A stretch of 62,006 nt of DNA, counting the filler. It is 8 parts of 8 records of this genome, joined end to end, with 100 filler letters (N's around TTAATTAATTAA, not from the genome) between each part and the next. Parts side by side here need not be neighbours in the genome. Positions count along the whole stretch, not along the records: positions 44,233 to 55,995 come from SRR7504441_1796; 7 more parts are not named here. One strand, 5' to 3'. The notes under the pieces are model-generated. The model did not search any database and was not told where the DNA came from. It saw only the letters and a program-made list of their open reading frames with translations. A program made the position numbers and the translations under genes. The first letter of the stretch is position 1, and the number at the start of each line of letters is the position of its first letter. Below, in pieces: positions 1 through 62,006 of the stretch.

Positions 1-48
1 GGATTTTTACCTGATTGATCTCGTAACGGCACTCCGTCACAGAGGATC

Positions 49-1249
49 ATGGGAGGCTGCGGATCGACCGAGTCGGACACCAAGAAGAAGAAGGCGCTGG
101 ACGGGGCCGAGGAGCAGGGGCAGGCCAAGCAGGACGATCGGGCCCAGGTGAGCAGCCCCGGGCCGGCTGAGCTGTCTGCAGGAGCTTGTCCCGAGGTGGC
201 GGGTGCTGGAGGACACCCAGTACCTGATCACAGACGGGGTGGTGTACCAAGGCGAAGGCTACTTTGCCAAGTCTGAGACAGGCGGGCTCGACCAAGGTGC
301 CCCGAGCCGGGCCGACTTGGGCCGACTGGGCGCCTAGACCACCCCAAGGCCGGCGACGTGCTGACGGGGTTCCGCAAGTACCGCGAGTCCGACGGCGACA
401 CGGTCCGGTGCCACAACAGTCTGCACGTGGCGTGTGCGCACTTGGTGCTATTAATAACGCTGGGCGCTCAGGCTTGGCAGGAGGAGCTGCCGCTCACGTG
501 CCGAGTCCGTTGCACTAAGTCGGCTTTGCTCAAGCACAGTGCGCCCGATACCAGTGCTGCTATCAAAGAAGGGGCCCCGATGGAGCCGGGAGCGGAGGTC
601 ACTGGGCTGATAGTGACCACTCGCTACCACTCGACCACCCGCGACGTGGACACAAAGCAGAATTACCTCAAGGTGCTGCCTGGGGCTCCATACCGTGGCC
701 GATCGAGTGGCAGGTGGAGGACTCGGATGGGTGCTTCTATCTGCCGATCTTTGAGCAGATTGGGTTTGGCCGGACTCAGCAAACCTTGAGCGAGGTTGGC
801 TCTCAGCTGAGGCTGCTGAGTTCATGTTTGCACAGATCGTGAGCGAGGAATTGGAGAAACAGCTCAAAATTTCAAAGGAGAGAGCCCCAACTGCTATGGA
901 CGTCCAGAAGAAGAAGTCAAAGGCGGATGCCCAGGGTGGCTTTGCGAGACTAGGTCAGTGCTTGGGGCCAGCCTGGCAGTGATCTGCGAGTGCAGGTGAC
1001 GCGTTTACCAACGCAGCCAAAAGCGCACGTGGCGATGGCGCAGCGTTCAACAACCAGAACTTTGCACCGGAGAGCTCCAAGAAGCCATGGGACAGAGACG
1101 AGCCCGCCCCAGCAGCCGCCCCAGCAGCCGCCCCAGCAGACTCAGATCCAGGCGCAAAGCTCAAATCCCTCAAGAAGATGCTTGACGATGGCTTGATCAG
1201 CCAAGCTGACTATGACAAGAAGAAGGATGCAATCCTTGCAGAGATGTGA
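49..1249 (+). CDS. Multi-intron gene: acylation-type N-terminus (MGGCGS), SH3-like segment(s), C-terminal SHOCT domain
   Basis: Splicing GT-AG introns (e.g. 148-181) gives a last exon ending AKLKSLKKMLDDGLISQADYDKKKDAILAEM*, a SHOCT-like pattern; middle exons uncertain. Confidence 0.65.
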
Positions 1250-1343
1250 TTCATTCAAATGATTGTTTCAGCCCTCTTGCGAGTACGAGTACGTACAAAC
1301 TTGTGCGGTTGCAATGACTATGTAGTCGTGGCATTAAAGAGCT

Positions 1344-1409
1344 TTGCATTAGCCATGCATTTACCTAACATGCACCTTGCATTAGCCTTGCATTCGCCTT
1401 GCATTATCG
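1344..1409. repeat. Degenerate ~11-bp minisatellite (TTGCATTAGCC-like) in a convergent spacer
   Basis: ttgcattagcc / atgcatttacc / ttgcattagcc / ttgcattcgcc / ttgcattatcg. Confidence 0.6.
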
Positions 1410-1503
1410 AGACCAGAATACCTCGAGCTCGTGCCCGAGAAGCGCATTGTATAAATTGTACTTTGTATTAACTAGTACCATAGCAAGTTTTGTTGTTCAA
1501 CAT

Positions 1504-2913
1504 CTAGTTCAAGATTCCGTGCTCACGATCATGCTCATCTGAATCGATCGCGATAGTTTTGGTATCATCGTCGTTGTCGTCAACTCCGGCACTCAGCTCC
1601 AACTGCACGAATCCATCAACATTGTCGTCATGAGGCCTTAGAGTCTCCTTGACAGTAACCAATAACCACAGCACCCCGAACAGCCCGATTCCACAGGACG
1701 CCAAGGCATTGGATCGCGACGACACAGCCTCGCTCAGCACTCCTGTCACCAGCGGTCCAAGGATGTCCCCCAGGCCTGTTATAGTCCTGTACACCCCGAG
1801 GAACGCGCCCCGCTGGTCGGACGGAGCGTTGTCGGCTCCCAGCGTCATCACCAGCCCTGCGCTGAGCCCGTTCCCGGAGCCTAGCACAGCCGACGCCATC
1901 CCGAGCGAGCCAAAGGTCATACACCAAGGCAGCAGCCCGAACCCTATCGCGATGGTCGCACACGCTATCGATCCATTCCACTTCCTCCCGCAGTGATCCA
2001 TCAACAGCCCCGAGCCCGGGAAGAGCGCCGCATCCGCCCCCGTCATGATCGCCCCAAGGTACCCTATCTGGGCCGGGCTCATCTTCTGCTCGGCGGCCTG
2101 CAGCGGCACTGCCAGGTCTTTGGCCCGTCGGAGCAGCCCCAGCACCAGGCAGAAGCCGCCCGTTGTGAGCAGCACCCGCCAGTGCTCGCGCAGCACTTGC
2201 CACGGCCGCGCGACCTCCCCCGGCTGCTCGGCCGAGCCCACAGGCGAGACCCGTTCAAACGCGGCGGCCCCGGCGGCTAGCAGTGCTATGCCTGCAACAA
2301 GCCACATCGCCGGGCGGACCGAGCCGCCGTCGGCCACCCAGCCCCCGAGCAGCGGCCCCACCGCCCCGGCCACCCGGCACACCCCTCCCAACAGCGCTAT
2401 CGCGGTCCCCCGCCGCTCGGTCGGCACCCGCGCGGCCAGCGAGGTCTGCCGCGACAGCAAGAACAGGGCCAGCGCCCCGCCGGCCAGCAGCCGCCCGGCC
2501 AGCAACACCCCGATGTGTGGCGCCACCGCCGAGAGGCCGGAAGCGGCGGCGTAGGCCAGCATGCCGCCCATGGCGGTGGACCTGGCGCCGTAGCGAGCCA
2601 CGAGCAGCCCGGCGGGCAGCGAGCCTACCACCTGCCCGAACCCGTCCGTCGCGATGGCCAGCCCGGCAAGCGAGGGGCCGGCGGCCAGCTGGGTGGTGGC
2701 GAGCAGCGGGAGGGCCACCATCTCGATCCCCTTGATCAGCCCGAGCAGCCCGCCCGGAAGGTAGACAGGGAGCACCAGGCTGGACAGCCCGAACTGCTCG
2801 CCACCGGGCTCCTCGTCCACCAGCGCCTTCTCCTCGGCCACCGGGGCGGGCACTGGGTCGGCCGGCCGGGCACCCTGCTGCGGGCCAGGCAGTGCCGCAA
2901 CCAGCAGCCACAT
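1504..2913 (-). CDS. MFS transporter, intronless
   Basis: About 12 hydrophobic helices; motif-A-like GLLVARYGAR and GLLMDHCGRK; first ATG at 2913. Confidence 0.9.
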   Translation of the reverse strand: MWLLVAALPGPQQGARPADPVPAPVAEEKALVDEEPGGEQFGLSSLVLPVYLPGGLLGLIKGIEMVALPLLATTQLAAGPSLAGLAIATDGFGQVVGSLPAGLLVARYGARSTAMGGMLAYAAASGLSAVAPHIGVLLAGRLLAGGALALFLLSRQTSLAARVPTERRGTAIALLGGVCRVAGAVGPLLGGWVADGGSVRPAMWLVAGIALLAAGAAAFERVSPVGSAEQPGEVARPWQVLREHWRVLLTTGGFCLVLGLLRRAKDLAVPLQAAEQKMSPAQIGYLGAIMTGADAALFPGSGLLMDHCGRKWNGSIACATIAIGFGLLPWCMTFGSLGMASAVLGSGNGLSAGLVMTLGADNAPSDQRGAFLGVYRTITGLGDILGPLVTGVLSEAVSSRSNALASCGIGLFGVLWLLVTVKETLRPHDDNVDGFVQLELSAGVDDNDDDTKTIAIDSDEHDREHGILN

Positions 2914-2952
2914 GTGCTGCCGTGGTGGACCGCCGAACCGTTCTACGGAATT

Positions 2953-3195
2953 ATGACGGCAGCCAGATCGGAGAGACTGATGGAGGAGGCCGGCGTGTAC
3001 CGGCTGGAGAATCAGCTGGGGCTCTCGCTCAGCTTGGCGGTGGAGCCGCTGCCCTCCGGCGAGCTGCTGCTCGGCCGCGCGGACCGAGCGCACCCGGGGC
3101 ACCTCCGGCCGAGCGGCGAGCGGCTGGACATGGCGGCTGGCCGGGGCCTCTGGGAGCGGGATACCCGGTCAAGCAAGCTCATTTATTTTCAATAG
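2953..3195 (+). CDS. Small hypothetical protein (~80 aa) divergent from the MFS gene
   Basis: ATG ORF with GC-rich codons ending at an AT-rich spacer; CCGTT at 2938-2942. Confidence 0.4.
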   Translation: MTAARSERLMEEAGVYRLENQLGLSLSLAVEPLPSGELLLGRADRAHPGHLRPSGERLDMAAGRGLWERDTRSSKLIYFQ

Positions 3196-3385
3196 CGTTG
3201 CGCAATCTGGGAGCGCGATAGCTTATTTGAAAATACACTCGATACCCGACTCAACGAGCTATCACGCGCACATGGTACTTTAATATCGCTCGCTAGGTGC
3301 TAGGGTCGATGTTACCGAAATGGCCATATACGACGAGAGTGCCCGCGCCTGGGCACCGCGCCTGGGCACCGGCTGGTTCTGGGGC

Positions 3386-3485
3386 NNNNNNNNNNNNNNN
3401 NNNNNNNNNNNNNNNNNNNNNNNNNNNNNTTAATTAATTAANNNNNNNNNNNNNNNNNNNNNNNNNNNNNNNNNNNNNNNNNNNN
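3386..3485. other. Artificial contig linker
   Basis: N-run + TTAATTAATTAA (stops in six frames) + N-run, 100 nt. Confidence 0.98.
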
Positions 3486-3569
3486 CTTACCTCCCCGGCC
3501 TCAGCACCCGGCATTCAGCCATTGAAAATCAACCCATCGGATCCGCCGCCGTTGGAATTATTGAGAAAA

Positions 3570-6500
3570 ATGGGCAAGTGGGGGAAACAGTGGAGTGTGG
3601 TGGCCGGTCTGCTGGCTTGGTGTGTGCTTGCCAGCTCCGAAATGGTGCTGCTTCAAGGTCCACCCCGGCCGACAGGCGGGCCTTCGAGCCTGGGGGCGGC
3701 AGAGGAGCAGCCGGCCGAACGTAGAGGGGACATCAGCGCCGCTCAGCTCCGCTCCGAGGCGGCGGCCGTGTCGGTTCGCAAGGCGCGCCGCGAGCTCCGG
3801 TTGGGGCTGGTCGAGCTGCACGGGGCGTTACGGCTGGCCAAGGGCAACTTCCGGAAGGCCCGGGTGGCGGGTCTCGAGATGGACGAGCATAAGCTTCAGT
3901 TCGACCGCAAACTCAAGCGAGCCGACCGGGCGCGAGATCAGCTCGAGGCGGCCCGTGCAGCGGCGGCCGATGCGAAGGCCAAATTGATCACAGCGGATGG
4001 CAAGCAGGCGATGCTGGTCAGGCGGACCAAGGCGGTGCGGGTCAAGGCGCAAGAGGCTGTCGACGCCACCAAGCTCCATCTAGGCAACAGCTCGAGCCGA
4101 GCCCGAGCCGCGACTAGCGCGGCCGAGGCAGCTGTGCAGCGGGCTACCCTACAGGTAGTAAGAGGCGTCTAGTGGGGACTCAGTCGCTTGCAGGCTACCT
4201 GGGCGGAGAAACAGCGGCTACATGCCAAGATCGCACAAGAGACGGCCGAGATGGAAGCCAGGACAGCCAGCCAGAAGGCAGCCGAAGCGCTGGCCGAGTA
4301 TGGGCTGTCTCAGAATAACGAGCGCGACAATCTTCAGTACTCTATCAGGCAAGCCAGTGAGCAGCTTGAGCACGCCACGACAGCGCGTGCTGACCAGGCG
4401 ACCAAACTGTTTGCAATGTCTCAGGTACGGCCCGCGCACGTTGCTTGTCTGATGGCCTGGGAACAGCGCACCAAGCACTTGAAGGATCTCAAGGCTGCTG
4501 CCACTGCAGGTAATCCAGCTGGCCTGTAGCTAGCTGAAGCTTGAGCTTGCAGAAGTGGACCGGATCACAAAGCTGCAGCAGGGGCGACAGGCCAGCGCCA
4601 CCCAGCTGGTCGCTCGGCTGGCTCGGCAGCTCACGCTGGTGCGGATTATATTGAATGTGCGTCTGATTGGCGGCGCAGGACAATGCGCAACTCAGCAACA
4701 CTGTGAGGGCAGCCACTGTGGCGCAACAGGCAGAACAGAAGCTAAGCGAACAGGAGAAGCGAGCGGCCGACAGGCTTCGACTGGCTCGAGCTAAGCTAGC
4801 TAATAGCCAGGGCAGCCAGATAGGGACGGCCAGGATGCAGAACTCTGTTGAGCTTGAGCGGTACAACCTGAATGTAGCTGAGGCTGACAAGCAGCGGCTC
4901 GCCACTCAGCGCCGGAGCGTCAAGCTAGCGCTGCAGCAGGCCACCAGCGCTCAGATGGCAGCCAAGTCCCAGCTCCGGGCTGCCGAGTCACAGCTGGAGG
5001 CAGCTGAAAAGGCAGTCCAGGCTGCACATGATGCTCGCAAGTCCGGGCTCACTCGAGTAAAGCAGCTGGAGCTGGCGGCGGTGCAGGCCTCGGCGGAAGA
5101 GCATGCAGCGCTAGGCGTACTGGAGAAGGGAGCCGACGAGCTTCGCACAATGAGGCGCAAGCAGATGAGTGAGAAACAGGACAGGCTGCGAGAACAGGAC
5201 AGCCAGGGCAAGGCCGTGATGGCCGCCAGCTCTGCCAAAGCTGCAGCCGCAGCCGCAGCAGCCGTCAACGCAGAGAGCAGCCTGCAGACAGCCAACGCCA
5301 AGCTGCTTGCAGCCCAGAAGCGCCAGGTGCTTGCCAGCAGAGGTGGCGGATGATGGGTGGCGCAGGTAAGCCAGCAAGCCGCCCTGGACGCGGACGCTAA
5401 GAGGGAGAAGCTCAAGCTTGAGCGCGCTGCTGAGAACACCAGCAACCTGGCCAAGGCAGAGGCGGCACATAGGCTCAAACTGAAGCTGGCTGAGCTCAAC
5501 AACCGGATGCAGCAGGCCCGTGAGGGCGCTGGCGAGGCTCGCAACCAGATCAGCGAGGCCGAACAACAGCAGCGGGATGCGGCCAAAGCTACCCGGGCAG
5601 CAGCTGCCAGGGCTGAGCTCGAGCTAAAAAAGGAGCAAGAGCTGGCTCGAAGTGAGCATGAGCGACTCAAGAAGGACTACCAGCGTCAGGTGGGAGCGTT
5701 GCTGGCCAAAGCCGAGAAAGCCGGGGAGGATGCGAGTGCTGGTGGATCGGCTACACAGAAGGCGGTGGCTGCAGCTAAGCTGCAGGTCTATGCTCAACAG
5801 GCACAGGATGAAGCAGCCAAAGCCAAGGAAGCAGTGCACCTGGCAGCACAGTATGCGCAGGTCAGAGAGGAAGCTGCGCAGACCACTGCAGATCAAGCAG
5901 AAGAGGATGCCAAGCAGACCGAGGAACAGGTGCAGATGAGTAAAAATGCTGAGATCCAAGGTGTGAAGCCAATTGCTGCCCTTGCGAGTAACCATGACTG
6001 TGTGGCAGGGGCTCGGATGGCAATCGACACTGCTGGAAAAAGTATCCAAGATGCGCAAGACGCGCAAGCCAAGCTCAGGGCAGATTCAGCTGTTGTGCTC
6101 AAGCAGCAGCTTGCCCGAGTCCAAGACGAGCTGCAGCACCAGACTCAAGAGGCAGCTGTGCAGCAGGCCGAGGCTGCCCACGAAATCGAGCAGGTTGTGA
6201 GAGAGGCAGAAGAGCGACAAAAACTTGCGAGTGATTTAAAAGAGCATGCCGAAGCTGTTCGGAATGAAGCTGAAAAGGAGGCAAGCAAGGCCAAAAGCAG
6301 ATTTGATGCTCAGACGAGGCACAAGCTCAAGACAATCCAGAGGCTGCACGCTAGGGCAATCTTGGTGGAGGAGGAGGCAGCCGAGCAGCTCAAATCCAAA
6401 AAGTCTGATCTGGCCCGTAAGGTTACTTCAGCCAGGAACCTAGCTCTCCGGCAGAAAGACCTGCTCCCTGAGCTAATGGATTTTCTGGTTACTGCAAAGT

Positions 6501-9000
6501 CGGAAAAGCTAGCAGCCACACAGCAAGTTGAACAAGCTAAGATTGAGTTCCAGTTCAGGAAGCAAGCCACAGAAGCTGAACAGGCTGAGATGGCACGGCT
6601 GGACAAGTTGAGTAGTGACGCAGCGCTTGCACATCAGAATGCCCAAGACGCGCTCAAATCGATCCGTAACAATGCCAACGCTGCGATGAAGAAGTCTTCT
6701 GGGGCAAGCACTATTATCAGATTAGAGTTCAAGAGAGCACAGAGCCAGCACAAGGCCGTGGCTGCTAGGCTAGCCAAAGCGAGAGAGGCGCTTGCAGTTG
6801 CTGATTCTGCGCGCAAAGAGGCACAGAAGGTTGTCGAAAAATCGGCTTACACAGCAAAGAAAGCAAAGTCTGCTGCTGATGCCCAGAAGCAGAAATCCAG
6901 GATAAGGATTGCTGGAGCCGAAGACAAGGCGAATCAGGCGACTGAAGCCACTGCACGCGCGCAAGCAGGTCTAGATGAGATGCATGAAAAAGAGAAATCG
7001 CTTAAGCAAGATGAGGCCACAGCAAGAGCACAGCTACAGACAGCGCAGACAGCACTTGCCAAGCATGACTCGACGCTACAAGCAAGGCTCTTGAATAAAC
7101 AGAAGCAGGTAGCCGCTGTCGCTGGGTGAAAGCCACTGATTGCCGGTGTTTGCAGGTGCAAGGAGAAGTTTTAGTTGCCGAGAAGAACTGGAGGGCAGCC
7201 GAAAGCCAAGAAACCGCTGCTGTGGGGCAGACCAGCGAAGCTCTATTGAACCAGCAGAAGACTCAGGCCAACCTGAGGTGGGAAAGAAAGAAGGCGGCAG
7301 ACACTCAGCTGGAAGCAAGGGCAAAGATTAGGAGTGCCAAGCATGATCTTGGGATAGCAGTTCAGGCAGTGAAGAGCGAACAGGTTCGGCTGGCTACTCT
7401 GCAGAGAAATGCAGATGCCACGAAAACACGGCTTGGACATGAGGTGAGACAATTTGTGGATCGTGCTGATGATGTGAGCAGGTGGAGCAAGCTGACAGTA
7501 CTTATCGAAAGCTATCAGCCCAGGCAGACAAGGCCCAGGATCAAGTAGCTAAGGCCAATAGTAAGTGGCTCAAGGCATCAAGCGACGACCGCCAGGCAGA
7601 AGAAGGTGTCAAGGAGGCAAAGGGAAGGGTATCGCAGTATAGAACTGCGTTGCGGTCCCAGGAGGAAGAGGTCGCCGAGGCGCGAGGCCAGCTGCAGGAG
7701 GTTCGTGTCGAATCCGAAGAATTGAGGAAAGAGAAGGCAAGCCTATTGCTGGCCAGCTCAGCTAATGGGCTTTACAGGCCAACAAGCAGGTCAAGGAAGC
7801 CAAACTGGAGGAACATAATGTAGTGCAGGGTCGTGACAAGATGATCAAAGCTGCGAATCATGCAGAGGAAGAATTGCCCAGCATGCTGATGAAGACCAAG
7901 CACCAAAAGCGGGAAGCTCTCAAGACCGCGTATGCCGAGTACAAGGGTAGACTGAGTGGTGTTACAGGCCGGTGTGTAGCCTCTATCCACAGCAAGGCCA
8001 CTGATATGCATGTAGGTCTGATGAGATCAAGGCAATAGCGAGCAAGGGAGTCGAGCTGGCCAGGTCCCGCCAAATTCAAGCCGAGGTGGATCAGGAGAAG
8101 GCCCAACAGGAGGAAGCACGTAGCTCGAAATCAGCCGACCGGCAGATTGGGTTTGACATGCAGAGTTCGCATTCATCAATAGGTCTGGCTAAGCGGCGCA
8201 CCCAAGTTGCTCACAACAAAACAGTGTCACTAAAGCAGGAGGCAATCAAACAACAGGAGCATATGCGACTGGTCGAGAAGGCTGCTGCACAAGTCGCGGG
8301 GGAGAAAGATTCAGCCCAAGCAGAGGAAGGGGCTGCACAGGCTGAGCTCATCGCATCTGAGACTGCGCAAACTAACGCTGTCCAAAACGGTAAGAGGAGC
8401 GTGGTGATGGCACAGCACTACCTGGACCATTCACATGCAGAGTTGGCACACCTCGCAAAACAGCTCCGGTCGTTGGAACCAGGAGTTAGGGCTGCAGCAC
8501 ATGAGGCAACAAAGGCCAAGGAGCATTCAGCACAGGTAGGGCTCACTACAAGCGAGAGTATGCTTAAATTTCGATACGAAAATGATGCAGCTCATGCACG
8601 GGCTGATGAAGCCAACCAGCAGGCGCGGGATGCAGCCAACGCTCGAGAGGAACAGGCTGAGGTGGAATTGGCCGCGGTGCAACAGAAGTCAGAAGTACGA
8701 CTCACTGTTGCACAGAATGCTGCAGCAGAAGCCACCGGCACTGCTCAGGAAGACGCTGATGTGAAGATTCGGGATGCGCAGAATTCCGCGCTGCTTCAGA
8801 TTCAGCGCGCAAAGCAGGAGCAGGAGCGTGCACTGTCTCGTTGGGAACAGGCAAGGAGAAAGGTAGAGGATGCAAAAGCACTCCGAGCTGATGCAAGGAT
8901 GAAGAAGGGTGAGTTGGAGATGGAGGGCAAGAAGCACAGCAATGACATCCTCAGGCTAAAGAAACAGATGGCGGTGGATGAAAAGCAAAGGAAAAGCGAA
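3570..9000 (+). CDS. Giant Ala/Gln/Glu/Lys-rich coiled-coil protein with N-terminal signal/TM segment; 3' end cut by the contig
   Basis: MGKWGKQWSVVAGLLAWCVLASSE start; successive ORFs joined by about 10 introns of 38-48 nt (e.g. GC-AG 7737-7777). Confidence 0.8.
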
Positions 9001-9100
9001 NNNNNNNNNNNNNNNNNNNNNNNNNNNNNNNNNNNNNNNNNNNNTTAATTAATTAANNNNNNNNNNNNNNNNNNNNNNNNNNNNNNNNNNNNNNNNNNNN
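9001..9100. other. Artificial contig linker
   Basis: N/TTAATTAATTAA/N. Confidence 0.98.
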
Positions 9101-9482
9101 TTACCAGCGAGACAGCCTTCCTATGCCATAGGATCGGTGAGATACTTGTATTGGCCTGTAGTTCTTCGGCCTTCGGGAGATGAACAGATCCTCTTTTGTG
9201 GCCAGCAGAGATCATGCATGTCTTCCAGACACTCGTATACCGTATAGTTCGAAGGCGCAACGTCGACGCCCCGCTAGACCCCCCGTTGCAGGCTGCGACC
9301 TGAGTTCAAGCTACTACAACCCCCAACACTAGTACTGTACGGTACAGTGTTACGAATTCGACCGGTGATGAATTATGTTCCAACCATGCTGAATAATGAT
9401 TGAAGCTCTCTAGTCTACGTCTATATCATCAATCTAATCCGCGGCGCCACAGCCCCGCCCCCCTCTCGCGCGCCGGCTGCGC

Positions 9483-9817
9483 TCACGGCGACCGCCAACC
9501 GTCTGCCAGCTCGTCGCCCCCCGTTGGCCCTGGCTCGGCCTTGGCCTTCTCCGCCGCCAACTTCCTATCCACGCTGCACCCGCTCAGCCCAAGCACCGGC
9601 GCAGTCCGCACCTAGCCTTGTCCTTGACCCCACGGTACTTGAAGTCCTCCGCCCGCTTCTCGGCGGCGGCGGCGCAGGCGTCCCTTGTGGCCTGGTCCAC
9701 CGGCTGGCTGGGCGGCTTGCGGCCGCCCATCAGAGAGTAGCTCCGGTCTGCCCCGGCCGAGTCGCTGTCGTCGTCGCAGCAGCAGCACACCCGCCGCACA
9801 AACTTGCCAAACCCCAT
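9483..9817 (-). CDS. SVIP-like small VCP/p97-interacting protein, one intron
   Basis: MG start, CCCC cluster, VIM-like RDACAAAAEKR, then RGVKD; spliced end ...ADGWRSP*. Confidence 0.65.
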
Positions 9818-9918
9818 CCGGGGACGGCTCTCCAGGCACCGAGGCACCGGCACCCACGAGCTGTCCGTTGGCGGGTAACGGCACCGGGCGAGAGCACTCC
9901 ACTTGAGCACAGGGCGAC

Positions 9919-11568
9919 ATGTCGGGCCCCAACTCGCCCCGGAACGCCAACCTGAACCTGCTCCAGGCGGCCCGGTCGGCGATCTTCTCGGAGGAGTACA
10001 ACCAGCGGGTCGAGACGATGCATGTGCTCTCGGGCGAGATGTCTCCGCGGGTGGTGGAGGCCCGGGAGGTGGGCGGCGACAAGGGCATCGGGTTCTGGGG
10101 CGGGTTCTGCCTGATCCTGAACAACATCACCGGGCCGGGCATGGTCAGCCTGGTTGGGATCTACACTGACTGCGGCTGGCTTGTGGCCACAGGCTTGATG
10201 TGCCTATTCGGGGTCTTCGCCGGTCTTTCGTGCGGGTTTCTGTGCGACGCTATGACCTGCATCCGGGGGAACGAGCACTTTGAGGAGCGGGTGGAGATGA
10301 TGTATCTGGCCGAGAAGCTGCTCCACAAGTACACCTACTGGCTAGCCATCACCGCCTTCATCTTCAACCTGATGGTCACCCTGGTCTCCTCGATCGTCGA
10401 ATCGGCACAAACTATGGACCGCACTTTCATCACGCTGTTCGGCAAATCATGCGCGCTCGAGTTCGGGCCGCACCCCGGATTCCTCTGCGTGGCCGACGCC
10501 GGCGGCGGGTTTACCGACTCTGCGTTTGGCTCAGAGGCCTACGTGCTTTCTCTGGGGTTTGTGTTTGTCGCGTGCATGGCAATCCCGTTGGGATACTTCA
10601 ACGTGGAGGACAATATTTATATCCAGATGTTCTCGGCCGGCGCCTTGTTCCTGTACATTTGCATGGCGTGGCTGCTGGAGTTCGGGAAAGATGGTCTCCA
10701 CTTCGACACTGTTCCCGCAGTTGGTAAGAACATCCCCGGCCAAGTGGGCAATTTGCTCTTCAACTACGCGTACGTGGTCACCATTCCCTCCTGGGTTAAC
10801 GAAAAGGCCGCCGGCGTGAGCGTCCAGCGCGGGCTCTGGCTGCCGCTCCCCTTTGGGGTGCTCTCGTTCATCCTCCTCGGATGGTTTGGAGCAGCGGCGC
10901 TCGGGCCGGTCGATGACCTGCTGTCCAAGCTGTCGACCAAGTCCACCGGGATCGCGGCCCGGGTGGCCACTTACATGTTCCCCCCGATCGTGCTTGTGTC
11001 GAGTATCCCGATCTTTTCAATTATCATCAAATACAATCTCGAGGAGAACAAGGTGTTCGGGAAGCGCATGAGCGAGGCCGTTGCCATCCTGATGCCGTGG
11101 GCGGTGGCGCTGGTCATGTGCGCCGGCAGCCTGCTAGATCACTTCAACACCTGGGGCAGCCTTCTGACGGCCGCTCCGCTAAACTTCATGCTCCCCTGCT
11201 ACCTGTTCTACCTCGCTCACTGCAAGCGCGCCAACTGCCTGCTCAACCTGGAGCCGCTCCCCGACAGCGCCTTCGCGGCCGGCACCGGCCCATCTGGCGA
11301 GTTGTCTCCACGGGACGTGCTCAAGCTTGCAGCGCAACGGGTCGCTGAGGCGGAAGAGGCAGAGGAAGACAAGAGTGACCCGTTGATGGGTGGCGCGCTG
11401 GACATGGACGAGCTGGGCGGGATGAAGGACGAGGAGCAGAAGGAGATGTACGTGGCGCTGCCCTGCCTGCACACTAGGCACTCGCTGTACACTGCCGGCG
11501 TGGTGTTCGTCGTCTCTGGAGCCATCAACCTGTTCGCGATTGGATGGCAGCTGGTACACCCCGGCTAA
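9919..11568 (+). CDS. Amino-acid transporter (Aa_trans/AAAP family), intronless
   Basis: 549 aa, about 11 TM; TM1 LNNITGPGMVSL; FNYAYVVTIPSW. Confidence 0.88.
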   Translation: MSGPNSPRNANLNLLQAARSAIFSEEYNQRVETMHVLSGEMSPRVVEAREVGGDKGIGFWGGFCLILNNITGPGMVSLVGIYTDCGWLVATGLMCLFGVFAGLSCGFLCDAMTCIRGNEHFEERVEMMYLAEKLLHKYTYWLAITAFIFNLMVTLVSSIVESAQTMDRTFITLFGKSCALEFGPHPGFLCVADAGGGFTDSAFGSEAYVLSLGFVFVACMAIPLGYFNVEDNIYIQMFSAGALFLYICMAWLLEFGKDGLHFDTVPAVGKNIPGQVGNLLFNYAYVVTIPSWVNEKAAGVSVQRGLWLPLPFGVLSFILLGWFGAAALGPVDDLLSKLSTKSTGIAARVATYMFPPIVLVSSIPIFSIIIKYNLEENKVFGKRMSEAVAILMPWAVALVMCAGSLLDHFNTWGSLLTAAPLNFMLPCYLFYLAHCKRANCLLNLEPLPDSAFAAGTGPSGELSPRDVLKLAAQRVAEAEEAEEDKSDPLMGGALDMDELGGMKDEEQKEMYVALPCLHTRHSLYTAGVVFVVSGAINLFAIGWQLVHPG

Positions 11569-11698
11569 CCCCCCCCCGGCCTGTCAGCCCGAACGGGCTG
11601 AGCTGCGCGGCAGCTGATGGGTTTGTTCCGGCACGGAAGTGTGCTGAACAAGTCTTTTCGAGCACCCGTCATGTATAACTATGTAAGCCATTGAGGCA

Positions 11699-12132
11699 CT
11701 ATAATTGTTCAATTGCTATGATTAAAGCGACTGGGTTAGTCCACACCGCCAGTGCGTTACACCGCGCGCTCAAGTATGGAAGGTCCCGAGGCTGCTTGTT
11801 ACTCCTTGATTACGCTTACCAACAACCACAGCTGCGGCCTATCGACCTGCAGCGCGCAGTGGCGCAAGGAGGCTGCTCCGGGTGCACCACAGGCTGCAGA
11901 CGCGTCCCCGACCCTCGCCCACCGACTGACCTCAGTCGGCCTTCTCCGGGCGCCAGCCCCTCCCCCGTATGGCCACCGCCACAACCGGCAATACAACCAT
12001 AGCCGCAGTGGCCACGGCTACGAATAGCATCACCTGCCAGGGTACGCCCCACCACAGATCCGCGGCCTCCGACCCCCGACCGGGCACCCTCGAGCGAGAA
12101 AAGTGCGGGACGCCGTCCGGCCCGGTGTCCAT
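11699..12132 (-). CDS. Small single-TM hypothetical protein (tentative spliced model)
   Basis: ATG 12132, intron, then hydrophobic VMLFVAVATAAMVVLPVVAVAI; CCGTT at 12159-12163; 3' exons uncertain. Confidence 0.35.
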
Positions 12133-12232
12133 CGGCCACGGAGCCCTGCAGTGAATGTCCGTTGGGTTTGGTCAACACGGTCAGCGTGTGGACGGCTGGG
12201 GCACGGTCAAGGCACGGCCAAGATCGGACGAC

Positions 12233-13608
12233 ATGCTGGCCCACCCACCTTCGCTGGTGTGGCTGCTCGCCGCGCTCGGGCTCTGCTGCGGCTACGTGGC
12301 CCTCTGCTGGGACAACAGCCCGGCCAAACCGCGGACGATCCGCGCGGCGCGCCTGTTCGGGTTGGCGCTGCTGCTGCTTGCCGCGCTGTCCCTGGGCGGG
12401 AGCTGGGCATGGCACCGGCGGCAGCTGATACAGGAGCAATGGCAGCTGGCCCGGGCGGTCCCGGAGCTGCTCTCGCAGCTAGACGCCGGCGGGCTTACCG
12501 CCCCGGCTGGCATCTGCCGGGGACAGGCCGGTCTGGGCACGCGGGTCAAGCGGAGGTCACGGGAAGACAGGCGGGCCATTCTGGCAACGCTTACCGACCG
12601 GGTGGCGGTCAAGGAGTTTGCGGCTCTCCGCGGAGTGACGAGCCCGGCGGCGCTGCAGGTTGCGGAGAGCTGCGGATTGTGGGATCGCGGGAGCCAGGCG
12701 TGGGTGCGAGGGAGCTATGTACTGAAAGCTGCTCACCTGTCTGGATGCGTGGTGGTGGTGACCAACGGCAAAGTGGTCAACGACCCAGTCACTCGTGGCA
12801 GCGGCGGGTGCGCCATCGCCAAAGGCGCGGACTGGTGTGCTTGCCGGGGGGCTCATTGTGGGCCGCAGGCACCATGATGACGATCGGACACGTGCAGAGC
12901 TTCTGCCGGGCGGTTACTAGTTTCACACCCAACATGATGGAGGAGATTGCGGCCCGAGCGCTAGGCGGATTAGGTCTGCCAGAGCCATTCAAGAGCCGTC
13001 AGTGGGCGTACGGTGTGCTGTCCCGGGTGCTTGCGTTGATTCAGGGCAGGTATGGTGGCGCCGCGGATGCTCGTAGAGGCCCAGTTGCCGGCACACGCCA
13101 GGTGCGCTGTGCACTGGTCTGGGGTCGCGATCAGAGGGCAGTTGCGACTACAAGTGTTTCACGTTCAGAGGCAAAACAGCCGCTGTGCTCGAAGTATGCA
13201 ACAGATTCAGCTCGAGCAAGACAGATACCTTTTACGATAGGCACGGCCAGAGCATGAACGCCAGCTTCTCGTGGTCGCGCCACGATGCGTCCCAGCCACG
13301 GCTCGGCAGTAGGCTGGTGGAGCAGGTGCGGATGACGACAAGTGTCTTATTAACTGATTGGTAAGGTGGTCGGGGCTTGCGACAAGCTGGCGGCCGGGCT
13401 GGACCATGCGAGAGTTGATCTGTTTTACGATGGGGTCGCGGATCAAGTCTATCTTGGCGAGATGACTATGTACCATCTAGGAGGCGAGAGCGACAGCAGT
13501 GCGTGCCAACGGGGGCGGCTGGCTGATTGGATGGCAGGCACCTACACGCCGGCATCACTCGATGGGTGGTTTGGCGACTTGTGGTGTCGGGACATGCCCG
13601 TGCACTAG
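12233..13608 (+). CDS. Membrane-anchored TupA-like ATP-grasp protein, 4 introns
   Basis: Spliced motifs DRVAVKEF, YVLKAAHLSG, QWAYGMVAPRMLVE, DYKCFTFRGK, HARVDLFY, VYLGEMT; two N-terminal hydrophobic helices. Confidence 0.8.
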
Positions 13609-13692
13609 CTGGTGCTTTAGTAAACAATTATTTATGAGTTTAATTAAGTCCAAATTTGTCCTTTACTCGTACGTACAAGGGCACAGAACGCA

Positions 13693-14339
13693 TCAAGATT
13701 TGGCGGCTCGGCGCAGCTGCAAGTCCATCTGCAGCTCGAACCACGGGTCCCGTCCATGCACCACCGCCGACAGCCCGACCAGCATGAACCCGCACTGCTT
13801 GTAAAACCCAACCAAATACTTCTTAGCGATCAGCGCTATCCTGACAATCCGGATCGGGCTTTCCCCCTCATCCACCAGCCGCTCACAATATGCCGTGAGC
13901 ATCGCGCTGGCCAACCCCTTGCGCCGATGCGGCTCGGCCACCACCACCGAGTGGATGCATAGCGTTTCGCCCGCCGGGTCGTGAGCTGACATTGTTTCCT
14001 CCCGCAGCTCGTCGCCAGCACAGCAAGTCCCGACCACGAATCCTACCAGCTCGCCCGTGCCGCGCGCGAACGCCCCGTAAAAATACTCCGGGGCCACCCG
14101 CTGCCGGAAGGTCAGCCCGGCCAGATCTGCGGCCTCGTCGGCTGGGTAGGAAGCGGCCTCGAGCGCGAAGGCTGCGGGCACTTCCTCCGGGGCTAGCGGC
14201 CTGCACGAACTGAGCGGCAGGGAGGGGGGGCTTGCCGGCACCGCAGGTCGAAGGCGGGGTAGGAGCGGGGGGCCTGCCGCCGGACTGCCCGGAGCACCAC
14301 AGCACCGACCGCACCGAGCCCGAGCGCCGGTAAAATCAT
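13693..14339 (-). CDS. AANAT/PAA1-like GNAT acetyltransferase, one intron
   Basis: FDLR|PLAPEEV..EAASYPADEAA; TLCIHSVVVAEPHRRKGLA; LVGFYKQCGF. Confidence 0.88.
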
Positions 14340-14419
14340 CGCCCCAAGACGCCCACAGCTCGATTGCCGTTGTAAAAACTCCTTGTGCGCTGAGAAGCCA
14401 CAAGCCACTGCCACAAGAC

Positions 14420-15357
14420 ATGCTGGCCCTCAAGCTCGTCGGTTTTCTGCTGATCGCCGGGGCCGCCGCCCAGTCGGTCAAGAGCTGCGGCAAACCGGGC
14501 GACGTCCTCTCGTGCCTCCTCCCCCGGGGTGCGCGATGACTCGGCGGCCAGGAATGCCACCTTCTCAGTTTCGCCCGACCCGATCCAGAAAGGCTCCCCG
14601 CTCACGATTACTGTCAGCGGCAACCTTGGTGCCGCGGTGACCGCCGGCACGCTCAACGTGGACCTGAGCATCAAGGCGCTCGGGATCATCAACGAGCCGA
14701 TCAAGAAGACAATCCCCTTCACGCTGGCCCCAGGACTCCTGGCCGGAGCCACCAAGGTCCGCCCGGCCCCCGCGGTTGGGCCGAGCGGGAGGGCAGGCCG
14801 TGATTGGGCCCTTCACCCCGCCGACCGTCCCGGGTTCGTTGGAAGTGAGCGGCACCGTGACTGGGACCGACTCTTCTGGCAAGGAGGTCTTCTGCGTAGC
14901 TCTGGACATCAACGTTGGGGCCGCCGAGGAGAATCCGATGGCGCAAGTGATCCCGATGCAGTCGACCGATGCCCCGGTGGTCACCAACTGTGGCACCGCG
15001 GCCGACCATCTCAAGAATGTCTCCACCTCCTCGTCGGGCGGTGTCGGGTCGCTCACGGGCACTCTCGATGAGTCGATCAGTTCTGGCTCTGTCCCCGTCG
15101 ACCTCACTGTCAAGGTGCTGTTCATCTCGATCCCAATCAAGATGACCGTCCCATTCACCATCTCCCCCGCAGTCCCAGCCGGCCCGATCAAGGCCACCGC
15201 TGGCCCTGTAAGCAGCATCTCGAGCATGGCGGCCTACTGGCTCAACAGATGGGCGCCAGCTGTGCAGTCTGGAATCTCGGTCAAGATCAACGGGGACGTC
15301 AAGGTGGACGACGGGCAGGGCCAGGAGGTGGCCTGCGTATCGATCAGCACCCCATGA
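14420..15357 (+). CDS. Secreted protein with two tandem ML (NPC2-like lipid-binding) domains
   Basis: Signal peptide; SCG..., VSPDPIQKGSPLTITVSG, GKEVFCV; second unit TNCG...GQEVACV; tiny introns. Confidence 0.8.
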
Positions 15358-15586
15358 GCCTGGCGGACACGACGAGAACGGGACCCGACGTGACCCGACG
15401 AGTACGTACTAGGAATTGTTATGAGTAACGACTGAACCCATTCATATAAGAGGCAATGACTACAATAAATACTCATTCGTTGGCAATGTCTACTTCGGTG
15501 GTCTATTCCTCGATGGCAACCCTAAAAGAGCGTAAGCCTTGGCTTGGCGCCTCGATAGATCTACCGGATCAGCATTAGCGCCAGCC

Positions 15587-16028
15587 TCAGATGACCACAT
15601 TGCCCATATTCTTCTTCTTGCGCTTCTCCGCCGCCTGCCCCCGATCGCCCTACCCTCTCGCCGCCCGCACCTGCGCCCTGCGGTGCTCCTTGAGCTTAGC
15701 CATGAACTCAGGCTGCTGGTCCAGCGCCTTCTCAATCTTCAACAACCGCTCCGGCTTCATCCGATCCGCCTTCCGCCCCTTCGGCGGCTTGGGCGGCGCT
15801 GACGGCTTCTGCGGCCGGGCCTCAGCCAGCGCTGCCCCCGGGTGACCCCCCCCCGTGCGTCTGGGCCGGACCTGCGTCCAGTGCCTCCCCGCCGCCCGCC
15901 CGGCGGATCCGGGCGAGCATGAGCGCCGAGAACTCGGGCTTGCGCCACTTGCCGTGCGGCTTGGTGGGCAGCAGCGCGCCGGGCAGCTTGCTCACCGCCC
16001 GGGCCAGCCACTCCGCCCGCCCGGCCAT
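15587..16028 (-). CDS. Mitochondrial ribosomal protein mL59 (MRPL25-like), 2 introns
   Basis: GKWRKPEFSALMLARIRR, then PKGRKADRMKPERLLKIEKALDQQPEFMAKLK after splicing. Confidence 0.7.
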
Positions 16029-16098
16029 TGCCAACCTCTCCCCTGCCGTGGGGCCAGCGCCCGATTGGCGACGGATTGCAACGGAAAATTGTGAGAGC

Positions 16099-16254
16099 AT
16101 GGCTGAGGAGAAGAGTCCGGGACTGCTGGAGCGGCTCGGGCTCAGCCGGCCGGCCGCGCAGCCTGAGGACCCAAACTACGCGCTGGCCGACGCCGTGCCG
16201 CCAGAGTACCTGCCGCCGCCTCAGTACGTCACCGAGGAGCGGCCGCACGAATAA
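16099..16254 (+). CDS. 51-aa microprotein with two PPxY motifs
   Basis: MAEEKS...VPPEYLPPPQY...HE*; strong GC3 bias; AACGG at 16080-16084. Confidence 0.55.
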   Translation: MAEEKSPGLLERLGLSRPAAQPEDPNYALADAVPPEYLPPPQYVTEERPHE

Positions 16255-16281
16255 GCACAATGAACACGCTTTAAATCGATC

Positions 16282-16381
16282 NNNNNNNNNNNNNNNNNNN
16301 NNNNNNNNNNNNNNNNNNNNNNNNNTTAATTAATTAANNNNNNNNNNNNNNNNNNNNNNNNNNNNNNNNNNNNNNNNNNNN
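16282..16381. other. Artificial contig linker
   Basis: N/TTAATTAATTAA/N. Confidence 0.98.
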
Positions 16382-16434
16382 GTAAGCGACTTTAATTTAG
16401 CGGACACGGCTAATCGCTACAAGTGCGCATCTAG

Positions 16435-18311
16435 CTAGGCCAATTTCCCGTCCTCGCCGTCGGCCGCCTCCATCATCATCGGCGAACACTGGCAAAGCTC
16501 TTGCTCGCCAACGGCTGCCACAGGACCACTGGGCGCATCCGTTTCTGCCGGTTGCGTTACATTCCCAGCCGCTGGCTTGGCCTCGGTAGGCTCAGCTGCC
16601 TCCACTGACTTAGTCTCACCGGCTGGCGTGTCCTCCTTGTCCTCGACATTAGCCTGCCCTCCCCCCGCTGACCGCTGGATCGTATCCACATCCTCGGTGC
16701 CCGCCACGCGGCCGGGCTGACGCGGCGGGAAGTCGGGCTCGTCCATCCTGCGCCAGAGCTGGTTGCAGGCTTCTAGCCACTCAACACCAACTAACGGCAC
16801 AGAGTGTTGACTCGCCCACTTCATCTTATCAGTCCGATGCTTCCCTCGGAGCACGCACACCACGTGCGTCACCTGGAACAAATCAGCCCGAAACGCCCCG
16901 GTCACGCACCCCCGGTTCGCACTTTTGGAGCACCTGAGCTCCCAGCGCTTCTGCCACGCGCCATGCGCGGCACTGCTCAGCAGGCCGCTTCATCTTGCTA
17001 TCCACCACGCCCGAGAACAGAATCTTAACACCGCCCAGCACCTGCCGCGGCTCGGCGTGCACTCGGCCCGCGGCCACCTGCTTTCGCCTCGCGCTGAGCA
17101 GTTCGCGCACATCGTGCGTTGAGCCTTCCGCGAAGAACGCCTTGTGCAGCTGCAGCAGCTGGGCCAGAATCGACGCAAGCACGCCTGCAGCCAACCTCCG
17201 CCTCCGGGGCAGCCAGCCCGGCGCACCTCGCTGCGGGTCCTCGTCTCCAACAGTCATGTGTGCGACCGAGCCCGGGAGCCCAAACGAGACCGCACTCGTG
17301 GAGAAGTAATGATATCGGCTGACCGAGATGAGGTTTGGCTTATGGTTTGGCCATACGGTCTCGGAATCGTCCAGGATCAGCAGCGTCTTCTCGTCCGCCA
17401 GCAGATTCTCCAGGCTCTTAGTCTTGGCCTGCATCTCGTCCCGGGATATAACCCTCGACCCAAACAGCTCGCCCTCCTGACACCGGCTCAACCGAGCCAC
17501 TCGCCCTCCCGACACCGGATCCAGAAGGTGAGCCATCATCTTGGCGTAGCCCCGGTTGCCCATCGTGCAGATGTGCAGCTGAAATTTGGCCGAGACCTGC
17601 GCTGCATCAGGCCCGGCCACCGGTGTTGGGTGCCTGGTCCAGAAATTCCCTAATATACGGCCGTAGCTTTGTCCACATCCCTATTGCAGGGATGTGCCAC
17701 AGCGTGGCCGCGCACGTGTGCTGCCCCTGCGGGCACTCTGCATGCTCGGCGGCCAGGCAGGCGTTGAGCTGCCCGACTTCCTGTGGATTGAGCCCCGCCG
17801 CGTTGCAGCTATTAAGCAGCGTGTGGTCCAGGTCCAAAACCAACGATAGCTTGCGTCGATCGAGCAGCCGCTTCACCTCGTCCGCGCTGTACTGGTCCAC
17901 GTACGCGCTGTTAAACCGTATCGCTCCGTGCATCGCCGGCACCACCGTGTATTTGCCCCCCGCGGCCGCTCCGTCCGCCGGTTTCCCCCCGTCTGCCAGC
18001 TTGGTCGGGTCGCATCCGGGGTCTGGGAACGTGCCCTCCCGGTAGGCGCACACCGCACACATCCCAAACACAAAGTACGGGTGGGCCGGGCCGGCCGACG
18101 CTACCGGCTCCGGGCGCCGGGCGCGTTTGGGCGGCGGCGGGCGCTCCTCGGGGCCTTGGGCGGCCAGCGGCTCGGCGGGGAGGGCCGGGGCGGGCGGCTG
18201 GTCGTCGTCCATCTCCATCTCCATCTCGAGCGCCGAGGCCAGGTCGTCCGAGCCCAGGGAGGAGTCCGACGCGCTGCCGAGCTCCTCCTCGCACTCGGAT
18301 GTGTCGGCCAT
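16435..18311 (-). CDS. FCP1/CPL-type RNA polymerase II CTD phosphatase with BRCT domain(s)
   Basis: KLSLVLDLDHTLLNS, TKLRPYIREFL, TMGNRGYA, LILDDSETVW; BRCT-like THVVC...VGVEWLEAC. Confidence 0.92.
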
Positions 18312-18756
18312 TTTGTGTTTTGTGCTCGGATTTGTGGAATCGACCTTGGTCCCACAATTTTGTTTTATGGGAAGTGGTATACTCCCACTCTCCGCGTGTG
18401 ACGAGCCTGATTAATGAAATCCGGCTCACTTGGCGAGGGCACGATTATGATGCGTGTGTTCGAATGCTTGAGACCGTAAGACCGATGCGCCCGTCTCTTT
18501 GAGGGCTTGGCGTTCCAATGCTGGGTCCTCTCCCCGATTGGCCTACATCCTTGAACGAAGAAATAGCAATTAATCGAGACGATCGGGAAAACGATGAAGT
18601 CGAACAATTTACAACTGTTAATACGAGTACTATCGAACTACTCTAAGCTCACCATACTCATTATTTATGGTGAATTGTACTCGCGAAAGTCCGAAGCTTG
18701 CATGCATGTTTGTATGCTATTTGTATGCAAGCCCCGTGGTCGCTCGATCAGCATTG

Positions 18757-19482
18757 TTATAACTCCATCCTAGTCTTGCGTGTCCGGCTATACCAAACAC
18801 AAAGCGCGAACCGCTCCCCCGACGCGACAGGCCGCACCTGGTGCAAGTTATCAAACCCCGACTCAAATGCCAACATGAGCCCGGGCTCCGGCTCCACCAG
18901 CACGTCCTGCTCCGGATCGTTGAACGCGAACCGGCCGCCTTCAAACTCGGGCGGTCCATTCAAGTAGAGCAGCGCTGACACGTCATACTCGGGCTGGTTG
19001 GCCTTATCCACGTGCAGCGCGTAGGTCCCGTCCAGCCAGTGCGCGTGGCTGTCGAACTCGAAGCTCTGGCTGTCGTCCACCGGTTCGGCCCGGCCTGATA
19101 TCCAGCTGATCAGATAATTAACCGGGTGCACAGCTCCGTAGCAATCAAACACCCGCCTGTGCAGCCGCTGGTGCAACCGCTCCACCAAACCAAACCCAGC
19201 CGGGCCCAGCAGCCGGCGGGCCTCGGGCACGTCCGGCGGGAACAGCCGCCCGTCGCCCCCGTCGGTGTCACAGCAGAGCTGCATGGCCTTGTGCGCTGCG
19301 GCTACCGCCCGGGCACATTCCGCAGGACTGGCGACGCCCTGCCACAGCCTGCGGCCGCCCTCCGGATTGAGACTCCGGCTGGTGCAGAGCGCGGTGGGCC
19401 GGTTGTTGGGAAGCCGGGCGATCTTCTCGAACTGCTGCTGCTGCAGCCTGGAGGCCAGACTGCTGCAGTGGCGCCGCATCAT
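18757..19482 (-). CDS. 2OG-Fe(II) oxygenase (prolyl-hydroxylase/OGFOD3-like)
   Basis: HVD...SALLYLN..FEGG...NLHQVRPVASGERFAL; first ATG 19482; AACGG at 19528. Confidence 0.88.
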   Translation of the reverse strand: MMRRHCSSLASRLQQQQFEKIARLPNNRPTALCTSRSLNPEGGRRLWQGVASPAECARAVAAAHKAMQLCCDTDGGDGRLFPPDVPEARRLLGPAGFGLVERLHQRLHRRVFDCYGAVHPVNYLISWISGRAEPVDDSQSFEFDSHAHWLDGTYALHVDKANQPEYDVSALLYLNGPPEFEGGRFAFNDPEQDVLVEPEPGLMLAFESGFDNLHQVRPVASGERFALCVWYSRTRKTRMEL

Positions 19483-19655
19483 CCGGCGGTGAAGGAGGCG
19501 GCCGTCAGTGCGGCGAAGAGCAGCAGTAACGGCAAGGCGGCGGCTGGCAACGGGGCGGCCAAGGACGGCGGGGCCGAAGGAAGGAGGTGGTGCTCGGAGG
19601 GCGGCCAACGGACTCGCAACCGCTCCACCACACTCCGTCTACCAGTGATCGCGAG

Positions 19656-21269
19656 ATGGCACCGATCGCGCTGAGGGGCGACGAGCAGGAGGAAGACGAC
19701 GAGTTCGACGAGGATGAGCTGCTGCCGGAGCCGCCGCCGCCGGTTGAGTGGCTGGGTCACCCGCCGGGGCTGGTGGTGCTGTTCACTGCAGAGATGTGGG
19801 AGCGGATGAGCTACTATGGGATGCGGGCGCTGCTGGTGCTCTACCTGAACGACGTGCTGCTCCAGCCGGAGACGATTGGCTCGGTGTACGGGCTCGGGCT
19901 GTTCGCCGGGCCTCATGGGATGTACGGGGACCCAGGGGACGACCCGGCAAAGCGGCAGGCGATTTCGAGCAAGCTTTACGGGTTGTACACTGGTCTGGTT
20001 TACCTGACCCCGCTGGGCGGCGGGCTGCTGGCCGACCGGGGGCTCGGCCAGCGGCGGGCAGTGCTGATCGGTGGTGGGCTGATGGCGTTCGGGCATGTGG
20101 CCATGGCATTCACCGAATGGTTCATGGTGGCCCTGGGGCTGCTGATCGCCGGGAATGGGCTGTTCAAGCCCAACATCAGCACCCAGGTGGGCCGGCTGTA
20201 CGAGGAGGGCGATCCGCGCAGGGACCAGGCCTTTTCGATCTTCTACGCCGGGATCAACCTCGGTGCCATGCTCTCCCCGCTGGTCTGCGGCACACTCGGC
20301 GAGCAAGTGGGGTATGAGGCCGGCTTCGCCGCAGCCGGAGTCGGGATGTGCATAGGGCTTGCCGTGTTCTGCGCTGGTCAGCGCTGGCTTCCTCCCGAGA
20401 AGGACGCTCAGGAGCAAAATTCTGAAGAGCCACCGGTTGGCATGTGCGCGACTCTTTCTGCCCACAAGCCGCAGGTGGGCGCAATCCTGATCGTGAGCCT
20501 GTTTGCGATCATGTTTTGGGCGGTGTATGAGCAGCAAGGCAACACGATTCAGCTGTTCGCGTCACAGCAAACCGACATGATGCTGCTGCCAGGGATCAAA
20601 CTCCCGGCTACTTGGATTCAGTCGCTCAACCCTCTGTTCATTCTCATTCTCATCCCGCTCATCTCCAAGTTCTGGGGATGGCAGGCCGAGCGCGGCACGG
20701 AGCCGAGTTCGGTCGCCAAAATGGCCATAGGCTCAGTGGTCAGTGCGAGTTCATACCTGTTCCTAGTGGTTGCAGCCAGCTTGGCTGGATCCGGTCGGTG
20801 TAGCATGTGGTGGCTCGTACTGGCCATTCTGGTGCTCACTCTCGGAGAAATATACGCCTCGCCTGTAGGGCTCAGCTTTGTGAGCCAGGCCTCCCCGCCT
20901 GGCGTGGCCTCGTTCCTAATGGGCGGCTGGTTCCTGTGTACCGGAGTGGGCGGATACATGGCAGGCGAGATAGGGGCTCTGTACAGCGCCATGTCAAAGG
21001 CCAGCTTTTTCTTGCTCGTGGCCATTATTGGCTGCGTCAACGGTACGCTTTTGGCGCTTGCAGTTGGCAGAATCAACAGATTGCTCGACTCTGGATCTCA
21101 CGATGCACACGATGGTGCTCAGCACACGCACTCGGCGCTCGACGACTTTGGCACAGTGATAGAGCTAGTGTCCGACGAGTCTAATGGCTCACGCCGGAAC
21201 ACCCCCCGAAATAGCCCTGCAACCAAGACCGATTCTATGTCATTTCCCGGACCGCAATTTAGTCTCTGA
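19656..21269 (+). CDS. POT/PTR proton-dependent oligopeptide transporter, intronless
   Basis: EMWERMSYYGMR (ExxER), GNGLFKPNIS, FYAGINLG, EQQG, QSLNP. Confidence 0.95.
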   Translation: MAPIALRGDEQEEDDEFDEDELLPEPPPPVEWLGHPPGLVVLFTAEMWERMSYYGMRALLVLYLNDVLLQPETIGSVYGLGLFAGPHGMYGDPGDDPAKRQAISSKLYGLYTGLVYLTPLGGGLLADRGLGQRRAVLIGGGLMAFGHVAMAFTEWFMVALGLLIAGNGLFKPNISTQVGRLYEEGDPRRDQAFSIFYAGINLGAMLSPLVCGTLGEQVGYEAGFAAAGVGMCIGLAVFCAGQRWLPPEKDAQEQNSEEPPVGMCATLSAHKPQVGAILIVSLFAIMFWAVYEQQGNTIQLFASQQTDMMLLPGIKLPATWIQSLNPLFILILIPLISKFWGWQAERGTEPSSVAKMAIGSVVSASSYLFLVVAASLAGSGRCSMWWLVLAILVLTLGEIYASPVGLSFVSQASPPGVASFLMGGWFLCTGVGGYMAGEIGALYSAMSKASFFLLVAIIGCVNGTLLALAVGRINRLLDSGSHDAHDGAQHTHSALDDFGTVIELVSDESNGSRRNTPRNSPATKTDSMSFPGPQFSL

Positions 21270-21400
21270 TTAAAAGCTTTGAAGAATTCATTGAAAAGCA
21301 TGTTACTTGATAGTACATGATTGTGTAACGTATTCCACAAACAAAACTATTACACTGTATCGGTTATTGATGCATGCTGTCAGGTGAGGCTATCCTCTTA

Positions 21401-24400
21401 TTATCCCGCGATTGCGTCTCCAAACAGTTGGTTCACGTCCTCGAGCGTGAGCTGCTCACCCCCACCTTTCTTGGCCGGAGAGTCGGTCACAACCTGCAAG
21501 CACGTCAACATCCTCAAAATTGAACGACACCTCGGCTCCAGGCTTGTGCAAACTCTGTATCCGCTCTTCGATTGTGTCCGTCACCACAAACCTCACAACC
21601 TCTGTAGGCTTTAATTGGCCAATCCTGCGTCCATCAATTTCAGCGAGCTTGGCGTAGCTTTTATGTTGTACAACCTGTGGACTCTGTTGATTGCCTGAAG
21701 CTCGAGTCCGACATCCAGCATTGGTTCGACTAGGATCACCTGTGGCATGACATATACTCAGCCGACAAGAAGTTGGGTGTACACAACGACTCACCCGGGT
21801 AGCCTCTATCAAATTTAGTCCGTTGCCTCCAAAGCGCACGGGGAGCAGCAGCGCCTTGATTTCTGGATCGTTTCGAAACCGCTCCAGCCGCTCCGCAAAT
21901 TTATGTCGCCCAGTAAGCATCACATGCCCAACTGCGGCTTGGCTGCACGCCCGCGACACAAGCTCAAGCATGTCTCCAAACTGAGAGAAGACCAGGGTCT
22001 TGCTGTGCTGCGAATCTAGCAGGGCTGACATCACTGCCGAAATCTTGGTGCTCAGTTGGCCTCGGTCGCAGAGTGGCGCAACGTTGGCAGAGACTCTGGT
22101 CATCTCAACTACCCGCGATCCTTGTCTACAAGTGGGGCACTGCAGTGAGTGAGCCCTGGGGGGAAGTTTGCGTATCAGCTGATCTGTGCAGCTTGGGCAG
22201 AGCGAGTGGCCGCATTCTGGGAGGAGCACTCTCTCATCCCGCCTGCCACACAATCAATACCGAGCACAAGTGAAGCAGCACATGGGGTCCTGACAGACGG
22301 GACAGAGCTCGTTGGAAGCCTGCCGCGAGTCCTTGAGGCAATGAAGATAGCGCAAGCGGCCTTGAGTCCGGCGGCGTTTTGTTGTCGCGTCTTCTTGCTC
22401 CATCTGCGTTCCCAGTGAGAAAATGGGCCACCAATAACTGGCTAAAGAGAATGGAGCCGTGCCTGCAGCTCCACTTTACGGGTATCCAATCCAAACCGGT
22501 GGATCTTGTACAACTGTTCGTGGTCTGCAATCGGCTGGTCGTTCGGAATGACCTAATCAGCCATGCAATGAATCAGTACAGAACAATACCACAATAATGG
22601 TCACCTCTAGCCGCATCTTGGCCTGCACCAGCTCGTCCCTGATCGAGATGTGATCCCGCAGGGCACGCCAGAGCATGTTGAGTCCCATGGCCTCCTTTTT
22701 GCACATTTCGTACTGTTCCAGAAATCCTTTGGCTCGAGCGGACAGATCAGGCTCCCCTCGGAGGCCGCGTGCCAACAGACGCAACACACGCACGGCCTCG
22801 CAGTCTTTGCGGCCTTTTACTTCCGAGGTGGCGTCAAAGACCGATGACTGGCCGGCTTCCTGCGGCAGCTCACCGGATTTGACTTGTCGCTTCTCCCATA
22901 GCTCCTTGACCTGTTGACACAATTCGTGAATCCCAACCTGCAGGGGCTCGTGCTCACCTGGAACACCTGTTGCCAATATTGCCAGATCACCTCTTGAGCA
23001 AGGCAGTACACGCACTCTGGTCCCGACCCAAATTGCCGGCATCGAGCACACGACACTGCAGCCACCACCTGGGACGGAGTGGGGTCTCGTGGCAGCTGGC
23101 TGATCGCTTGAACTGCTGCCGAGCGCGTGCTGCGGATGCGGTCGAGCGATGTAGTGAGCGTGAAGCAGAGTGCGGGCACCTGCACTCAGCAGATGTTGGG
23201 GAATACACCAGCGCAGACAGACCTGGCCATCGATTTGCCACAATATTGAGTCCCAGCTCTGACGGCTGAGCTGTCCACGCACCTGTCCGCGGATGTGTGG
23301 GCTACGTGGGCTAGAGCCCGATGGCGACCTGTGACGAGCCCTGCAGCAATTCATTCGATATTCGCTCGAACATGTCGTCCGTATTCCCATTGGCTACAAA
23401 CTTATCGATCGCATCCAGCCACCACGCATCCTCCAGGCTCTCTGAGCTAAGCCGCCGCTGCAGCTCGCCTGTCAATCCAATGTTCAAGACGTTCTAGATC
23501 CGTTAGCTAGCCACAACCTAGCCGAGCAAAGCTTACCAAGCGCCCGCTCGCCTCTCGACACCGTAGCGGCAGCAGCTGACTCATACTCGTCTTGAATGGA
23601 CTTGGCAATGTGTGATAATCCTGTCTCCAGACTAGGATTGAGCTGAATCAGATGTGTCGCGGCGTGCAGCTGTAAAAACGGATCCACGCGCGGCGGCAAT
23701 ATATCAAGTGGGTCGGTGGGCGTCAGTTGGCAACCTATGGCATCGCAGTCAGGCCATTCGCCGCAGCCCTTCCAGCCCTGCTTCTTCTGTATCAGCTTAT
23801 CTGCGTGTGCCCTGGCAACCTCGGCCTTCTTCTTGGCCTCCACGGTATCGAAGTGGCCTGCCTGCTGCTCGGCCTGCTCTGCAGCCTCGACAGCGCGCTT
23901 CACTGCCGCTGACCATTGCAAATGGCCCATGCGAGCCATCCGAAGCACTGTAGCATAGAGCTCAGCGGCTGTGCCAGGGTCCTCTTGGATAGTTGCAATC
24001 GCGGCTAGCCCATTTGCGGCACTCACGGCCACTCGCATGTTATCCTCATCTTGAGTGACTGCCTTGGTGATGAGCTCATCCAACAGCTCGCCCATCGTCA
24101 TCGTTGTCGATCTCAAAGAGCGCACCGCGTGCGAGCCTACCTGCGGGTGACAGCAAGCCTGCCGCAGTCTGAGCATTGACGCAAGGAATGACTTGGCATT
24201 GCGGGCATTCAGCACAGTGCTCGCTGGCTCATCGCCATGCATTGCGAGCAACTTCCGCGCTGCATTGGCGCATTCTTGCATCTGGATCTTGTAAAACTCG
24301 CGCTCGATGTGGGATAAGGTGAGTTTGACCGTTTTGGCGGTTTGGGGCGGCAGCCCAAGCTCGGCTGCCACCTGGCTCTTGGTGCTGCGCCACATCACCT

Positions 24401-25259
24401 CGCCAATGACTGCCTTGAGCATCGCGCAAGCCGCCGGTCCGCCAGGCGAGATGGCCGACCGCCACACGTTCTTGTCGGCCCACGGCTGGACCCCGAGAAA
24501 GAGCAGAAGCCCATAGAGCTCGTCAACGCCTGTGCTGAGCGGGGTGCCGGTGACACACCAGCGGAAATCCGCAGACAGGCGGAGTGCCATCTCTGCGGCG
24601 GCTGTGGTGGACGATTCGACCATTTGGGCTTCATCCAGAATCACTCGGCGCCACTGTATCCTGGTGAGAGGCGAGAGGTGCGACCGGTAGCGTTTTCGCT
24701 TCCTGAGGCTCTTTTCAGCAGGTTTGTCATGATCCAGATCAGCACGGAGCGTGTCGTAGGTTGTGATGACCATTGTGGCAGTGGCGAGCTCGCTCCGTGC
24801 TACTGGGTCCACCCGGCATCCTGCGGGGGCACGCATTCAATCATGCAGTCTAGCAATCTGGCAGACCTTGATAGGTGAAAACGTTAGTGCTTGGTGCATG
24901 CTTTTGAATCTCTTGTACCCACTGGGCGGCTATGGAGGGTGGGCACACCACCAGTGTGCTGCAGCTAGGCAGCAGTGGCTCACAGCGAGCACAAAGATGA
25001 GGAAGCTCTTCGCTGACACGGCCCACACACTCAGAATGCTGTGTCCCACCCACTCAGCGGTTCCCGCAATAATCTGCATACAAACCTGCCAGAAGCCACA
25101 CTGCGCACATTGGATCCAATCGCCCTGATGGTCCACCTCCAGGAAATCGCCACACTCGCACCAAGTCGAGTCCACATCCTGCCATTCAGTCACGCCAGCC
25201 GCAGGCCCCGCGCACACCTGATTCTGAGGCCCAGGAAACAGGTGAGGCTCGGCCAGCTT
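21401..25259 (-). CDS. SHPRH: SHPRH-like SNF2 helicase/PHD/RING E3 ligase; 5' end cut by the contig
   Basis: PHD-like Cys/His cluster, TLVVCPPSIAAQW, ILDEAQMVES, WCVTGTP, RLRQACCHPQ, RING CGHSLC..CPTCR, GLNLIEA, RIGQ; spliced end LTLEDVNQLFGDAIAG*. Confidence 0.9.
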
Positions 25260-25359
25260 NNNNNNNNNNNNNNNNNNNNNNNNNNNNNNNNNNNNNNNNN
25301 NNNTTAATTAATTAANNNNNNNNNNNNNNNNNNNNNNNNNNNNNNNNNNNNNNNNNNNN
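25260..25359. other. Artificial contig linker
   Basis: N/TTAATTAATTAA/N. Confidence 0.98.
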
Positions 25360-25399
25360 GGGGGGGGGGGGGGGGGGGGGAGGGGGAGGCCGTTGGGCA

Positions 25400-26197
25400 G
25401 TGACCGAGCCCAGCTCAAGCTGCTCAAGGAGGAGAAGAACGAGGTGGAGCTGGTTGGAATCGAGCTCCGCCGCCAGAACGACTTTGAGAAGGCCAAGAAC
25501 AATGCCGACCGGTATGCGACTGGCCGGCACCAGCCTGACTGTGCTGTCAAAGCTGGCAGGCAGCCGCGCTCGAAGACGAAGTGGTCCGGCTGCGGGCAAA
25601 GGCCTCGTCCAACCGGAAGAACACCAAGACGGCGGAGGTGGGTCGGCTGGCAGGCTGGGAGGGACCGTTTGGGCAGTTGGCCGAGGCCAAGTCCAAGATC
25701 AGCGAGCTGCATCAACAGCTGTTCCAGCATGAGTCGGCCGCGCTTGCGATGCAGCAGCGCTGCACGGAGCTGGTCACCGAGAACGCCACGCTCCGGGCCG
25801 CAACCTCGGCGCCCGACTGGAGCAGCCACTACGGCGAGCGGCGGTACGAGGTCGCACCACAGAGCGGGCTGGAATACAGGTGCCAATTGGATGGGCGCTT
25901 GCTGAGCGGGCGGTAGGTTCTCACCTAATTACGAGGACAAGAACCAGGTGGACGCTGGCCCGGCCCAGGGGGATATAGTCATCTCTATCGGGCTGCAGCA
26001 AGGTGCGGGCGTGCTCCAGCTCGGGCGATTGAGTTGGTCCAGGCCCTCAAGTGATATTCGCCAAGTGCAAGACAGGACGTGGGTTCCTGCCGATCTTTTC
26101 ACCGTCGGGCGAGCTATTGCTGCGGCACAAGGGCAAACTGGGGGAGCCAGTGCTCGAGCACAATGAAGACGGCTCACTCAAGAACGCAACTTCCTGA
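25400..26197 (+). CDS. Partial gene: coiled coil plus C-terminal SH3-like domain
   Basis: Spliced YEVAPQSGLEYRFSPNYEDK...GDIVISIG...FAKCKTGRGFLPIF...KNATS*. Confidence 0.6.
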
Positions 26198-26454
26198 TGC
26201 GCCCGATGCACCTCATGATTGTGTTATTTGTATATGATAAGAATTTGATCGGTACAACCCGGGAACACGCTGGGAAGTGTATTGTACTAGTATTGTACTA
26301 TTGTACTAGGTAAATATTGATAAGCTAAGTACTGTACTATTGGGTCAGCAGCCTCTTAGTAGCAACAATACCCAACGTTGTATTTAAAAATACCGTCGGA
26401 AGAAGGCTGTTGCCACTACTATTTCGCGATGCAACACGTGCTGAGCGGCCGCAG

Positions 26455-29400
26455 ATGGCACAACTGAACCTAGAGATGTCCCGAGTGGAACCCGATGAGC
26501 CGCCGCCTACCATGCAGAGCGTCAGCTTGGACCGAGTTGGGGTGGCCCCCAACCAGAGTCCGGCCCAGCCGAGCTGGATCCCGCCCGAGGGCCGGGCCGT
26601 CCCGGAGCGGGTTTTTGCAGTGGGCAACAGCCAGAGGTCCAGCGCGTCGTTGCCGACCAACTCGGGCGGTGCAACGGCCGGACCGGATGGGGACGAGTTC
26701 GCGGGGAACGACATTAAGACCTACAAGTACCCGTGGCTCCTGTTCGTGCCCCTGAATCTCTGGGAGCAGGCGCCCGGCGCTGTGACCGGTCGGCTGAGCG
26801 CGGGGGGCAGTTTCAACGGTTGGCCAACGTGTACTTCTTATTCATCCTGGTCGTCGCCTGCAGCCCGCTCAGCCCGCAGAGCCCGATGACCAGCATCATC
26901 CCGCTCTTCACCGTAGTGCTGTTCCAGGCCATCAAGGACGCCGTTGAGGACTACCGGCGGCATAAGGCCGACGACGAGATCAACAGCACCGACGCAGTCG
27001 TTCTGCGAGCTGGGGGGTTCGAGACTGTGCGATGGGACGAGCTGAAGGTAGGCGATCTGATCGAGCTGCGTGATGGCGAGCCGCTCCCAGCCGACACGGT
27101 GCTTCCCCCTAGGCCCTAGATGACCAAGGGCCGACCGGGAGGGGCCAGCTGCTAACGGCTACTCAGCTGTCGAGCCAGCCGAACTCGGAGGAGACTGGGA
27201 TCTGCTACGTGAACTCAAAGGACCTGGATGGTGAGACCAACCTGAAGATATTCCAGGTGCTCTCTGTCAGGGTCACGCCGGCCGATCCGGGGCAGGCCGC
27301 GCCGGAACTACGGGAGTACAACTGTGCGAGCAAGCTGGCTGAGCTGCGGTGTCGGGTGCGGTGCGAGGTGCCGAACAAGGACCTGTACAATTTCAACGGA
27401 CAGCTGACCCTCGAGGGCTCGGACAAGAAACTGCTGCTGGACGCGTCGCAGATGCTGCTCCGGGGGCACTTGCTGGCCAACACGCACATGGCCTGGGGGA
27501 TCGTGGTGTACACCGGGGCGGAGTCTAAGATCATGAAGAACAACGATGACGTGGCCCCGATGAAGATCTCGAGCATGGAGCAAGAGATCAACTACCAGCT
27601 GATCTCGCTATTCGTGCTGCTGTTCGCGTGCTGCATGGCTGGCGGGGTCGGGATGTCTGTCTTCTGCAGTCAGAATCCTTCGGCTGATACATGGTACTTG
27701 CAGCTATCCAACAAGGAAGGATCCGAGATATTCGGGGGTAATTTATACAGCCCAACACAATCCGGCGCGGTCTGGATATTTGGATTCTTTATTAACTTGG
27801 TCGGGCTCTCTACCCTCATCCCGATCTCACTGTACGTTCAACTTGAGATCATAAAGCTCTTCTCCGGCTGGTTCATCGATTGGGACGTGCAGATGTATAA
27901 CGAAGAGCTCGATATGACTGCGAGATGCCGGTGCGGCTCCGGCTGTTTGAGCTGGATTGACTGGGCTGGCAGCAACTCTAAGCTCGGGGAGGAACTCGGG
28001 CAGGTCCAGTACGTGCTATCAGACAAGACGGGCACGCTCACTATGAACAAGATGGAACTGCTCAAGTGTTCCATCAACGCTGAGCAATTTGGAATCGGCC
28101 AGACCGAGATTGAACTCTTCCAGGATAAGCTACACAATCGCACCTCGTCCGACTCTCCTACCAAACCAGACAAGATCCGCGAGCTCGAGGACGACGGCTT
28201 TGACATGTGAGTGTGCGTGTGTGATGTGGCTCTAACTGGTAAGTAGGTTTGACCCTCGGATGAGCTTTGAGGAGCGGGAGAAGGGCGAGTTTGTGCTGGC
28301 TTATCTGGGCCAGGAGCATGAGCAGCATGTTCGCCAATTCTTGCTCGGGCTGGCTTTGTGCAATACTGTAGTAGTTGAGCAGTTGGGGGACGGCAATGTC
28401 AAGTACAGCGCCGCCTCACCGGACGATGGGGCGCTGATCAAGGCTTGCAAGAACTTTGGGGTCAAGCTCAAGAGCCGCACTCTCATCCGCGGCGGGCAGC
28501 AACAGATCGAGCTTGATGTGGCCCGGTTGGGCCCAGGGGGAGAAATGGAATGGAAGACAGAGGAGTACACAGTGCTGTGTACAATTGACTTTTCATCCAA
28601 GCGGAAGCGGATGTCGCTGGTCATCCAGATGCCGGATGGCAGCATCAAGCTCATGTGCAAGGCAAGCCGCCAAGCTCGATTGCGTCAGGCTCAGTGGAGC
28701 TCTGCAGGGGGCAGATAACATCGTGAGGGACCGGTTGGGGGCCCAGATGAAATATGTTAGTCAAGTAAGTAAGCTGAACGAGGTGTGTTAGCCTTGCAGC
28801 AGCCTTGTTGAGCGCGTGAGCAGGTGGATAGTGCGGATGACTTTCAGAGCAAGGTGGACGGCCTATTAGCCACACCGGAGATGAAAATGGTGAGTACGAC
28901 CCAGTTACACGTAGATAAGTTTGCCAATGCCGGGCTGCGCACACTGATGGTCGCCTGGCGCACGCTGGACAAATCGCTGTGGGAGCCATGGAAGAGTTCA
29001 CTTGACGCTGCTCGCGAGATTTTGAATGATGAGTTGCGCGAGGCTGAGTTGGAGAAGCTGAACGACCAGCTTGAGACCGAGCTCGAGCTGCTCGGGGCCA
29101 CGGCGATCGAGGATAAGCTGCAGACCAACGTGGGCCGCACGCTGCACAACCTAAAGCTGGCTGGGATACGCACCTGGGTGCTCACTGGTGACAAGACCGA
29201 CACAGCGATCCAGATTGGGTTTGCGTGCAACCTGCTCAACCCTGACCAGACAATCCACATCGTGAGTGCCAAGGACAAGAACGGGCTAGAGTTCAGCGGC
29301 GCCCAAATAGTCGAGCAGCTCAGGCAGCATGCCGCTGAGGATACAAAGCTGGGTGCATGTGACCCAGCGCTTGTGATTGAGGGTGACGCGCTCCGGGCGA

Positions 29401-30809
29401 TTGGAATTGGGGCAGATGCCACGCCAGATCTAGATTCGGTGGCCCAGGCGGCGGAAGACAAGGAGCGGGAGGATTGGATGCGCGCGTTTACTGACTTTTG
29501 CGCCCCGCTGTCGGCAGTTGTATGCTGCCGGGTCAGTCCAAAGCAGAAGGCGGAGGTGACGAAACTGGTCAAGAAAAACCTGGGCAAGTGCACACTTGGG
29601 ATCGGTGATGGGGCAAATGACGTTGGGATGATCAAGGAGGCGCACGTGGGTGTGGGCGTGCAGGGAGTGGAGGGGACTCAGGCGGTCAATAATTCGGACT
29701 TTTCGGTGTGCGAGTTCCAGCATTTGGAAAACTTGTTACTCACCCACGGCCGGTGGACATACGATAGGATGTCTCGGGTCGTGGGCTATTTTTTCTATAA
29801 GAATGTGGGCTTTGCACTGATCTCGTTCTGGTGGCAAATTTACTGCGGCTGGTCCGGGCAGCTCTTCTTCGAGGAGTGGACCCAGGTGGGCTACAACCTT
29901 TTCTTCACTTCGCTGCCTGTCTTTGCGCTCGGCTGGTTCGAAGTCGACACTCGATTGGCACGTTTCTGTCCATCACTCTATATGCCTGGCCAGCGTGGCG
30001 ATGGCCTGAATACCAAGGCAGCCATGCCTAGCTGCTGGTGCTGATGGGCAAATCAGGTGTTCCTCATGTGGGTAGGCGAAGGGCTTTATGTCTCGCTTGT
30101 GCTTTTCTTCGGATGGCTTGCTCTAGCAGGTATGGCATGCGCTCTGATGTGAGCCAGTCACTGCGTTGGGTAGGATGCTATGAGAGCCCCACGCCACTCT
30201 CTGACAACCCTGGGCACATGCCGGGCATATGGGACCTATCAACCCTGCTCTACACGATCGTAATCATCACAATGACAATGCGGATTGTGATGGAAACTTC
30301 CAATTTCACAGTGCGGCCCTGCCACCACACTGATTCAATTGTGGGTTCAGATGATCCATTACCTATTCTATTGGGGCTCTATAGCGGCCTGGGTGGCTTG
30401 GCTTCTCATCCAAACTTGTATCGGGGCCGAGGGCGGCTTCTCTTACATAAGCGGCGGCTTCATCGCTGCCAATGCCAACGGAGCATCAATCTACATGGTT
30501 CTGTCTAACATGGGCAAGGGAGGATTCATGTGGGTCTCGATGTGGCTACTGCCTGCCGTGTGCTTGTTCCCAGCATACTGTGTAAAGGTGATCGCCCGCA
30601 TAGAAGGAGTTTAGACCGGTGGGCAGATCTACTACGTTATTCGGCCAACTGAGCTTGAGCTGATTAGAAACCCTGAGTCATGGGACACGCTGGTGGCCCA
30701 AGAGTTGGTGAAGGAGGAGGACTTGCCAAGTATGAAAGAACTCTGGGAGGTTGACCAGAAGAATAAGTTTGGCGATTGTTGTCGTGATACAGGCATCTGC
30801 TGTTGCTGA
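26455..30809 (+). CDS. P4-ATPase phospholipid flippase, about 11 introns
   Basis: NLWEQ|FQRLAN, DGETNLK, PISLYV, SDKTGTLT, SPDDGAL, CK|GAD, TAIEDKLQ, LTGDK, CRVSP, GDGAND, FFYKN. Confidence 0.96.
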
Positions 30810-31252
30810 ATACTGCGTACGTACCACTTGGTTGCATCAACATGAGACACGATCGCGAGCAATACGTGGGTATCATGAGTACCACGTCACCAGGACCATA
30901 ATTATGCATGCCGTAATTAATCTTGGTCAACGATGCCTCTCACCTCTAAATGACTGTACATATAATTATAAATTAATTAATTCACACATACTCATTTCTA
31001 CCGACGCAGATGACTTTACAATCCAAAAAGAAATGGTTAAATTAAGTACAAGCGATTGCAAGTAACGTTCGGTTTGAACGAAATTATAATAGTTTTGATA
31101 ATTAATTAATGCACTGATTTCATGACTACATGTACAGTATCATGCATGATTAATTTTATTGTGCACGAAGTACTTGATTAGTACATGATTAGTTATTACA
31201 ATCATGTAGTACACTCATGATTGCGCAACCTGTCTAGTTTTAAAGGTTCTAG

Positions 31253-34087
31253 TTAGGTTCTGGTTACGATTAAATTACTATCCTTTCCCATCTCTCGCAG
31301 CATGGTTTTGACCCTATCTGATGGTGGCACCTGTCTCATGGCCGCACCCTCCTGTTTCAGGTGCGCCACCTTCGCCGCAATCAGCCGCAGCCGGTCTGGC
31401 GACGCTAGCAGATTTGCGCTTTCTGCAGGGCTGGCCAGTCCCCGACCGATGTGCAGGCCAGCTGCTGCGTAGCTAGACCTTGGGGCCGCCCTGCTCACAG
31501 ACTTGTCAGCGCACCACAATCCGAATTAGGGCACCTAGAACTCTCCAGCTGAGTAATCGAAGCTTCGAGCTGTTGAGCCCGCGCCTCTAGCAGCTCGGAA
31601 CCGTGCGTGGCCTCGGCGAGACTGACGGTGGCTGCCCGGTCGGCCTGGGGATGGGCTCGGACAGTGAGATACTGTTGCACCTCGGTCAGCCTGTCGTGCC
31701 TCTCATAGGCAGCGCTGGGTCCGTGCTGCTGCTGGATCGGAGCTGACTTAGGCGGAGGCCTCTCCGGCGAGGCAGAATGCGCCTTGGGCGATCCGAGCGC
31801 ATCGAGGCGTGCCTGTGTGCCCACCGAAGGTCCGCATTTGGGCGGACCGGGGTCCGCATTCGATGCCACGTGCTGGGCGGGGCTGTGACCAAGCCGTGCT
31901 TTTGGTGACATGTGTTGGGTCTGAGGGTTGGGGCTAGGTGACGAGGCTCGGTGCTGTTGCAGCTGCTGTTTGCTCTCGGCAGCGCTCTTGGGCCAGCTTC
32001 CACTGCCTCCAGGGCTCGGCGGTGGCTGCTGGCTCTGTTGATGCTGGTTATGCTGCAGCGAGTCCCTCAGTGGTGACTTGTTCTGGCTTCGCCGGGCCTG
32101 AGACTCGACCTGAGCTGAGAGGCCGGCTGCAGGACTCGCCTCCAGCCCCGTACATGTCTCTGTTTTGGTTGGCCCAGGTGATGGCCGGGAAAGTGGTGGC
32201 TCTTGCGGCTGGCTGGTGGTGGCTTTGACCATCTGATCGGCCGAGCTCGGGCTGGCAGCTATCTCGAGCCGCTGGTGGGCGCTCTGAAGGAACCGCCTAG
32301 AATGTGCGGTGAGCGAATCTGCCGGCTCAGGCTGCGATTCGAGTACGGCACGGGCCTGCGCCAGGCTGTGCAGGTAGGCACCGTGTCGTGCTCGAAACCG
32401 TTCAGCCCTGTCCGGATCAGCTGCTGCTAACACGGGCGGCGGCTGGACCGGGCTAGGCGAGGTGTCGAGCGTTGTGGTCTTCTGCACATAATGTTGCATC
32501 TGCTGCCGTCTCTCCAGGGACGTCGCTGCAGTCTGCTGGTGACTGGCGGGCTTATCGGTTCGGCTGGAGGGCTCACCCACTACCTCTTGTTGGCTGGACA
32601 TCCGCTCAGGACTGGGAGATTCATAGCGATGTACCGGTGGGCTGGACTCGGGACTGGGAGGCGTATTACTGTGTGCCGGCGAACTGAATATTGGGCTAGA
32701 AGTCTTGATCAGATATGCCGAAGGACTGTACTTCGGGCTAGAAGGTTTCGCTTGGTGATGTACCATTGGACTGACCGTGTGCTGTGAGCTCGATGACAGC
32801 TCAGTCTCCGGTGGACTTGTTGGACGCTTTGGCGTTACAGGTGACAGTGCCCTCCTGTTAGCTCGCACTGCTCCCAGCACCTCCTCCTCGGGCGAGCCGG
32901 GCACCGATCTGGCTGCCGAGTTGCCGTTTCTCACCGATGCAGGCCGCACTGATCTGAGCTGCGTGGGCTCTTGCTGCACGGCCGCTCTCCTGTGCGTCTG
33001 GTTGGACTCTGGACTGGCTGACTGGCTCGTCTCTGCAGACCGACTCTCTCTGCAGACCTGGCTATTGCGCTGCTTGCGCCTCCTGATAAGCGACCGGCCG
33101 ATCTCATCCAGCCGGCGTCGGCTCGGCTCAGGCGTCGGCTTGCCTGCCGGCAGGTGCTCTAGCTGGCTGGCCTGTTTCACCAGTCCCGAGAGCTTCCCAG
33201 CCCGCCGCTGCAGCTCGAGCCCGACACTCTTAGACCCAAGGCTGCGCCGCCAGTCCATCCCGGCTGCTGCTTTGGAGCTGAGCATTCGGCGCTGGCCGCT
33301 CTTTCGTGATGGCGACGGGCTCCGGGAAGCCTCCAGGGGCTGTTGGACAGGCCCGGATTGCTGGAGCGTGCGCTGCCGGGGGGTTCGGCTCCGACTCAGC
33401 TGGCGGGCTGGGCTGGACTCCAGTCTGCGTGGCCGGGTGGTCTTGAGCATTTTGGCTGCCTGGACTACTCGCCTGCGTGTGCCCACCTCCGAGAGCCCAC
33501 ACTCCTACCCCACGGGCTTGCCCGACAGCACGACCGCCCTCGCACCTCCAACTTCTTGTGCAGCTCGCCCACCGGCATGCTGACAAGCCTGGCCTTGCAC
33601 AGAAGCCCGGCCTGCTGTGCGGCCGGCACGACCGCTGCCGGCAGCCCTGCCCTCCCGACTCGCGCGCCGGTGCAGCCTTCGGGCGCACCGAGTTCATCGG
33701 CCAGCGACTTGTTCGTTCCGACCGACGGCACGGGTGCAGGCCGGGTAGCAGCGTGCCGGATCGCCTGTTCGAACTGGCTGATCAACTCATCAAAGTGGGC
33801 CGGGTCCCACGGGAGGGCCTCGGCGAACCCGGCAACGAACTCGACCCGAGATATCTTGCCGTCGGCATTGGTGTCCAGTTTGCGCACCAGCCGTTGGTTC
33901 TTCTCCGGGGTCCACGGGCTGAACTTGTGCCCGAGCGCCCGGCGGACCTGCCCGAGCGCGAGCAGCTCGTCAGGCTCTACAAATCCGTTCCCGTCCAGGT
34001 CGAACCCAGCGAAGATCGGCCGCAGCCGTGCCTCCCGCTCCTACACCGCCGGTCACAGCGGCGGGTGCGGCAGGCCACCCGCTTCAT
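31253..34087 (-). CDS. EF-hand pair + SAP-like motif + long Ser/Pro/Arg-rich disordered tail
   Basis: MKR|EREARLRPIFAGFDLDGNG..., DTNADGKISRVE; spliced LVSMPVGELHKKLE|ECGLSEVGTRRRVVQ; CCGTT at 34136-34140. Confidence 0.7.
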
Positions 34088-34196
34088 CCCTCAAAGCAGG
34101 TCTGCATGCATGCGATTTGTCCGATTTGTCCGCTTCCGTTGTCTTGTACACCCCCAGACTACTCCCTGAAATTTCACTGAAGCCTGGAACTGGGCT

Positions 34197-34296
34197 NNNN
34201 NNNNNNNNNNNNNNNNNNNNNNNNNNNNNNNNNNNNNNNNTTAATTAATTAANNNNNNNNNNNNNNNNNNNNNNNNNNNNNNNNNNNNNNNNNNNN
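34197..34296. other. Artificial contig linker
   Basis: N/TTAATTAATTAA/N. Confidence 0.98.
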
Positions 34297-37200
34297 GATC
34301 CAGTCACTGTGGCCTTTGTAGTTCATCAGCGACTTTGAGGCCGTCTTCCGCGGGGACCTTGGACTACGTGGAGTACGCGGCTGTCGCCTGGTCCGTTGCC
34401 ACTCCTGCCGGCTTGGCGACGGTGCCACCTGAGCTGCCAGCCACTCTGCGAGCATCTTTTCGAGCAGATCAAGGAAGTCGTCATAGCAGGCATATCGAGC
34501 AGGGAGGTGTGCAAACACATACCTATGCCACCCGAGCCATTCCTCCATGTCGATTTTCGCATTCTTGTCCTTGTCTATATACTGCATCATGTCATCCCGA
34601 TCGGCTGCCCTACAGATGACAATCTCACCAAGCTCAAGTGTGCCCGACTGGTCCCGGTCCATCTTCACAAACAGTGCCCCGACTCGCCGCAACTGCTCTG
34701 CACTCATCGTAGCAGCAGCCTGGGCTGCTTTGTACTCCGCCTGAGCCAGTTCCGCGATCCGCAAGAATTCAACAATGATGGCGTCGAAATCGGCCCGGAA
34801 CTTGGGCAAATCCTGCAGCAAGCGTAACCTATACTACTCATCAGCAAGGCTGCACCTCGTCCATGTAGTGAACAAATTCGGTACCAGCGATTTTGCCATC
34901 CTTGTCCTGATCCATGTCCTTTAGCAGCCGTTCGTTGCGGGCATCCGTCCACTCAGTGCTATTGCAAACTGGCCGCGCGCTGCCAAGCTTCTTGAGCTCA
35001 GTCGGGTCGAGCACTCGGTTCCCGTCCAGGTCGAACCCGGTGAAAACCTTCTCGAGCTGCGCATGCCTGTAAGCGTGGTCTCTCTCCCATCTGAGCGTGG
35101 CCTCAGCGTCAATAACGGACTCCATCTCTGCAAGCAGTTTCATAAAGTTGCTCGAGGGCCGGAATCCTTCAGCCTTGTGCAAGTCCCACAGGCAGGAACA
35201 CCAATCCTCAAGTGAGAAAGTGCGAGACTCATCCGGCATCCCGTCCCATTTGAAAAACCCCTTGGCCCGGGCAAACGCGCCAGTAGGCAGCTGCTTAAAC
35301 AAATCAATCCACTCAATGGGCACAATCCCTGCCCGGTAGAAAACCTGCCAGCCCTCACTCACCCCACTGCTCGTCAAAGGGGACGGCCACCTGGTCGTCC
35401 ATCATCTCAAACATCTCAACTGCGCGCTGCTTCTCTGTGTCAGAGAGTGGCTGTCCGTCCATGTGTTGCTCAAATGCAGCGAGTAGTTGCACCAGCCACT
35501 GGTTGAACTGATCCTGCCCCCGGATCCGCTTGCAGTGCTGCATGTACTCCAACCAGTCTCCCGATTCCAAAGCAGTCGTGCTGTCGTCAAAGCAGACCTC
35601 CATGTAATGCTGCAGGCTGGTGCGAGCATCACCCTGCAGGATCATGATGTGGTCGCATTCGAGGCTGCCAGCTGGCTCGTGGAGCCCATCCAATGAACCG
35701 TAGAGCTGCTTGCACTTGGTGCGCTGGTCTGCATCCAAGTCGAGCCGAGACAACTCTGCAATAACCATGAACAGTTCAATGATCTGAACAAATTTGGGTT
35801 GGTCAAGCGGGAGCGCTTCGTTGTAGCTATGCACAAGCACAGGCTCGAGCACCGAGCCCTCAGCATTGACCTGCATCGAGTCCACAAGCTGCTTGTTGGT
35901 CTGTGCTGGCCAGACAACTACTCCTTGCTTTGAGTGCATGTGAGTGTACCCCAGTCGGAGCACCTCACACCGTTCAACGGCGCCCTTGCGATCGCAGTCA
36001 AGCGCCTTGAACACCTGATCCAGCCTGTCAAGGGTGAGGCCTAGTGGAACTGAGCACCTTGCGGAGTTGCTCACGCCGGAATTCGAGATATTCGCACATG
36101 GCCTCAAGTTGCTTCAAGTGAGTATCAAACTTCTCTTGCCCAATCTTCATCTTGCGCGTGGTTAAATGCCCAAGCCACTCAGATTTGTCTACCTCATTAT
36201 CGTTGTTCTTGTCCACCCAGGCCACAAAGGCACTCCTGTCGGACTCCTCGTGCAGCACAGCAAGCTCGTCGCATGTCACAGTTCCGCTCCCATCCTCATC
36301 TAGCATGCCAAAGATCCGCATGGCACGCTGCTCCTCACCAGAAGTAAGTCGATACTTGTTGCCCACCAACTCTGCCAGCTGCTTGAGGAACTCAACTGTC
36401 ATTTCAAAGTCCATAGGGTCGTCCGACCTCCTAGACACAGCAGCTTCGTAAGCAGGAAGGAAGCTATCGCGAGTGATCTGCACAGCATCCTTCTTGTTAT
36501 CGGTTGCTTGTCCGACTGCGTCTTGGTTGGCTTCCAGTGGCCAGACCTCCCTCTCCTCATGAGGAATGGTTCCGAGTGCTGCCACCATCTCGGCTGGGAC
36601 TGAACTCTCGCCAGAACTGGCCAGCTTGTCCCAAACCTCCTTGATCATGTCCAGCCGATGCTGCAGCGCCTCGAGCGCCTTGGCTCGCTGCTCGTCTGCA
36701 ATTTGCTTGGCCAGTTCTATCAGCAACGCCACTGTTTCGTTGAACTTAGCTGCATCTTCTGGGAGCGCCTCCTCATAAGCAGTGAGAAACTTGAGGCATC
36801 CCACTTCCATTGCTGAGGCCCCGTCGTCCTTGCCCACAACTTCCTGTTGGCACTTGGTCAGTGCACCGTCATTGGAAGGCTTGCGCCACAGCGCTCTCTT
36901 TGGATGCGGCCGGATCCCAAGTGCATCTACCAGGCCAGCAGGCACAGTCTCGTCGCCTGGGGCTGCTATGAGCGCATTCCAGACTGCTCTTAGCTCGTTC
37001 CTGCGCCGCCTGGAAAGGGCTCAAGATGCACGCTCATTGCCAGCCGCACCTCTTTTGATATTCTGACAGGCCATCCGAGAGGCCCTCGTCAGGGATCATG
37101 AAATACGGAGGCCGGTCTTGCCGCACTGCTGGCACCTCCACAAGCTGAGTCTTCTCAGTGACGACAATGTCCTGATAGAATCCCCAGGTACCACCGATTG

Positions 37201-39960
37201 GTGCAAACATTGCAGAGGAGCGTTGAATCCCTTGGTCCAGGGTCTCATTGCCTGGTGGGTTGGCGCCCAAGTCTGATGGCTCTTTGGTGAAAATGACCTG
37301 CTGGCAGAAGTGGAAGTACTGCGGGGCTTGCATCATGTGTGCCAGATGCAGCAAGTCAACGTCGAGCGCAGGCACCGCACTTTCACCTGCGCTTGCTCAG
37401 TCAGGCTTGGCTGAGCGCGCAGCACCACGGTGATCGATTAGCATTTGAATCCACCACACGTATCGCTGCGCCGCCCTGGCGAGCCAGTTGGCCCAAGCAG
37501 CCGCCCAGGCACACACCTGCGAAGGCACTGCTGCAGCTCCGCACTATCTTCTGGCTTCTTGCTGCCGTGCAAGTACTTGTCATACAGTGCCTTGAGCTGC
37601 TGGGCCTCTTCGCGCAGCTCGCCCAGGCGGCGGGTCATATCGGCGCCATCAAAGCTGGTCCTCGAAGGATTGGCCTCCATGGTCTTGAGCAGCAGATCAG
37701 TGAGGATCAGTGCCATGTTCTGTGCCCGGCCTGCCCCTCGCCTCGACCTGTGCCAGGCCAGCCTAGTACCGGTCGGATCGTCCAGCTCGTCCTGCAGTAA
37801 CGTGGCTGGCCCATTGGCGTCGTCAAGCAGGTATTTGCAGTCGACTGCGAACCCGACTGGATCCAGACGATGCAGCTTCGACACGGTTCCTGGTCCTGAG
37901 TTGGACGCCACCGCAATGAACGCCTCAGGGTGCGCCTGCGGCCAGCTCACGCCCGCATCCCAGCCTGGGCCACCTGCTGGGCTCGGAGTAACGAGATGTA
38001 CTTGGGTACTGCCTGGCCCATGTCCAGTTTCTCAAGCTCCGCAAGCATCTTGAGTAGCTCGATCGCAGCTGTTACAAGATTGACTCCGACAAGCTCGAGC
38101 ACATCGGCGTACTTTTGATCCGATTGGGCCCAATAGCAGCTGCCGCACAGTCAGCACGCGGGTTGGGCTCGGGTGGTCACGTCTCGGGGCAAGGCTCGAC
38201 TTTAAGTTGCAGGCACTGGTTCAGATCGTTGCCCTTGACCTTCCACACAGGCGTGAGCACCAGCCCCAGCACTGTACACACCGCGTTCCACCAGAGAAGC
38301 ACCTGCCGCAGGGTAGGGCTGGTGCAGGACGATTCCGGGTCTTCCATCGAGCTGTGCGCATCGCTCAACGGGCAGCGCTGGGTGTGGCACCTGCGGCGGC
38401 CAAGCGTGTCATACACGAGCGCGTCCTCGTCGCTGCCGGAGGCAAGCAGTAGATTCTGGCCGTCGGCCGACTTGCGAGATGCTCTCATTTGAGATCGGAT
38501 GAGCGACTGGTGCCCTAGCTCTGCAGCAATCTCGCCCTCGGTAGCTGCCTTAGCAGAGAGTAGAACATCATTCACTACCCACTTGCCGTACCGGCTGCCG
38601 CCGCTCGACTGGACCTCCGATTGCTCAGCGTAGCTTCCGCTCGCGAATAGCACAAATGCGCAATCAGTCTGCCCACAGGGTCAATCTCCGGCAATGGCCG
38701 GCTAAGTACCGACACGAGTCGAAGGGCCTGCTTGGGCACAACAGTCCGGCCGTCGCCTTTGAACACTCTGTGCTGGCCCCGCTGCACCAGCACGCCGTCC
38801 AGGTAAATCCGCTTTTGGGCTGTCCCAGCGTCGAAAGTGACAGCTACGTGCTGCCATCCGGAACAAAGCAGCTGCTGTGAGCTCTCGAGCTCGTGCGCCC
38901 CGTCGGCCGTGAAGGTGCCCCACCGGAGCCGACCCTGGTGGATGCAGAGGGTGGCGCCGTTGAGGATTTTCTCCCCGTCTGGGTCACTCATACCGATATA
39001 GAACAGGTGGCGCGACTCGGCCTCGTGTAGACCCCCGTCATAGTACAGCCAAAGCATCACTGTGCAGCCCTTAGCCAGCGCCTGGGCCGAGTTGCCGCAC
39101 GGGAAGGCCATCCGAGTATACTGGTGCTCGCCGATTTCCGTTGGGTGCATGAGAAGCCCGCATTCAGGAGGACACAGCAGAGCGGGCACCTTTGACCCAA
39201 AGCGAGTGCGAAGATCAATCAGCTTGCCCACGCACCATTTGGCCTCATCGCACCGACAAAGCAGGAGCAGGATTGTGTAGATCATCTCGTAAGCCTCTGC
39301 GCTCGCGTCCGGCGTGAACGAGGCGCAGAACAAGATTTCGCGGAGCTGGCTCGACGCCTCGCCCGACGCCCTCGCGTCCAGTTGCCGCCAGAAACCGCTA
39401 TCGACGTCCTCAATCCTGCGCCGGCCGCGGGCCAGTTTGATCGAGGCGGCCAGCGCGCGCATTACAAAGTGCTTTTCTCCACAGAGTTGACAGACCTCGT
39501 CGGTCGACAGCGCCGCGAGTACCGAGGTGGCTACCTTGAGGTCATGCCGCTCAAGCGCGCGCCAGAGCTCGAGCAGATGGCCTGTGCTCCGACCGTACAG
39601 CTCGCGCGCCGCCTCGATCGCGCTGATCCAGTCCTGGACGGTCTGACTGTCGTGCCAGCCCAGCGTCCAGCTGATCTGCTGGAGCTTGTTGGTGACAACG
39701 AAAGCCTGCAGCTCGCCCCGCTCCTCACGGGCGGCCTTGCGCTCGATGGTGCACGCCTGCACGTCCAGCTCCCCGGCCGGTTGGGTGTCGCCCTCGTCCC
39801 GCCAGTAGCGCAGTGTGTACCCGTCGAGCGAAAAGTATCGCTCGGGCCACCCGGAGAGGTGCTCCTTCTTCTTCATCAGGCGGCCCAGCTTGGAGGCGGT
39901 GAGCATTTGGAGCGGACCCGGCCCGGGCACCCCGGCTTGGGTCGAGTTGTCTGCTCCCAT
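34297..39960 (-). CDS. Large PH + ConA/LamG-like + multi-EF-hand protein; 3' end cut by the contig
   Basis: PH: GRLMKK..WPERYFSL..LRYW..WISAI; LamG-like WQHVAVTF..KRIYLDG; EF loops DEDGSGTV, DKNNDNEV, DLDGNRVL, DQDKDGKI, DRDQSGTL; joins in 37-38.6 kb not fully resolved. Confidence 0.7.
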
Positions 39961-40595
39961 CACACGTCGACGAGGGCTGTGGCGGGAACGAGGCCGTACG
40001 GCTCACGGCTGTACCGGCAACGGTAACGTATTTACCTACTGGCGCGTTGCGCGCGTCGTTGGCCTGGACTATAGCCTGCAGCAAAGTTTACAACTTGAGG
40101 CTACTAGCCTCCAGGTTCCATGCAATAGCTTTTGCCATACAAGATCTTGCGCGACTTGGTGCTGTCGCTTGCCAATACCATCGAGTGCCATGGCGTGTCT
40201 GCCGCGTCAGAGAGGCCTAATAACACGATCTTTCAGTGATATAATCATAACACGATCATCATTGTGCACCGACTCAGGGATCGAGGGAAACCCGGGCGGG
40301 GCGTCAGAACTCTTGGAAGGCGCCGGCTGATCGGAGTACGTACGTAGCCGCTTCACCTGTTCACCATGCATGGTTCAGTTTTGCGGTTTTGCCTCATCAG
40401 CTGATCTGAGCCACTCGGAGCTGTATTAATAATAGTTTAATTTCCGACGTTCTTGTGGTTGGCATGCACAAAGACGACTGCTCAACTTCTTCACAACCGC
40501 CCATCTTGTCTCAATGGCGGCCTGTCTCCGCTGACCGTGGATCCTTGCCGGGCTCGTCGGACTCTTCTCCTCGTAGCCGCGAAGCGGGGGAGTTC

Positions 40596-42018
40596 ATGAG
40601 CAACGACCAGCCCACCATGTCGCGCAAGCGGCCCCTGGAGCTGGATGGCTCAAGGCCATCCATGGAGCGGCAGCGGGTCGCCCGCTCTGGCGATCAGTTG
40701 AATCGCGACCAGGCAACCCTGGCGATGGGCTCGGCCCGGAGTTGAGTATGTGGGTCGGGCAGATTGAACAGTTCTACGCCGGGCTTGCAAGGACGGAGCT
40801 CAATAAATCGGGCGCCGGGAATGTGAAGGTGCTTCCGCTCTGACGGTTGACCGCTTGAGAGGGCTGTGGCGGCAGTGGTGGAACGAGGGCGAGGGCGGCG
40901 AGCTGAAGTTTCAATGCAGCTTCAAGCGGCCATCCATAGAGATGGTAGATGAGGTGCCTCCGGCTTGATAGCCCCTTGCTCACAAGCATCTTACAGGTTG
41001 TCCGCCGGCTGAGCGGCGACAGCGCCGGGCCCGCTAGCGGTGGGTTGTCCGGGCTAGGCGGGGTTGGCTTAGGAGAGCCTGAGTGGCCTAGAAGCAAGCT
41101 TGCTGCCACCTGTCAAGCTCTTGAGCCTGATGCGGCCGATGATTGAACGGGTGGGCGCCGGCAGACATGGCACGGGTGTCGTCAGACATGGCACTGCCTG
41201 GATTAGGCTCACTACCAGAGGCCGGGGTGGATCCGCAAATGAGTTGGAAGAATCATTTTGCTGACCTAGAGACCATGGTGCCTTGCTAGCAAGAGCGCGG
41301 TCCTAGCTCTCTCGTCTCTGACTCGGTTGTGTACCGCAGGTGCATAGGCTCTCTAATGATATGGAGGAGTCACTCGGCCGAAGGCCGTCGATGGAAGAGC
41401 TGGCGGCTGGTGATTGGCGGGCCATCCGGGCGGGTGAGAGCTTGGTGTGTTAAGGTATCTCAATCTTCTCGACTAATACAGGGATGGACCAGACACAGAT
41501 GTGGTGCCAGGAGGTGTCCTGATCTTGCCAGGCGCACGGCCGAGGCTGGGCAGCGACTGGACCGGATCATGCAAGACCTTGGAAACGGCGGCAGCAGTAC
41601 TTGTAGCTTGCGTGTTTTTCTGTTGGCTCACGAGGGGCAGGGGCGAGGACTGGCGTGGTACCAGCGAATCGGACAGTGGTCTCTGCCACCAAAATCGAGG
41701 ACGACGAGGCGCCGGCCGGCCCGGCTGCGGCTGATCTGCTGTGGGTGCCAGGGGGATGAGGGTGGCCCACGTCGGCAGAGTCTAGGGAAGACCATGGAGC
41801 AACAGGCCGCAGACTTGGAGTGGCTTAGGCAGAGCAGCTCAGCCGCCGTCCAAGCAATCCGAGAGCACCATAGGCTAGCTTACACTGGGAACACGGCGAG
41901 CATGCCGCCCGCGCTCATGGCTGAGGCTTGGTCAGGGGGGGCTGCACAGCACTTGGCAGCTGCACAGCGCGGCGCACGGGACACCTTCCAGCTTGCCAAA
42001 GAATACGATCCAAGCTGA
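40596..42018 (+). CDS. Intron-dense hypothetical protein with basic NLS-like N-terminus (SRKRP)
   Basis: Short exons rejoined in frame by GC-AG 40713-40762 and several GT-AG introns; no family recognised. Confidence 0.55.
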
Positions 42019-42468
42019 ATGGAGCAAAGATGGCCCCTAAGCCCCTGGGCAACGCCACACCTTGTACAATGGAGCTAACTGTGCGCACATGCACCGATGT
42101 CAATAGGGCCCCTCACGGCTCCTTAATGGCTCCTGACATCATGTGACATTCAATAGAACATGTAGACAAACATTCATTTTAATTTTAACCGTATGGAAGG
42201 GAACCTATGAATTAAATACATGATCGTATGGGATTAGTTAGCACGTAGAAAAAAAATACTAAGTTGTACTAAATTGTGTACTTGTCTCTAAAGGCCGCCC
42301 ATTGAGCCGGCACTACACTGATTTTGAACGATCATTCGTCGATGTACAATACAAACGCGATCGATCAGAGAGCAGTTGCGGCTCGGATGGAGTTTGAGCA
42401 CACGACCGGGACAGACTTGAGGTACCACACCAGCGTCGGATCGACAGCTCTCAGCTTGTCTAATGATC

Positions 42469-44132
42469 TCAGTTGAATCTGAAGTGGAAGGTGCCGCCGC
42501 CGCCCCCAAACCCAGGAAACCCTCCTGGGAATCCCCCGCCTTGCTGCTGCTGCTGGCCCTGCCCGGACACATCCTCGCCGTTGTCGTACTTTTTGCGCAG
42601 CTCTGGGTCGGAGAGCACCCCGTAGGCTTCAGCAACGTCTCGGAAGATTGTCTCGGCCTTGGCCTTCTCTTCCTCCTGCCGCCCACCTCAGCACACGCGG
42701 TCAGCCCGCAAGCTTCAAGCTTCACCGGGACTTTGTCCGGATGGTACTTGAGCGCTAGCTTACGATAGGCCTTCTTGATTGTCGGTTTGTTGGCCGATCG
42801 CTTGATTCCGAGGATCTTGTAATAGTTCTTCCTCTTGGACTGCTCCAGCAACCGCTGCGCTTTCTGGATCTGGCACACAGCGTGGGGCCTGGCTGCCGGG
42901 TCGGCCACCTTCTGGTCAATCGATCGGTCATCGCCTCGCAGATCCTTTGCCTTCCTATAGTCGTTCAGAGACCCTTGGAAATCCTCCTGCACAGCCAGGC
43001 TTATCCCAAGTCTGCCTGCTGCACACCTGCAGCGCCTTAGCCTCGCCGCGCAGTAGCAGCGCATCCACGCTCTGGCCATCCTGCGCCCCTCGCTAGCCAA
43101 GAGCCCGTCTGGCCGCACGGCACCGCCCGCAGCGCTGCACCGCAAGCTGTGATGGCCTCAGCACCATTCTTGGCGCCAAGCTGGGCCCTGGCCAGCTTGA
43201 TGTTCACGTCGTGCGCGAACAGAGCGTGCTCAGGGTCCACTTTCAACGCCCCCGTGTATGCCGAGGCCGCATCCTCGAAATTCCCCGCCTGCAAACGCTC
43301 ACATCCCGCCCTCCGGGCACCCACCTCGAAATCCTCGTCGCCGTTGGCTATCGAGCGCTGGAGCTTGCGAACCTGACAGCGCAATCAGGCTCGGCCAGTG
43401 CCCGGGGGCGCCTTCTTGTGCAGCGCCTTGCAGACCTTGTGCTCCGGGTCTTGCTTCAGCCCCTCGCGCAGATGTGTCACCTACCGGCGGCGTGACTCCC
43501 GACACCACGAGGCCACCCACCGCCATCGCGACATCTCCCATCTTGTAGAAGGCCTCCGCCCGGAGCCCGAGCGCCGATATGGATTTCCTGCCGGTCTGGC
43601 TCAAAGCAATGCGGCGCTCTGAGGACCTGTCAAGCTTAATTAGCTTGCCGCCCTCAACCACAGCTTGCTCGTGCTCTCCCAACTTGAGCAGCAGCTTAAC
43701 CTGAACCGAGCTCGCCCGGCCCGCCCGGTCGGCCACCTTGAGTGTGAGCACTTCCTCGCTGTCGGTGCATACTTGGGCCTGGGTGCCACTCAGCAGGGCC
43801 GGCCAGCTGGCACGCACTTCATGCAAGGCGTTCAGCTGATCGACTGCCCTCCGCGGGTTGCGGTCGGCATACGCCCGAGCCTCCTTGAGCATGTGCTGGA
43901 ACGCTCCCACCTGCGCGAGCCCGAACGGCAAGTCCTTGCCCCCGTGGCTGCCCGCGGTCCGCAGGTCCTCCGATGCCCCCACAAGGTCGCACACCTGGCC
44001 CGGCTGGCGGCGGTCGGGCCAGCCCGAGCCACCTCAGCGCGCAGTTTGGCCCGCTTGGCCAGCGCGTTCCCGTTGTTCGGGCTCAGCTTGAGAACAGAGT
44101 CCAAGTCGCTCAGCGCCGAGCGCTTCTGGCCG
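42469..44132 (-). CDS. DNAJC3: DNAJC3/P58IPK TPR + J-domain co-chaperone; 5' end cut by the contig
   Basis: [40 protein letters not shown]-terminal ...TFHFRFN*. Confidence 0.9.
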
Positions 44133-44232
44133 NNNNNNNNNNNNNNNNNNNNNNNNNNNNNNNNNNNNNNNNNNNNTTAATTAATTAANNNNNNNNNNNN
44201 NNNNNNNNNNNNNNNNNNNNNNNNNNNNNNNN
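44133..44232. other. Artificial contig linker
   Basis: N/TTAATTAATTAA/N. Confidence 0.98.
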
Positions 44233-44727
44233 CGGTTCTCCTTGGGGTTCATCGGAACCTCGGTCAGCAGCACCCCGGCCACGTCCTCCTCGGCCTCATC
44301 CTCTGCCCCGACCACGCAGCGCAGCTCGTTGTCGAAGGTGTGCCGCCATATCTGCATCCAGGCAATCTCAGTCCGGCAGCTGGGGGCGGTTGCCTTCTCC
44401 ATGTCGTCCCAGTTGTTGATCACGCCGTGCTCCAGCGGGTACTTGAGCACCAGGATCCCCCGCTTCTGCTGCGCCTCCTCCCCGACCTGCCCCCCGTCCG
44501 CCCGCCCGCCCGTGCCAGGCCGCACGTAATACGACTTGTCGCTCCCGGCGAGCATCGCCGTGCCCTTGGGGTACCCGACGCAAGAGGCGAAGGTGACCTT
44601 GGGCGCGTCCTCGCCGGACAGGCCGCACTTCATCATACCGGTCCCGTTGTCCATGATGATGGCTGGCTTCTCTTCCTCTGCCGGCCGCTCGCCGCCCGCT
44701 CGCCGGCGGCCACCCACCGTCGTACAT
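44233..44727 (-). CDS. Divergent actin/actin-like protein, N-terminal part, 3 introns
   Basis: Introns 44678-44717, 44487-44525 and 44352-44393 give [22 protein letters not shown]...[38 protein letters not shown]. Confidence 0.93.
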
Positions 44728-45174
44728 CGCTGCTCGAATGTTGCTCGAATGTTTCGCTGCTCCTCCTCCAGTGGTTGGAGGCTGGCGTACCCGCGAGCAT
44801 CGTTTCCATTTTAGGGAACCGTTTACGGTAGAGTGATGATCATTCTTAAGTCATTGGGACTGTCGACGGCTGCGACGCGAGTTTGTGGCGGAGTGCATGA
44901 AGCTGGACAGCGATGCCGGGCTTGCTACGTATTCGGTTCTTCCTTTAGAGCCGGTAAGAGCCGGTACCAGTAATTATAACACCGGCCAAGTGTTCGGGTT
45001 GCGGGGTCGTCAGCGAACCGGCCACTGTGTGGTTGCCCAGCTGCTTGGTTTATGGTTGATTGGTTAATAAACCTATCTGCCATAAACCGGGCGCAGAGAG
45101 CGTGCTGTCCAGCTAGAGTGGGACAAGCAATACAATCTTCCATGCACATGACAACACTTTATTAATTTTGTGTG

Positions 45175-45238
45175 TGGGGACACCGGAAATTGTACCCCAG
45201 TGCTCATGGGGTACAGTCATGGGGTACGGTGTTCCCCA
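45175..45238. repeat. Nested inverted repeat (hairpin)
   Basis: tggggacaccg...cggtgttcccca enclosing tgtacccca/tggggtaca. Confidence 0.65.
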
Positions 45239-45303
45239 ATCCCGTTTACACTTATTATGAGGATGCGAGGACAGTTATTTTGAGTGCTTCTCTTATCGCT
45301 GGC

Positions 45304-45705
45304 TCACGACTTGGGCATGAAGACACCTTCACTAGTCTCCCATTCGGCGTCCAGCCCACCATGGCTGCTAGCACTTACCTCCAACTGCCCATGGATCGGG
45401 CAGTTGGGGCAGTTGGCCTGTGTGAACGCGGCCGAGTGCCCTGTGTGCAGGTACCTGAATAAACACCCTGAGCGTCGCACCCGGAGGCATACTAGGTACC
45501 GGCCTGTGCCTGCGTGCTTCAGTTTGATCGGACCGCCCCGCTGCCAGTGTCCCCCGGTGCACTCCACCCGCCAGTCGTCCCCCTCGTCCCCTTGCCCGTC
45601 GCCCCCGAAACCGCTCACCTCGTTGTGCTGGTTGGACAGTGGGGCCTTGACTGGGTGGCTGTGCAGATGCTTGCCGGTACCCACATGGACGATTGCAGCT
45701 CCTTT
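45304..45705 (-). pseudogene. 5'-truncated SDF2/SDF2L1 (MIR domains 2-3 only)
   Basis: HVGTGKHLHSH..APLSNQHNEVSGFG.DGQGDEGDDWRV..KLKHAGTGRYL..PIHGQLEV..WETSEGVF; upstream stop, no signal peptide or MIR1 found. Confidence 0.6.
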
Positions 45706-45931
45706 CTAAATGCCTTTCTGCACATGCACGGGTCTTTGGTGGCCGGTGGTGTTGACCTCGTCAGTGGCGTAGATAGGGGTGGCTCTTTGTGGCCAGGAAA
45801 TGCATCATGCGTGTCTAGAGTAGACCTACCACTCTTATGGGCACCACGCGAGTAGCCCATGTGCGTTAGACGGTTGGGACACACGTTTTAATTAAATTAA
45901 AACGGCGAGGACAGACACCGGGAGTGCGGGC

Positions 45932-48900
45932 ATGGAGATCGCGACATGGGTGCGGGACACCGGGATGGCCGCACTGAAGAACGCGGGCGACAAAGTGATG
46001 GCCGTTCCCGCCTTGATCAACTCCAACTGGTCCGTCGACCAGATCGTCCAAGACATGCTCGACACCTACGTCAAATCGGTGGCCGCGGCCACGGGACCGA
46101 TCGACTCCCGGGGGGCGGCAGAACGATGGCGGCGAGATCCGGGTTAACGATCTCCCGGGGAGCGTTGGCTATCAGGTCAACTCGGCGCATCTGGTGCTGC
46201 AGGTGCCACGCCGTCGGGCTGTAGCAGTGCCGGACTGAGGCTGCCCCGGCTAGCTGGGCCCCGCCGGGTGGAGTGTCCGTTGGGCTCAGCGGTGGGGCCA
46301 GGAGGAGCTGGTCAAGCTGGTTAAGGAGCGGGTGGGCTTCACCGTCGTCGCCCCGGTGCTGTGCCGTTAGTTGTGGCCTGACCGCCGCACCCAGACGGGG
46401 AGCGGCTACCATGTGCGCAAGATGGACCTATCGCTAAAGCTGGCCAAAGAGGAGAGATCCGAGATCGTTCTCGAGGGCGTCCGTATCGCTATCTCTACTG
46501 ATGACTTCGATGAGTACTTTGCCAACGAGCAGAGGAAACAGCAACAGATGCCGGCCGCCCGCTCGGTGAGCCGTGGCGGGGTCGCTGGCCGATGCAGCCG
46601 GGTCAGGGTGCGCCAGCTGAGGATGCTGAGGAGGCTGGTTGGTGTTCTGGTTTGTGGCAATATTATGGAGACCCTTATGTCCGAGCAATGATCGCCAACT
46701 TTGACATCGTGCTGCGTGATGTCACAGTGGTATGTCTCCTGCTGCGCTCTGCTGCGCTCAGAGCTGTTTCAGGTGCTAAAACAAAACGACAACAGCCGGT
46801 CGCACTCTCCATTCCGAGGCGCAGCGCTGGCTCATTTGGACCGAATCGAGCTGAGTAGCAACTCACGCGCTGGCGAAGCATTCGAGCTCAATCACATCTC
46901 GCTCGACATGCAGCTGTTTGGATTGCGGGTGGAGGTCGGGCGAACGCCGTTGCGCCGAAGCTAGACGGCCGTTGGGGCAGGTGGGCCCAGAAGACTACAA
47001 GCGGAATGATTGGTCGATCAAAAAGAAAGGCTGTGAAGGACTGCTTGACCCGCAGGTGGGCGACTGCTTGCTGGGATATGTGCTGAGCGGAGCCACAGAT
47101 TGTTATCTCTCGCGATCGCGGCATGGAGTCAGAGTCTGACGGTACCCGTCCCGTGCTTGTGCTGTGCTCAGTAATTGACAGGTGACTCGCCGACTGCCTC
47201 GATTAGGCTGATACTCAAGCACGTTAAGAAGTTTCTGATCGAGTTCAGATTGAAGTCCATGACAGTGATGATGGGGAAGCCTGGTCGTACAGAGAGGATC
47301 GTTGGGCTGTCGGAGCGCCTGCGTGAGCAAGCCGATTTGGTCCGGCTCTACGTTAGCAATATTGACCAGGGTTACTGTATGCGGATGGAGAAAGAGGATC
47401 CAATTCATGGCAAAATTCTGAGCTCTTACCTCGCGAGCCATGTAATGCTCACCTCGCAGCAAAAGGAGGTCGACCAGCCGGTGGCGCCCAGCTGAACTGA
47501 GGGCAGGATTTCTTCTGCAACCTCACCGTGCGCATGCCGGTGGCTCCATTCATCTGATAAAGGGCCGAAGGGCTCTAGACACTCCTTGTGCCGGAATGAC
47601 GTCCGGTGCTGCAGGTGCCGTTGCAAATTCTGGTGCTTCATCTGGAAATCCTCGAGGCCATCTACTATCTCGTCGAAAATTTGGCCTCTGCCCAGCCCGA
47701 GGACAAGAGCCCTGAGGTGCTCTTACAGCGAAATAGCGGAATGAGCTCGAGTGAGTTGAAACGCGTGGATTCCGCCGAGCTAGCGGCGGCAGAGAAGCAA
47801 AATTCCCGGCACATACTGTGTGAAGTGGTCGCCAGGCAGAGCAGCAAGCCGAGCAGCCACGCCCACGAGAGTAACTTCAGCTTTCACAATCTGACGCTCG
47901 CTGTACAAGCGAAGCGCGAGCATTTGAAAAACCCGCAGAAAGAGCCTCCCAGCGAGGTTCTGTCGTGTTACAAGACCAGACTCGATTTACCGCACGTGCT
48001 GCCGCGAGGTTCTTCTGTGCCCGGACAGGAGTCGGTTCAGGTGATGCTGGATCTTGAGGACATCTTTCTGCTCGATGTGATCGAGCTGTGCAATCCTCTC
48101 CCCGGAGAAAAGGTACAGACACCCTTTGTATCGATCGAGTGCGCCGAAGAAATCACAGGCGGATTTTATGATATTGTGGAGAAGACGGCGCTGCCTCAGT
48201 CTCAGGAGGGCGTATTCCGGTTTGAGGTGCCCAAAATCAATCCGGTCAAGTCTCAATACGTGCGGCTCACTCTTTATGGAAAGCCTGGCAACGAAGTGGG
48301 GCTGTACTACGTGAAGATCGAGGGCAAACCGTTTGGTACAGGCAAAACGATAGGCATCAACTGTGAGCTCGCCTCACCTGTAGTGATCCTACCGTCACTG
48401 AAGCGGGTGGAGGGCATAATTGATTACAGCTATTATAGGGATGGCGACAAGCCTTTCGACTGCATCGTTGTGTCGCCCGGTACCATCAAGCTAGACAACT
48501 ATGGCACGTTTGCCGATAAGATGCAGCTATACGGGACCCACTTGTCCGGTGGGGAAAAACATCGCAGAGCAAGCGGATTCAAGAAGACGACAAAGCACAA
48601 GCACTCGTTTACCATCAGTGTGACGGCCTCCACGGACGCCTCGCTGAGCAGTATGGACAATTACGGGGCTCTCATGAGTCTAACCACGGGCAAATGGCAA
48701 AAGCAGGATGGAGTTGAGTTCTTTGTGGTCAAAACGGTGCAGAACGCGGCCAGCCAGGTGATATACATGAAGTCGCCAGATGGAGACAGCGCGCCAGTTC
48801 AGCACTTTCTCAGGTTCATCCAGCGAAAATCGTCAATAAAACTTGAAACAGTCATGCTGCCGCGTGGGTCCGGGATAGTCCTGCGGTTTGACCAGAATAG

Positions 48901-51900
48901 TCTCAACAAGGTTTTGGACGTTATCGCCAAAGAAACTGAGCAGCTTGCTGGACATCATCAGACCATGGCGTCCAATGTGGCAAATCTGATGCAAACTATC
49001 CAAACCCAAATGCTTAAAGACGTCGCCAGCCTGAAAGAGGAGAACTTGAACTTGGTCAAACTTAGGGCGTCGGTCTGGCACAAAGTGGAAATTATTCTCA
49101 AGCTTGTGCCATCGCCGAGTAATAATGCTACGCGCGCGCCGGAGGGTTTCACCGCCTCTGTGGAGATCGCCGAGCCACTGGAGCTAGCTTTGACAAAGGA
49201 CGAGGTGACGATCGAGTTTGACCAAATAAAGGGCCAAATGCCACACCGGTGCTCCCCACCAGACATGTCGCTCGAATTGGACCAGCTCTACACAGTGTTC
49301 ATCAAAGCCCTCGCAGATCTCTCGGACATGAGGCAGGAGCAGCAGATTGCAGAGGCTAGGGCGAACCTATGGAAGGAGATTGGGGTCAGGGTGGAGCAAG
49401 TCCCAACGGAGGCAAGGCAGATCGCCAGGATGCTCAGGAAACAGATCAAAATGATCCGCGAACGCAAGCAGCGCTCAACAGAGGAGATTAAGGTTTATGG
49501 ACAGTCGTGCGAGTTGCTCCATAAGCACCTCGAATTTGCAGAGCAACACTCGTGCGTAATCCGGCTAAAGGCAGCGCCGCTGGGTACAAAAGCGTGTGAT
49601 GGAACGACGGGAAAATGCCGATTGGTATACATCATCCAGCGTAGTAATTATCCTGGTTTGTCTCAGGGCGACGCGGAGGTAAGGCTGCCTTCGCTCCGCA
49701 TAAATTGCGTGATGGATGGAGACACCAACTTTGACTTTGACGCTCCTAAGATACTTTATTATCACAACGGTAGCCAGGCTGTGCTCTTCAAGACGTCACA
49801 GCTGTCCATCATTTCGGCGGTGCACCCGGATTCGGTTGCACGCTGGTTCTCAATGATGCTTGATCCTGAGGTCCCGCTGATGGAGTACAAGATCAACCCC
49901 GCGTCAGACGAGTCCGATGTGCTAGTCAAACTCGGCGACGACAAGAATTCTAATGTGCTTAGGACCACCCTCAATCTCTTGAAACTCGATCTCTTCAAAA
50001 GGAACGCTGTCGAAGGGCGTGGCCACTCAGTTGTGGATATTGCATGGACAACCACCAGTATCGCATACGTGCAAGACGCGATAGCGGCGTTCACTTGTGC
50101 TGTGTCAACTGGTGGGATTGACGATGATGCCGACGGGCTGGTCAAGCTGCTGCGTAAGCTCTTTCGGCGCAGCCAGGCACAGCGGACAGAGCCCAACTGG
50201 TTTCAAGGCGAAGTGCAGCCCACGCAAGACGAACCCGCTGAGTCACGCCCGTTCCATTATGAGATCTCAGGCCTGAATCGGACGAAACTCAACATAAACA
50301 ACTTGCAACCGTCGTTCGGCCTATTTAACAGGAGTGGGGTCACAGTAGGTATCAGCAACTACCGCTCACTCGATGGGTCATGTCACAATGCCTGCAAGCT
50401 GTTCCTGTTTGCCATCTTCTTCCTTGTCGGCCTGGACCTTTTCCCCGCCATATTCGCAGGGGCTGTCTTCCTGTATGCGTCACTCGATTGCGACCAAAAA
50501 GACTTGAACTGCCCATCGCGCGTCACAGCCCTTACGACAGGACTCATGGTCGTGGTGGTATGCGTCTTTCTCGCCCCGGCCGGGCTGCATGCGCTTTCGG
50601 GCTTCACAAACCGCACTTATGGGCTTGTGGCCGGCTACCTCTGTATCTTGGTGTTTGCCTTCAAGTCTGAGGAGGGCTTCAATTGGATCTTGGATCTGCT
50701 GAAAAAGCCGGACGGAGAATTGGTGCTCGAATGGCTCACGATCTGGATCTGCCTCTTCTGCACTGTGCTCTCGTTCTGGAACTTGGAGCGCACGATCACT
50801 TGGAGCAGGCTCTCGATCAGGCCGCCAAAGATGCACAACTTGCAGACTCTGCAGATTATAGGCTACGCAATCGGCATCCTCGGGCTGATGATGGCCATCA
50901 CGCTGGGAGTAGAGTACGCGATTTGGTCTGCCGATAGCAACGACAGTCTGCCCATTTGCGACTCTGGGGAGCCTGCGGAAGCTCTATGCAAGCCAAGTGA
51001 GAAGGGCTATGATCCCACACTTTATGCAGCATTCGTGATGTTGGCTGTAGCACTGTTGGTGGCCCTCAGGATCATGATCAGCCAAGTGGGGATGGCATTC
51101 ACAGTGGCAAAGACTCAGCTGCACAATAAACCTCTGCACGAGCGAGCCTTCCAGTCAGAGATCGAGGAAATCGCAGAGACTTCCCACCTCGAAACACAAA
51201 AGACCTTCCTCGCCCAAGCAGGACTTCTTCAGTCCCAACAATCTGCGGGGATCTCAATTTTTGGGCTAGTGCAAGTGTGTGCCTTTGTGATTCTTATCAT
51301 GTGGTTTTGGATTTGGAACGGAATTGAGCTGGGCTGGGCGGTGGAAAGGGCGACCCTAAAGACCGCCAATGTGACAAGGGACACCAGCCGCAACTTCATG
51401 GTGTTCGGGTTCCTTGCCGTGGGCTGGTTTGGAACCTTCCTGGTGGGGGAGCTGCTGCTGGCTGTCCTTAGGTTGGCGGTACAGGTGGCTTTGGTCTTTA
51501 TTTTCGTGTCGCAAGCACGGCTCCGTAGGCGGCAGAACTATCTCGAGAATCTAGCTGAGCAGGTGTGGTGCGTGTTGCATCCACCGCTCAGTACAGGGGA
51601 CAGGCGTTTTTAGACGAGCAGAACCCGAACGAGGTCCGCTGTAGCCTAATCAGTCATCTGCCAGTCTAGTCGGGCTGAGCGATGATACAGGAGCTGAAGA
51701 TCCCGCACGAGGGTGCGCCTGATACAGAATGGTACGCCTTCCTCGCCCAGCGCCCCCTCTTCAAGGATCGGCCTGAAAATTTGGAGAGTGATGACTTATC
51801 CAAGCTCATAGCCATGGCCAAGACTGCCTATCTCAAGTACAGGCCCCGCAGTACAGACTGCCCGCTCCCGCATTCCGCGTTGCCACCTCCTGCTCTAGAG

Positions 51901-52650
51901 AAAGACAAGCCGCTGCAAGGTTCAGTCTCTGAATATGACAAACCAGACGATGATGACCCGTCTTCGTCTGAGGAAGAAGACGAGGCGATCGACATGAGGA
52001 ACAAGTTTGTGCAGGTTGGGGCCATTCAGCGCGTCAAGGTGGGGGCTTGGGACAAATCTTCGGTGGAGGTAGATATCAGGCCGGGGTACACTGTCAATTG
52101 GGAGTGGGAAATGGCACGGTCTGAGCCATTGAGTCACAATGTTAAGTTCGAGCTGAATCTCATCAATGGAAGAGGCGACCGGGTTGGAGATAAACCTGAT
52201 CAGCAGGGTGTATTTAGGATGAGACAGAACCGCGGCACGTATTGTTTCAATAAGAAGTGCGAGAAGCAACCACTGCTTAATGATGCGAACGCCCTGCAGT
52301 TTGTGTTTGACAACGAGTTCTCCTGGTGATTGCATCCTCTTTTAGCCCGCAGTGGGTGCTAGCTGGATGGACAGGCACAACTCAAAGGATATTGAGCTGA
52401 AATGGGATAGAGGCGAGCCTAAATAGCTGGCCCAGCCAGTGTTCTGAGTGTGCTGGCAGTGCGGGATAGCGAGGTCGACGTCCAAGCTGATAAAGCGAAT
52501 GAGGAGCTCGCCACTTCAGATCCCGAAATGAGGGCTCCCCAGCGGATATTCAAAACAAACACGCGACTACCGACCATGGGGGGGCCAATCGGGCCTGACG
52601 AGGATGAGGATATACCGACAATCGTCAATATCACCAATATCACTTTGTAG
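45932..52650 (+). CDS. VPS13/Chorein-N-like lipid-transfer protein with a galactose-binding-like insert, 8-10 TM helices and a GOLD domain
   Basis: Spliced 5' exons: MLDTYVK, EIVLEGVRIAI, VRAMIANFDIVLRDVTVV, LDRIELSSN; repeat motif ELASPVVILP..IVVSPGTIKLDN; TM block about 50390-51510; GOLD-like VNWEW..GTY..FVFDNEFSW|HNSKDI. Confidence 0.7.
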
Positions 52651-52862
52651 GTCGCCATCTGTGATCGGGCCTGAGGGCCGACTGCTAGGGGAGATCGTGC
52701 AACAGCTTTTTACAGTATAAACCTGTTGCGCCTAGCGATTTTCCTTCTCTCAAATCGAGTTTTCGACCGCTCGCTGAGGGTCGCGGGGTCGGACCTTGGG
52801 TATTTTACGATATTTCACGGTAATCATTATAATGGAGCGACTCATACTGTTCATCCATACTG

Positions 52863-54082
52863 TTAGGTATCTGGATCTAGAGGACGATCTAACTTGAGGT
52901 TGGCCTCCTCTGTTGCCTCCTTTGCTGCTACCCCATCCGAAGCCTCCGTGGAACTCTCGGCTTCAGCACTCGCTATCAGCACTCTCTGTCAACTGCTCGG
53001 CAGCCGGCTCGCTCGTCTTGGGCTGGAGCAGCGCCTGCAGCCAAGTGAGCCCGGGGCTGGCCAGCTCGCACCAAGTGCTTTTTAGGGTCAAACTGCAGCA
53101 TCTGGGCATCGGTGCGCGTCGGGTCAAAGCACGATGACTTGCAATTCATCCAAGAATCGCTCCAGCGCGGCGCGGCGTGCGTGAAGAAGCTGCCCGAGGG
53201 CGGGAGCTCGCCCTCCGGGTGTGACTGCTCCCACTCCAGCTGGATCATCTGAACAAACCCATTATACGGCGTGCATGCTCGCCCTTCCGGGGTCTCCTCA
53301 TACGGCGGGGGCGGGGGCGGCTTGTTGTCCTCCTGCTGTTTGAGCACCGCGGCCAGTATCTCCGGGTCCGGCACGTACGGGCACAGGTGCTCGAAAAAGA
53401 AGTCCAGCTTGCTCACCATGTTGTAATCCCACCGTATTGGCCCCAAAAGCCCCGTCTCAGGGTCATCCTCCTCGCGCACCGGCCCCTGAAAATGTATCCC
53501 AAGCACCCGCCCCGCCGCGTCCGCCACCGGCGAGCCGTTCAGGGCGGTGTACTCGCGCTCGTACCGCCGGTCGTAAATCAGTTTCCACTTGTCCTCTCCC
53601 TCCAGCCTCCACTCCCTCACCTCCACGGCCTCGCCCACCGGCTCGCAGCAGAACACCGGCCTGGCCGTTGGCACCGGCCCGCACGCGGCCAGCTGGGCCG
53701 GCGGGATCGCTTGGAGCTTGGGCAGATCTTCCTCGAGTACCTCGTGCATCGTGAAGCTGTAGTGCCGCCCGCAGCCCAAGCTGTCCACACAGCCCTTCTG
53801 CAGCCGCACAGTGACCGCCGGGCCGTCGGGGGGGTAGAAGCTGGCCGTGGCCCCGTGTACCGCCTCCCGCCAATCACGGATCACGTTGGCCGAGGTGAGG
53901 ATGCAATGACTGGATCGCTTGGGGTGAAACGCCTTGCCGTCGACCAGCAGCCCAGCCCCCCAGCAACCCCACTCCGGGGCCGGATCATCAAGCTTGATCC
54001 CAGCGAACGAGCTGGCCTTGATCCGAGCGTCCACGTTCAGCTCGATCCGGCAGGTGGCCAACGCTACTGCTGCCGGCGGCAT
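52863..54082 (-). CDS. Trypsin-like (Trypsin_2/FAM111-type) fold protein, probably inactive
   Basis: GAGLLV, CILTSANVI, LNGSPVADAAGRVLGIH; 3' end depends on splicing (52863-52976). Confidence 0.6.
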
Positions 54083-54531
54083 TGCTGGGTTGATAACGGA
54101 CCGCGGAGATCGCAAGACCCTCAGTACCGCACGATCTTGGCCCCAATTCTAAAGCCTTAGCATCGGCCGTAGTATAATTCTAGTAGATCTACCCAAATGG
54201 CCCATCCGGCTGCTGGACGTACGGTACATACACATCGAAGCGAAATCACACTGATTGCATTTGGGTCGAGCAAAGCGCTATTATTTAAAATAAGTGCTTT
54301 GCGGTAGTGCTCGAGACTTCCCGTGAGTAATTAGATTAGCCAACTGATCAATATGGCAGTACTTGTTATGGCGGATCTTAGGAGCTAGGTAGTGTAACCT
54401 AGGACGACTTAGTCTACGCGCTATGCAGGGCCGCCTTGTCCTTGGCGGCTTGGCCCGCGACGCTCAGTTTAGCTCGTAACGGAACGGGTGCCCGGTTCAG
54501 GTTGCAACCTGAGCATTGCACGCCGACGCCG

Positions 54532-55689
54532 ATGGCGACGAATGGGCACAACAACGAACCGTCGCCCAAGAGGCGGAAGCACGGATCATTCCAGGACCTT
54601 GACGATGTGCGCATCGAGGACGTGCGGCCGCTAATCTCCCCGGCCCTGCTGCTCGAGGAGCTCCCGTGCCAGGGAGTCAATCACGAGAACGTGCTCCGCT
54701 CCCGCCGGGAGCTCCAGCGGATCTGCGAGGGGCAGGACCACCGGCTGGTTGTGATCGTGGGGCCGTGCTCGGTGCACGACCCGGCAGCCGCGCTCGAGTA
54801 CGCCCAGCGGCTGCAGCAGCTAGTGGGGGAACTCAAGCAAGAGCTCCTGGTGATCATGCGGGTTTATTTCGAGAAGCCGCGGACCACCGTCGGGTGGAAG
54901 GGCCTGATCAACGATCCAGAGCTGGACGGCACCTTCAAGATCAACCGGGGCCTCCGGGTGGGCCGCAAGCTGCTGCTGGACATCACCACCATCGGGCTGC
55001 CCACCGCGGTCGAATTCCTCGACACGATCACTCCGCAGTTCATCGCCGATCTAGTCACCTGGGGCGCGATCGGGGCGCGCACCACCGAGTCACAGGTGCA
55101 CCGGGAGCTCGCATCCGGGCTGTCAGTCCCGATCGGGTTCAAGAATGCCACCAGCGGCGAGGTGCAGCTGGCAGTGGACGCGTGCCGCTCTGCCAACTCG
55201 CCACACTCGTTCCTGTCGGTAACCAAGCAGGGGCTGGCGGCTATCGTGCACACCAAAGGCAACCCGTGCGCCCATGTCATCCTGCGCGGCGGCGGTGGCA
55301 AGACCAACTACGACGCCGAATCTGTGGAGAGTACCAGGGCGGCGATGGCCAAAGGTGGGCTGGTTCCTAGGATAGTGGTGGATTGCTCGCACGGCAACTC
55401 GATGAAGAAGCACCAGAACCAGCCGATAGCGGCGGCCGACGTGGCAGCTCAGGTGGCTGGCGGCGATTGGCACATAATGGGGCTGATGCTAGAGTCAAAC
55501 CTGCACGCGGGCAACCAGAGCCTCAAGCCTGGGCAGACGCTGCCCAGTCAGCTCAAATATGGGGTCAGCGTGACCGACGAGTGCATCGATTGGGACACCA
55601 CCGTCACTGTGCTCCGGGACCTGGCCGCCGCCGCCAAGAAGCGACGGGAGAGCAGCACGAGCCCACTGGCAGCCTCGACCGAACATTAA
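54532..55689 (+). CDS. aroG: Class I (AroF/G/H, ARO3/4-type) DAHP synthase, intronless
   Basis: GPCSVHD, RVYFEKPRTTVGWKGLINDP, IGARTTESQVHRELASGLS, VDCSHGNS, YGVSVTDEC. Confidence 0.96.
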   Translation: MATNGHNNEPSPKRRKHGSFQDLDDVRIEDVRPLISPALLLEELPCQGVNHENVLRSRRELQRICEGQDHRLVVIVGPCSVHDPAAALEYAQRLQQLVGELKQELLVIMRVYFEKPRTTVGWKGLINDPELDGTFKINRGLRVGRKLLLDITTIGLPTAVEFLDTITPQFIADLVTWGAIGARTTESQVHRELASGLSVPIGFKNATSGEVQLAVDACRSANSPHSFLSVTKQGLAAIVHTKGNPCAHVILRGGGGKTNYDAESVESTRAAMAKGGLVPRIVVDCSHGNSMKKHQNQPIAAADVAAQVAGGDWHIMGLMLESNLHAGNQSLKPGQTLPSQLKYGVSVTDECIDWDTTVTVLRDLAAAAKKRRESSTSPLAASTEH

Positions 55690-55995
55690 GGGTAGGTTGA
55701 ACGAAGCTGCCTGTGATCAAGAACATGTCCTGGCTGGACGCATTCGGGTTGTGGCTGAATGATGCTAGTCCAAGCGATGATCACCGGTACAGCGACGAGG
55801 GCGAGGTATTGGACGGGCGATGCTCGTTGTGTTGAGGCTTATCACCGAGAGGATAGGACTGAATCATGCAACACTGCACGTACAACGTTAACTAATTAAA
55901 CCTTCTATAACATTACACGATCAATGCCGTTCTTGTACGGTACGCGTAACCGTACAGTATTACAGTAGACTAGACTACCAGGTACCGTACGCATT

Positions 55996-56095
55996 NNNNN
56001 NNNNNNNNNNNNNNNNNNNNNNNNNNNNNNNNNNNNNNNTTAATTAATTAANNNNNNNNNNNNNNNNNNNNNNNNNNNNNNNNNNNNNNNNNNNN
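55996..56095. other. Artificial contig linker
   Basis: N/TTAATTAATTAA/N. Confidence 0.98.
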
Positions 56096-56343
56096 CCATT
56101 GATCAAGCGTCATCACCCGAGCGCTTCACACACGCGACCCAATGAAGTACAATCACAACAATCGGTTACGACAATTTATCACGAGTAGTAAGCTAGTTAG
56201 AGGAACTCCCGGCGAGCAACGAGGCAAGCGTTAGAGGGCAGCTCTCGAGGCGTTAGAGATCAGAGACGTGTTAGATAAATAAATTAAAATGCAAAACTAT
56301 AGAACAAAGCTTTAGCCGTATAATTTACAAGATTATGGGTAAT

Positions 56344-57750
56344 TTATGGAGCATTACGTTTCCAGCTAGTTGCTTTGACACCCGAGCGATAATTCTGCTC
56401 GAGTTGGGCTAGAGATTGCGTCGATTCGAGAGACATAGCTGATTTGAGCTGGTCAATCATTCGATCAGTCACAGGCCACCTGGTAGTCGCCAACTGGTTT
56501 TGCAGAAAAAAAATGCCAGTGTCAAAGCTGCTCACTCTGTGCCTCTCGTGCTTGCTACGCTGGTGCTGCGCTCCATCGCAGAACTGATGATCTGCGGCTG
56601 GAATCAGCACAGGCTCATGCTGCGAGTGAGGGTCTGATTCAAGCTTGCTCCAGAAGCTCAGATTGGTCCATGCCGGCACGATCACCACAAATGAGAGTGG
56701 CCCGGTGGCCTGCTGGAGTAAGCCATTCAGGTGCACGACTGCACGATCCATTGTGGCTGGCACAAATGGTGGATTCATCTCAAATGAGCCTTCAACTGGG
56801 TAGAAGTCGAAGAAGGAGCCAACAGACCCAAACCAGCAGTCGGTGTCACCAAAGGCACTGCAGAAGCTGCTGTAGCGACAGTTGAGTGGCGAGGCAAACG
56901 CCTCGTGTGTCACCTCCAGCAACTCGAGGAGAACATCGAATCCCCGCTCCGTGAGCGCTGCCTGGTATCCCGATCCACCGAGCGCCTCGTATCTTGCAAC
57001 CATGCAGTAGAGACACGCCTCAAACTGGGCGTCCAGTGCGGCTGGCTGCACAGACGGTGGCTCGACGCATTGCATGCACTTGCGAGATTTACCGTTCTGC
57101 CATTGAGTCCGGCTATACCCCCCTCGAGCCTTTGGCTGGTTGCATGCAGTGCACTTCCTCAGCTCCGCCGCCGGTGTCGCCTCCGGTATCGCGGCCACCT
57201 TCTGCTGCTGCTGCTGCTGCTGCCGTTGCCATAGCGCTTGCAGCTTATACAAGTGGACAGTGTTGAGCTGAAGATAGCCCTTGGCCCCGCTCAGACTTAG
57301 CCTGCTGCAGCCGCCCTGAGTGTCCACTTGGACCACCGCACCGCCATCCTGGACCGAGCTCACCTTGGTACATGCCTTGCAGCAAGCCTCACTCAGCGCC
57401 GACACCACCGCCCCAGCCTCGGCCACTCCCACCCGCTCCAGGTCGGCGCACAGCAGCCTGTTCGCCTCAGCACAGGGCGCTGAGGGCAGCAGCGGGTCGG
57501 CGCTCCCTGCCTCCAGCGCCGCGTTGGCCAGCCACCGCTCGAAGGCAAGCACGGGCGCCCGCTCGGCCCCGTGCGCGACGCACATCCGATGCAGCTTTGA
57601 GCGGAGCGATTTGGCCGCCCGGAGCCTGGCCGCCTCTCGTGCCGGCGCGGGCTGGGTCGGGGCTCCCAGCCATCTGGACTGTGGTCGATGCTGGGGGTTC
57701 CATATCCCCGCAGCATCGACTTTCCGCCTCTTCCTCGACGGTGGCTCCAT
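56344..57750 (-). CDS. PCIF1: PCIF1/CAPAM-family cap-adjacent m6Am methyltransferase
   Basis: AFERW, GYQAAL, EAFASPLNC, FCSAFGDTD..FGSVGSFFDF, GSFEMNPPF, LSFVVIVPAW, H.FCDGAQH, FFLQN. Confidence 0.92.
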   Translation of the reverse strand: MEPPSRKRRKVDAAGIWNPQHRPQSRWLGAPTQPAPAREAARLRAAKSLRSKLHRMCVAHGAERAPVLAFERWLANAALEAGSADPLLPSAPCAEANRLLCADLERVGVAEAGAVVSALSEACCKACTKVSSVQDGGAVVQVDTQGGCSRLSLSGAKGYLQLNTVHLYKLQALWQRQQQQQQQKVAAIPEATPAAELRKCTACNQPKARGGYSRTQWQNGKSRKCMQCVEPPSVQPAALDAQFEACLYCMVARYEALGGSGYQAALTERGFDVLLELLEVTHEAFASPLNCRYSSFCSAFGDTDCWFGSVGSFFDFYPVEGSFEMNPPFVPATMDRAVVHLNGLLQQATGPLSFVVIVPAWTNLSFWSKLESDPHSQHEPVLIPAADHQFCDGAQHQRSKHERHRVSSFDTGIFFLQNQLATTRWPVTDRMIDQLKSAMSLESTQSLAQLEQNYRSGVKATSWKRNAP

Positions 57751-57787
57751 TCAATATTGGTGGAACGGATTACGAAGATTTTCAAGC
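57751..57787. promoter_or_regulatory. 37-bp bidirectional promoter containing AACGG
   Basis: Head-to-head ATGs at 57750 (-) and 57788 (+); AACGG at 57764-57768. Confidence 0.65.
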
Positions 57788-58440
57788 ATGGAGGGGTCGA
57801 CTCCGGAGGTCTCGTCTCTGGAGGAGGCTGTGCGGCGGGCGCAGGATCGGTTCGAGACGGTGCCCCTAGCGCTCGAGCTAGGGAGGTCGCTCCGGCAGTT
57901 CCCCGAGATCTGGATCCCGACCCACAAGCGATACTTGAAGACCCGCGACGTGATGGCCGGACTGGAGCGGTGCTACGAGTGCTGGCAGCAGGGGCTCGCC
58001 CGTCCGTACGCGCTGCAGGCTGGGGAGAGGTGCCTGCCGGGCCGTGCCATCTGAGCCCGGGCTGTCGCAGCTTCGAGGTCAACTTGCGCTGGCTGCTCAG
58101 TACGGCGGCTGCGTCGAGTTGGTTTACGGAGCAACAGTACGAGCAGATAGAGGGATGGATCGAGGAGGTGGTCGGGCTGCGCGAAGAGCGCCGGCTCCGC
58201 TCACAGGCCGAGAGCGAGGGCGCAATGTCCCGGGCGATCCCGCCGATGGCCAAGCTGGATGCGGGGATCGACGCGGCTGTGGCCGAGGCCGTGGGGCTAC
58301 TCCGGCACAGACTAGACGACGTGCTGGGAATCGAACGGCGGCCGGTGGTGCCGGTGCCACCGGTGCCGCTGGTTGCAGAGCACGTGCACAAGCACTTGCG
58401 GGTGGTGCCACCTGCGGTGGTGAGACTGAGCCAGCCGTGA
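57788..58440 (+). CDS. Hypothetical protein, one intron
   Basis: MEGSTPEV... joins in frame through a GT-AG intron near 58030-58070 to FEVNLRWLL...LSQP*. Confidence 0.65.
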
Positions 58441-58847
58441 CCAGCCTGACTGCAAAGAATCGAGGAGCGGCAGACAACCTGTTTCCCCAGACACGGGCAG
58501 CGGAAGGGGCCGCAGTTGTGTGTTGTACATCTGCATAAGCTAATTATAAGCGTAAATGGTACTCGGGTTGTTCGAGGTCCCAAACATCAAGACTACCACA
58601 TTGTCACGGTGTATCATCAATCAAGTGATGAATCAATATTAATGTTACATTAGTGTTAGTTCGTACTGATCTCGTAACCTTTAGACTCATCGAGCACTAT
58701 CTAGAGATTTGTGTAAAACGATAACGTGATGTGCCGGTATCAAGTACGCTTCTCAGTTACTTCTCAGTACGTACGGTACTCCGGTACTCTGGCTTCACGG
58801 AGTTAGCTTTACTCTTTGGTGCCTCTTTGATTAATCCTTTAATTAAC

Positions 58848-60482
58848 TTAAGTACGAGCCTCCAAGGTCGCGTTGTTTATAATTGTGGAGGGCTTCACCC
58901 CGTGCGCCACCACATCAAATTCTGCGTCCGCCGCGCCTGTGAACAGACCGGCTCCAGTCCCTTGTCCACCAAACATGAACGACACCGGGGTCAGTCCGGT
59001 GAAGATCTCGACCACATCTCCATCAACAACCACCCTGAACTGCGCTTGTGCTCTCAAACCAGCAGCGCTAGAGTCTTCCGACTCGAGCCGAGCGGCCACA
59101 GGAACCGAGACCGGCGGCTTGTTCGGGTCTTGCTGGATCGTGAGCTGATGGATTGGGCGCCGGGCCGAGGCGTCGCCGGTCAGCTGGACTGTGAGCACTA
59201 GCCCCCGATCCTCCGGGCTAGTAGCCTTCAGCCAGAGCCCGCAGCCAGTGCTGCCAGCTGCCGCACGCACCGTCACCTTGATGTCCAGAGCGGACACCAG
59301 CGGGCCAATCCCTTCTAGAGATTGCGACCCATTGGCAGCCACCGATAGATTCGCAACAATCACTGGTCGAGCGGCCCAGCGCCGTGCGAGTGCGGGTGTG
59401 GGTTGGAAGTTGAGGCTCAGGTCGTCTTGGTTCAGCGTGACGGATCTCGGGAGACTCTGCACCCCGCCGCCTAGATCGGCCATGATGATCCTTCCACCCA
59501 TCTCCGGAGGCCCCAGCACCGTCTGGCTCGCGTAGTATCCAGACCCATAATCAGCCGCCTGCAGCGCTGATTTCGGCACAAACTCCCCGTCCGGGCCGAG
59601 CTTTCCGATTAAATAAACCACCCCGGCGTCTCGGGAGAGGCCGCCGCCGTTTCGCTCCGGTCGGCTCCACATAAGCACCCACCAGCTGTCCGCTGCCGCC
59701 TGCCCAAAGTCCACGTTCTCACTGGTCACATTCAGACTGCCCGGGCCGATCGGGAAGAAGTCGCCGCACTCGGCCCGGTTCATCGGCTGGTTATGGACAT
59801 ACAACGGGCCTAGGTATCGCCAGCGGGCAAAGTCAGTCGAGCTGTACAGCAGAAAAGCCGGGGTGGAGCTCGGCAGCCGCGGGTTGCCAACCGAGGAGGA
59901 GACCAGCGCCATGATCGCACTGGCGTTGTGGTAAGCCACCACGTTCCCGATCAGCCCGAACGGGGGAGGGATGTGATTCCCGGGGGTGCCGACCCAGCCA
60001 GTCTCGCCCACCGAGTGGTTGCCTTCGATCCCGTGGCTCACCTGGCTCCAACGGACCAACCGGCTGTCCACCCGCGAGTCCACCACCGCGGCGTAGTTGT
60101 TGGTGGTCTCCCAGCCAACCGTTGTGTCTCCGTTGACCAGGCTGCCCACGTGACTCGCGTTGATCCGGATAGTGCACCCAGTGCCCGCGGCGCTGTAAAG
60201 GTCCAGACGGGAAACGGCACAGGGCCCGAACGGCGCAGCGTATGGCGCGAAGTCGGCCACTAGGTCCGTTGAGGCCGCGTGCCCCCACCCGTCCGGAGCC
60301 TGCCCGCGCTGGCAATCGGCAGGGCTGAACTGAGGGAAGATGTGGAAGCGCCGGCTGGGCGCGTCCCAGTATAGCTGCGGGTCGCCCATCCGGCCCGGGG
60401 CGAGTCCGTTGCCGGGCCCGAAGTGGAAGCTCGGAGCGGCACCGCACCCGAGCAGCTGCACCACCACCAGCCACCAGTACAT
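58848..60482 (-). CDS. Secreted GH32 (invertase/fructosidase-like) glycoside hydrolase, intronless
   Basis: Signal peptide MYWWLVVVQLLG; RMGDPQ, FHIFPQFSP, WGHAASTDL, AECGDFF, DYGSGYYASQT, QSLPR, VEIF. Confidence 0.85.
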   Translation of the reverse strand: MYWWLVVVQLLGCGAAPSFHFGPGNGLAPGRMGDPQLYWDAPSRRFHIFPQFSPADCQRGQAPDGWGHAASTDLVADFAPYAAPFGPCAVSRLDLYSAAGTGCTIRINASHVGSLVNGDTTVGWETTNNYAAVVDSRVDSRLVRWSQVSHGIEGNHSVGETGWVGTPGNHIPPPFGLIGNVVAYHNASAIMALVSSSVGNPRLPSSTPAFLLYSSTDFARWRYLGPLYVHNQPMNRAECGDFFPIGPGSLNVTSENVDFGQAAADSWWVLMWSRPERNGGGLSRDAGVVYLIGKLGPDGEFVPKSALQAADYGSGYYASQTVLGPPEMGGRIIMADLGGGVQSLPRSVTLNQDDLSLNFQPTPALARRWAARPVIVANLSVAANGSQSLEGIGPLVSALDIKVTVRAAAGSTGCGLWLKATSPEDRGLVLTVQLTGDASARRPIHQLTIQQDPNKPPVSVPVAARLESEDSSAAGLRAQAQFRVVVDGDVVEIFTGLTPVSFMFGGQGTGAGLFTGAADAEFDVVAHGVKPSTIINNATLEART

Positions 60483-60532
60483 GTGCCGACCCGACCCACA
60501 CGGCATAAAAACGGCTGTTACGGCATATCTCG

Positions 60533-61810
60533 ATGGATGACCACCATCCGGAGGACAGGCTGGAGCCGGCCCCCACGCTACGGGCGGTGCTGTGGCTGGT
60601 GCTGCGCCACTTGCTCGGCACGCCGCGGCTGCTGCTCTGGGGCTGTGATCGGGAGCTCAAGCGACAAATCGACGAGGCTGACGACTGGTGCCAGCCCTCG
60701 GGGCCGGGGCTCAGCGCGGGGTAGGCCAGAACTGTGCGCCGGGCTCTTGTTGCTCCAGCAACAGCCGGGACCGAGCGCCTTTATCCGGCACCAGCGGGCC
60801 GCGTGGTTCCTCAAGCCGCCGATCGTGATCAGCGGCCAGCCCGCGGGCTTGCCGCTTCAATTGGTCGAAGTCCCTGAACTGACCGCCGAACACCGGTTCA
60901 GCATCCAGGGCCTAGCCGTCGATGGCAAGCGGGTGTTCAGCTTTGGAGAAGACAATGCCGACACCTACAACGTCTGGTGGAGCCGGCTAGCGCAGGCCGA
61001 AGGCCGACCGCAGCAGGTGATCCGGCTGCTGCAGAGGTCCGGCGCTCGGTTGGCAGCGCTGAGTCGAGGGCAGGCCGTTGGACGCGCAAGGCTTGGCCGA
61101 GATGCTCGATGGCTTCAGGTGCATTCTGCCCAACGGACATTGGCGCTGCCACAGTCGGGTGGTATCGCCAATCCTGGTTGAGGCCTGGCGAGCGTGGGAA
61201 ACCAGAGAGAGAGCTGACCCAAGAGTTGACCCGAGAATTTGTCCGGAGGTACCGCCTGAATATGACTATTACTCTCTTGCTGAGCCCTCAAGCGCGGGGC
61301 ATCGTACGCTCATCGTCCCTCTGCAAGATTGCCTGGACGAGGCGACGGTCAGCTGTTACGAGCAACAGATCCGGCAAGGCAACATCCCGGTCGCTTTTAC
61401 GATCATGTGCGCGCGCTGTTGAGCTGGAGGGGCCTGAGCCTGCCGGCAGGTTCAACTTTGCACCGCGGAGAAACTTTGGAGGGCCTGTGCAGAGTGAGTG
61501 CCATGTTTTGATTGATGGACACCACAAGATGAGAGCCGCAGCCAACGTGGGCGGACACTGCCGACTGTTAGTCTTCTCGGAAGAAAAGGGAAAATCTGAA
61601 TGGGGTGAAAAGGCAAGCCGTCACGATTACAATTTGGTCGGGCTTGAGAGTGTTTTCAAGCGGCTGGGTATGAATAGCAGCAACACGATCGTAAAACATT
61701 CAGGATTCCGGGGAAACAGTGACAGGCTCGCATTCGAGGCCTCTACGCTTCCGACAAGGCGTGTGTCGAAGAAAGCGCTAAAGAAAGAACAACGGCGCAA
61801 AAAGAAATGA
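60533..61810 (+). CDS. ParB/sulfiredoxin-like (DGHH motif) protein, 3 introns, basic C-terminal tail
   Basis: Spliced LDEATVSCYEQQIRQGNIPVAFTIM...CHVLIDGHHKMRAAANVG; ends KKEQRRKKK*. Confidence 0.6.
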
Positions 61811-62006
61811 AATTAGAGCACGCTTGCAAGTAAGATGAATCTTAATTGTTTGATAATTTAGTTGATTCAGTACGCTTAGTTGTTGAAGGCGCGCGGCCGT
61901 TTTTGTGGACCTTAGTTAGACCTTAGTCATGACCTTGGTCTAATAGTGCTCAAAACAATCATATCAAGATTCAAAATTGTGGGGGTGGCACGTCCTTTGC
62001 TGGCGG

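Follow-up and report, generated by a model that had tools for sequence, protein, structure and literature searches.

To our knowledge, promoter recognition is almost unknown beyond animals, fungi, plants and a few parasites. The vertebrate c-Myb element has the sequence YAAC[G/T]G, and the core of the plant MSA element, AACGG, is read by 3R-Myb proteins; MSA marks G2/M genes only. Yeast general regulatory factors, for example the Myb-like protein Reb1, have sites in many unrelated promoters, including divergent ones. For Trichomonas vaginalis, Smith et al. 2011 reportedly described a core promoter element, Motif 3 (M3), and its Myb-like binding protein, M3BP. Myb-site-like elements of Trichomonas guide the choice of start site, and a Myb-like protein binds them (PMC4693282; bioRxiv 10.1101/603894). 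The main element in this organism is the Inr, found in ~75% of genes, and M3 is present in genes without an Inr (bioRxiv 10.1101/603894). The Drosophila protein OVO, a C2H2 zinc finger, recognizes TAACNGT near transcription starts and is thought to aid binding of the basal machinery; it serves a germline gene set and requires the flanking T...T (PMC11410370). In the open-access literature searched, no AACGG-type general promoter element was found in protists or Telonemia.

The DNA analyzed here (the window, 62,006 nt in all) is gene-dense and comes from an uncultured marine protist. It is made up of eight contigs with artificial linkers between them, which truncates some upstream regions. Within it, AACGG (CCGTT on the opposite strand) is a genuine element tied to gene starts.

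AACGG ahead of start codons

The initial annotation had placed AACGG or CCGTT at 16 sites about 10-100 bp upstream of the ATG of functionally unrelated genes. All 16 are exact matches in the window, and the distance to the nearest upstream-facing ATG measures 11-91 nt. The genes are indeed diverse, encoding an MFS transporter, a GNAT protein, a 2OG oxygenase, a POT transporter, an EF-hand protein, a PH-domain protein, an actin-related protein, DAHP synthase, PCIF1 and a GH32 protein. The element might instead mark one regulon, such as cell-cycle genes, rather than promoters generally, since its core is identical to that of plant MSA; however, the 24 of 28 curated starts that it precedes include those of transporters, metabolic enzymes, and signalling and cytoskeletal proteins, and this explanation is highly improbable.

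Two lists of starts were used. The motif-blind list contains 32 starts from a codon-score dynamic-programming gene finder that was never given the motif. The curated set contains 28 starts in 19 gene-start regions (2017 bp), which were fixed once the motif was already known; the gene models behind 5 of the 28 (2954, 12132, 16099, 40596 and 45725) are weak. Controls for the curated set were 2000 random placements and 2000 dinucleotide shuffles of the identical regions.

Across the window as a whole there is no excess of AACGG/CCGTT (105 copies versus 91.7±8.8 in 100 shuffles, 6 of which reached 105); the excess is local and concentrated ahead of start codons. On the motif-blind list, 18 of the 32 starts have the motif no more than 100 bp upstream, when about 5 would be expected by our own arithmetic from 105 sites in 61.4 kb. 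The windows ahead of these starts make up 4.5% of the sequence and hold 18 of the 105 AACGG occurrences. In them AACGG ranks first among 512 strand-collapsed 5-mers (p=1.2e-6), and ACGG ranks first among 136 4-mers (p=1.9e-9). At least one motif is present in 16 of the 19 curated regions (20 motifs in total), compared with 2.51±1.48 regions (maximum 8) after random placement and 4.13±1.73 (maximum 10) after dinucleotide shuffling. The motif is absent from three or four curated start regions. Start regions hold 9.9 motifs per kb, compared with 1.52 for exons, 1.06 for introns and 1.05 for the remaining intergenic DNA, and the positional profile peaks between -80 and -1 from the ATG at ~12 per kb, with 0-3 per kb in the other 40-bp bins from -400 to +400. 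Comparison with composition-matched shuffles within the window bears out enrichment near starts. Since AACGG lies before most genes far above chance, it is probably a main promoter signal. The word is not sufficient to define a promoter, because the core is also found 73 times in exons.

Chance, selection by the original reader, or the GC-/CpG-rich composition of the spacers could also bring such a word to notice: its window-wide count is ordinary (105 versus 92±9), any such 5-mer occurs about every 590 bp, and the curated starts were fixed with the motif already seen. However, the first rank among 512 was obtained on the motif-blind list, the shuffled regions (4.1±1.7 with the motif, at most 10 in 2000 trials) never approached the 16 observed, and its other CpG-containing neighbours show no enrichment. 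An origin of this kind is hardly credible.

Sites and spacer architecture

The sites that carry the motif, followed by three start regions that do not, are as follows.

25..29, plus strand: AACGG, sense, with ATG 49 of a plus-strand gene (MGxxxS-type start) 19 nt downstream; contig edge 24 nt upstream.
2938..2942, minus strand: AACGG, sense for the MFS transporter (ATG 2913, 24 nt), in a 40-bp gap to a weak small plus-strand ORF (ATG 2954).
3549..3553, minus strand: AACGG, antisense, 16 nt before ATG 3570 (plus); a divergent neighbour is possible because the contig starts at 3486.
9865..9881, no strand assigned: CCGTT at 9865 and AACGG at 9877 form a divergent pair within the head-to-head spacer 9818-9918 (101 bp); each is sense for the gene closer to it (ATG 9817, minus; ATG 9919, plus).
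12159..12163, minus strand: single motif in the 100-bp spacer 12133-12232, sense for a weak minus-strand ORF (ATG 12132, 26 nt) and also 69 nt before a signal-peptide start at 12233 (plus); five more ACGG/CCGT copies in the spacer.
14367..14371, minus strand: one motif within the spacer 14341-14419 (79 bp), 26 nt from ATG 14340 of the GNAT gene, for which it is sense, and 48 nt before ATG 14420 (plus).
16080..16084, plus strand: single motif in the 70-bp spacer 16029-16098, sense for a small plus-strand ORF (ATG 16099, 14 nt) and 51 nt from ATG 16028 (minus).
19528..19611, plus strand: three AACGG copies (19528, 19549, 19607) within the 173 bp that separate the 2OG oxygenase (ATG 19482, minus) from the POT transporter (ATG 19656, plus).
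34136..34140, minus strand: AACGG, sense for the EF-hand gene, whose ATG (34087) is 48 nt away and whose first exon is followed by a predicted 38-nt intron.
40019..40023, plus strand: AACGG, antisense, 58 nt upstream of ATG 39960 (minus) of a PH/LamG/EF-hand gene; three more ACGG/CCGT copies adjoin.
44819..44823, minus strand: AACGG, sense, 91 nt before ATG 44727 of the actin-related protein gene, a start set via a 40-nt intron that yields an actin-type N-terminus.
45901..45905, plus strand: AACGG, sense, 26 nt before ATG 45932 (plus); A/T-rich patch immediately upstream.
54095..54099, plus strand: AACGG, antisense, 12 nt upstream of ATG 54082 (minus).
54478..54487, plus strand: tandem AACGGAACGG, sense, 44-49 nt before ATG 54532 of DAHP synthase.
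57764..57768, plus strand: single motif in the 37-bp spacer 57751-57787 between PCIF1 (ATG 57750, minus) and a plus-strand gene (ATG 57788).
60510..60514, plus strand: single AACGG in the 50-bp spacer 60483-60532 between the GH32 gene (ATG 60482 or 60506, minus) and a plus-strand gene (ATG 60533), flanked by two ACGGC copies 11 and 10 bp away.
18312..18431, minus strand: exception, upstream of an FCP1-like phosphatase (ATG 18311); no AACGG and no ACGG, AT-richer (GC 0.46).
26335..26454, plus strand: exception, upstream of the P4-ATPase (ATG 26455); no AACGG, a TATA-like A/T patch between AACGT and CCGTC.
40476..40595, plus strand: exception, upstream of the weakly supported start 40596; no AACGG.

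The last three had been named as exceptions at the outset, and each proves to have no motif within 120 bp. The claim that the motif occurs in either orientation likewise holds: with the ATG as a proxy for the transcription start, in orientation as in spacing counts, 13 copies are sense and 7 antisense relative to the closest gene. At three single-gene promoters (ATGs 3570, 39960 and 54082) the only copy is antisense. Because both orientations occur, recognition of double-stranded DNA fits better than an RNA signal. The gap between motif and ATG is loose. In 8 genes, sense copies group at a distance of 14-26 nt. Short head-to-head spacers (37-173 bp from ATG to ATG) contain the motif in 8 of 8 cases and exactly one copy in 6.

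RNA contigs assembled from four runs, matching one window contig, confirm two gene models that adjoin motif-bearing spacers, together with four introns of 36-40 nt. The spliced RNA contig of the plus-strand gene at ATG 14420 starts at 14411, and RNA contigs of the minus-strand gene at ATG 16028 extend to 16062. As assemblies, these contigs do not mark transcription starts by their ends. They reach neither a motif nor the 5' ends of genes with a sense-oriented motif, a gap in coverage that weighs in neither direction.

The word could instead act in the RNA, as a signal of the 5' leader or as a branch point within tiny introns of the 5' UTR, and one P4-ATPase intron does end ...CTAACGGCTACTCAG. 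However, introns in the window are not enriched (3 copies in 2.8 kb, 1.06 per kb), the motif is missing from all four RNA-confirmed introns, YAG follows 5-25 nt downstream in only 5 of 16 sense promoter copies versus 51% of random positions, and 7 of the 20 copies have an antisense orientation to the closest gene. An RNA-level role is thus very unlikely, and the reading as a branch point or 5'-UTR intron is rejected on intron density, the RNA-confirmed introns and the YAG count. An introner-type repeat was rejected as well: the flanks of the 20 copies are unrelated and introns are not enriched.

A different DNA-level role would be that of a general regulatory or boundary factor, similar to Reb1, which keeps the tiny spacers nucleosome-free and does not act through a start-setting core element. 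The variable distance to the ATG (11-91 nt), the mixed orientations, the homotypic ACGG clusters and the frequent service of two divergent genes by one copy are all compatible with such a factor. However, spacers of 37-50 bp (57751-57787 and 60483-60532) leave scant room for a separate core promoter, and the sense copies 14-26 nt from the ATG in 8 genes are compatible with a start-site-proximal role. The boundary role is somewhat unlikely.

Word specificity and the reading factor

In start regions AACGG is enriched 6.0-fold, while single-base changes at positions 2-5 give 0-2.7-fold, none significant. Because such changes abolish the enrichment, AACGG is a specific word and not an effect of composition. 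The strict part is ACGG (positions 2-5); at position 1, A is preferred but other bases are tolerated, with CACGG, GACGG and TACGG still enriched 2.5-3.2-fold. When AACGG is masked, ACGGC becomes the top 5-mer (14/110, p=4.4e-6), and weaker N-ACGG copies cluster around AACGG. The preceding base is C or T in 14 of the 20 promoter copies (YAACGG, 6.7-fold) and T in 5 of 20; the following base is usually C or A and rarely G. YAACGG[A/C] spans 12 of 20 promoter copies and is enriched 7.9-fold compared with 6.0-fold for the core, and the flanks of the 20 copies hold little information for a longer consensus. TAACGGT has 0 occurrences in the window. AACTG is not enriched, with 2 of 107 copies in start regions (0.6-fold), and YAACTG has 0 of 51.

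Of the 24 gaps between adjacent ACGG copies in promoters, 5 measure 10-12 bp (four of them exactly 11), compared with 5 of 87 elsewhere. This suggests helical phasing, in numbers too few for a claim.

Taken together, AACGG is a DNA-level, promoter-proximal element of this protist, present as one copy, sometimes two or three, 11-91 nt ahead of most start codons, with a single copy often lying in a 37-101 bp gap common to two back-to-back genes. A sequence-specific DNA-binding protein may recognize the word and, once bound, may recruit or position the RNA polymerase II machinery at one flanking gene or at both; alternatively, the bound protein may keep the tiny spacer nucleosome-free for them. 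The element may set the transcription start, as a true core element would, or may mark promoters in a general way. As a whole, this explanation, a promoter-proximal element with a DNA-binding reader that serves one or both genes, is probably right.

A Myb/SANT-type protein is the best single candidate for the reader, with the balance of probabilities about even, and the Myb reading is only a lead. Several points stand against its simple form: AACTG is not enriched, the first A can be replaced, the non-Myb protein OVO binds the same core, and the distance to the ATG ranges over 11-91 nt. The 95 window ORFs of 150 aa or more yielded no Myb domain.

Alternatively, the reader of a real element could be a DNA-binding protein outside the Myb family, such as an OVO-like C2H2 zinc finger or a factor peculiar to this lineage. 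OVO binds TAACNGT/TAACGG near transcription starts with no fixed spacing (PMC11410370). The low counts of the Myb-permitted AACTG (2/107) and of YAACTG (0/51), and the 2.5-3.2-fold enrichment of N-ACGG variants, point the same way. However, AACGG preceded by C or T (14/20) is both the Myb R2R3 optimum and the plant MSA core, and OVO-type flanks are missing (TAACGGT, 0 in the window). A non-Myb reader is a possibility to be taken seriously, if not the favored one.

A broader joint reading of these results is tentative, and nearer to doubtful than to probable. Here, a single ACGG-core factor with the optimum YAACGG[A/C] would provide the main promoter recognition, one 5-8 bp site would drive two divergent genes across spacers down to 37 bp, TATA/Inr-type recognition would be largely replaced, and copies of the word would also have entered families of tiny introns in other parts of the genome.

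If the promoter role is true, the protist would offer a very small natural system for RNA polymerase II positioning, with one word before ~85% of gene-start regions and with bidirectional promoters among the shortest seen. The word would help annotation by fixing gene starts in metagenome-assembled genomes of an uncultured lineage, it would be a second independent Myb-site-like general promoter signal, after Trichomonas M3, and the hunt for the reading factor would become directly testable.

Comparison with known systems

Relatives of the window's genes were sought in a metagenome scan, in which a 549-aa transporter query found none and a DAHP synthase query found 80 loci at 52-62% identity, the same range as bacterial matches; these loci were left out of the analysis. 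Two close DAHP synthase relatives (82% and 77%) are known as proteins only; in the protein search, bacteria and a labyrinthulomycete score alike. No look-alike stretches were found in the other genomes scanned.

The same core word near gene starts, with inexact spacing, is shared with OVO. Unlike the TAACNGT of OVO, the word here has no TAACGGT copy and is preceded by T in 5 of 20 cases; the OVO zinc-finger family is metazoan. As with Reb1-type factors, one kind of site lies in very many unrelated promoters, divergent ones included, but its sequence differs from that of the Reb1 site. The c-Myb and MSA elements share the core AACGG, which here has C or T before 14 of 20 promoter copies; they differ in that here AACTG shows no enrichment and other bases can stand in for the first A. 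Unlike the gene set of MSA, the genes here are functionally unrelated (24 of 28 curated starts).

The Trichomonas M3 element has the same general form: a short Myb-site-like element near gene starts in a protist with very short leaders. The window shows such a word near its starts together with short leaders (gap of 11-91 nt; motif in spacers of 37-101 bp). Unlike M3, AACGG is the dominant word here, present in 16 of 19 start regions, and the organism is presumably unrelated to Trichomonas.

Concentration of AACGG at gene starts

Counted over both strands of the whole window, AACGG (reverse complement CCGTT) occurs 105 times, compared with 91.7±8.8 in shuffles. This number is not unusual; thus, the only question is whether the motif is concentrated at gene starts. 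The initial annotation had listed copies ahead of ATGs, and all of its coordinates are exact AACGG/CCGTT matches. To avoid choosing starts by eye, genes were called with a codon-score dynamic-programming gene finder that has no knowledge of the motif. AACGG or CCGTT lies within 100 bp upstream of 18 of the 32 starts obtained in this way, where about 5 would be expected from overall density; several of the 14 starts without it clearly belong to internal pieces of genes that were split. Together, these blind upstream windows cover 4.5% of the sequence, and in them AACGG tops the enrichment ranking of the 512 strand-collapsed 5-mers (18/105, 3.8x, p=1.2e-6). The 5-mers ranked next, ACGGC, ACGGA and TAACG, are overlapping words, and ACGG ranks first of 136 4-mers (p=1.9e-9).

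A second set of 28 curated starts falls into 19 gene-start regions (2017 bp total). Curation took the first ATG of the first coding exon and relied at 12233 on a signal peptide, at 14420 and 16028 on models backed by RNA, and at 44727 on a 40-nt intron that restores an actin-type N-terminus; the gene models under 5 of the 28 starts (2954, 12132, 16099, 40596 and 45725) are weak. The motif is present in 16 of the 19 regions, with 20 copies in total. By comparison, motif-bearing regions numbered 2.5±1.5 (maximum 8) over 2000 random placements and 4.1±1.7 (maximum 10) when the same regions were dinucleotide-shuffled 2000 times. Start regions hold 9.9 copies per kb, compared with 1.52 for exons, 1.06 for introns and 1.05 for the remaining intergenic DNA. 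Around the ATG the density reaches ~12 per kb in the two bins spanning -80 to -1 and is 0-3 per kb in all other 40-bp bins from -400 to +400. A copy lies within 125 bp of 24 of the 28 curated starts. Three of the motif-less starts, those of FCP1 (18311), the P4-ATPase (26455) and the gene at 40596, had been named as exceptions and indeed lack the motif; the fourth, 45725, is a weak model.

Placement of the motif, gene content and transcripts

The distance from motif to ATG ranges from 11 to 91 nt. As previously noted, the motif occurs in either orientation, with 13 copies sense and 7 antisense relative to the closest gene. Sense copies tend to lie nearer the ATG (9 sense vs 5 antisense from -40 to -1; 5 vs 8 from -80 to -41). 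All eight short head-to-head spacers (40, 101, 100, 79, 70, 173, 37 and 50 bp from ATG to ATG) contain the motif: six have exactly one copy, one has a divergent pair, and one has three. Within the divergent pair (9865/9877), each copy is sense for the gene nearer to it; separate copies lie at the two ends of the 449-bp spacer 54083-54531. The 37-bp spacer of PCIF1 and its neighbour (57751-57787) has almost no room beyond the motif. Head-to-head start codons only 37-79 bp apart are found at 57751-57787, 2914-2953, 60483-60532, 16029-16098 and 14341-14419; thus, leaders have to be very short unless divergent transcripts overlap.

This is eukaryotic DNA with a GC content of ~58% (73% at third codon positions), packed at ~1 gene per 2.3 kb with tiny introns. 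Its eight contigs are joined by seven artificial linkers, each composed of 44 N, a 12-base all-frame stop word and 44 N:

3386-3485, artificial linker
9001-9100, artificial linker
16282-16381, artificial linker
25260-25359, artificial linker
34197-34296, artificial linker
44133-44232, artificial linker
55996-56095, artificial linker

Since the window is not one molecule, genes and promoters adjoining a linker are truncated, and genes that face each other across one are not true neighbours.

Pfam matches include an MFS transporter, GNAT, an FCP1-like phosphatase, a 2OG oxygenase, a POT transporter, an SHPRH-type helicase, a P4-ATPase, EF-hand proteins, a PH/LamG protein, a DnaJ protein, DAHP synthase, PCIF1 and a GH32 enzyme. 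A search with the DAHP synthase pointed to no single lineage, with bacteria and a labyrinthulomycete scoring alike. The genes that the motif precedes are functionally unrelated, as first suggested, and functions this varied rule out an element specific to a single regulon. On the - strand, the EF-hand exon 33468-34040 is followed immediately downstream by a 651-codon open frame (31495-33450). It has atypical codon usage (score under the listing threshold), strong AT skew and no match in a Pfam search, and may represent a low-complexity tail that an intron joins to the EF-hand gene. On the + strand, 3570-9000 holds one long gene or several, with ~8 predicted tiny introns, and runs off the contig end; A strongly exceeds T (AT skew up to 0.32), and a Pfam search of the large exons gave no match.

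Assembled contigs from four public marine metatranscriptome runs were placed on contig 3 at 95-99% identity. The + gene 14420 is confirmed by a 985-base RNA contig that starts at 14411 and splices out two 40-nt GT..AG introns, and the - gene 16028 by RNA contigs that extend to 16062 and skip two introns. Thus, transcription of this organism takes place in the sea, and these two models, which lie beside motif-bearing spacers, are right. Assembled RNA contigs are unsuited to showing transcription starts, and coverage gaps at the motif carry no weight. The RNA-confirmed introns (36-40 nt) are:

14512-14551, intron, spliced RNA contigs
14757-14796, intron, spliced RNA contigs
15635-15670, intron, spliced RNA contigs
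15832-15871, intron, spliced RNA contigs

All are very GC-rich, with GT..CAG ends, and none contains a clear branch-point word. AACGG could instead have been an RNA-level signal or itself a branch point. However, this fails in the window on four counts: the motif is not enriched in introns (1.06 per kb), the word is absent from 4/4 RNA-confirmed introns, a YAG follows sense copies by 5-25 nt in only 5/16 cases vs 51% of random positions, and copies in antisense orientation make up a third of the total.

Sequence specificity and neighbouring words

AACGG is enriched 6.0x in start regions. Changes at positions 2-5 abolish this enrichment (ACCGG 1.3x, AACTG 0.6x, AACAG 0.5x, AACGA 1.1x, AAAGG 0), and position 1 is tolerant (CACGG 2.5x, GACGG 2.6x, TACGG 3.2x). 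From this profile, the true reader would be expected to lose its binding upon changes at positions 2-5 and to accept them at position 1. Once AACGG is masked, the top 5-mer is ACGGC (14/110, p=4.4e-6). ACGG is preceded by A in 20/46 promoter copies vs 85/368 elsewhere and followed by G in 3/46 vs 117/368; YAACGG[A/C] matches 12 of the 20 promoter copies of AACGG and is enriched 7.9x. Because the more distant flanks are unrelated, the copies are not a repeat family. Chance, selection and composition are ruled out as explanations by three results: the rank of AACGG in the blind windows, the shuffled controls and the profile of single-base substitutions.

Weaker relatives of the motif, N-ACGG copies whose first base is not A, cluster around AACGG at 12133-12232, 60483-60532, 39961-40080 and 19483-19655. 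Four adjacent same-strand ACGG pairs are spaced by exactly 11 bp, and gaps of 10-12 bp account for 5/24 ACGG gaps in start regions vs 5/87 elsewhere. The spacing may correspond to one helical turn, but the cases are too few for this to be claimed. Among words independent of the motif, TAAAA/TTTTA comes next in enrichment within start regions (8/40, 6.3x, p=3e-5). A TATA-like A/T patch is present at 26375-26395, in the motif-less P4-ATPase promoter, and at 54275-54295, in the long spacer 54083-54531; in three promoters (45901, 60510 and, on the - strand, 14367) an A/T patch directly upstream abuts AACGG.

Start spacers are GC-rich, whereas the spacers on the 3' side of genes, whether convergent or tandem, are AT-rich:

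13600-13690, AT-rich 3'-side spacer
21250-21400, AT-rich 3'-side spacer
26200-26340, AT-rich 3'-side spacer
30800-31250, AT-rich 3'-side spacer
42100-42290, AT-rich 3'-side spacer
58540-58850, AT-rich 3'-side spacer

Such spacers are rich in words such as TTAATTAA-like runs, TGTA/TACA and GTAC, which are candidate 3'-end signals; for AATTAA-type words, the artificial linkers make the count too high.

Reading of the element and known systems

AACGG is a genuine DNA word, strongly associated with gene starts, and most likely binds a putative sequence-specific promoter factor. It is highly probable that the element is real and acts at the DNA level. The whole mechanism, in which promoter-proximal AACGG would be read by a sequence-specific DNA-binding protein that recruits or positions RNA polymerase II or keeps the spacer nucleosome-free, is probable; that the candidate reader is a Myb-type protein we consider evenly balanced. 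The promoter element of the initial annotation holds in its start association (16/19 regions vs shuffles), but its strict, start-setting "core promoter code" is doubtful.

In the open-access literature searched, no general promoter element of the AACGG type was found described for protists or Telonemia. The AACGG core is that of the plant MSA element and of the best c-Myb site. However, the second form that Myb permits, AACTG, is not enriched in the start regions of the window, and the first A is dispensable. The zinc finger OVO reads TAACNGT near transcription starts, with no fixed spacing, and is thought to aid the basal machinery (PMC11410370). As OVO reads the same core, this core alone does not identify its reader as a Myb protein; flanks of the OVO type are absent from the AACGG copies of the window. 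The closest described case is the M3 element of Trichomonas, a Myb-site-like element that is bound by the Myb-like protein M3BP and can direct start-site choice (PMC4693282; bioRxiv 10.1101/603894). In Trichomonas, M3 coexists with a dominant Inr, which about 75% of genes carry (PMC4693282; bioRxiv 10.1101/603894). In the window, the dominant word is AACGG.

Follow-up and report, generated by a model that had tools for sequence, protein, structure and literature searches.

The stretch of DNA analysed here (the window, 62,006 nucleotides) contains one real multi-exon protist gene on the + strand, running from about 45932 (5' end uncertain) to, probably, 52426. Its product, ~1,900 residues long, has a sizeable cytosolic portion followed by eight membrane helices, and it ends in a GOLD-like tail. 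The features on which this description is based are collected in Table 1.

Table 1. Features of the locus, in positions of the whole window
Feature	Position	Strand	Evidence and remarks
Candidate first coding exon (ATG 45932)	45932..46078	+	Coding potential, frame 45851, ~45910 to 46060; borders from the model only
Zone of small candidate 5' exons, exact borders uncertain	46122..47101	+	Frame-specific coding-potential peaks
Candidate 5' exons in this zone	~46122-46202, 46302-46355, 46395-46565/46572	+	Coding-potential model
Further candidate 5' exons	~46607/46617-46715/46729, 46762/46773-46934, 46981-47101	+	Coding-potential model
Exon 7, directly upstream of the big exon	47184..47468	+	Coding potential, frame 45852; donor GT 47469, alternative donor 47481
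Big exon, 1316 codons (cytosolic region and TM block)	47615..51562	+	ORF 47600-51613; splice sites read from sequence
Discoidin-like / galactose-binding-like beta-sandwich	~48029..48334	+	AlphaFold2 and Foldseek
VPS13-type strand-pair motif, single copy	48341..48646 (core ~48341-48510)	+	Family conservation and profile A7
Helical segment	49268..49552	+	AlphaFold2 helices, residues 552-646; block pLDDT 57-87 over 561-650
Juxtamembrane motif immediately preceding TM1, G-L-N/D ... N-L-x-P-S-x-G-x-x-N-R-x-G	50252..50344	+	Alignments A8 and A4
Eight TM helices, ORF residues 933-1303	50396..51508	+	Hydropathy; P0001 AlphaFold2 model
Intron, 128 nt, phase 0, GT...CAG	51563..51690	+	Flanking exons both match a single frame of P0001
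Linker with acidic run, then GOLD-like domain (~52000-52325)	51691..52325	+	BLASTP match to P0001 C-terminus
Probable last mini-exon, stop TAG 52424-52426	52375..52426	+	Donor GTGATT, acceptor CAG, split TGG codon

Gene structure

The core of the gene is an open frame of 1337 codons, from which an acceptor (CAG 47612-47614) and a donor (GTGTGG at 51563) cut out the big exon. As originally predicted, this exon runs uninterrupted from ~930 soluble residues into the transmembrane (TM) block, and because the junction between them needs no splicing, the soluble part and the TM block can be assigned to one gene. The TM block and the GOLD-like tail can be assigned to one gene because the homologue P0001 has both in a single reading frame. 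Its match to the TM block has E 4.7e-40, and its C-terminus matches the exon downstream of the 128-nt intron (BLASTP E 1e-11, 30% identity, 96 columns). That one gene encodes the soluble region together with the TM block and the GOLD-like tail is supported.

The gene had been drawn to end at 52650, which overshoots: the ORF 52426-52650 bears no likeness to the tail of P0001 and was rejected as the last exon. Instead, 52426 is the probable end of coding, in a mini-exon preceded by a 49 nt intron (52326-52374). The best local match of this mini-exon in P0001 is collinear (672-680, after FDNSFSY at 662-668), a score that was reached by 95 of 500 shuffles. Alternatively, the protein could stop at TGA 52327-52329.

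Upstream of the big exon, exon 7 shares a weak 16-residue match with the N-terminus of P0003 (E 0.004), collinear with the region where P0003 matches the beginning of the big exon. P0003 joins its stretch like exon 7 to a counterpart of the big exon's first ~580 residues (E 1.8e-32) in a single reading frame. Further upstream, coding-potential peaks in + frames extend back to ATG 45932, and dynamic programming found an open spliced path from there to 47615, in models of 5 to 8 exons depending on the intron penalty. The candidate introns in the zone of small exons are very short (38-48 nt), and the 5' exon chain as a whole is a coding-potential model only. The locus is bounded upstream by a MIR-domain gene on the minus strand.

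Read in order, these 5' exons have what we take to be a resemblance to the strands of Chorein_N and to what comes after those strands in VPS13, and a Chorein_N domain had been predicted here. Our searches did not bear this out. Pfam gave no Chorein_N in three read-through frames of 45850-47618 at E<=10, nor in seven single-exon peptides or ORFs, a search in which a divergent domain could escape since the exons are 22-95 residues long and were used unspliced. Its only matches on the ORFs were two unrelated sub-threshold ones, on one 5' ORF. A phmmer search of the PDB with two 5' frames and three exons returned no match at E<=10, Chorein_N and VPS13 included, and the candidate first exon had neither a Pfam nor a PDB match.

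Domains and relatives of the protein

An exhaustive search of 1.84 billion representative proteins returned 28 relatives, all of them fragments, and two of the ten that were looked up are Telonema transcripts; the family is small, unannotated and protist. Word-based searches found no homologue of the big ORF among proteins of 735-2340 residues, none with alignment A1 among proteins of 30-68 residues, and none of the GOLD-like exon; with single proteins (the big exon or P0014) as query, no related locus was found in metagenome contigs. Pfam gave no credible match to any part of the protein.

AlphaFold2 modeled the soluble part, as a 929-residue construct, with a mean pLDDT of 44.1 (146 of 929 residues reach 70; 670 lie below 50). 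The confident pieces of this model are helices and a discoidin-like beta-sandwich that the original prediction had missed. The sandwich (construct residues 139-240; pLDDT 54-80, mostly 63-80) is predicted to have a jelly-roll fold of the F5/8 type C or galactose-binding-like kind. Foldseek ranks domains of the F5/8 type C, CBM32, SUN and discoidin kinds highest (target TM 0.42-0.57, identity 11-22%, E 3.9e-4 to 2e-2), led by 3ggl (E 3.9e-4) and by 2kd7 and 3f2z (target TM 0.53-0.55), with SUN2, CBM32 and neuropilin b1 following. Features from a protein atlas gave F5/8 type C a score of 0.84, which is a lead only, and the Pfam models PF00754 and PF22633 matched neither the big ORF nor ten members of A1. 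The confident pieces contain no groove, and no RBG protein was among the 50 Foldseek matches listed for the soluble model. The predicted beta-groove is not seen in a model whose mean pLDDT is too poor to rule one out.

The prediction of a VPS13-type repeat motif fared better in part, since a strand-pair motif is present and kept in four homologues (P0003, P0014, P0015, P0017) and partly in a fifth (P0020); however, the gene has one copy only and the matches to VPS13 are sub-threshold. When 177,635 PDB sequences were searched at E<=10 with profile A7 of this motif, VPS13C (E 0.26) and VPS13 (E 0.35) were the only matches, and they align on a recurring VPS13 strand pair (VPS13C 1239-1274 and 1756-1789; VPS13 701-766). 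Profile A1 matches VPS13 in the PDB at E 0.11 (rank 8 of 49), whereas the three-sequence profile A6 misses the VPS13 proteins and the pre-TM profile A8 finds no VPS13, ATG2 or other RBG protein. Nothing matched the Pfam models for VPS13, Chorein_N, ATG_C, the VPS13 N and mid repeats, VAB/SHR-BD or PH, which agrees with the original reading, in which a VAB, ATG2_C or PH end was not apparent. Pfam also found no RBG-family match in ten homologues or in ten members of profile A1, and the protein atlas showed no VPS13-like features, residues 245-470 falling into unnamed clusters only (score <=0.88). The VPS13-like evidence is weak, and on these alignments kinship with VPS13 is plausible but unproven.

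Hydropathy of the last ~390 residues of the big exon gives seven peaks above 1.5 and one weaker segment, i.e. eight TM helices, the lower end of the 8-10 predicted. Splitting TM8 into two helices was set aside, since the extra 14 residues are missing in P0001. The soluble part has no further segment at TM level (its top 19-residue windows, at the N-terminal end, reach 1.4-1.7, versus peaks of 2.1-2.7 in the TM block). The AlphaFold2 model of P0001 has a pLDDT of 70-90 in the TM block. Conserved positions here include D946, an aspartate inside TM1 (14 of 15 sequences), C964 (15/17), C971 (15/16) and a P-x3-H-x3-G-x3-R turn after TM2 (P993 17/18, H997 14/18, R1005 17/18). In the juxtamembrane motif G219, N229, P232, G235, N238, R239 and G241 are invariant in alignment A8, and N901, P904, G907, N910 and G913 are conserved in alignment A4.

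An arginine-rich run follows TM8, and loops 1 and 5 carry acidic residues as well as conserved cysteines. From these sequence features we infer an N-in/C-in topology, which would place the three soluble modules in the cytosol and the conserved cysteine pairs of loops 1 and 5 on the lumenal or outer side. An extracellular N-terminal domain was set aside: an N-x-S/T site before TM1 is mostly conserved but broken in several homologues, exon 1 has by eye no signal-peptide-like start, and an N-in orientation agrees with the cysteines and charges of the loops.

The TM block had been proposed as a scramblase or an anchor. The presence of TM helices implies a membrane anchor; scramblase function is without support, as Foldseek against the PDB gave no match at E<=0.001, and the 50 matches listed include no scramblase. 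The best matches were TM domains of ABC transporters (TM-score <=0.18), in a library from which DedA/VTT folds may be absent. Pfam likewise detected no domain of the ATG9, XK-related, SNARE_assoc/DedA or anoctamin families, so that by Foldseek and Pfam the block has neither a fold nor a sequence match to the known scramblases (ATG9, XK-related, TMEM16, DedA/VTT).

The GOLD-like domain predicted downstream is found on the exon after the 128-nt intron, where it ends in an FDNxFS motif. The two-sequence profile A3 has three PDB matches, of which the best is the GOLD domain of TMED1 (7rrm_C), aligned over FDNxFS at E 0.79, and Pfam gave no match to the exon at E<=10. In the P0001 model this region has a pLDDT mostly below 50 and three strands only. 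We call the C-terminal domain GOLD-like, its TMED1 match being below significance.

Competing readings of the protein

The reading that we tentatively prefer, at somewhat short of an even chance, is that this single + strand gene encodes a membrane-anchored relative of the VPS13-type (RBG) proteins, working at a membrane contact site. On this reading a second membrane would be reached by the N-terminal part, or would give up lipid to it. The far end would be anchored by the TM block, which may hand lipid on to the bilayer in which it sits, and the GOLD-like end and the discoidin-like domain could recruit partners. Lipid transfer and scrambling by this protein are put forward as proposals only. 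The stronger version, in which a short VPS13-type lipid-conducting module is joined in a single chain to an 8-helix domain that receives and perhaps scrambles the lipid, the GOLD-like tail sets the contact site, and this fusion of bridge and acceptor belongs to a protist lineage including the Telonema relatives, is taken as a whole unlikely. What stands of the original prediction, a VPS13-like bridge fused to membrane and GOLD domains, is the joined architecture; the VPS13 identity is weak and the scramblase unsupported. Since the VPS13 kinship rests on one short sub-threshold motif, a bridge fused to a scramblase is a possibility only.

The protein could instead be a new polytopic membrane protein without a lipid groove, for example a transporter, receptor or trafficking factor in which the cytosolic domains, helical or of beta-sandwich type (discoidin-like, GOLD-like), attach to partners or glycans, with the VPS13-like motif a chance or convergent beta-hairpin; we regard this as a serious but somewhat doubtful possibility. 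Every test with an RBG family model was negative, as this reading would have it, and the confident parts of the model, a beta-sandwich and ~100 helical residues, include no groove, with only galactose-binding-like sandwiches among the Foldseek matches listed for the soluble part. The VPS13 matches are profile-dependent (E 0.11-0.35) and the motif occurs once, while the buried aspartate of TM1 and the conserved His and Arg fit a transporter- or enzyme-like domain as well as anything. However, that both of the matches to profile A7 should be VPS13 proteins would be rare by chance, the strand-pair motif is conserved across the family, and no transporter or receptor fold matched the TM block either.

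It is improbable, in our judgement, that the locus holds two genes, with the 5' exons (45932 to ~46960) forming a separate small gene or being non-coding and the membrane protein starting within or just before exon 7. A Chorein-like reading of the 5' exons would then say nothing about the TM protein. No homologue spans these exons, P0003 begins at the equivalent of exon 7, the modelled exons change when the intron penalty is varied, and exon 7 contains an in-frame ATG. Yet the coding signal of exon 7 begins 5' of its first ATG, the last 5' exon lies only ~220 nt away across a gap that itself has coding signal in frame 45850, the spliced path stays open under all five intron penalties, and the next gene upstream is on the opposite strand.

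Significance and comparison with known systems

On the current view, a lipid transporter of the bridge-like kind depends on a scramblase or acceptor that is a separate component of the target membrane; it is an open question how the lipid exits the groove. If true, a fusion of a VPS13-type module to a polytopic domain would fix partner and geometry in one chain and would give structural and reconstitution studies a compact system to work on. Even without the VPS13 link, the locus defines a family of ~1,900-residue membrane proteins that Pfam does not cover, with only 28 detectable relatives in 1.84 billion representative proteins, and which carry conserved intramembrane polar residues.

The ~110-residue beta-rich C-terminal domain, in which FDNxFS is followed by a strand, may be related to TMED/p24 proteins, TMED1 GOLD being its best, non-significant, PDB match. 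Other proteins with a GOLD domain are ACBD3, FYCO1, SEC14L and the 'GOST' proteins (GOLD plus 7TM), TMEM87 among them, and in TMED and GOST proteins the domain is N-terminal and lumenal, whereas here it is C-terminal and predicted to be cytosolic. The predicted fold of construct residues ~139-240 is shared with F5/8 type C, CBM32 and SUN domains, but the sequence has low identity to them and no Pfam match, and the domain is predicted to be cytosolic.

Like VPS13 proteins, the protein has a large cytosolic region, and its strand-pair motif aligns to a recurring VPS13 motif that is present twice in VPS13C. In VPS13B, protists included, a discoidin-like beta-sandwich is reported to be inserted in the RBG rod (PMC7613979), and a similar sandwich lies among beta-rich segments in our protein. 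Unlike VPS13, it has one copy of the motif, ~1,900 residues rather than 3,000 or more, ~200 helical residues midway along the soluble part, and a C-terminal 8-TM block, for which the VPS13 literature compared describes no counterpart. Domains of the Chorein_N, VPS13 N/mid/C, VAB, ATG_C and PH kinds were not detected in it.

Hobbit/BLTP2, Tweek/BLTP1 and green-plant VPS13Y are described as RBG proteins held in the membrane by a TM segment of their own (PMC7613979; PMC10683392). Their anchor lies at the end where lipid enters and is made of a single N-terminal helix or a few of them, whereas the membrane part here is C-terminal, with eight helices and conserved polar residues, in a protein whose RBG identity is putative. 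Transfer by BLTPs (lipid transfer proteins of the bridge-like kind) is usually coupled to scrambling (PMC13036008; also work on ATG9A-ATG2A). The TM block differs from the polytopic partners in the ATG2-ATG9 and VPS13-scramblase pairs in having no solved-fold match and no Pfam scramblase domain. If the RBG reading holds, lipid-conducting and polytopic parts would act together here as they do in those pairs, where the two activities are on separate polypeptides.

The gene and its contig setting

The seven spacers in the window join short contigs, i.e. separate draft contigs are connected via six-frame-stop linkers, and gene order across a spacer is therefore not synteny. Immediately past a spacer, 20 or more G in a row (25360-25379) probably reflect an end artefact of assembly or sequencing. 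The whole candidate gene is contained in a single contig (44233-55995); the sequence, GC-rich and with introns, is eukaryotic. The + strand locus is bounded on both sides, by the minus-strand MIR ORF upstream and the minus-strand 390-codon ORF downstream. The MIR gene and the candidate gene are divergent, ~230 nt apart, and the 390-codon ORF has a G-x-P-V...G-R-V-L-G-I-H stretch, seen by eye, which we take to recall chymotrypsin-like or 3C-like serine/cysteine proteases.

Features of the window, with positions counted along its full length
Feature	Position	Strand	Remarks
Spacers	3386-3485, 9001-9100, 16282-16381, 25260-25359, 34197-34296, 44133-44232, 55996-56095		44 N + TTAATTAATTAA + 44 N
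Actin-family fragment	44235-44810	-	Pfam E 6.6e-18; truncated at contig end
MIR-domain ORF	45304-45705	-	Pfam E 1.5e-07
Candidate short introns	46079-46121, 46566-46606, 46730-46772, 52326-52374	+	41-49 nt; GT...CAG ends; all phase-compatible
Big exon	47615-51562	+	acceptor CAG 47612-14; donor GTGTGG 51563
Next exon	51691-52325	+	preceded by 128-nt phase-0 intron
Candidate, probably last, mini-exon	52375-52426	+	after 49-nt intron; stop TAG 52424-26
390-codon ORF	52976-54148	-	no Pfam match at E<=0.001
DAHP synthase	54403-55689	+	Pfam E 4.4e-88

The core of the gene is an open frame of 1337 codons (47600-51613, +). Eight hydrophobic segments lie in the final ~390 residues that the big exon encodes, so that the passage from soluble part to membrane helices within one uninterrupted exon, as originally predicted, holds. 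An exhaustive phmmer search with window:47972-51571 (1200 residues) against 1,835,955,588 representatives gave 28 homologues at E<=0.001, of which 11 reach 1e-10 and four 1e-30, none longer than 721 residues; the pre-TM/TM part is covered by 20 of them and the soluble part by eight. Word-based searches found no relative. Two of the ten homologues looked up are Telonema subtile transcripts (EukProt), the others being ENA or Logan contigs. P0009 and P0022, both from T. subtile, have an identical ~20-residue start, presumably translated sequencing adapter; these transcripts would thus be 5'-truncated assemblies whose N-termini are artefacts.

Two homologues tie the exons together. P0001 (719 aa) matches the TM block (E 4.7e-40, phmmer) and its C-terminus, in the same frame, matches the exon downstream of the big exon (E 1e-11); as both are carried in one frame, the GOLD-like end belongs with the TM block. 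P0003 (721 aa) aligns with the big exon over that exon's first ~580 residues (E 1.8e-32), and the first 17 residues of P0003 match exon 47184-47468 (E 0.004), collinear with the rest of the match. This preceding exon is therefore probably part of the same gene. Further upstream, small + strand exons from the ATG at 45932 onward are marked by frame-specific coding-potential peaks (codon model with the big exon as its training set), and dynamic programming gave an open GT-AG path from this ATG to 47615 under all five intron penalties, with five to eight exons and candidate introns down to 38-48 nt. Given the abundance of GT and AG sites, an open path of some kind is to be expected, and the 5' exon chain is a model only. 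If the introns of 41-49 nt are real, the organism has unusually short introns beside those of 128-146 nt. At the 3' end, the best match of the mini-exon to P0001 is collinear (residues 672-680, directly after FDNSFSY at 662-668), but 95 of 500 shuffles score equally high. The original prediction ran to 52650, an end that we do not retain: ORF 52426-52650 has no likeness to the homologue's tail, and we take it as untranslated.

The membrane block and the GOLD-like end

Where 8-10 TM helices had been predicted, we place eight segments, at ORF residues 933-1303. Conservation was read from the TM-block alignment (18 rows), counting rows with a residue at each column. D946, inside TM1, is kept in 14/15 rows, the loop 1 cysteines C964 and C971 in 15/17 and 15/16, and P1076 and C1120 in 11/11 and 8/9; the TM2-TM3 turn has P993 (17/18), H997 (14/18), G1001 (16/18) and R1005 (17/18). 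An arginine-rich run follows TM8, loops 1 and 5 are acidic and cysteine-bearing, and the soluble part has no further TM-level segment, its top hydropathy windows (1.4-1.7) lying at its N-terminal end. These features fit an N-in/C-in topology, in which all soluble modules would be cytosolic; the charge bias is modest. AlphaFold2 gave P0001 (18 rows) a pLDDT of 70-90 over residues 20-360. Foldseek of this TM block against the PDB returned no match at E<=0.001, the best matches being ABC-transporter TM domains (TM-score <=0.18). Pfam gave no match, and nothing in these results links the block, for which a scramblase role had been suggested, to ATG9, XKR, TMEM16 or DedA-type scramblases.

The domain at 52000-52325 is 32% identical to the P0001 C-terminus, with P-G-Y-T, two tryptophans and an FDNxFS motif in common. 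A profile of the two had the TMED1 GOLD domain (7rrm_C) as the best of three PDB matches (E 0.79), aligned over FDNxFS; Pfam gave no match for the domain and AlphaFold2 left the region unfolded. 'GOLD-like' is thus a reasonable label, with GOLD membership as such putative.

The soluble region and its possible likeness to VPS13

We looked with Pfam for Chorein_N, VPS13, VAB, ATG_C, PH, Apt1, Fmp27 and AsmA-type domains and found none in six ORFs (E<=1), three 5' frames read through stops, seven single-exon 5' peptides, 10 members of the broad family profile A1 (each E<=10) or 10 homologues (E<=0.1). This agrees with the predicted absence of a VAB, ATG2_C or PH end, and it does not bear out the Chorein_N domain that had been proposed for the 5' exons. 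Set beside VPS13 N-termini, the 5' exons would read, in order, like the strands of Chorein_N and then the conserved stretch that follows these; the original prediction noted this likeness in the same way, so it is not independent evidence. PDB phmmer with two read-through 5' frames and three exons gave no matches at E<=10.

AlphaFold2 of big-exon residues 1-929 (10 alignment rows) gave a mean pLDDT of 44.1, with 146/929 residues at >=70; what it predicts with confidence is a beta-sandwich at 139-240 and helices at about 560-650, and this low-confidence model contains no groove. In the PDB, a single Foldseek match reached E<=0.001, to an F5/8 type C domain (3ggl); the 50 matches listed are all to galactose-binding-like sandwiches (CBM32, SUN, discoidin, neuropilin b1, the BIRC6 sandwich), with no RBG protein among them. 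The protein atlas also named F5/8 type C for the whole ORF (score 0.84), a lead only, in agreement with Foldseek, and named nothing for residues 245-470.

Directly after the sandwich, at 48341-48646, lies a two-strand motif: a proline-flanked hydrophobic strand, then a ...C-I-V-V-x-P-G-x-I-x-L-D-N... strand. Four homologues (P0003, P0014, P0015, P0017) keep it, and P0020 does so in part. When the motif was turned into a six-row profile, exactly two of the 177,635 distinct sequences in the PDB matched at E<=10, each of them a VPS13 protein: VPS13C (9yqp_B, E 0.26, aligned twice, at 1239-1274 and 1756-1789) and VPS13 (9yrm_B, E 0.35, at 701-766). Profile A1 also reached 9yrm_B (E 0.11, rank 8/49), below seven antibody light chains, whose matches lie on another stretch next to the motif; a three-row profile did not reach it, and the eight-row pre-TM profile matched neither VPS13 nor ATG2. 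These motif E-values alone are not significant. As an unbiased PDB search gave VPS13 proteins only, on a motif that recurs in them, chance is nevertheless uncomfortable as an explanation. The predicted VPS13-type beta-groove repeat is retained in part: the gene has a single copy of the motif, probably one RBG-type strand pair homologous to VPS13, which is no proof of a groove. For VPS13B, including that of protists, Levine (PMC7613979) reports a discoidin-like beta-sandwich within a loop of an RBG unit, a precedent for a sandwich beside such a motif.

Readings of the protein and comparison with known systems

The gene product most likely is anchored in a membrane and belongs to a small protist family, with, from N to C, a ~1,250-residue cytosolic region (small 5' exons, disordered stretch, discoidin-like sandwich, one VPS13-type strand pair, helical segments, conserved juxtamembrane motif), eight TM helices, an acidic linker and the GOLD-like domain. 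Our tentative preference is for a VPS13-related contact-site protein whose far end would be held in the membrane by its own polytopic domain. Nearly as likely is a polytopic protein of a new kind that carries adaptor sandwiches in the cytosol but lacks a lipid groove; the sandwich matches and the grooveless model are consistent with it, and the VPS13-only motif matches point the other way. That the 5' part belongs to a separate gene is improbable. The boldest reading that survives, a bridge fused to its own acceptor or scramblase in one chain, is unlikely. The original observation is confirmed in part: the exon and TM architecture stands, Chorein_N and a match to a scramblase were looked for and not found, and the low-confidence model shows no groove. 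The interpretation is supported in part.

PMC13036008 and further abstracts place bridge and scramblase on separate proteins, and a full-text literature search of limited coverage found no RBG protein described as having a multi-pass domain at its C-terminus. Should the VPS13 link be real, this would be a new arrangement among known RBG-type proteins; if not, the proteins form an unannotated family in their own right. In the self-anchored RBG proteins Hobbit and Tweek the TM helices are N-terminal (PMC7613979), and green-plant VPS13Y has one predicted N-terminal TM helix (PMC10683392), whereas here the membrane block is C-terminal and has eight helices.
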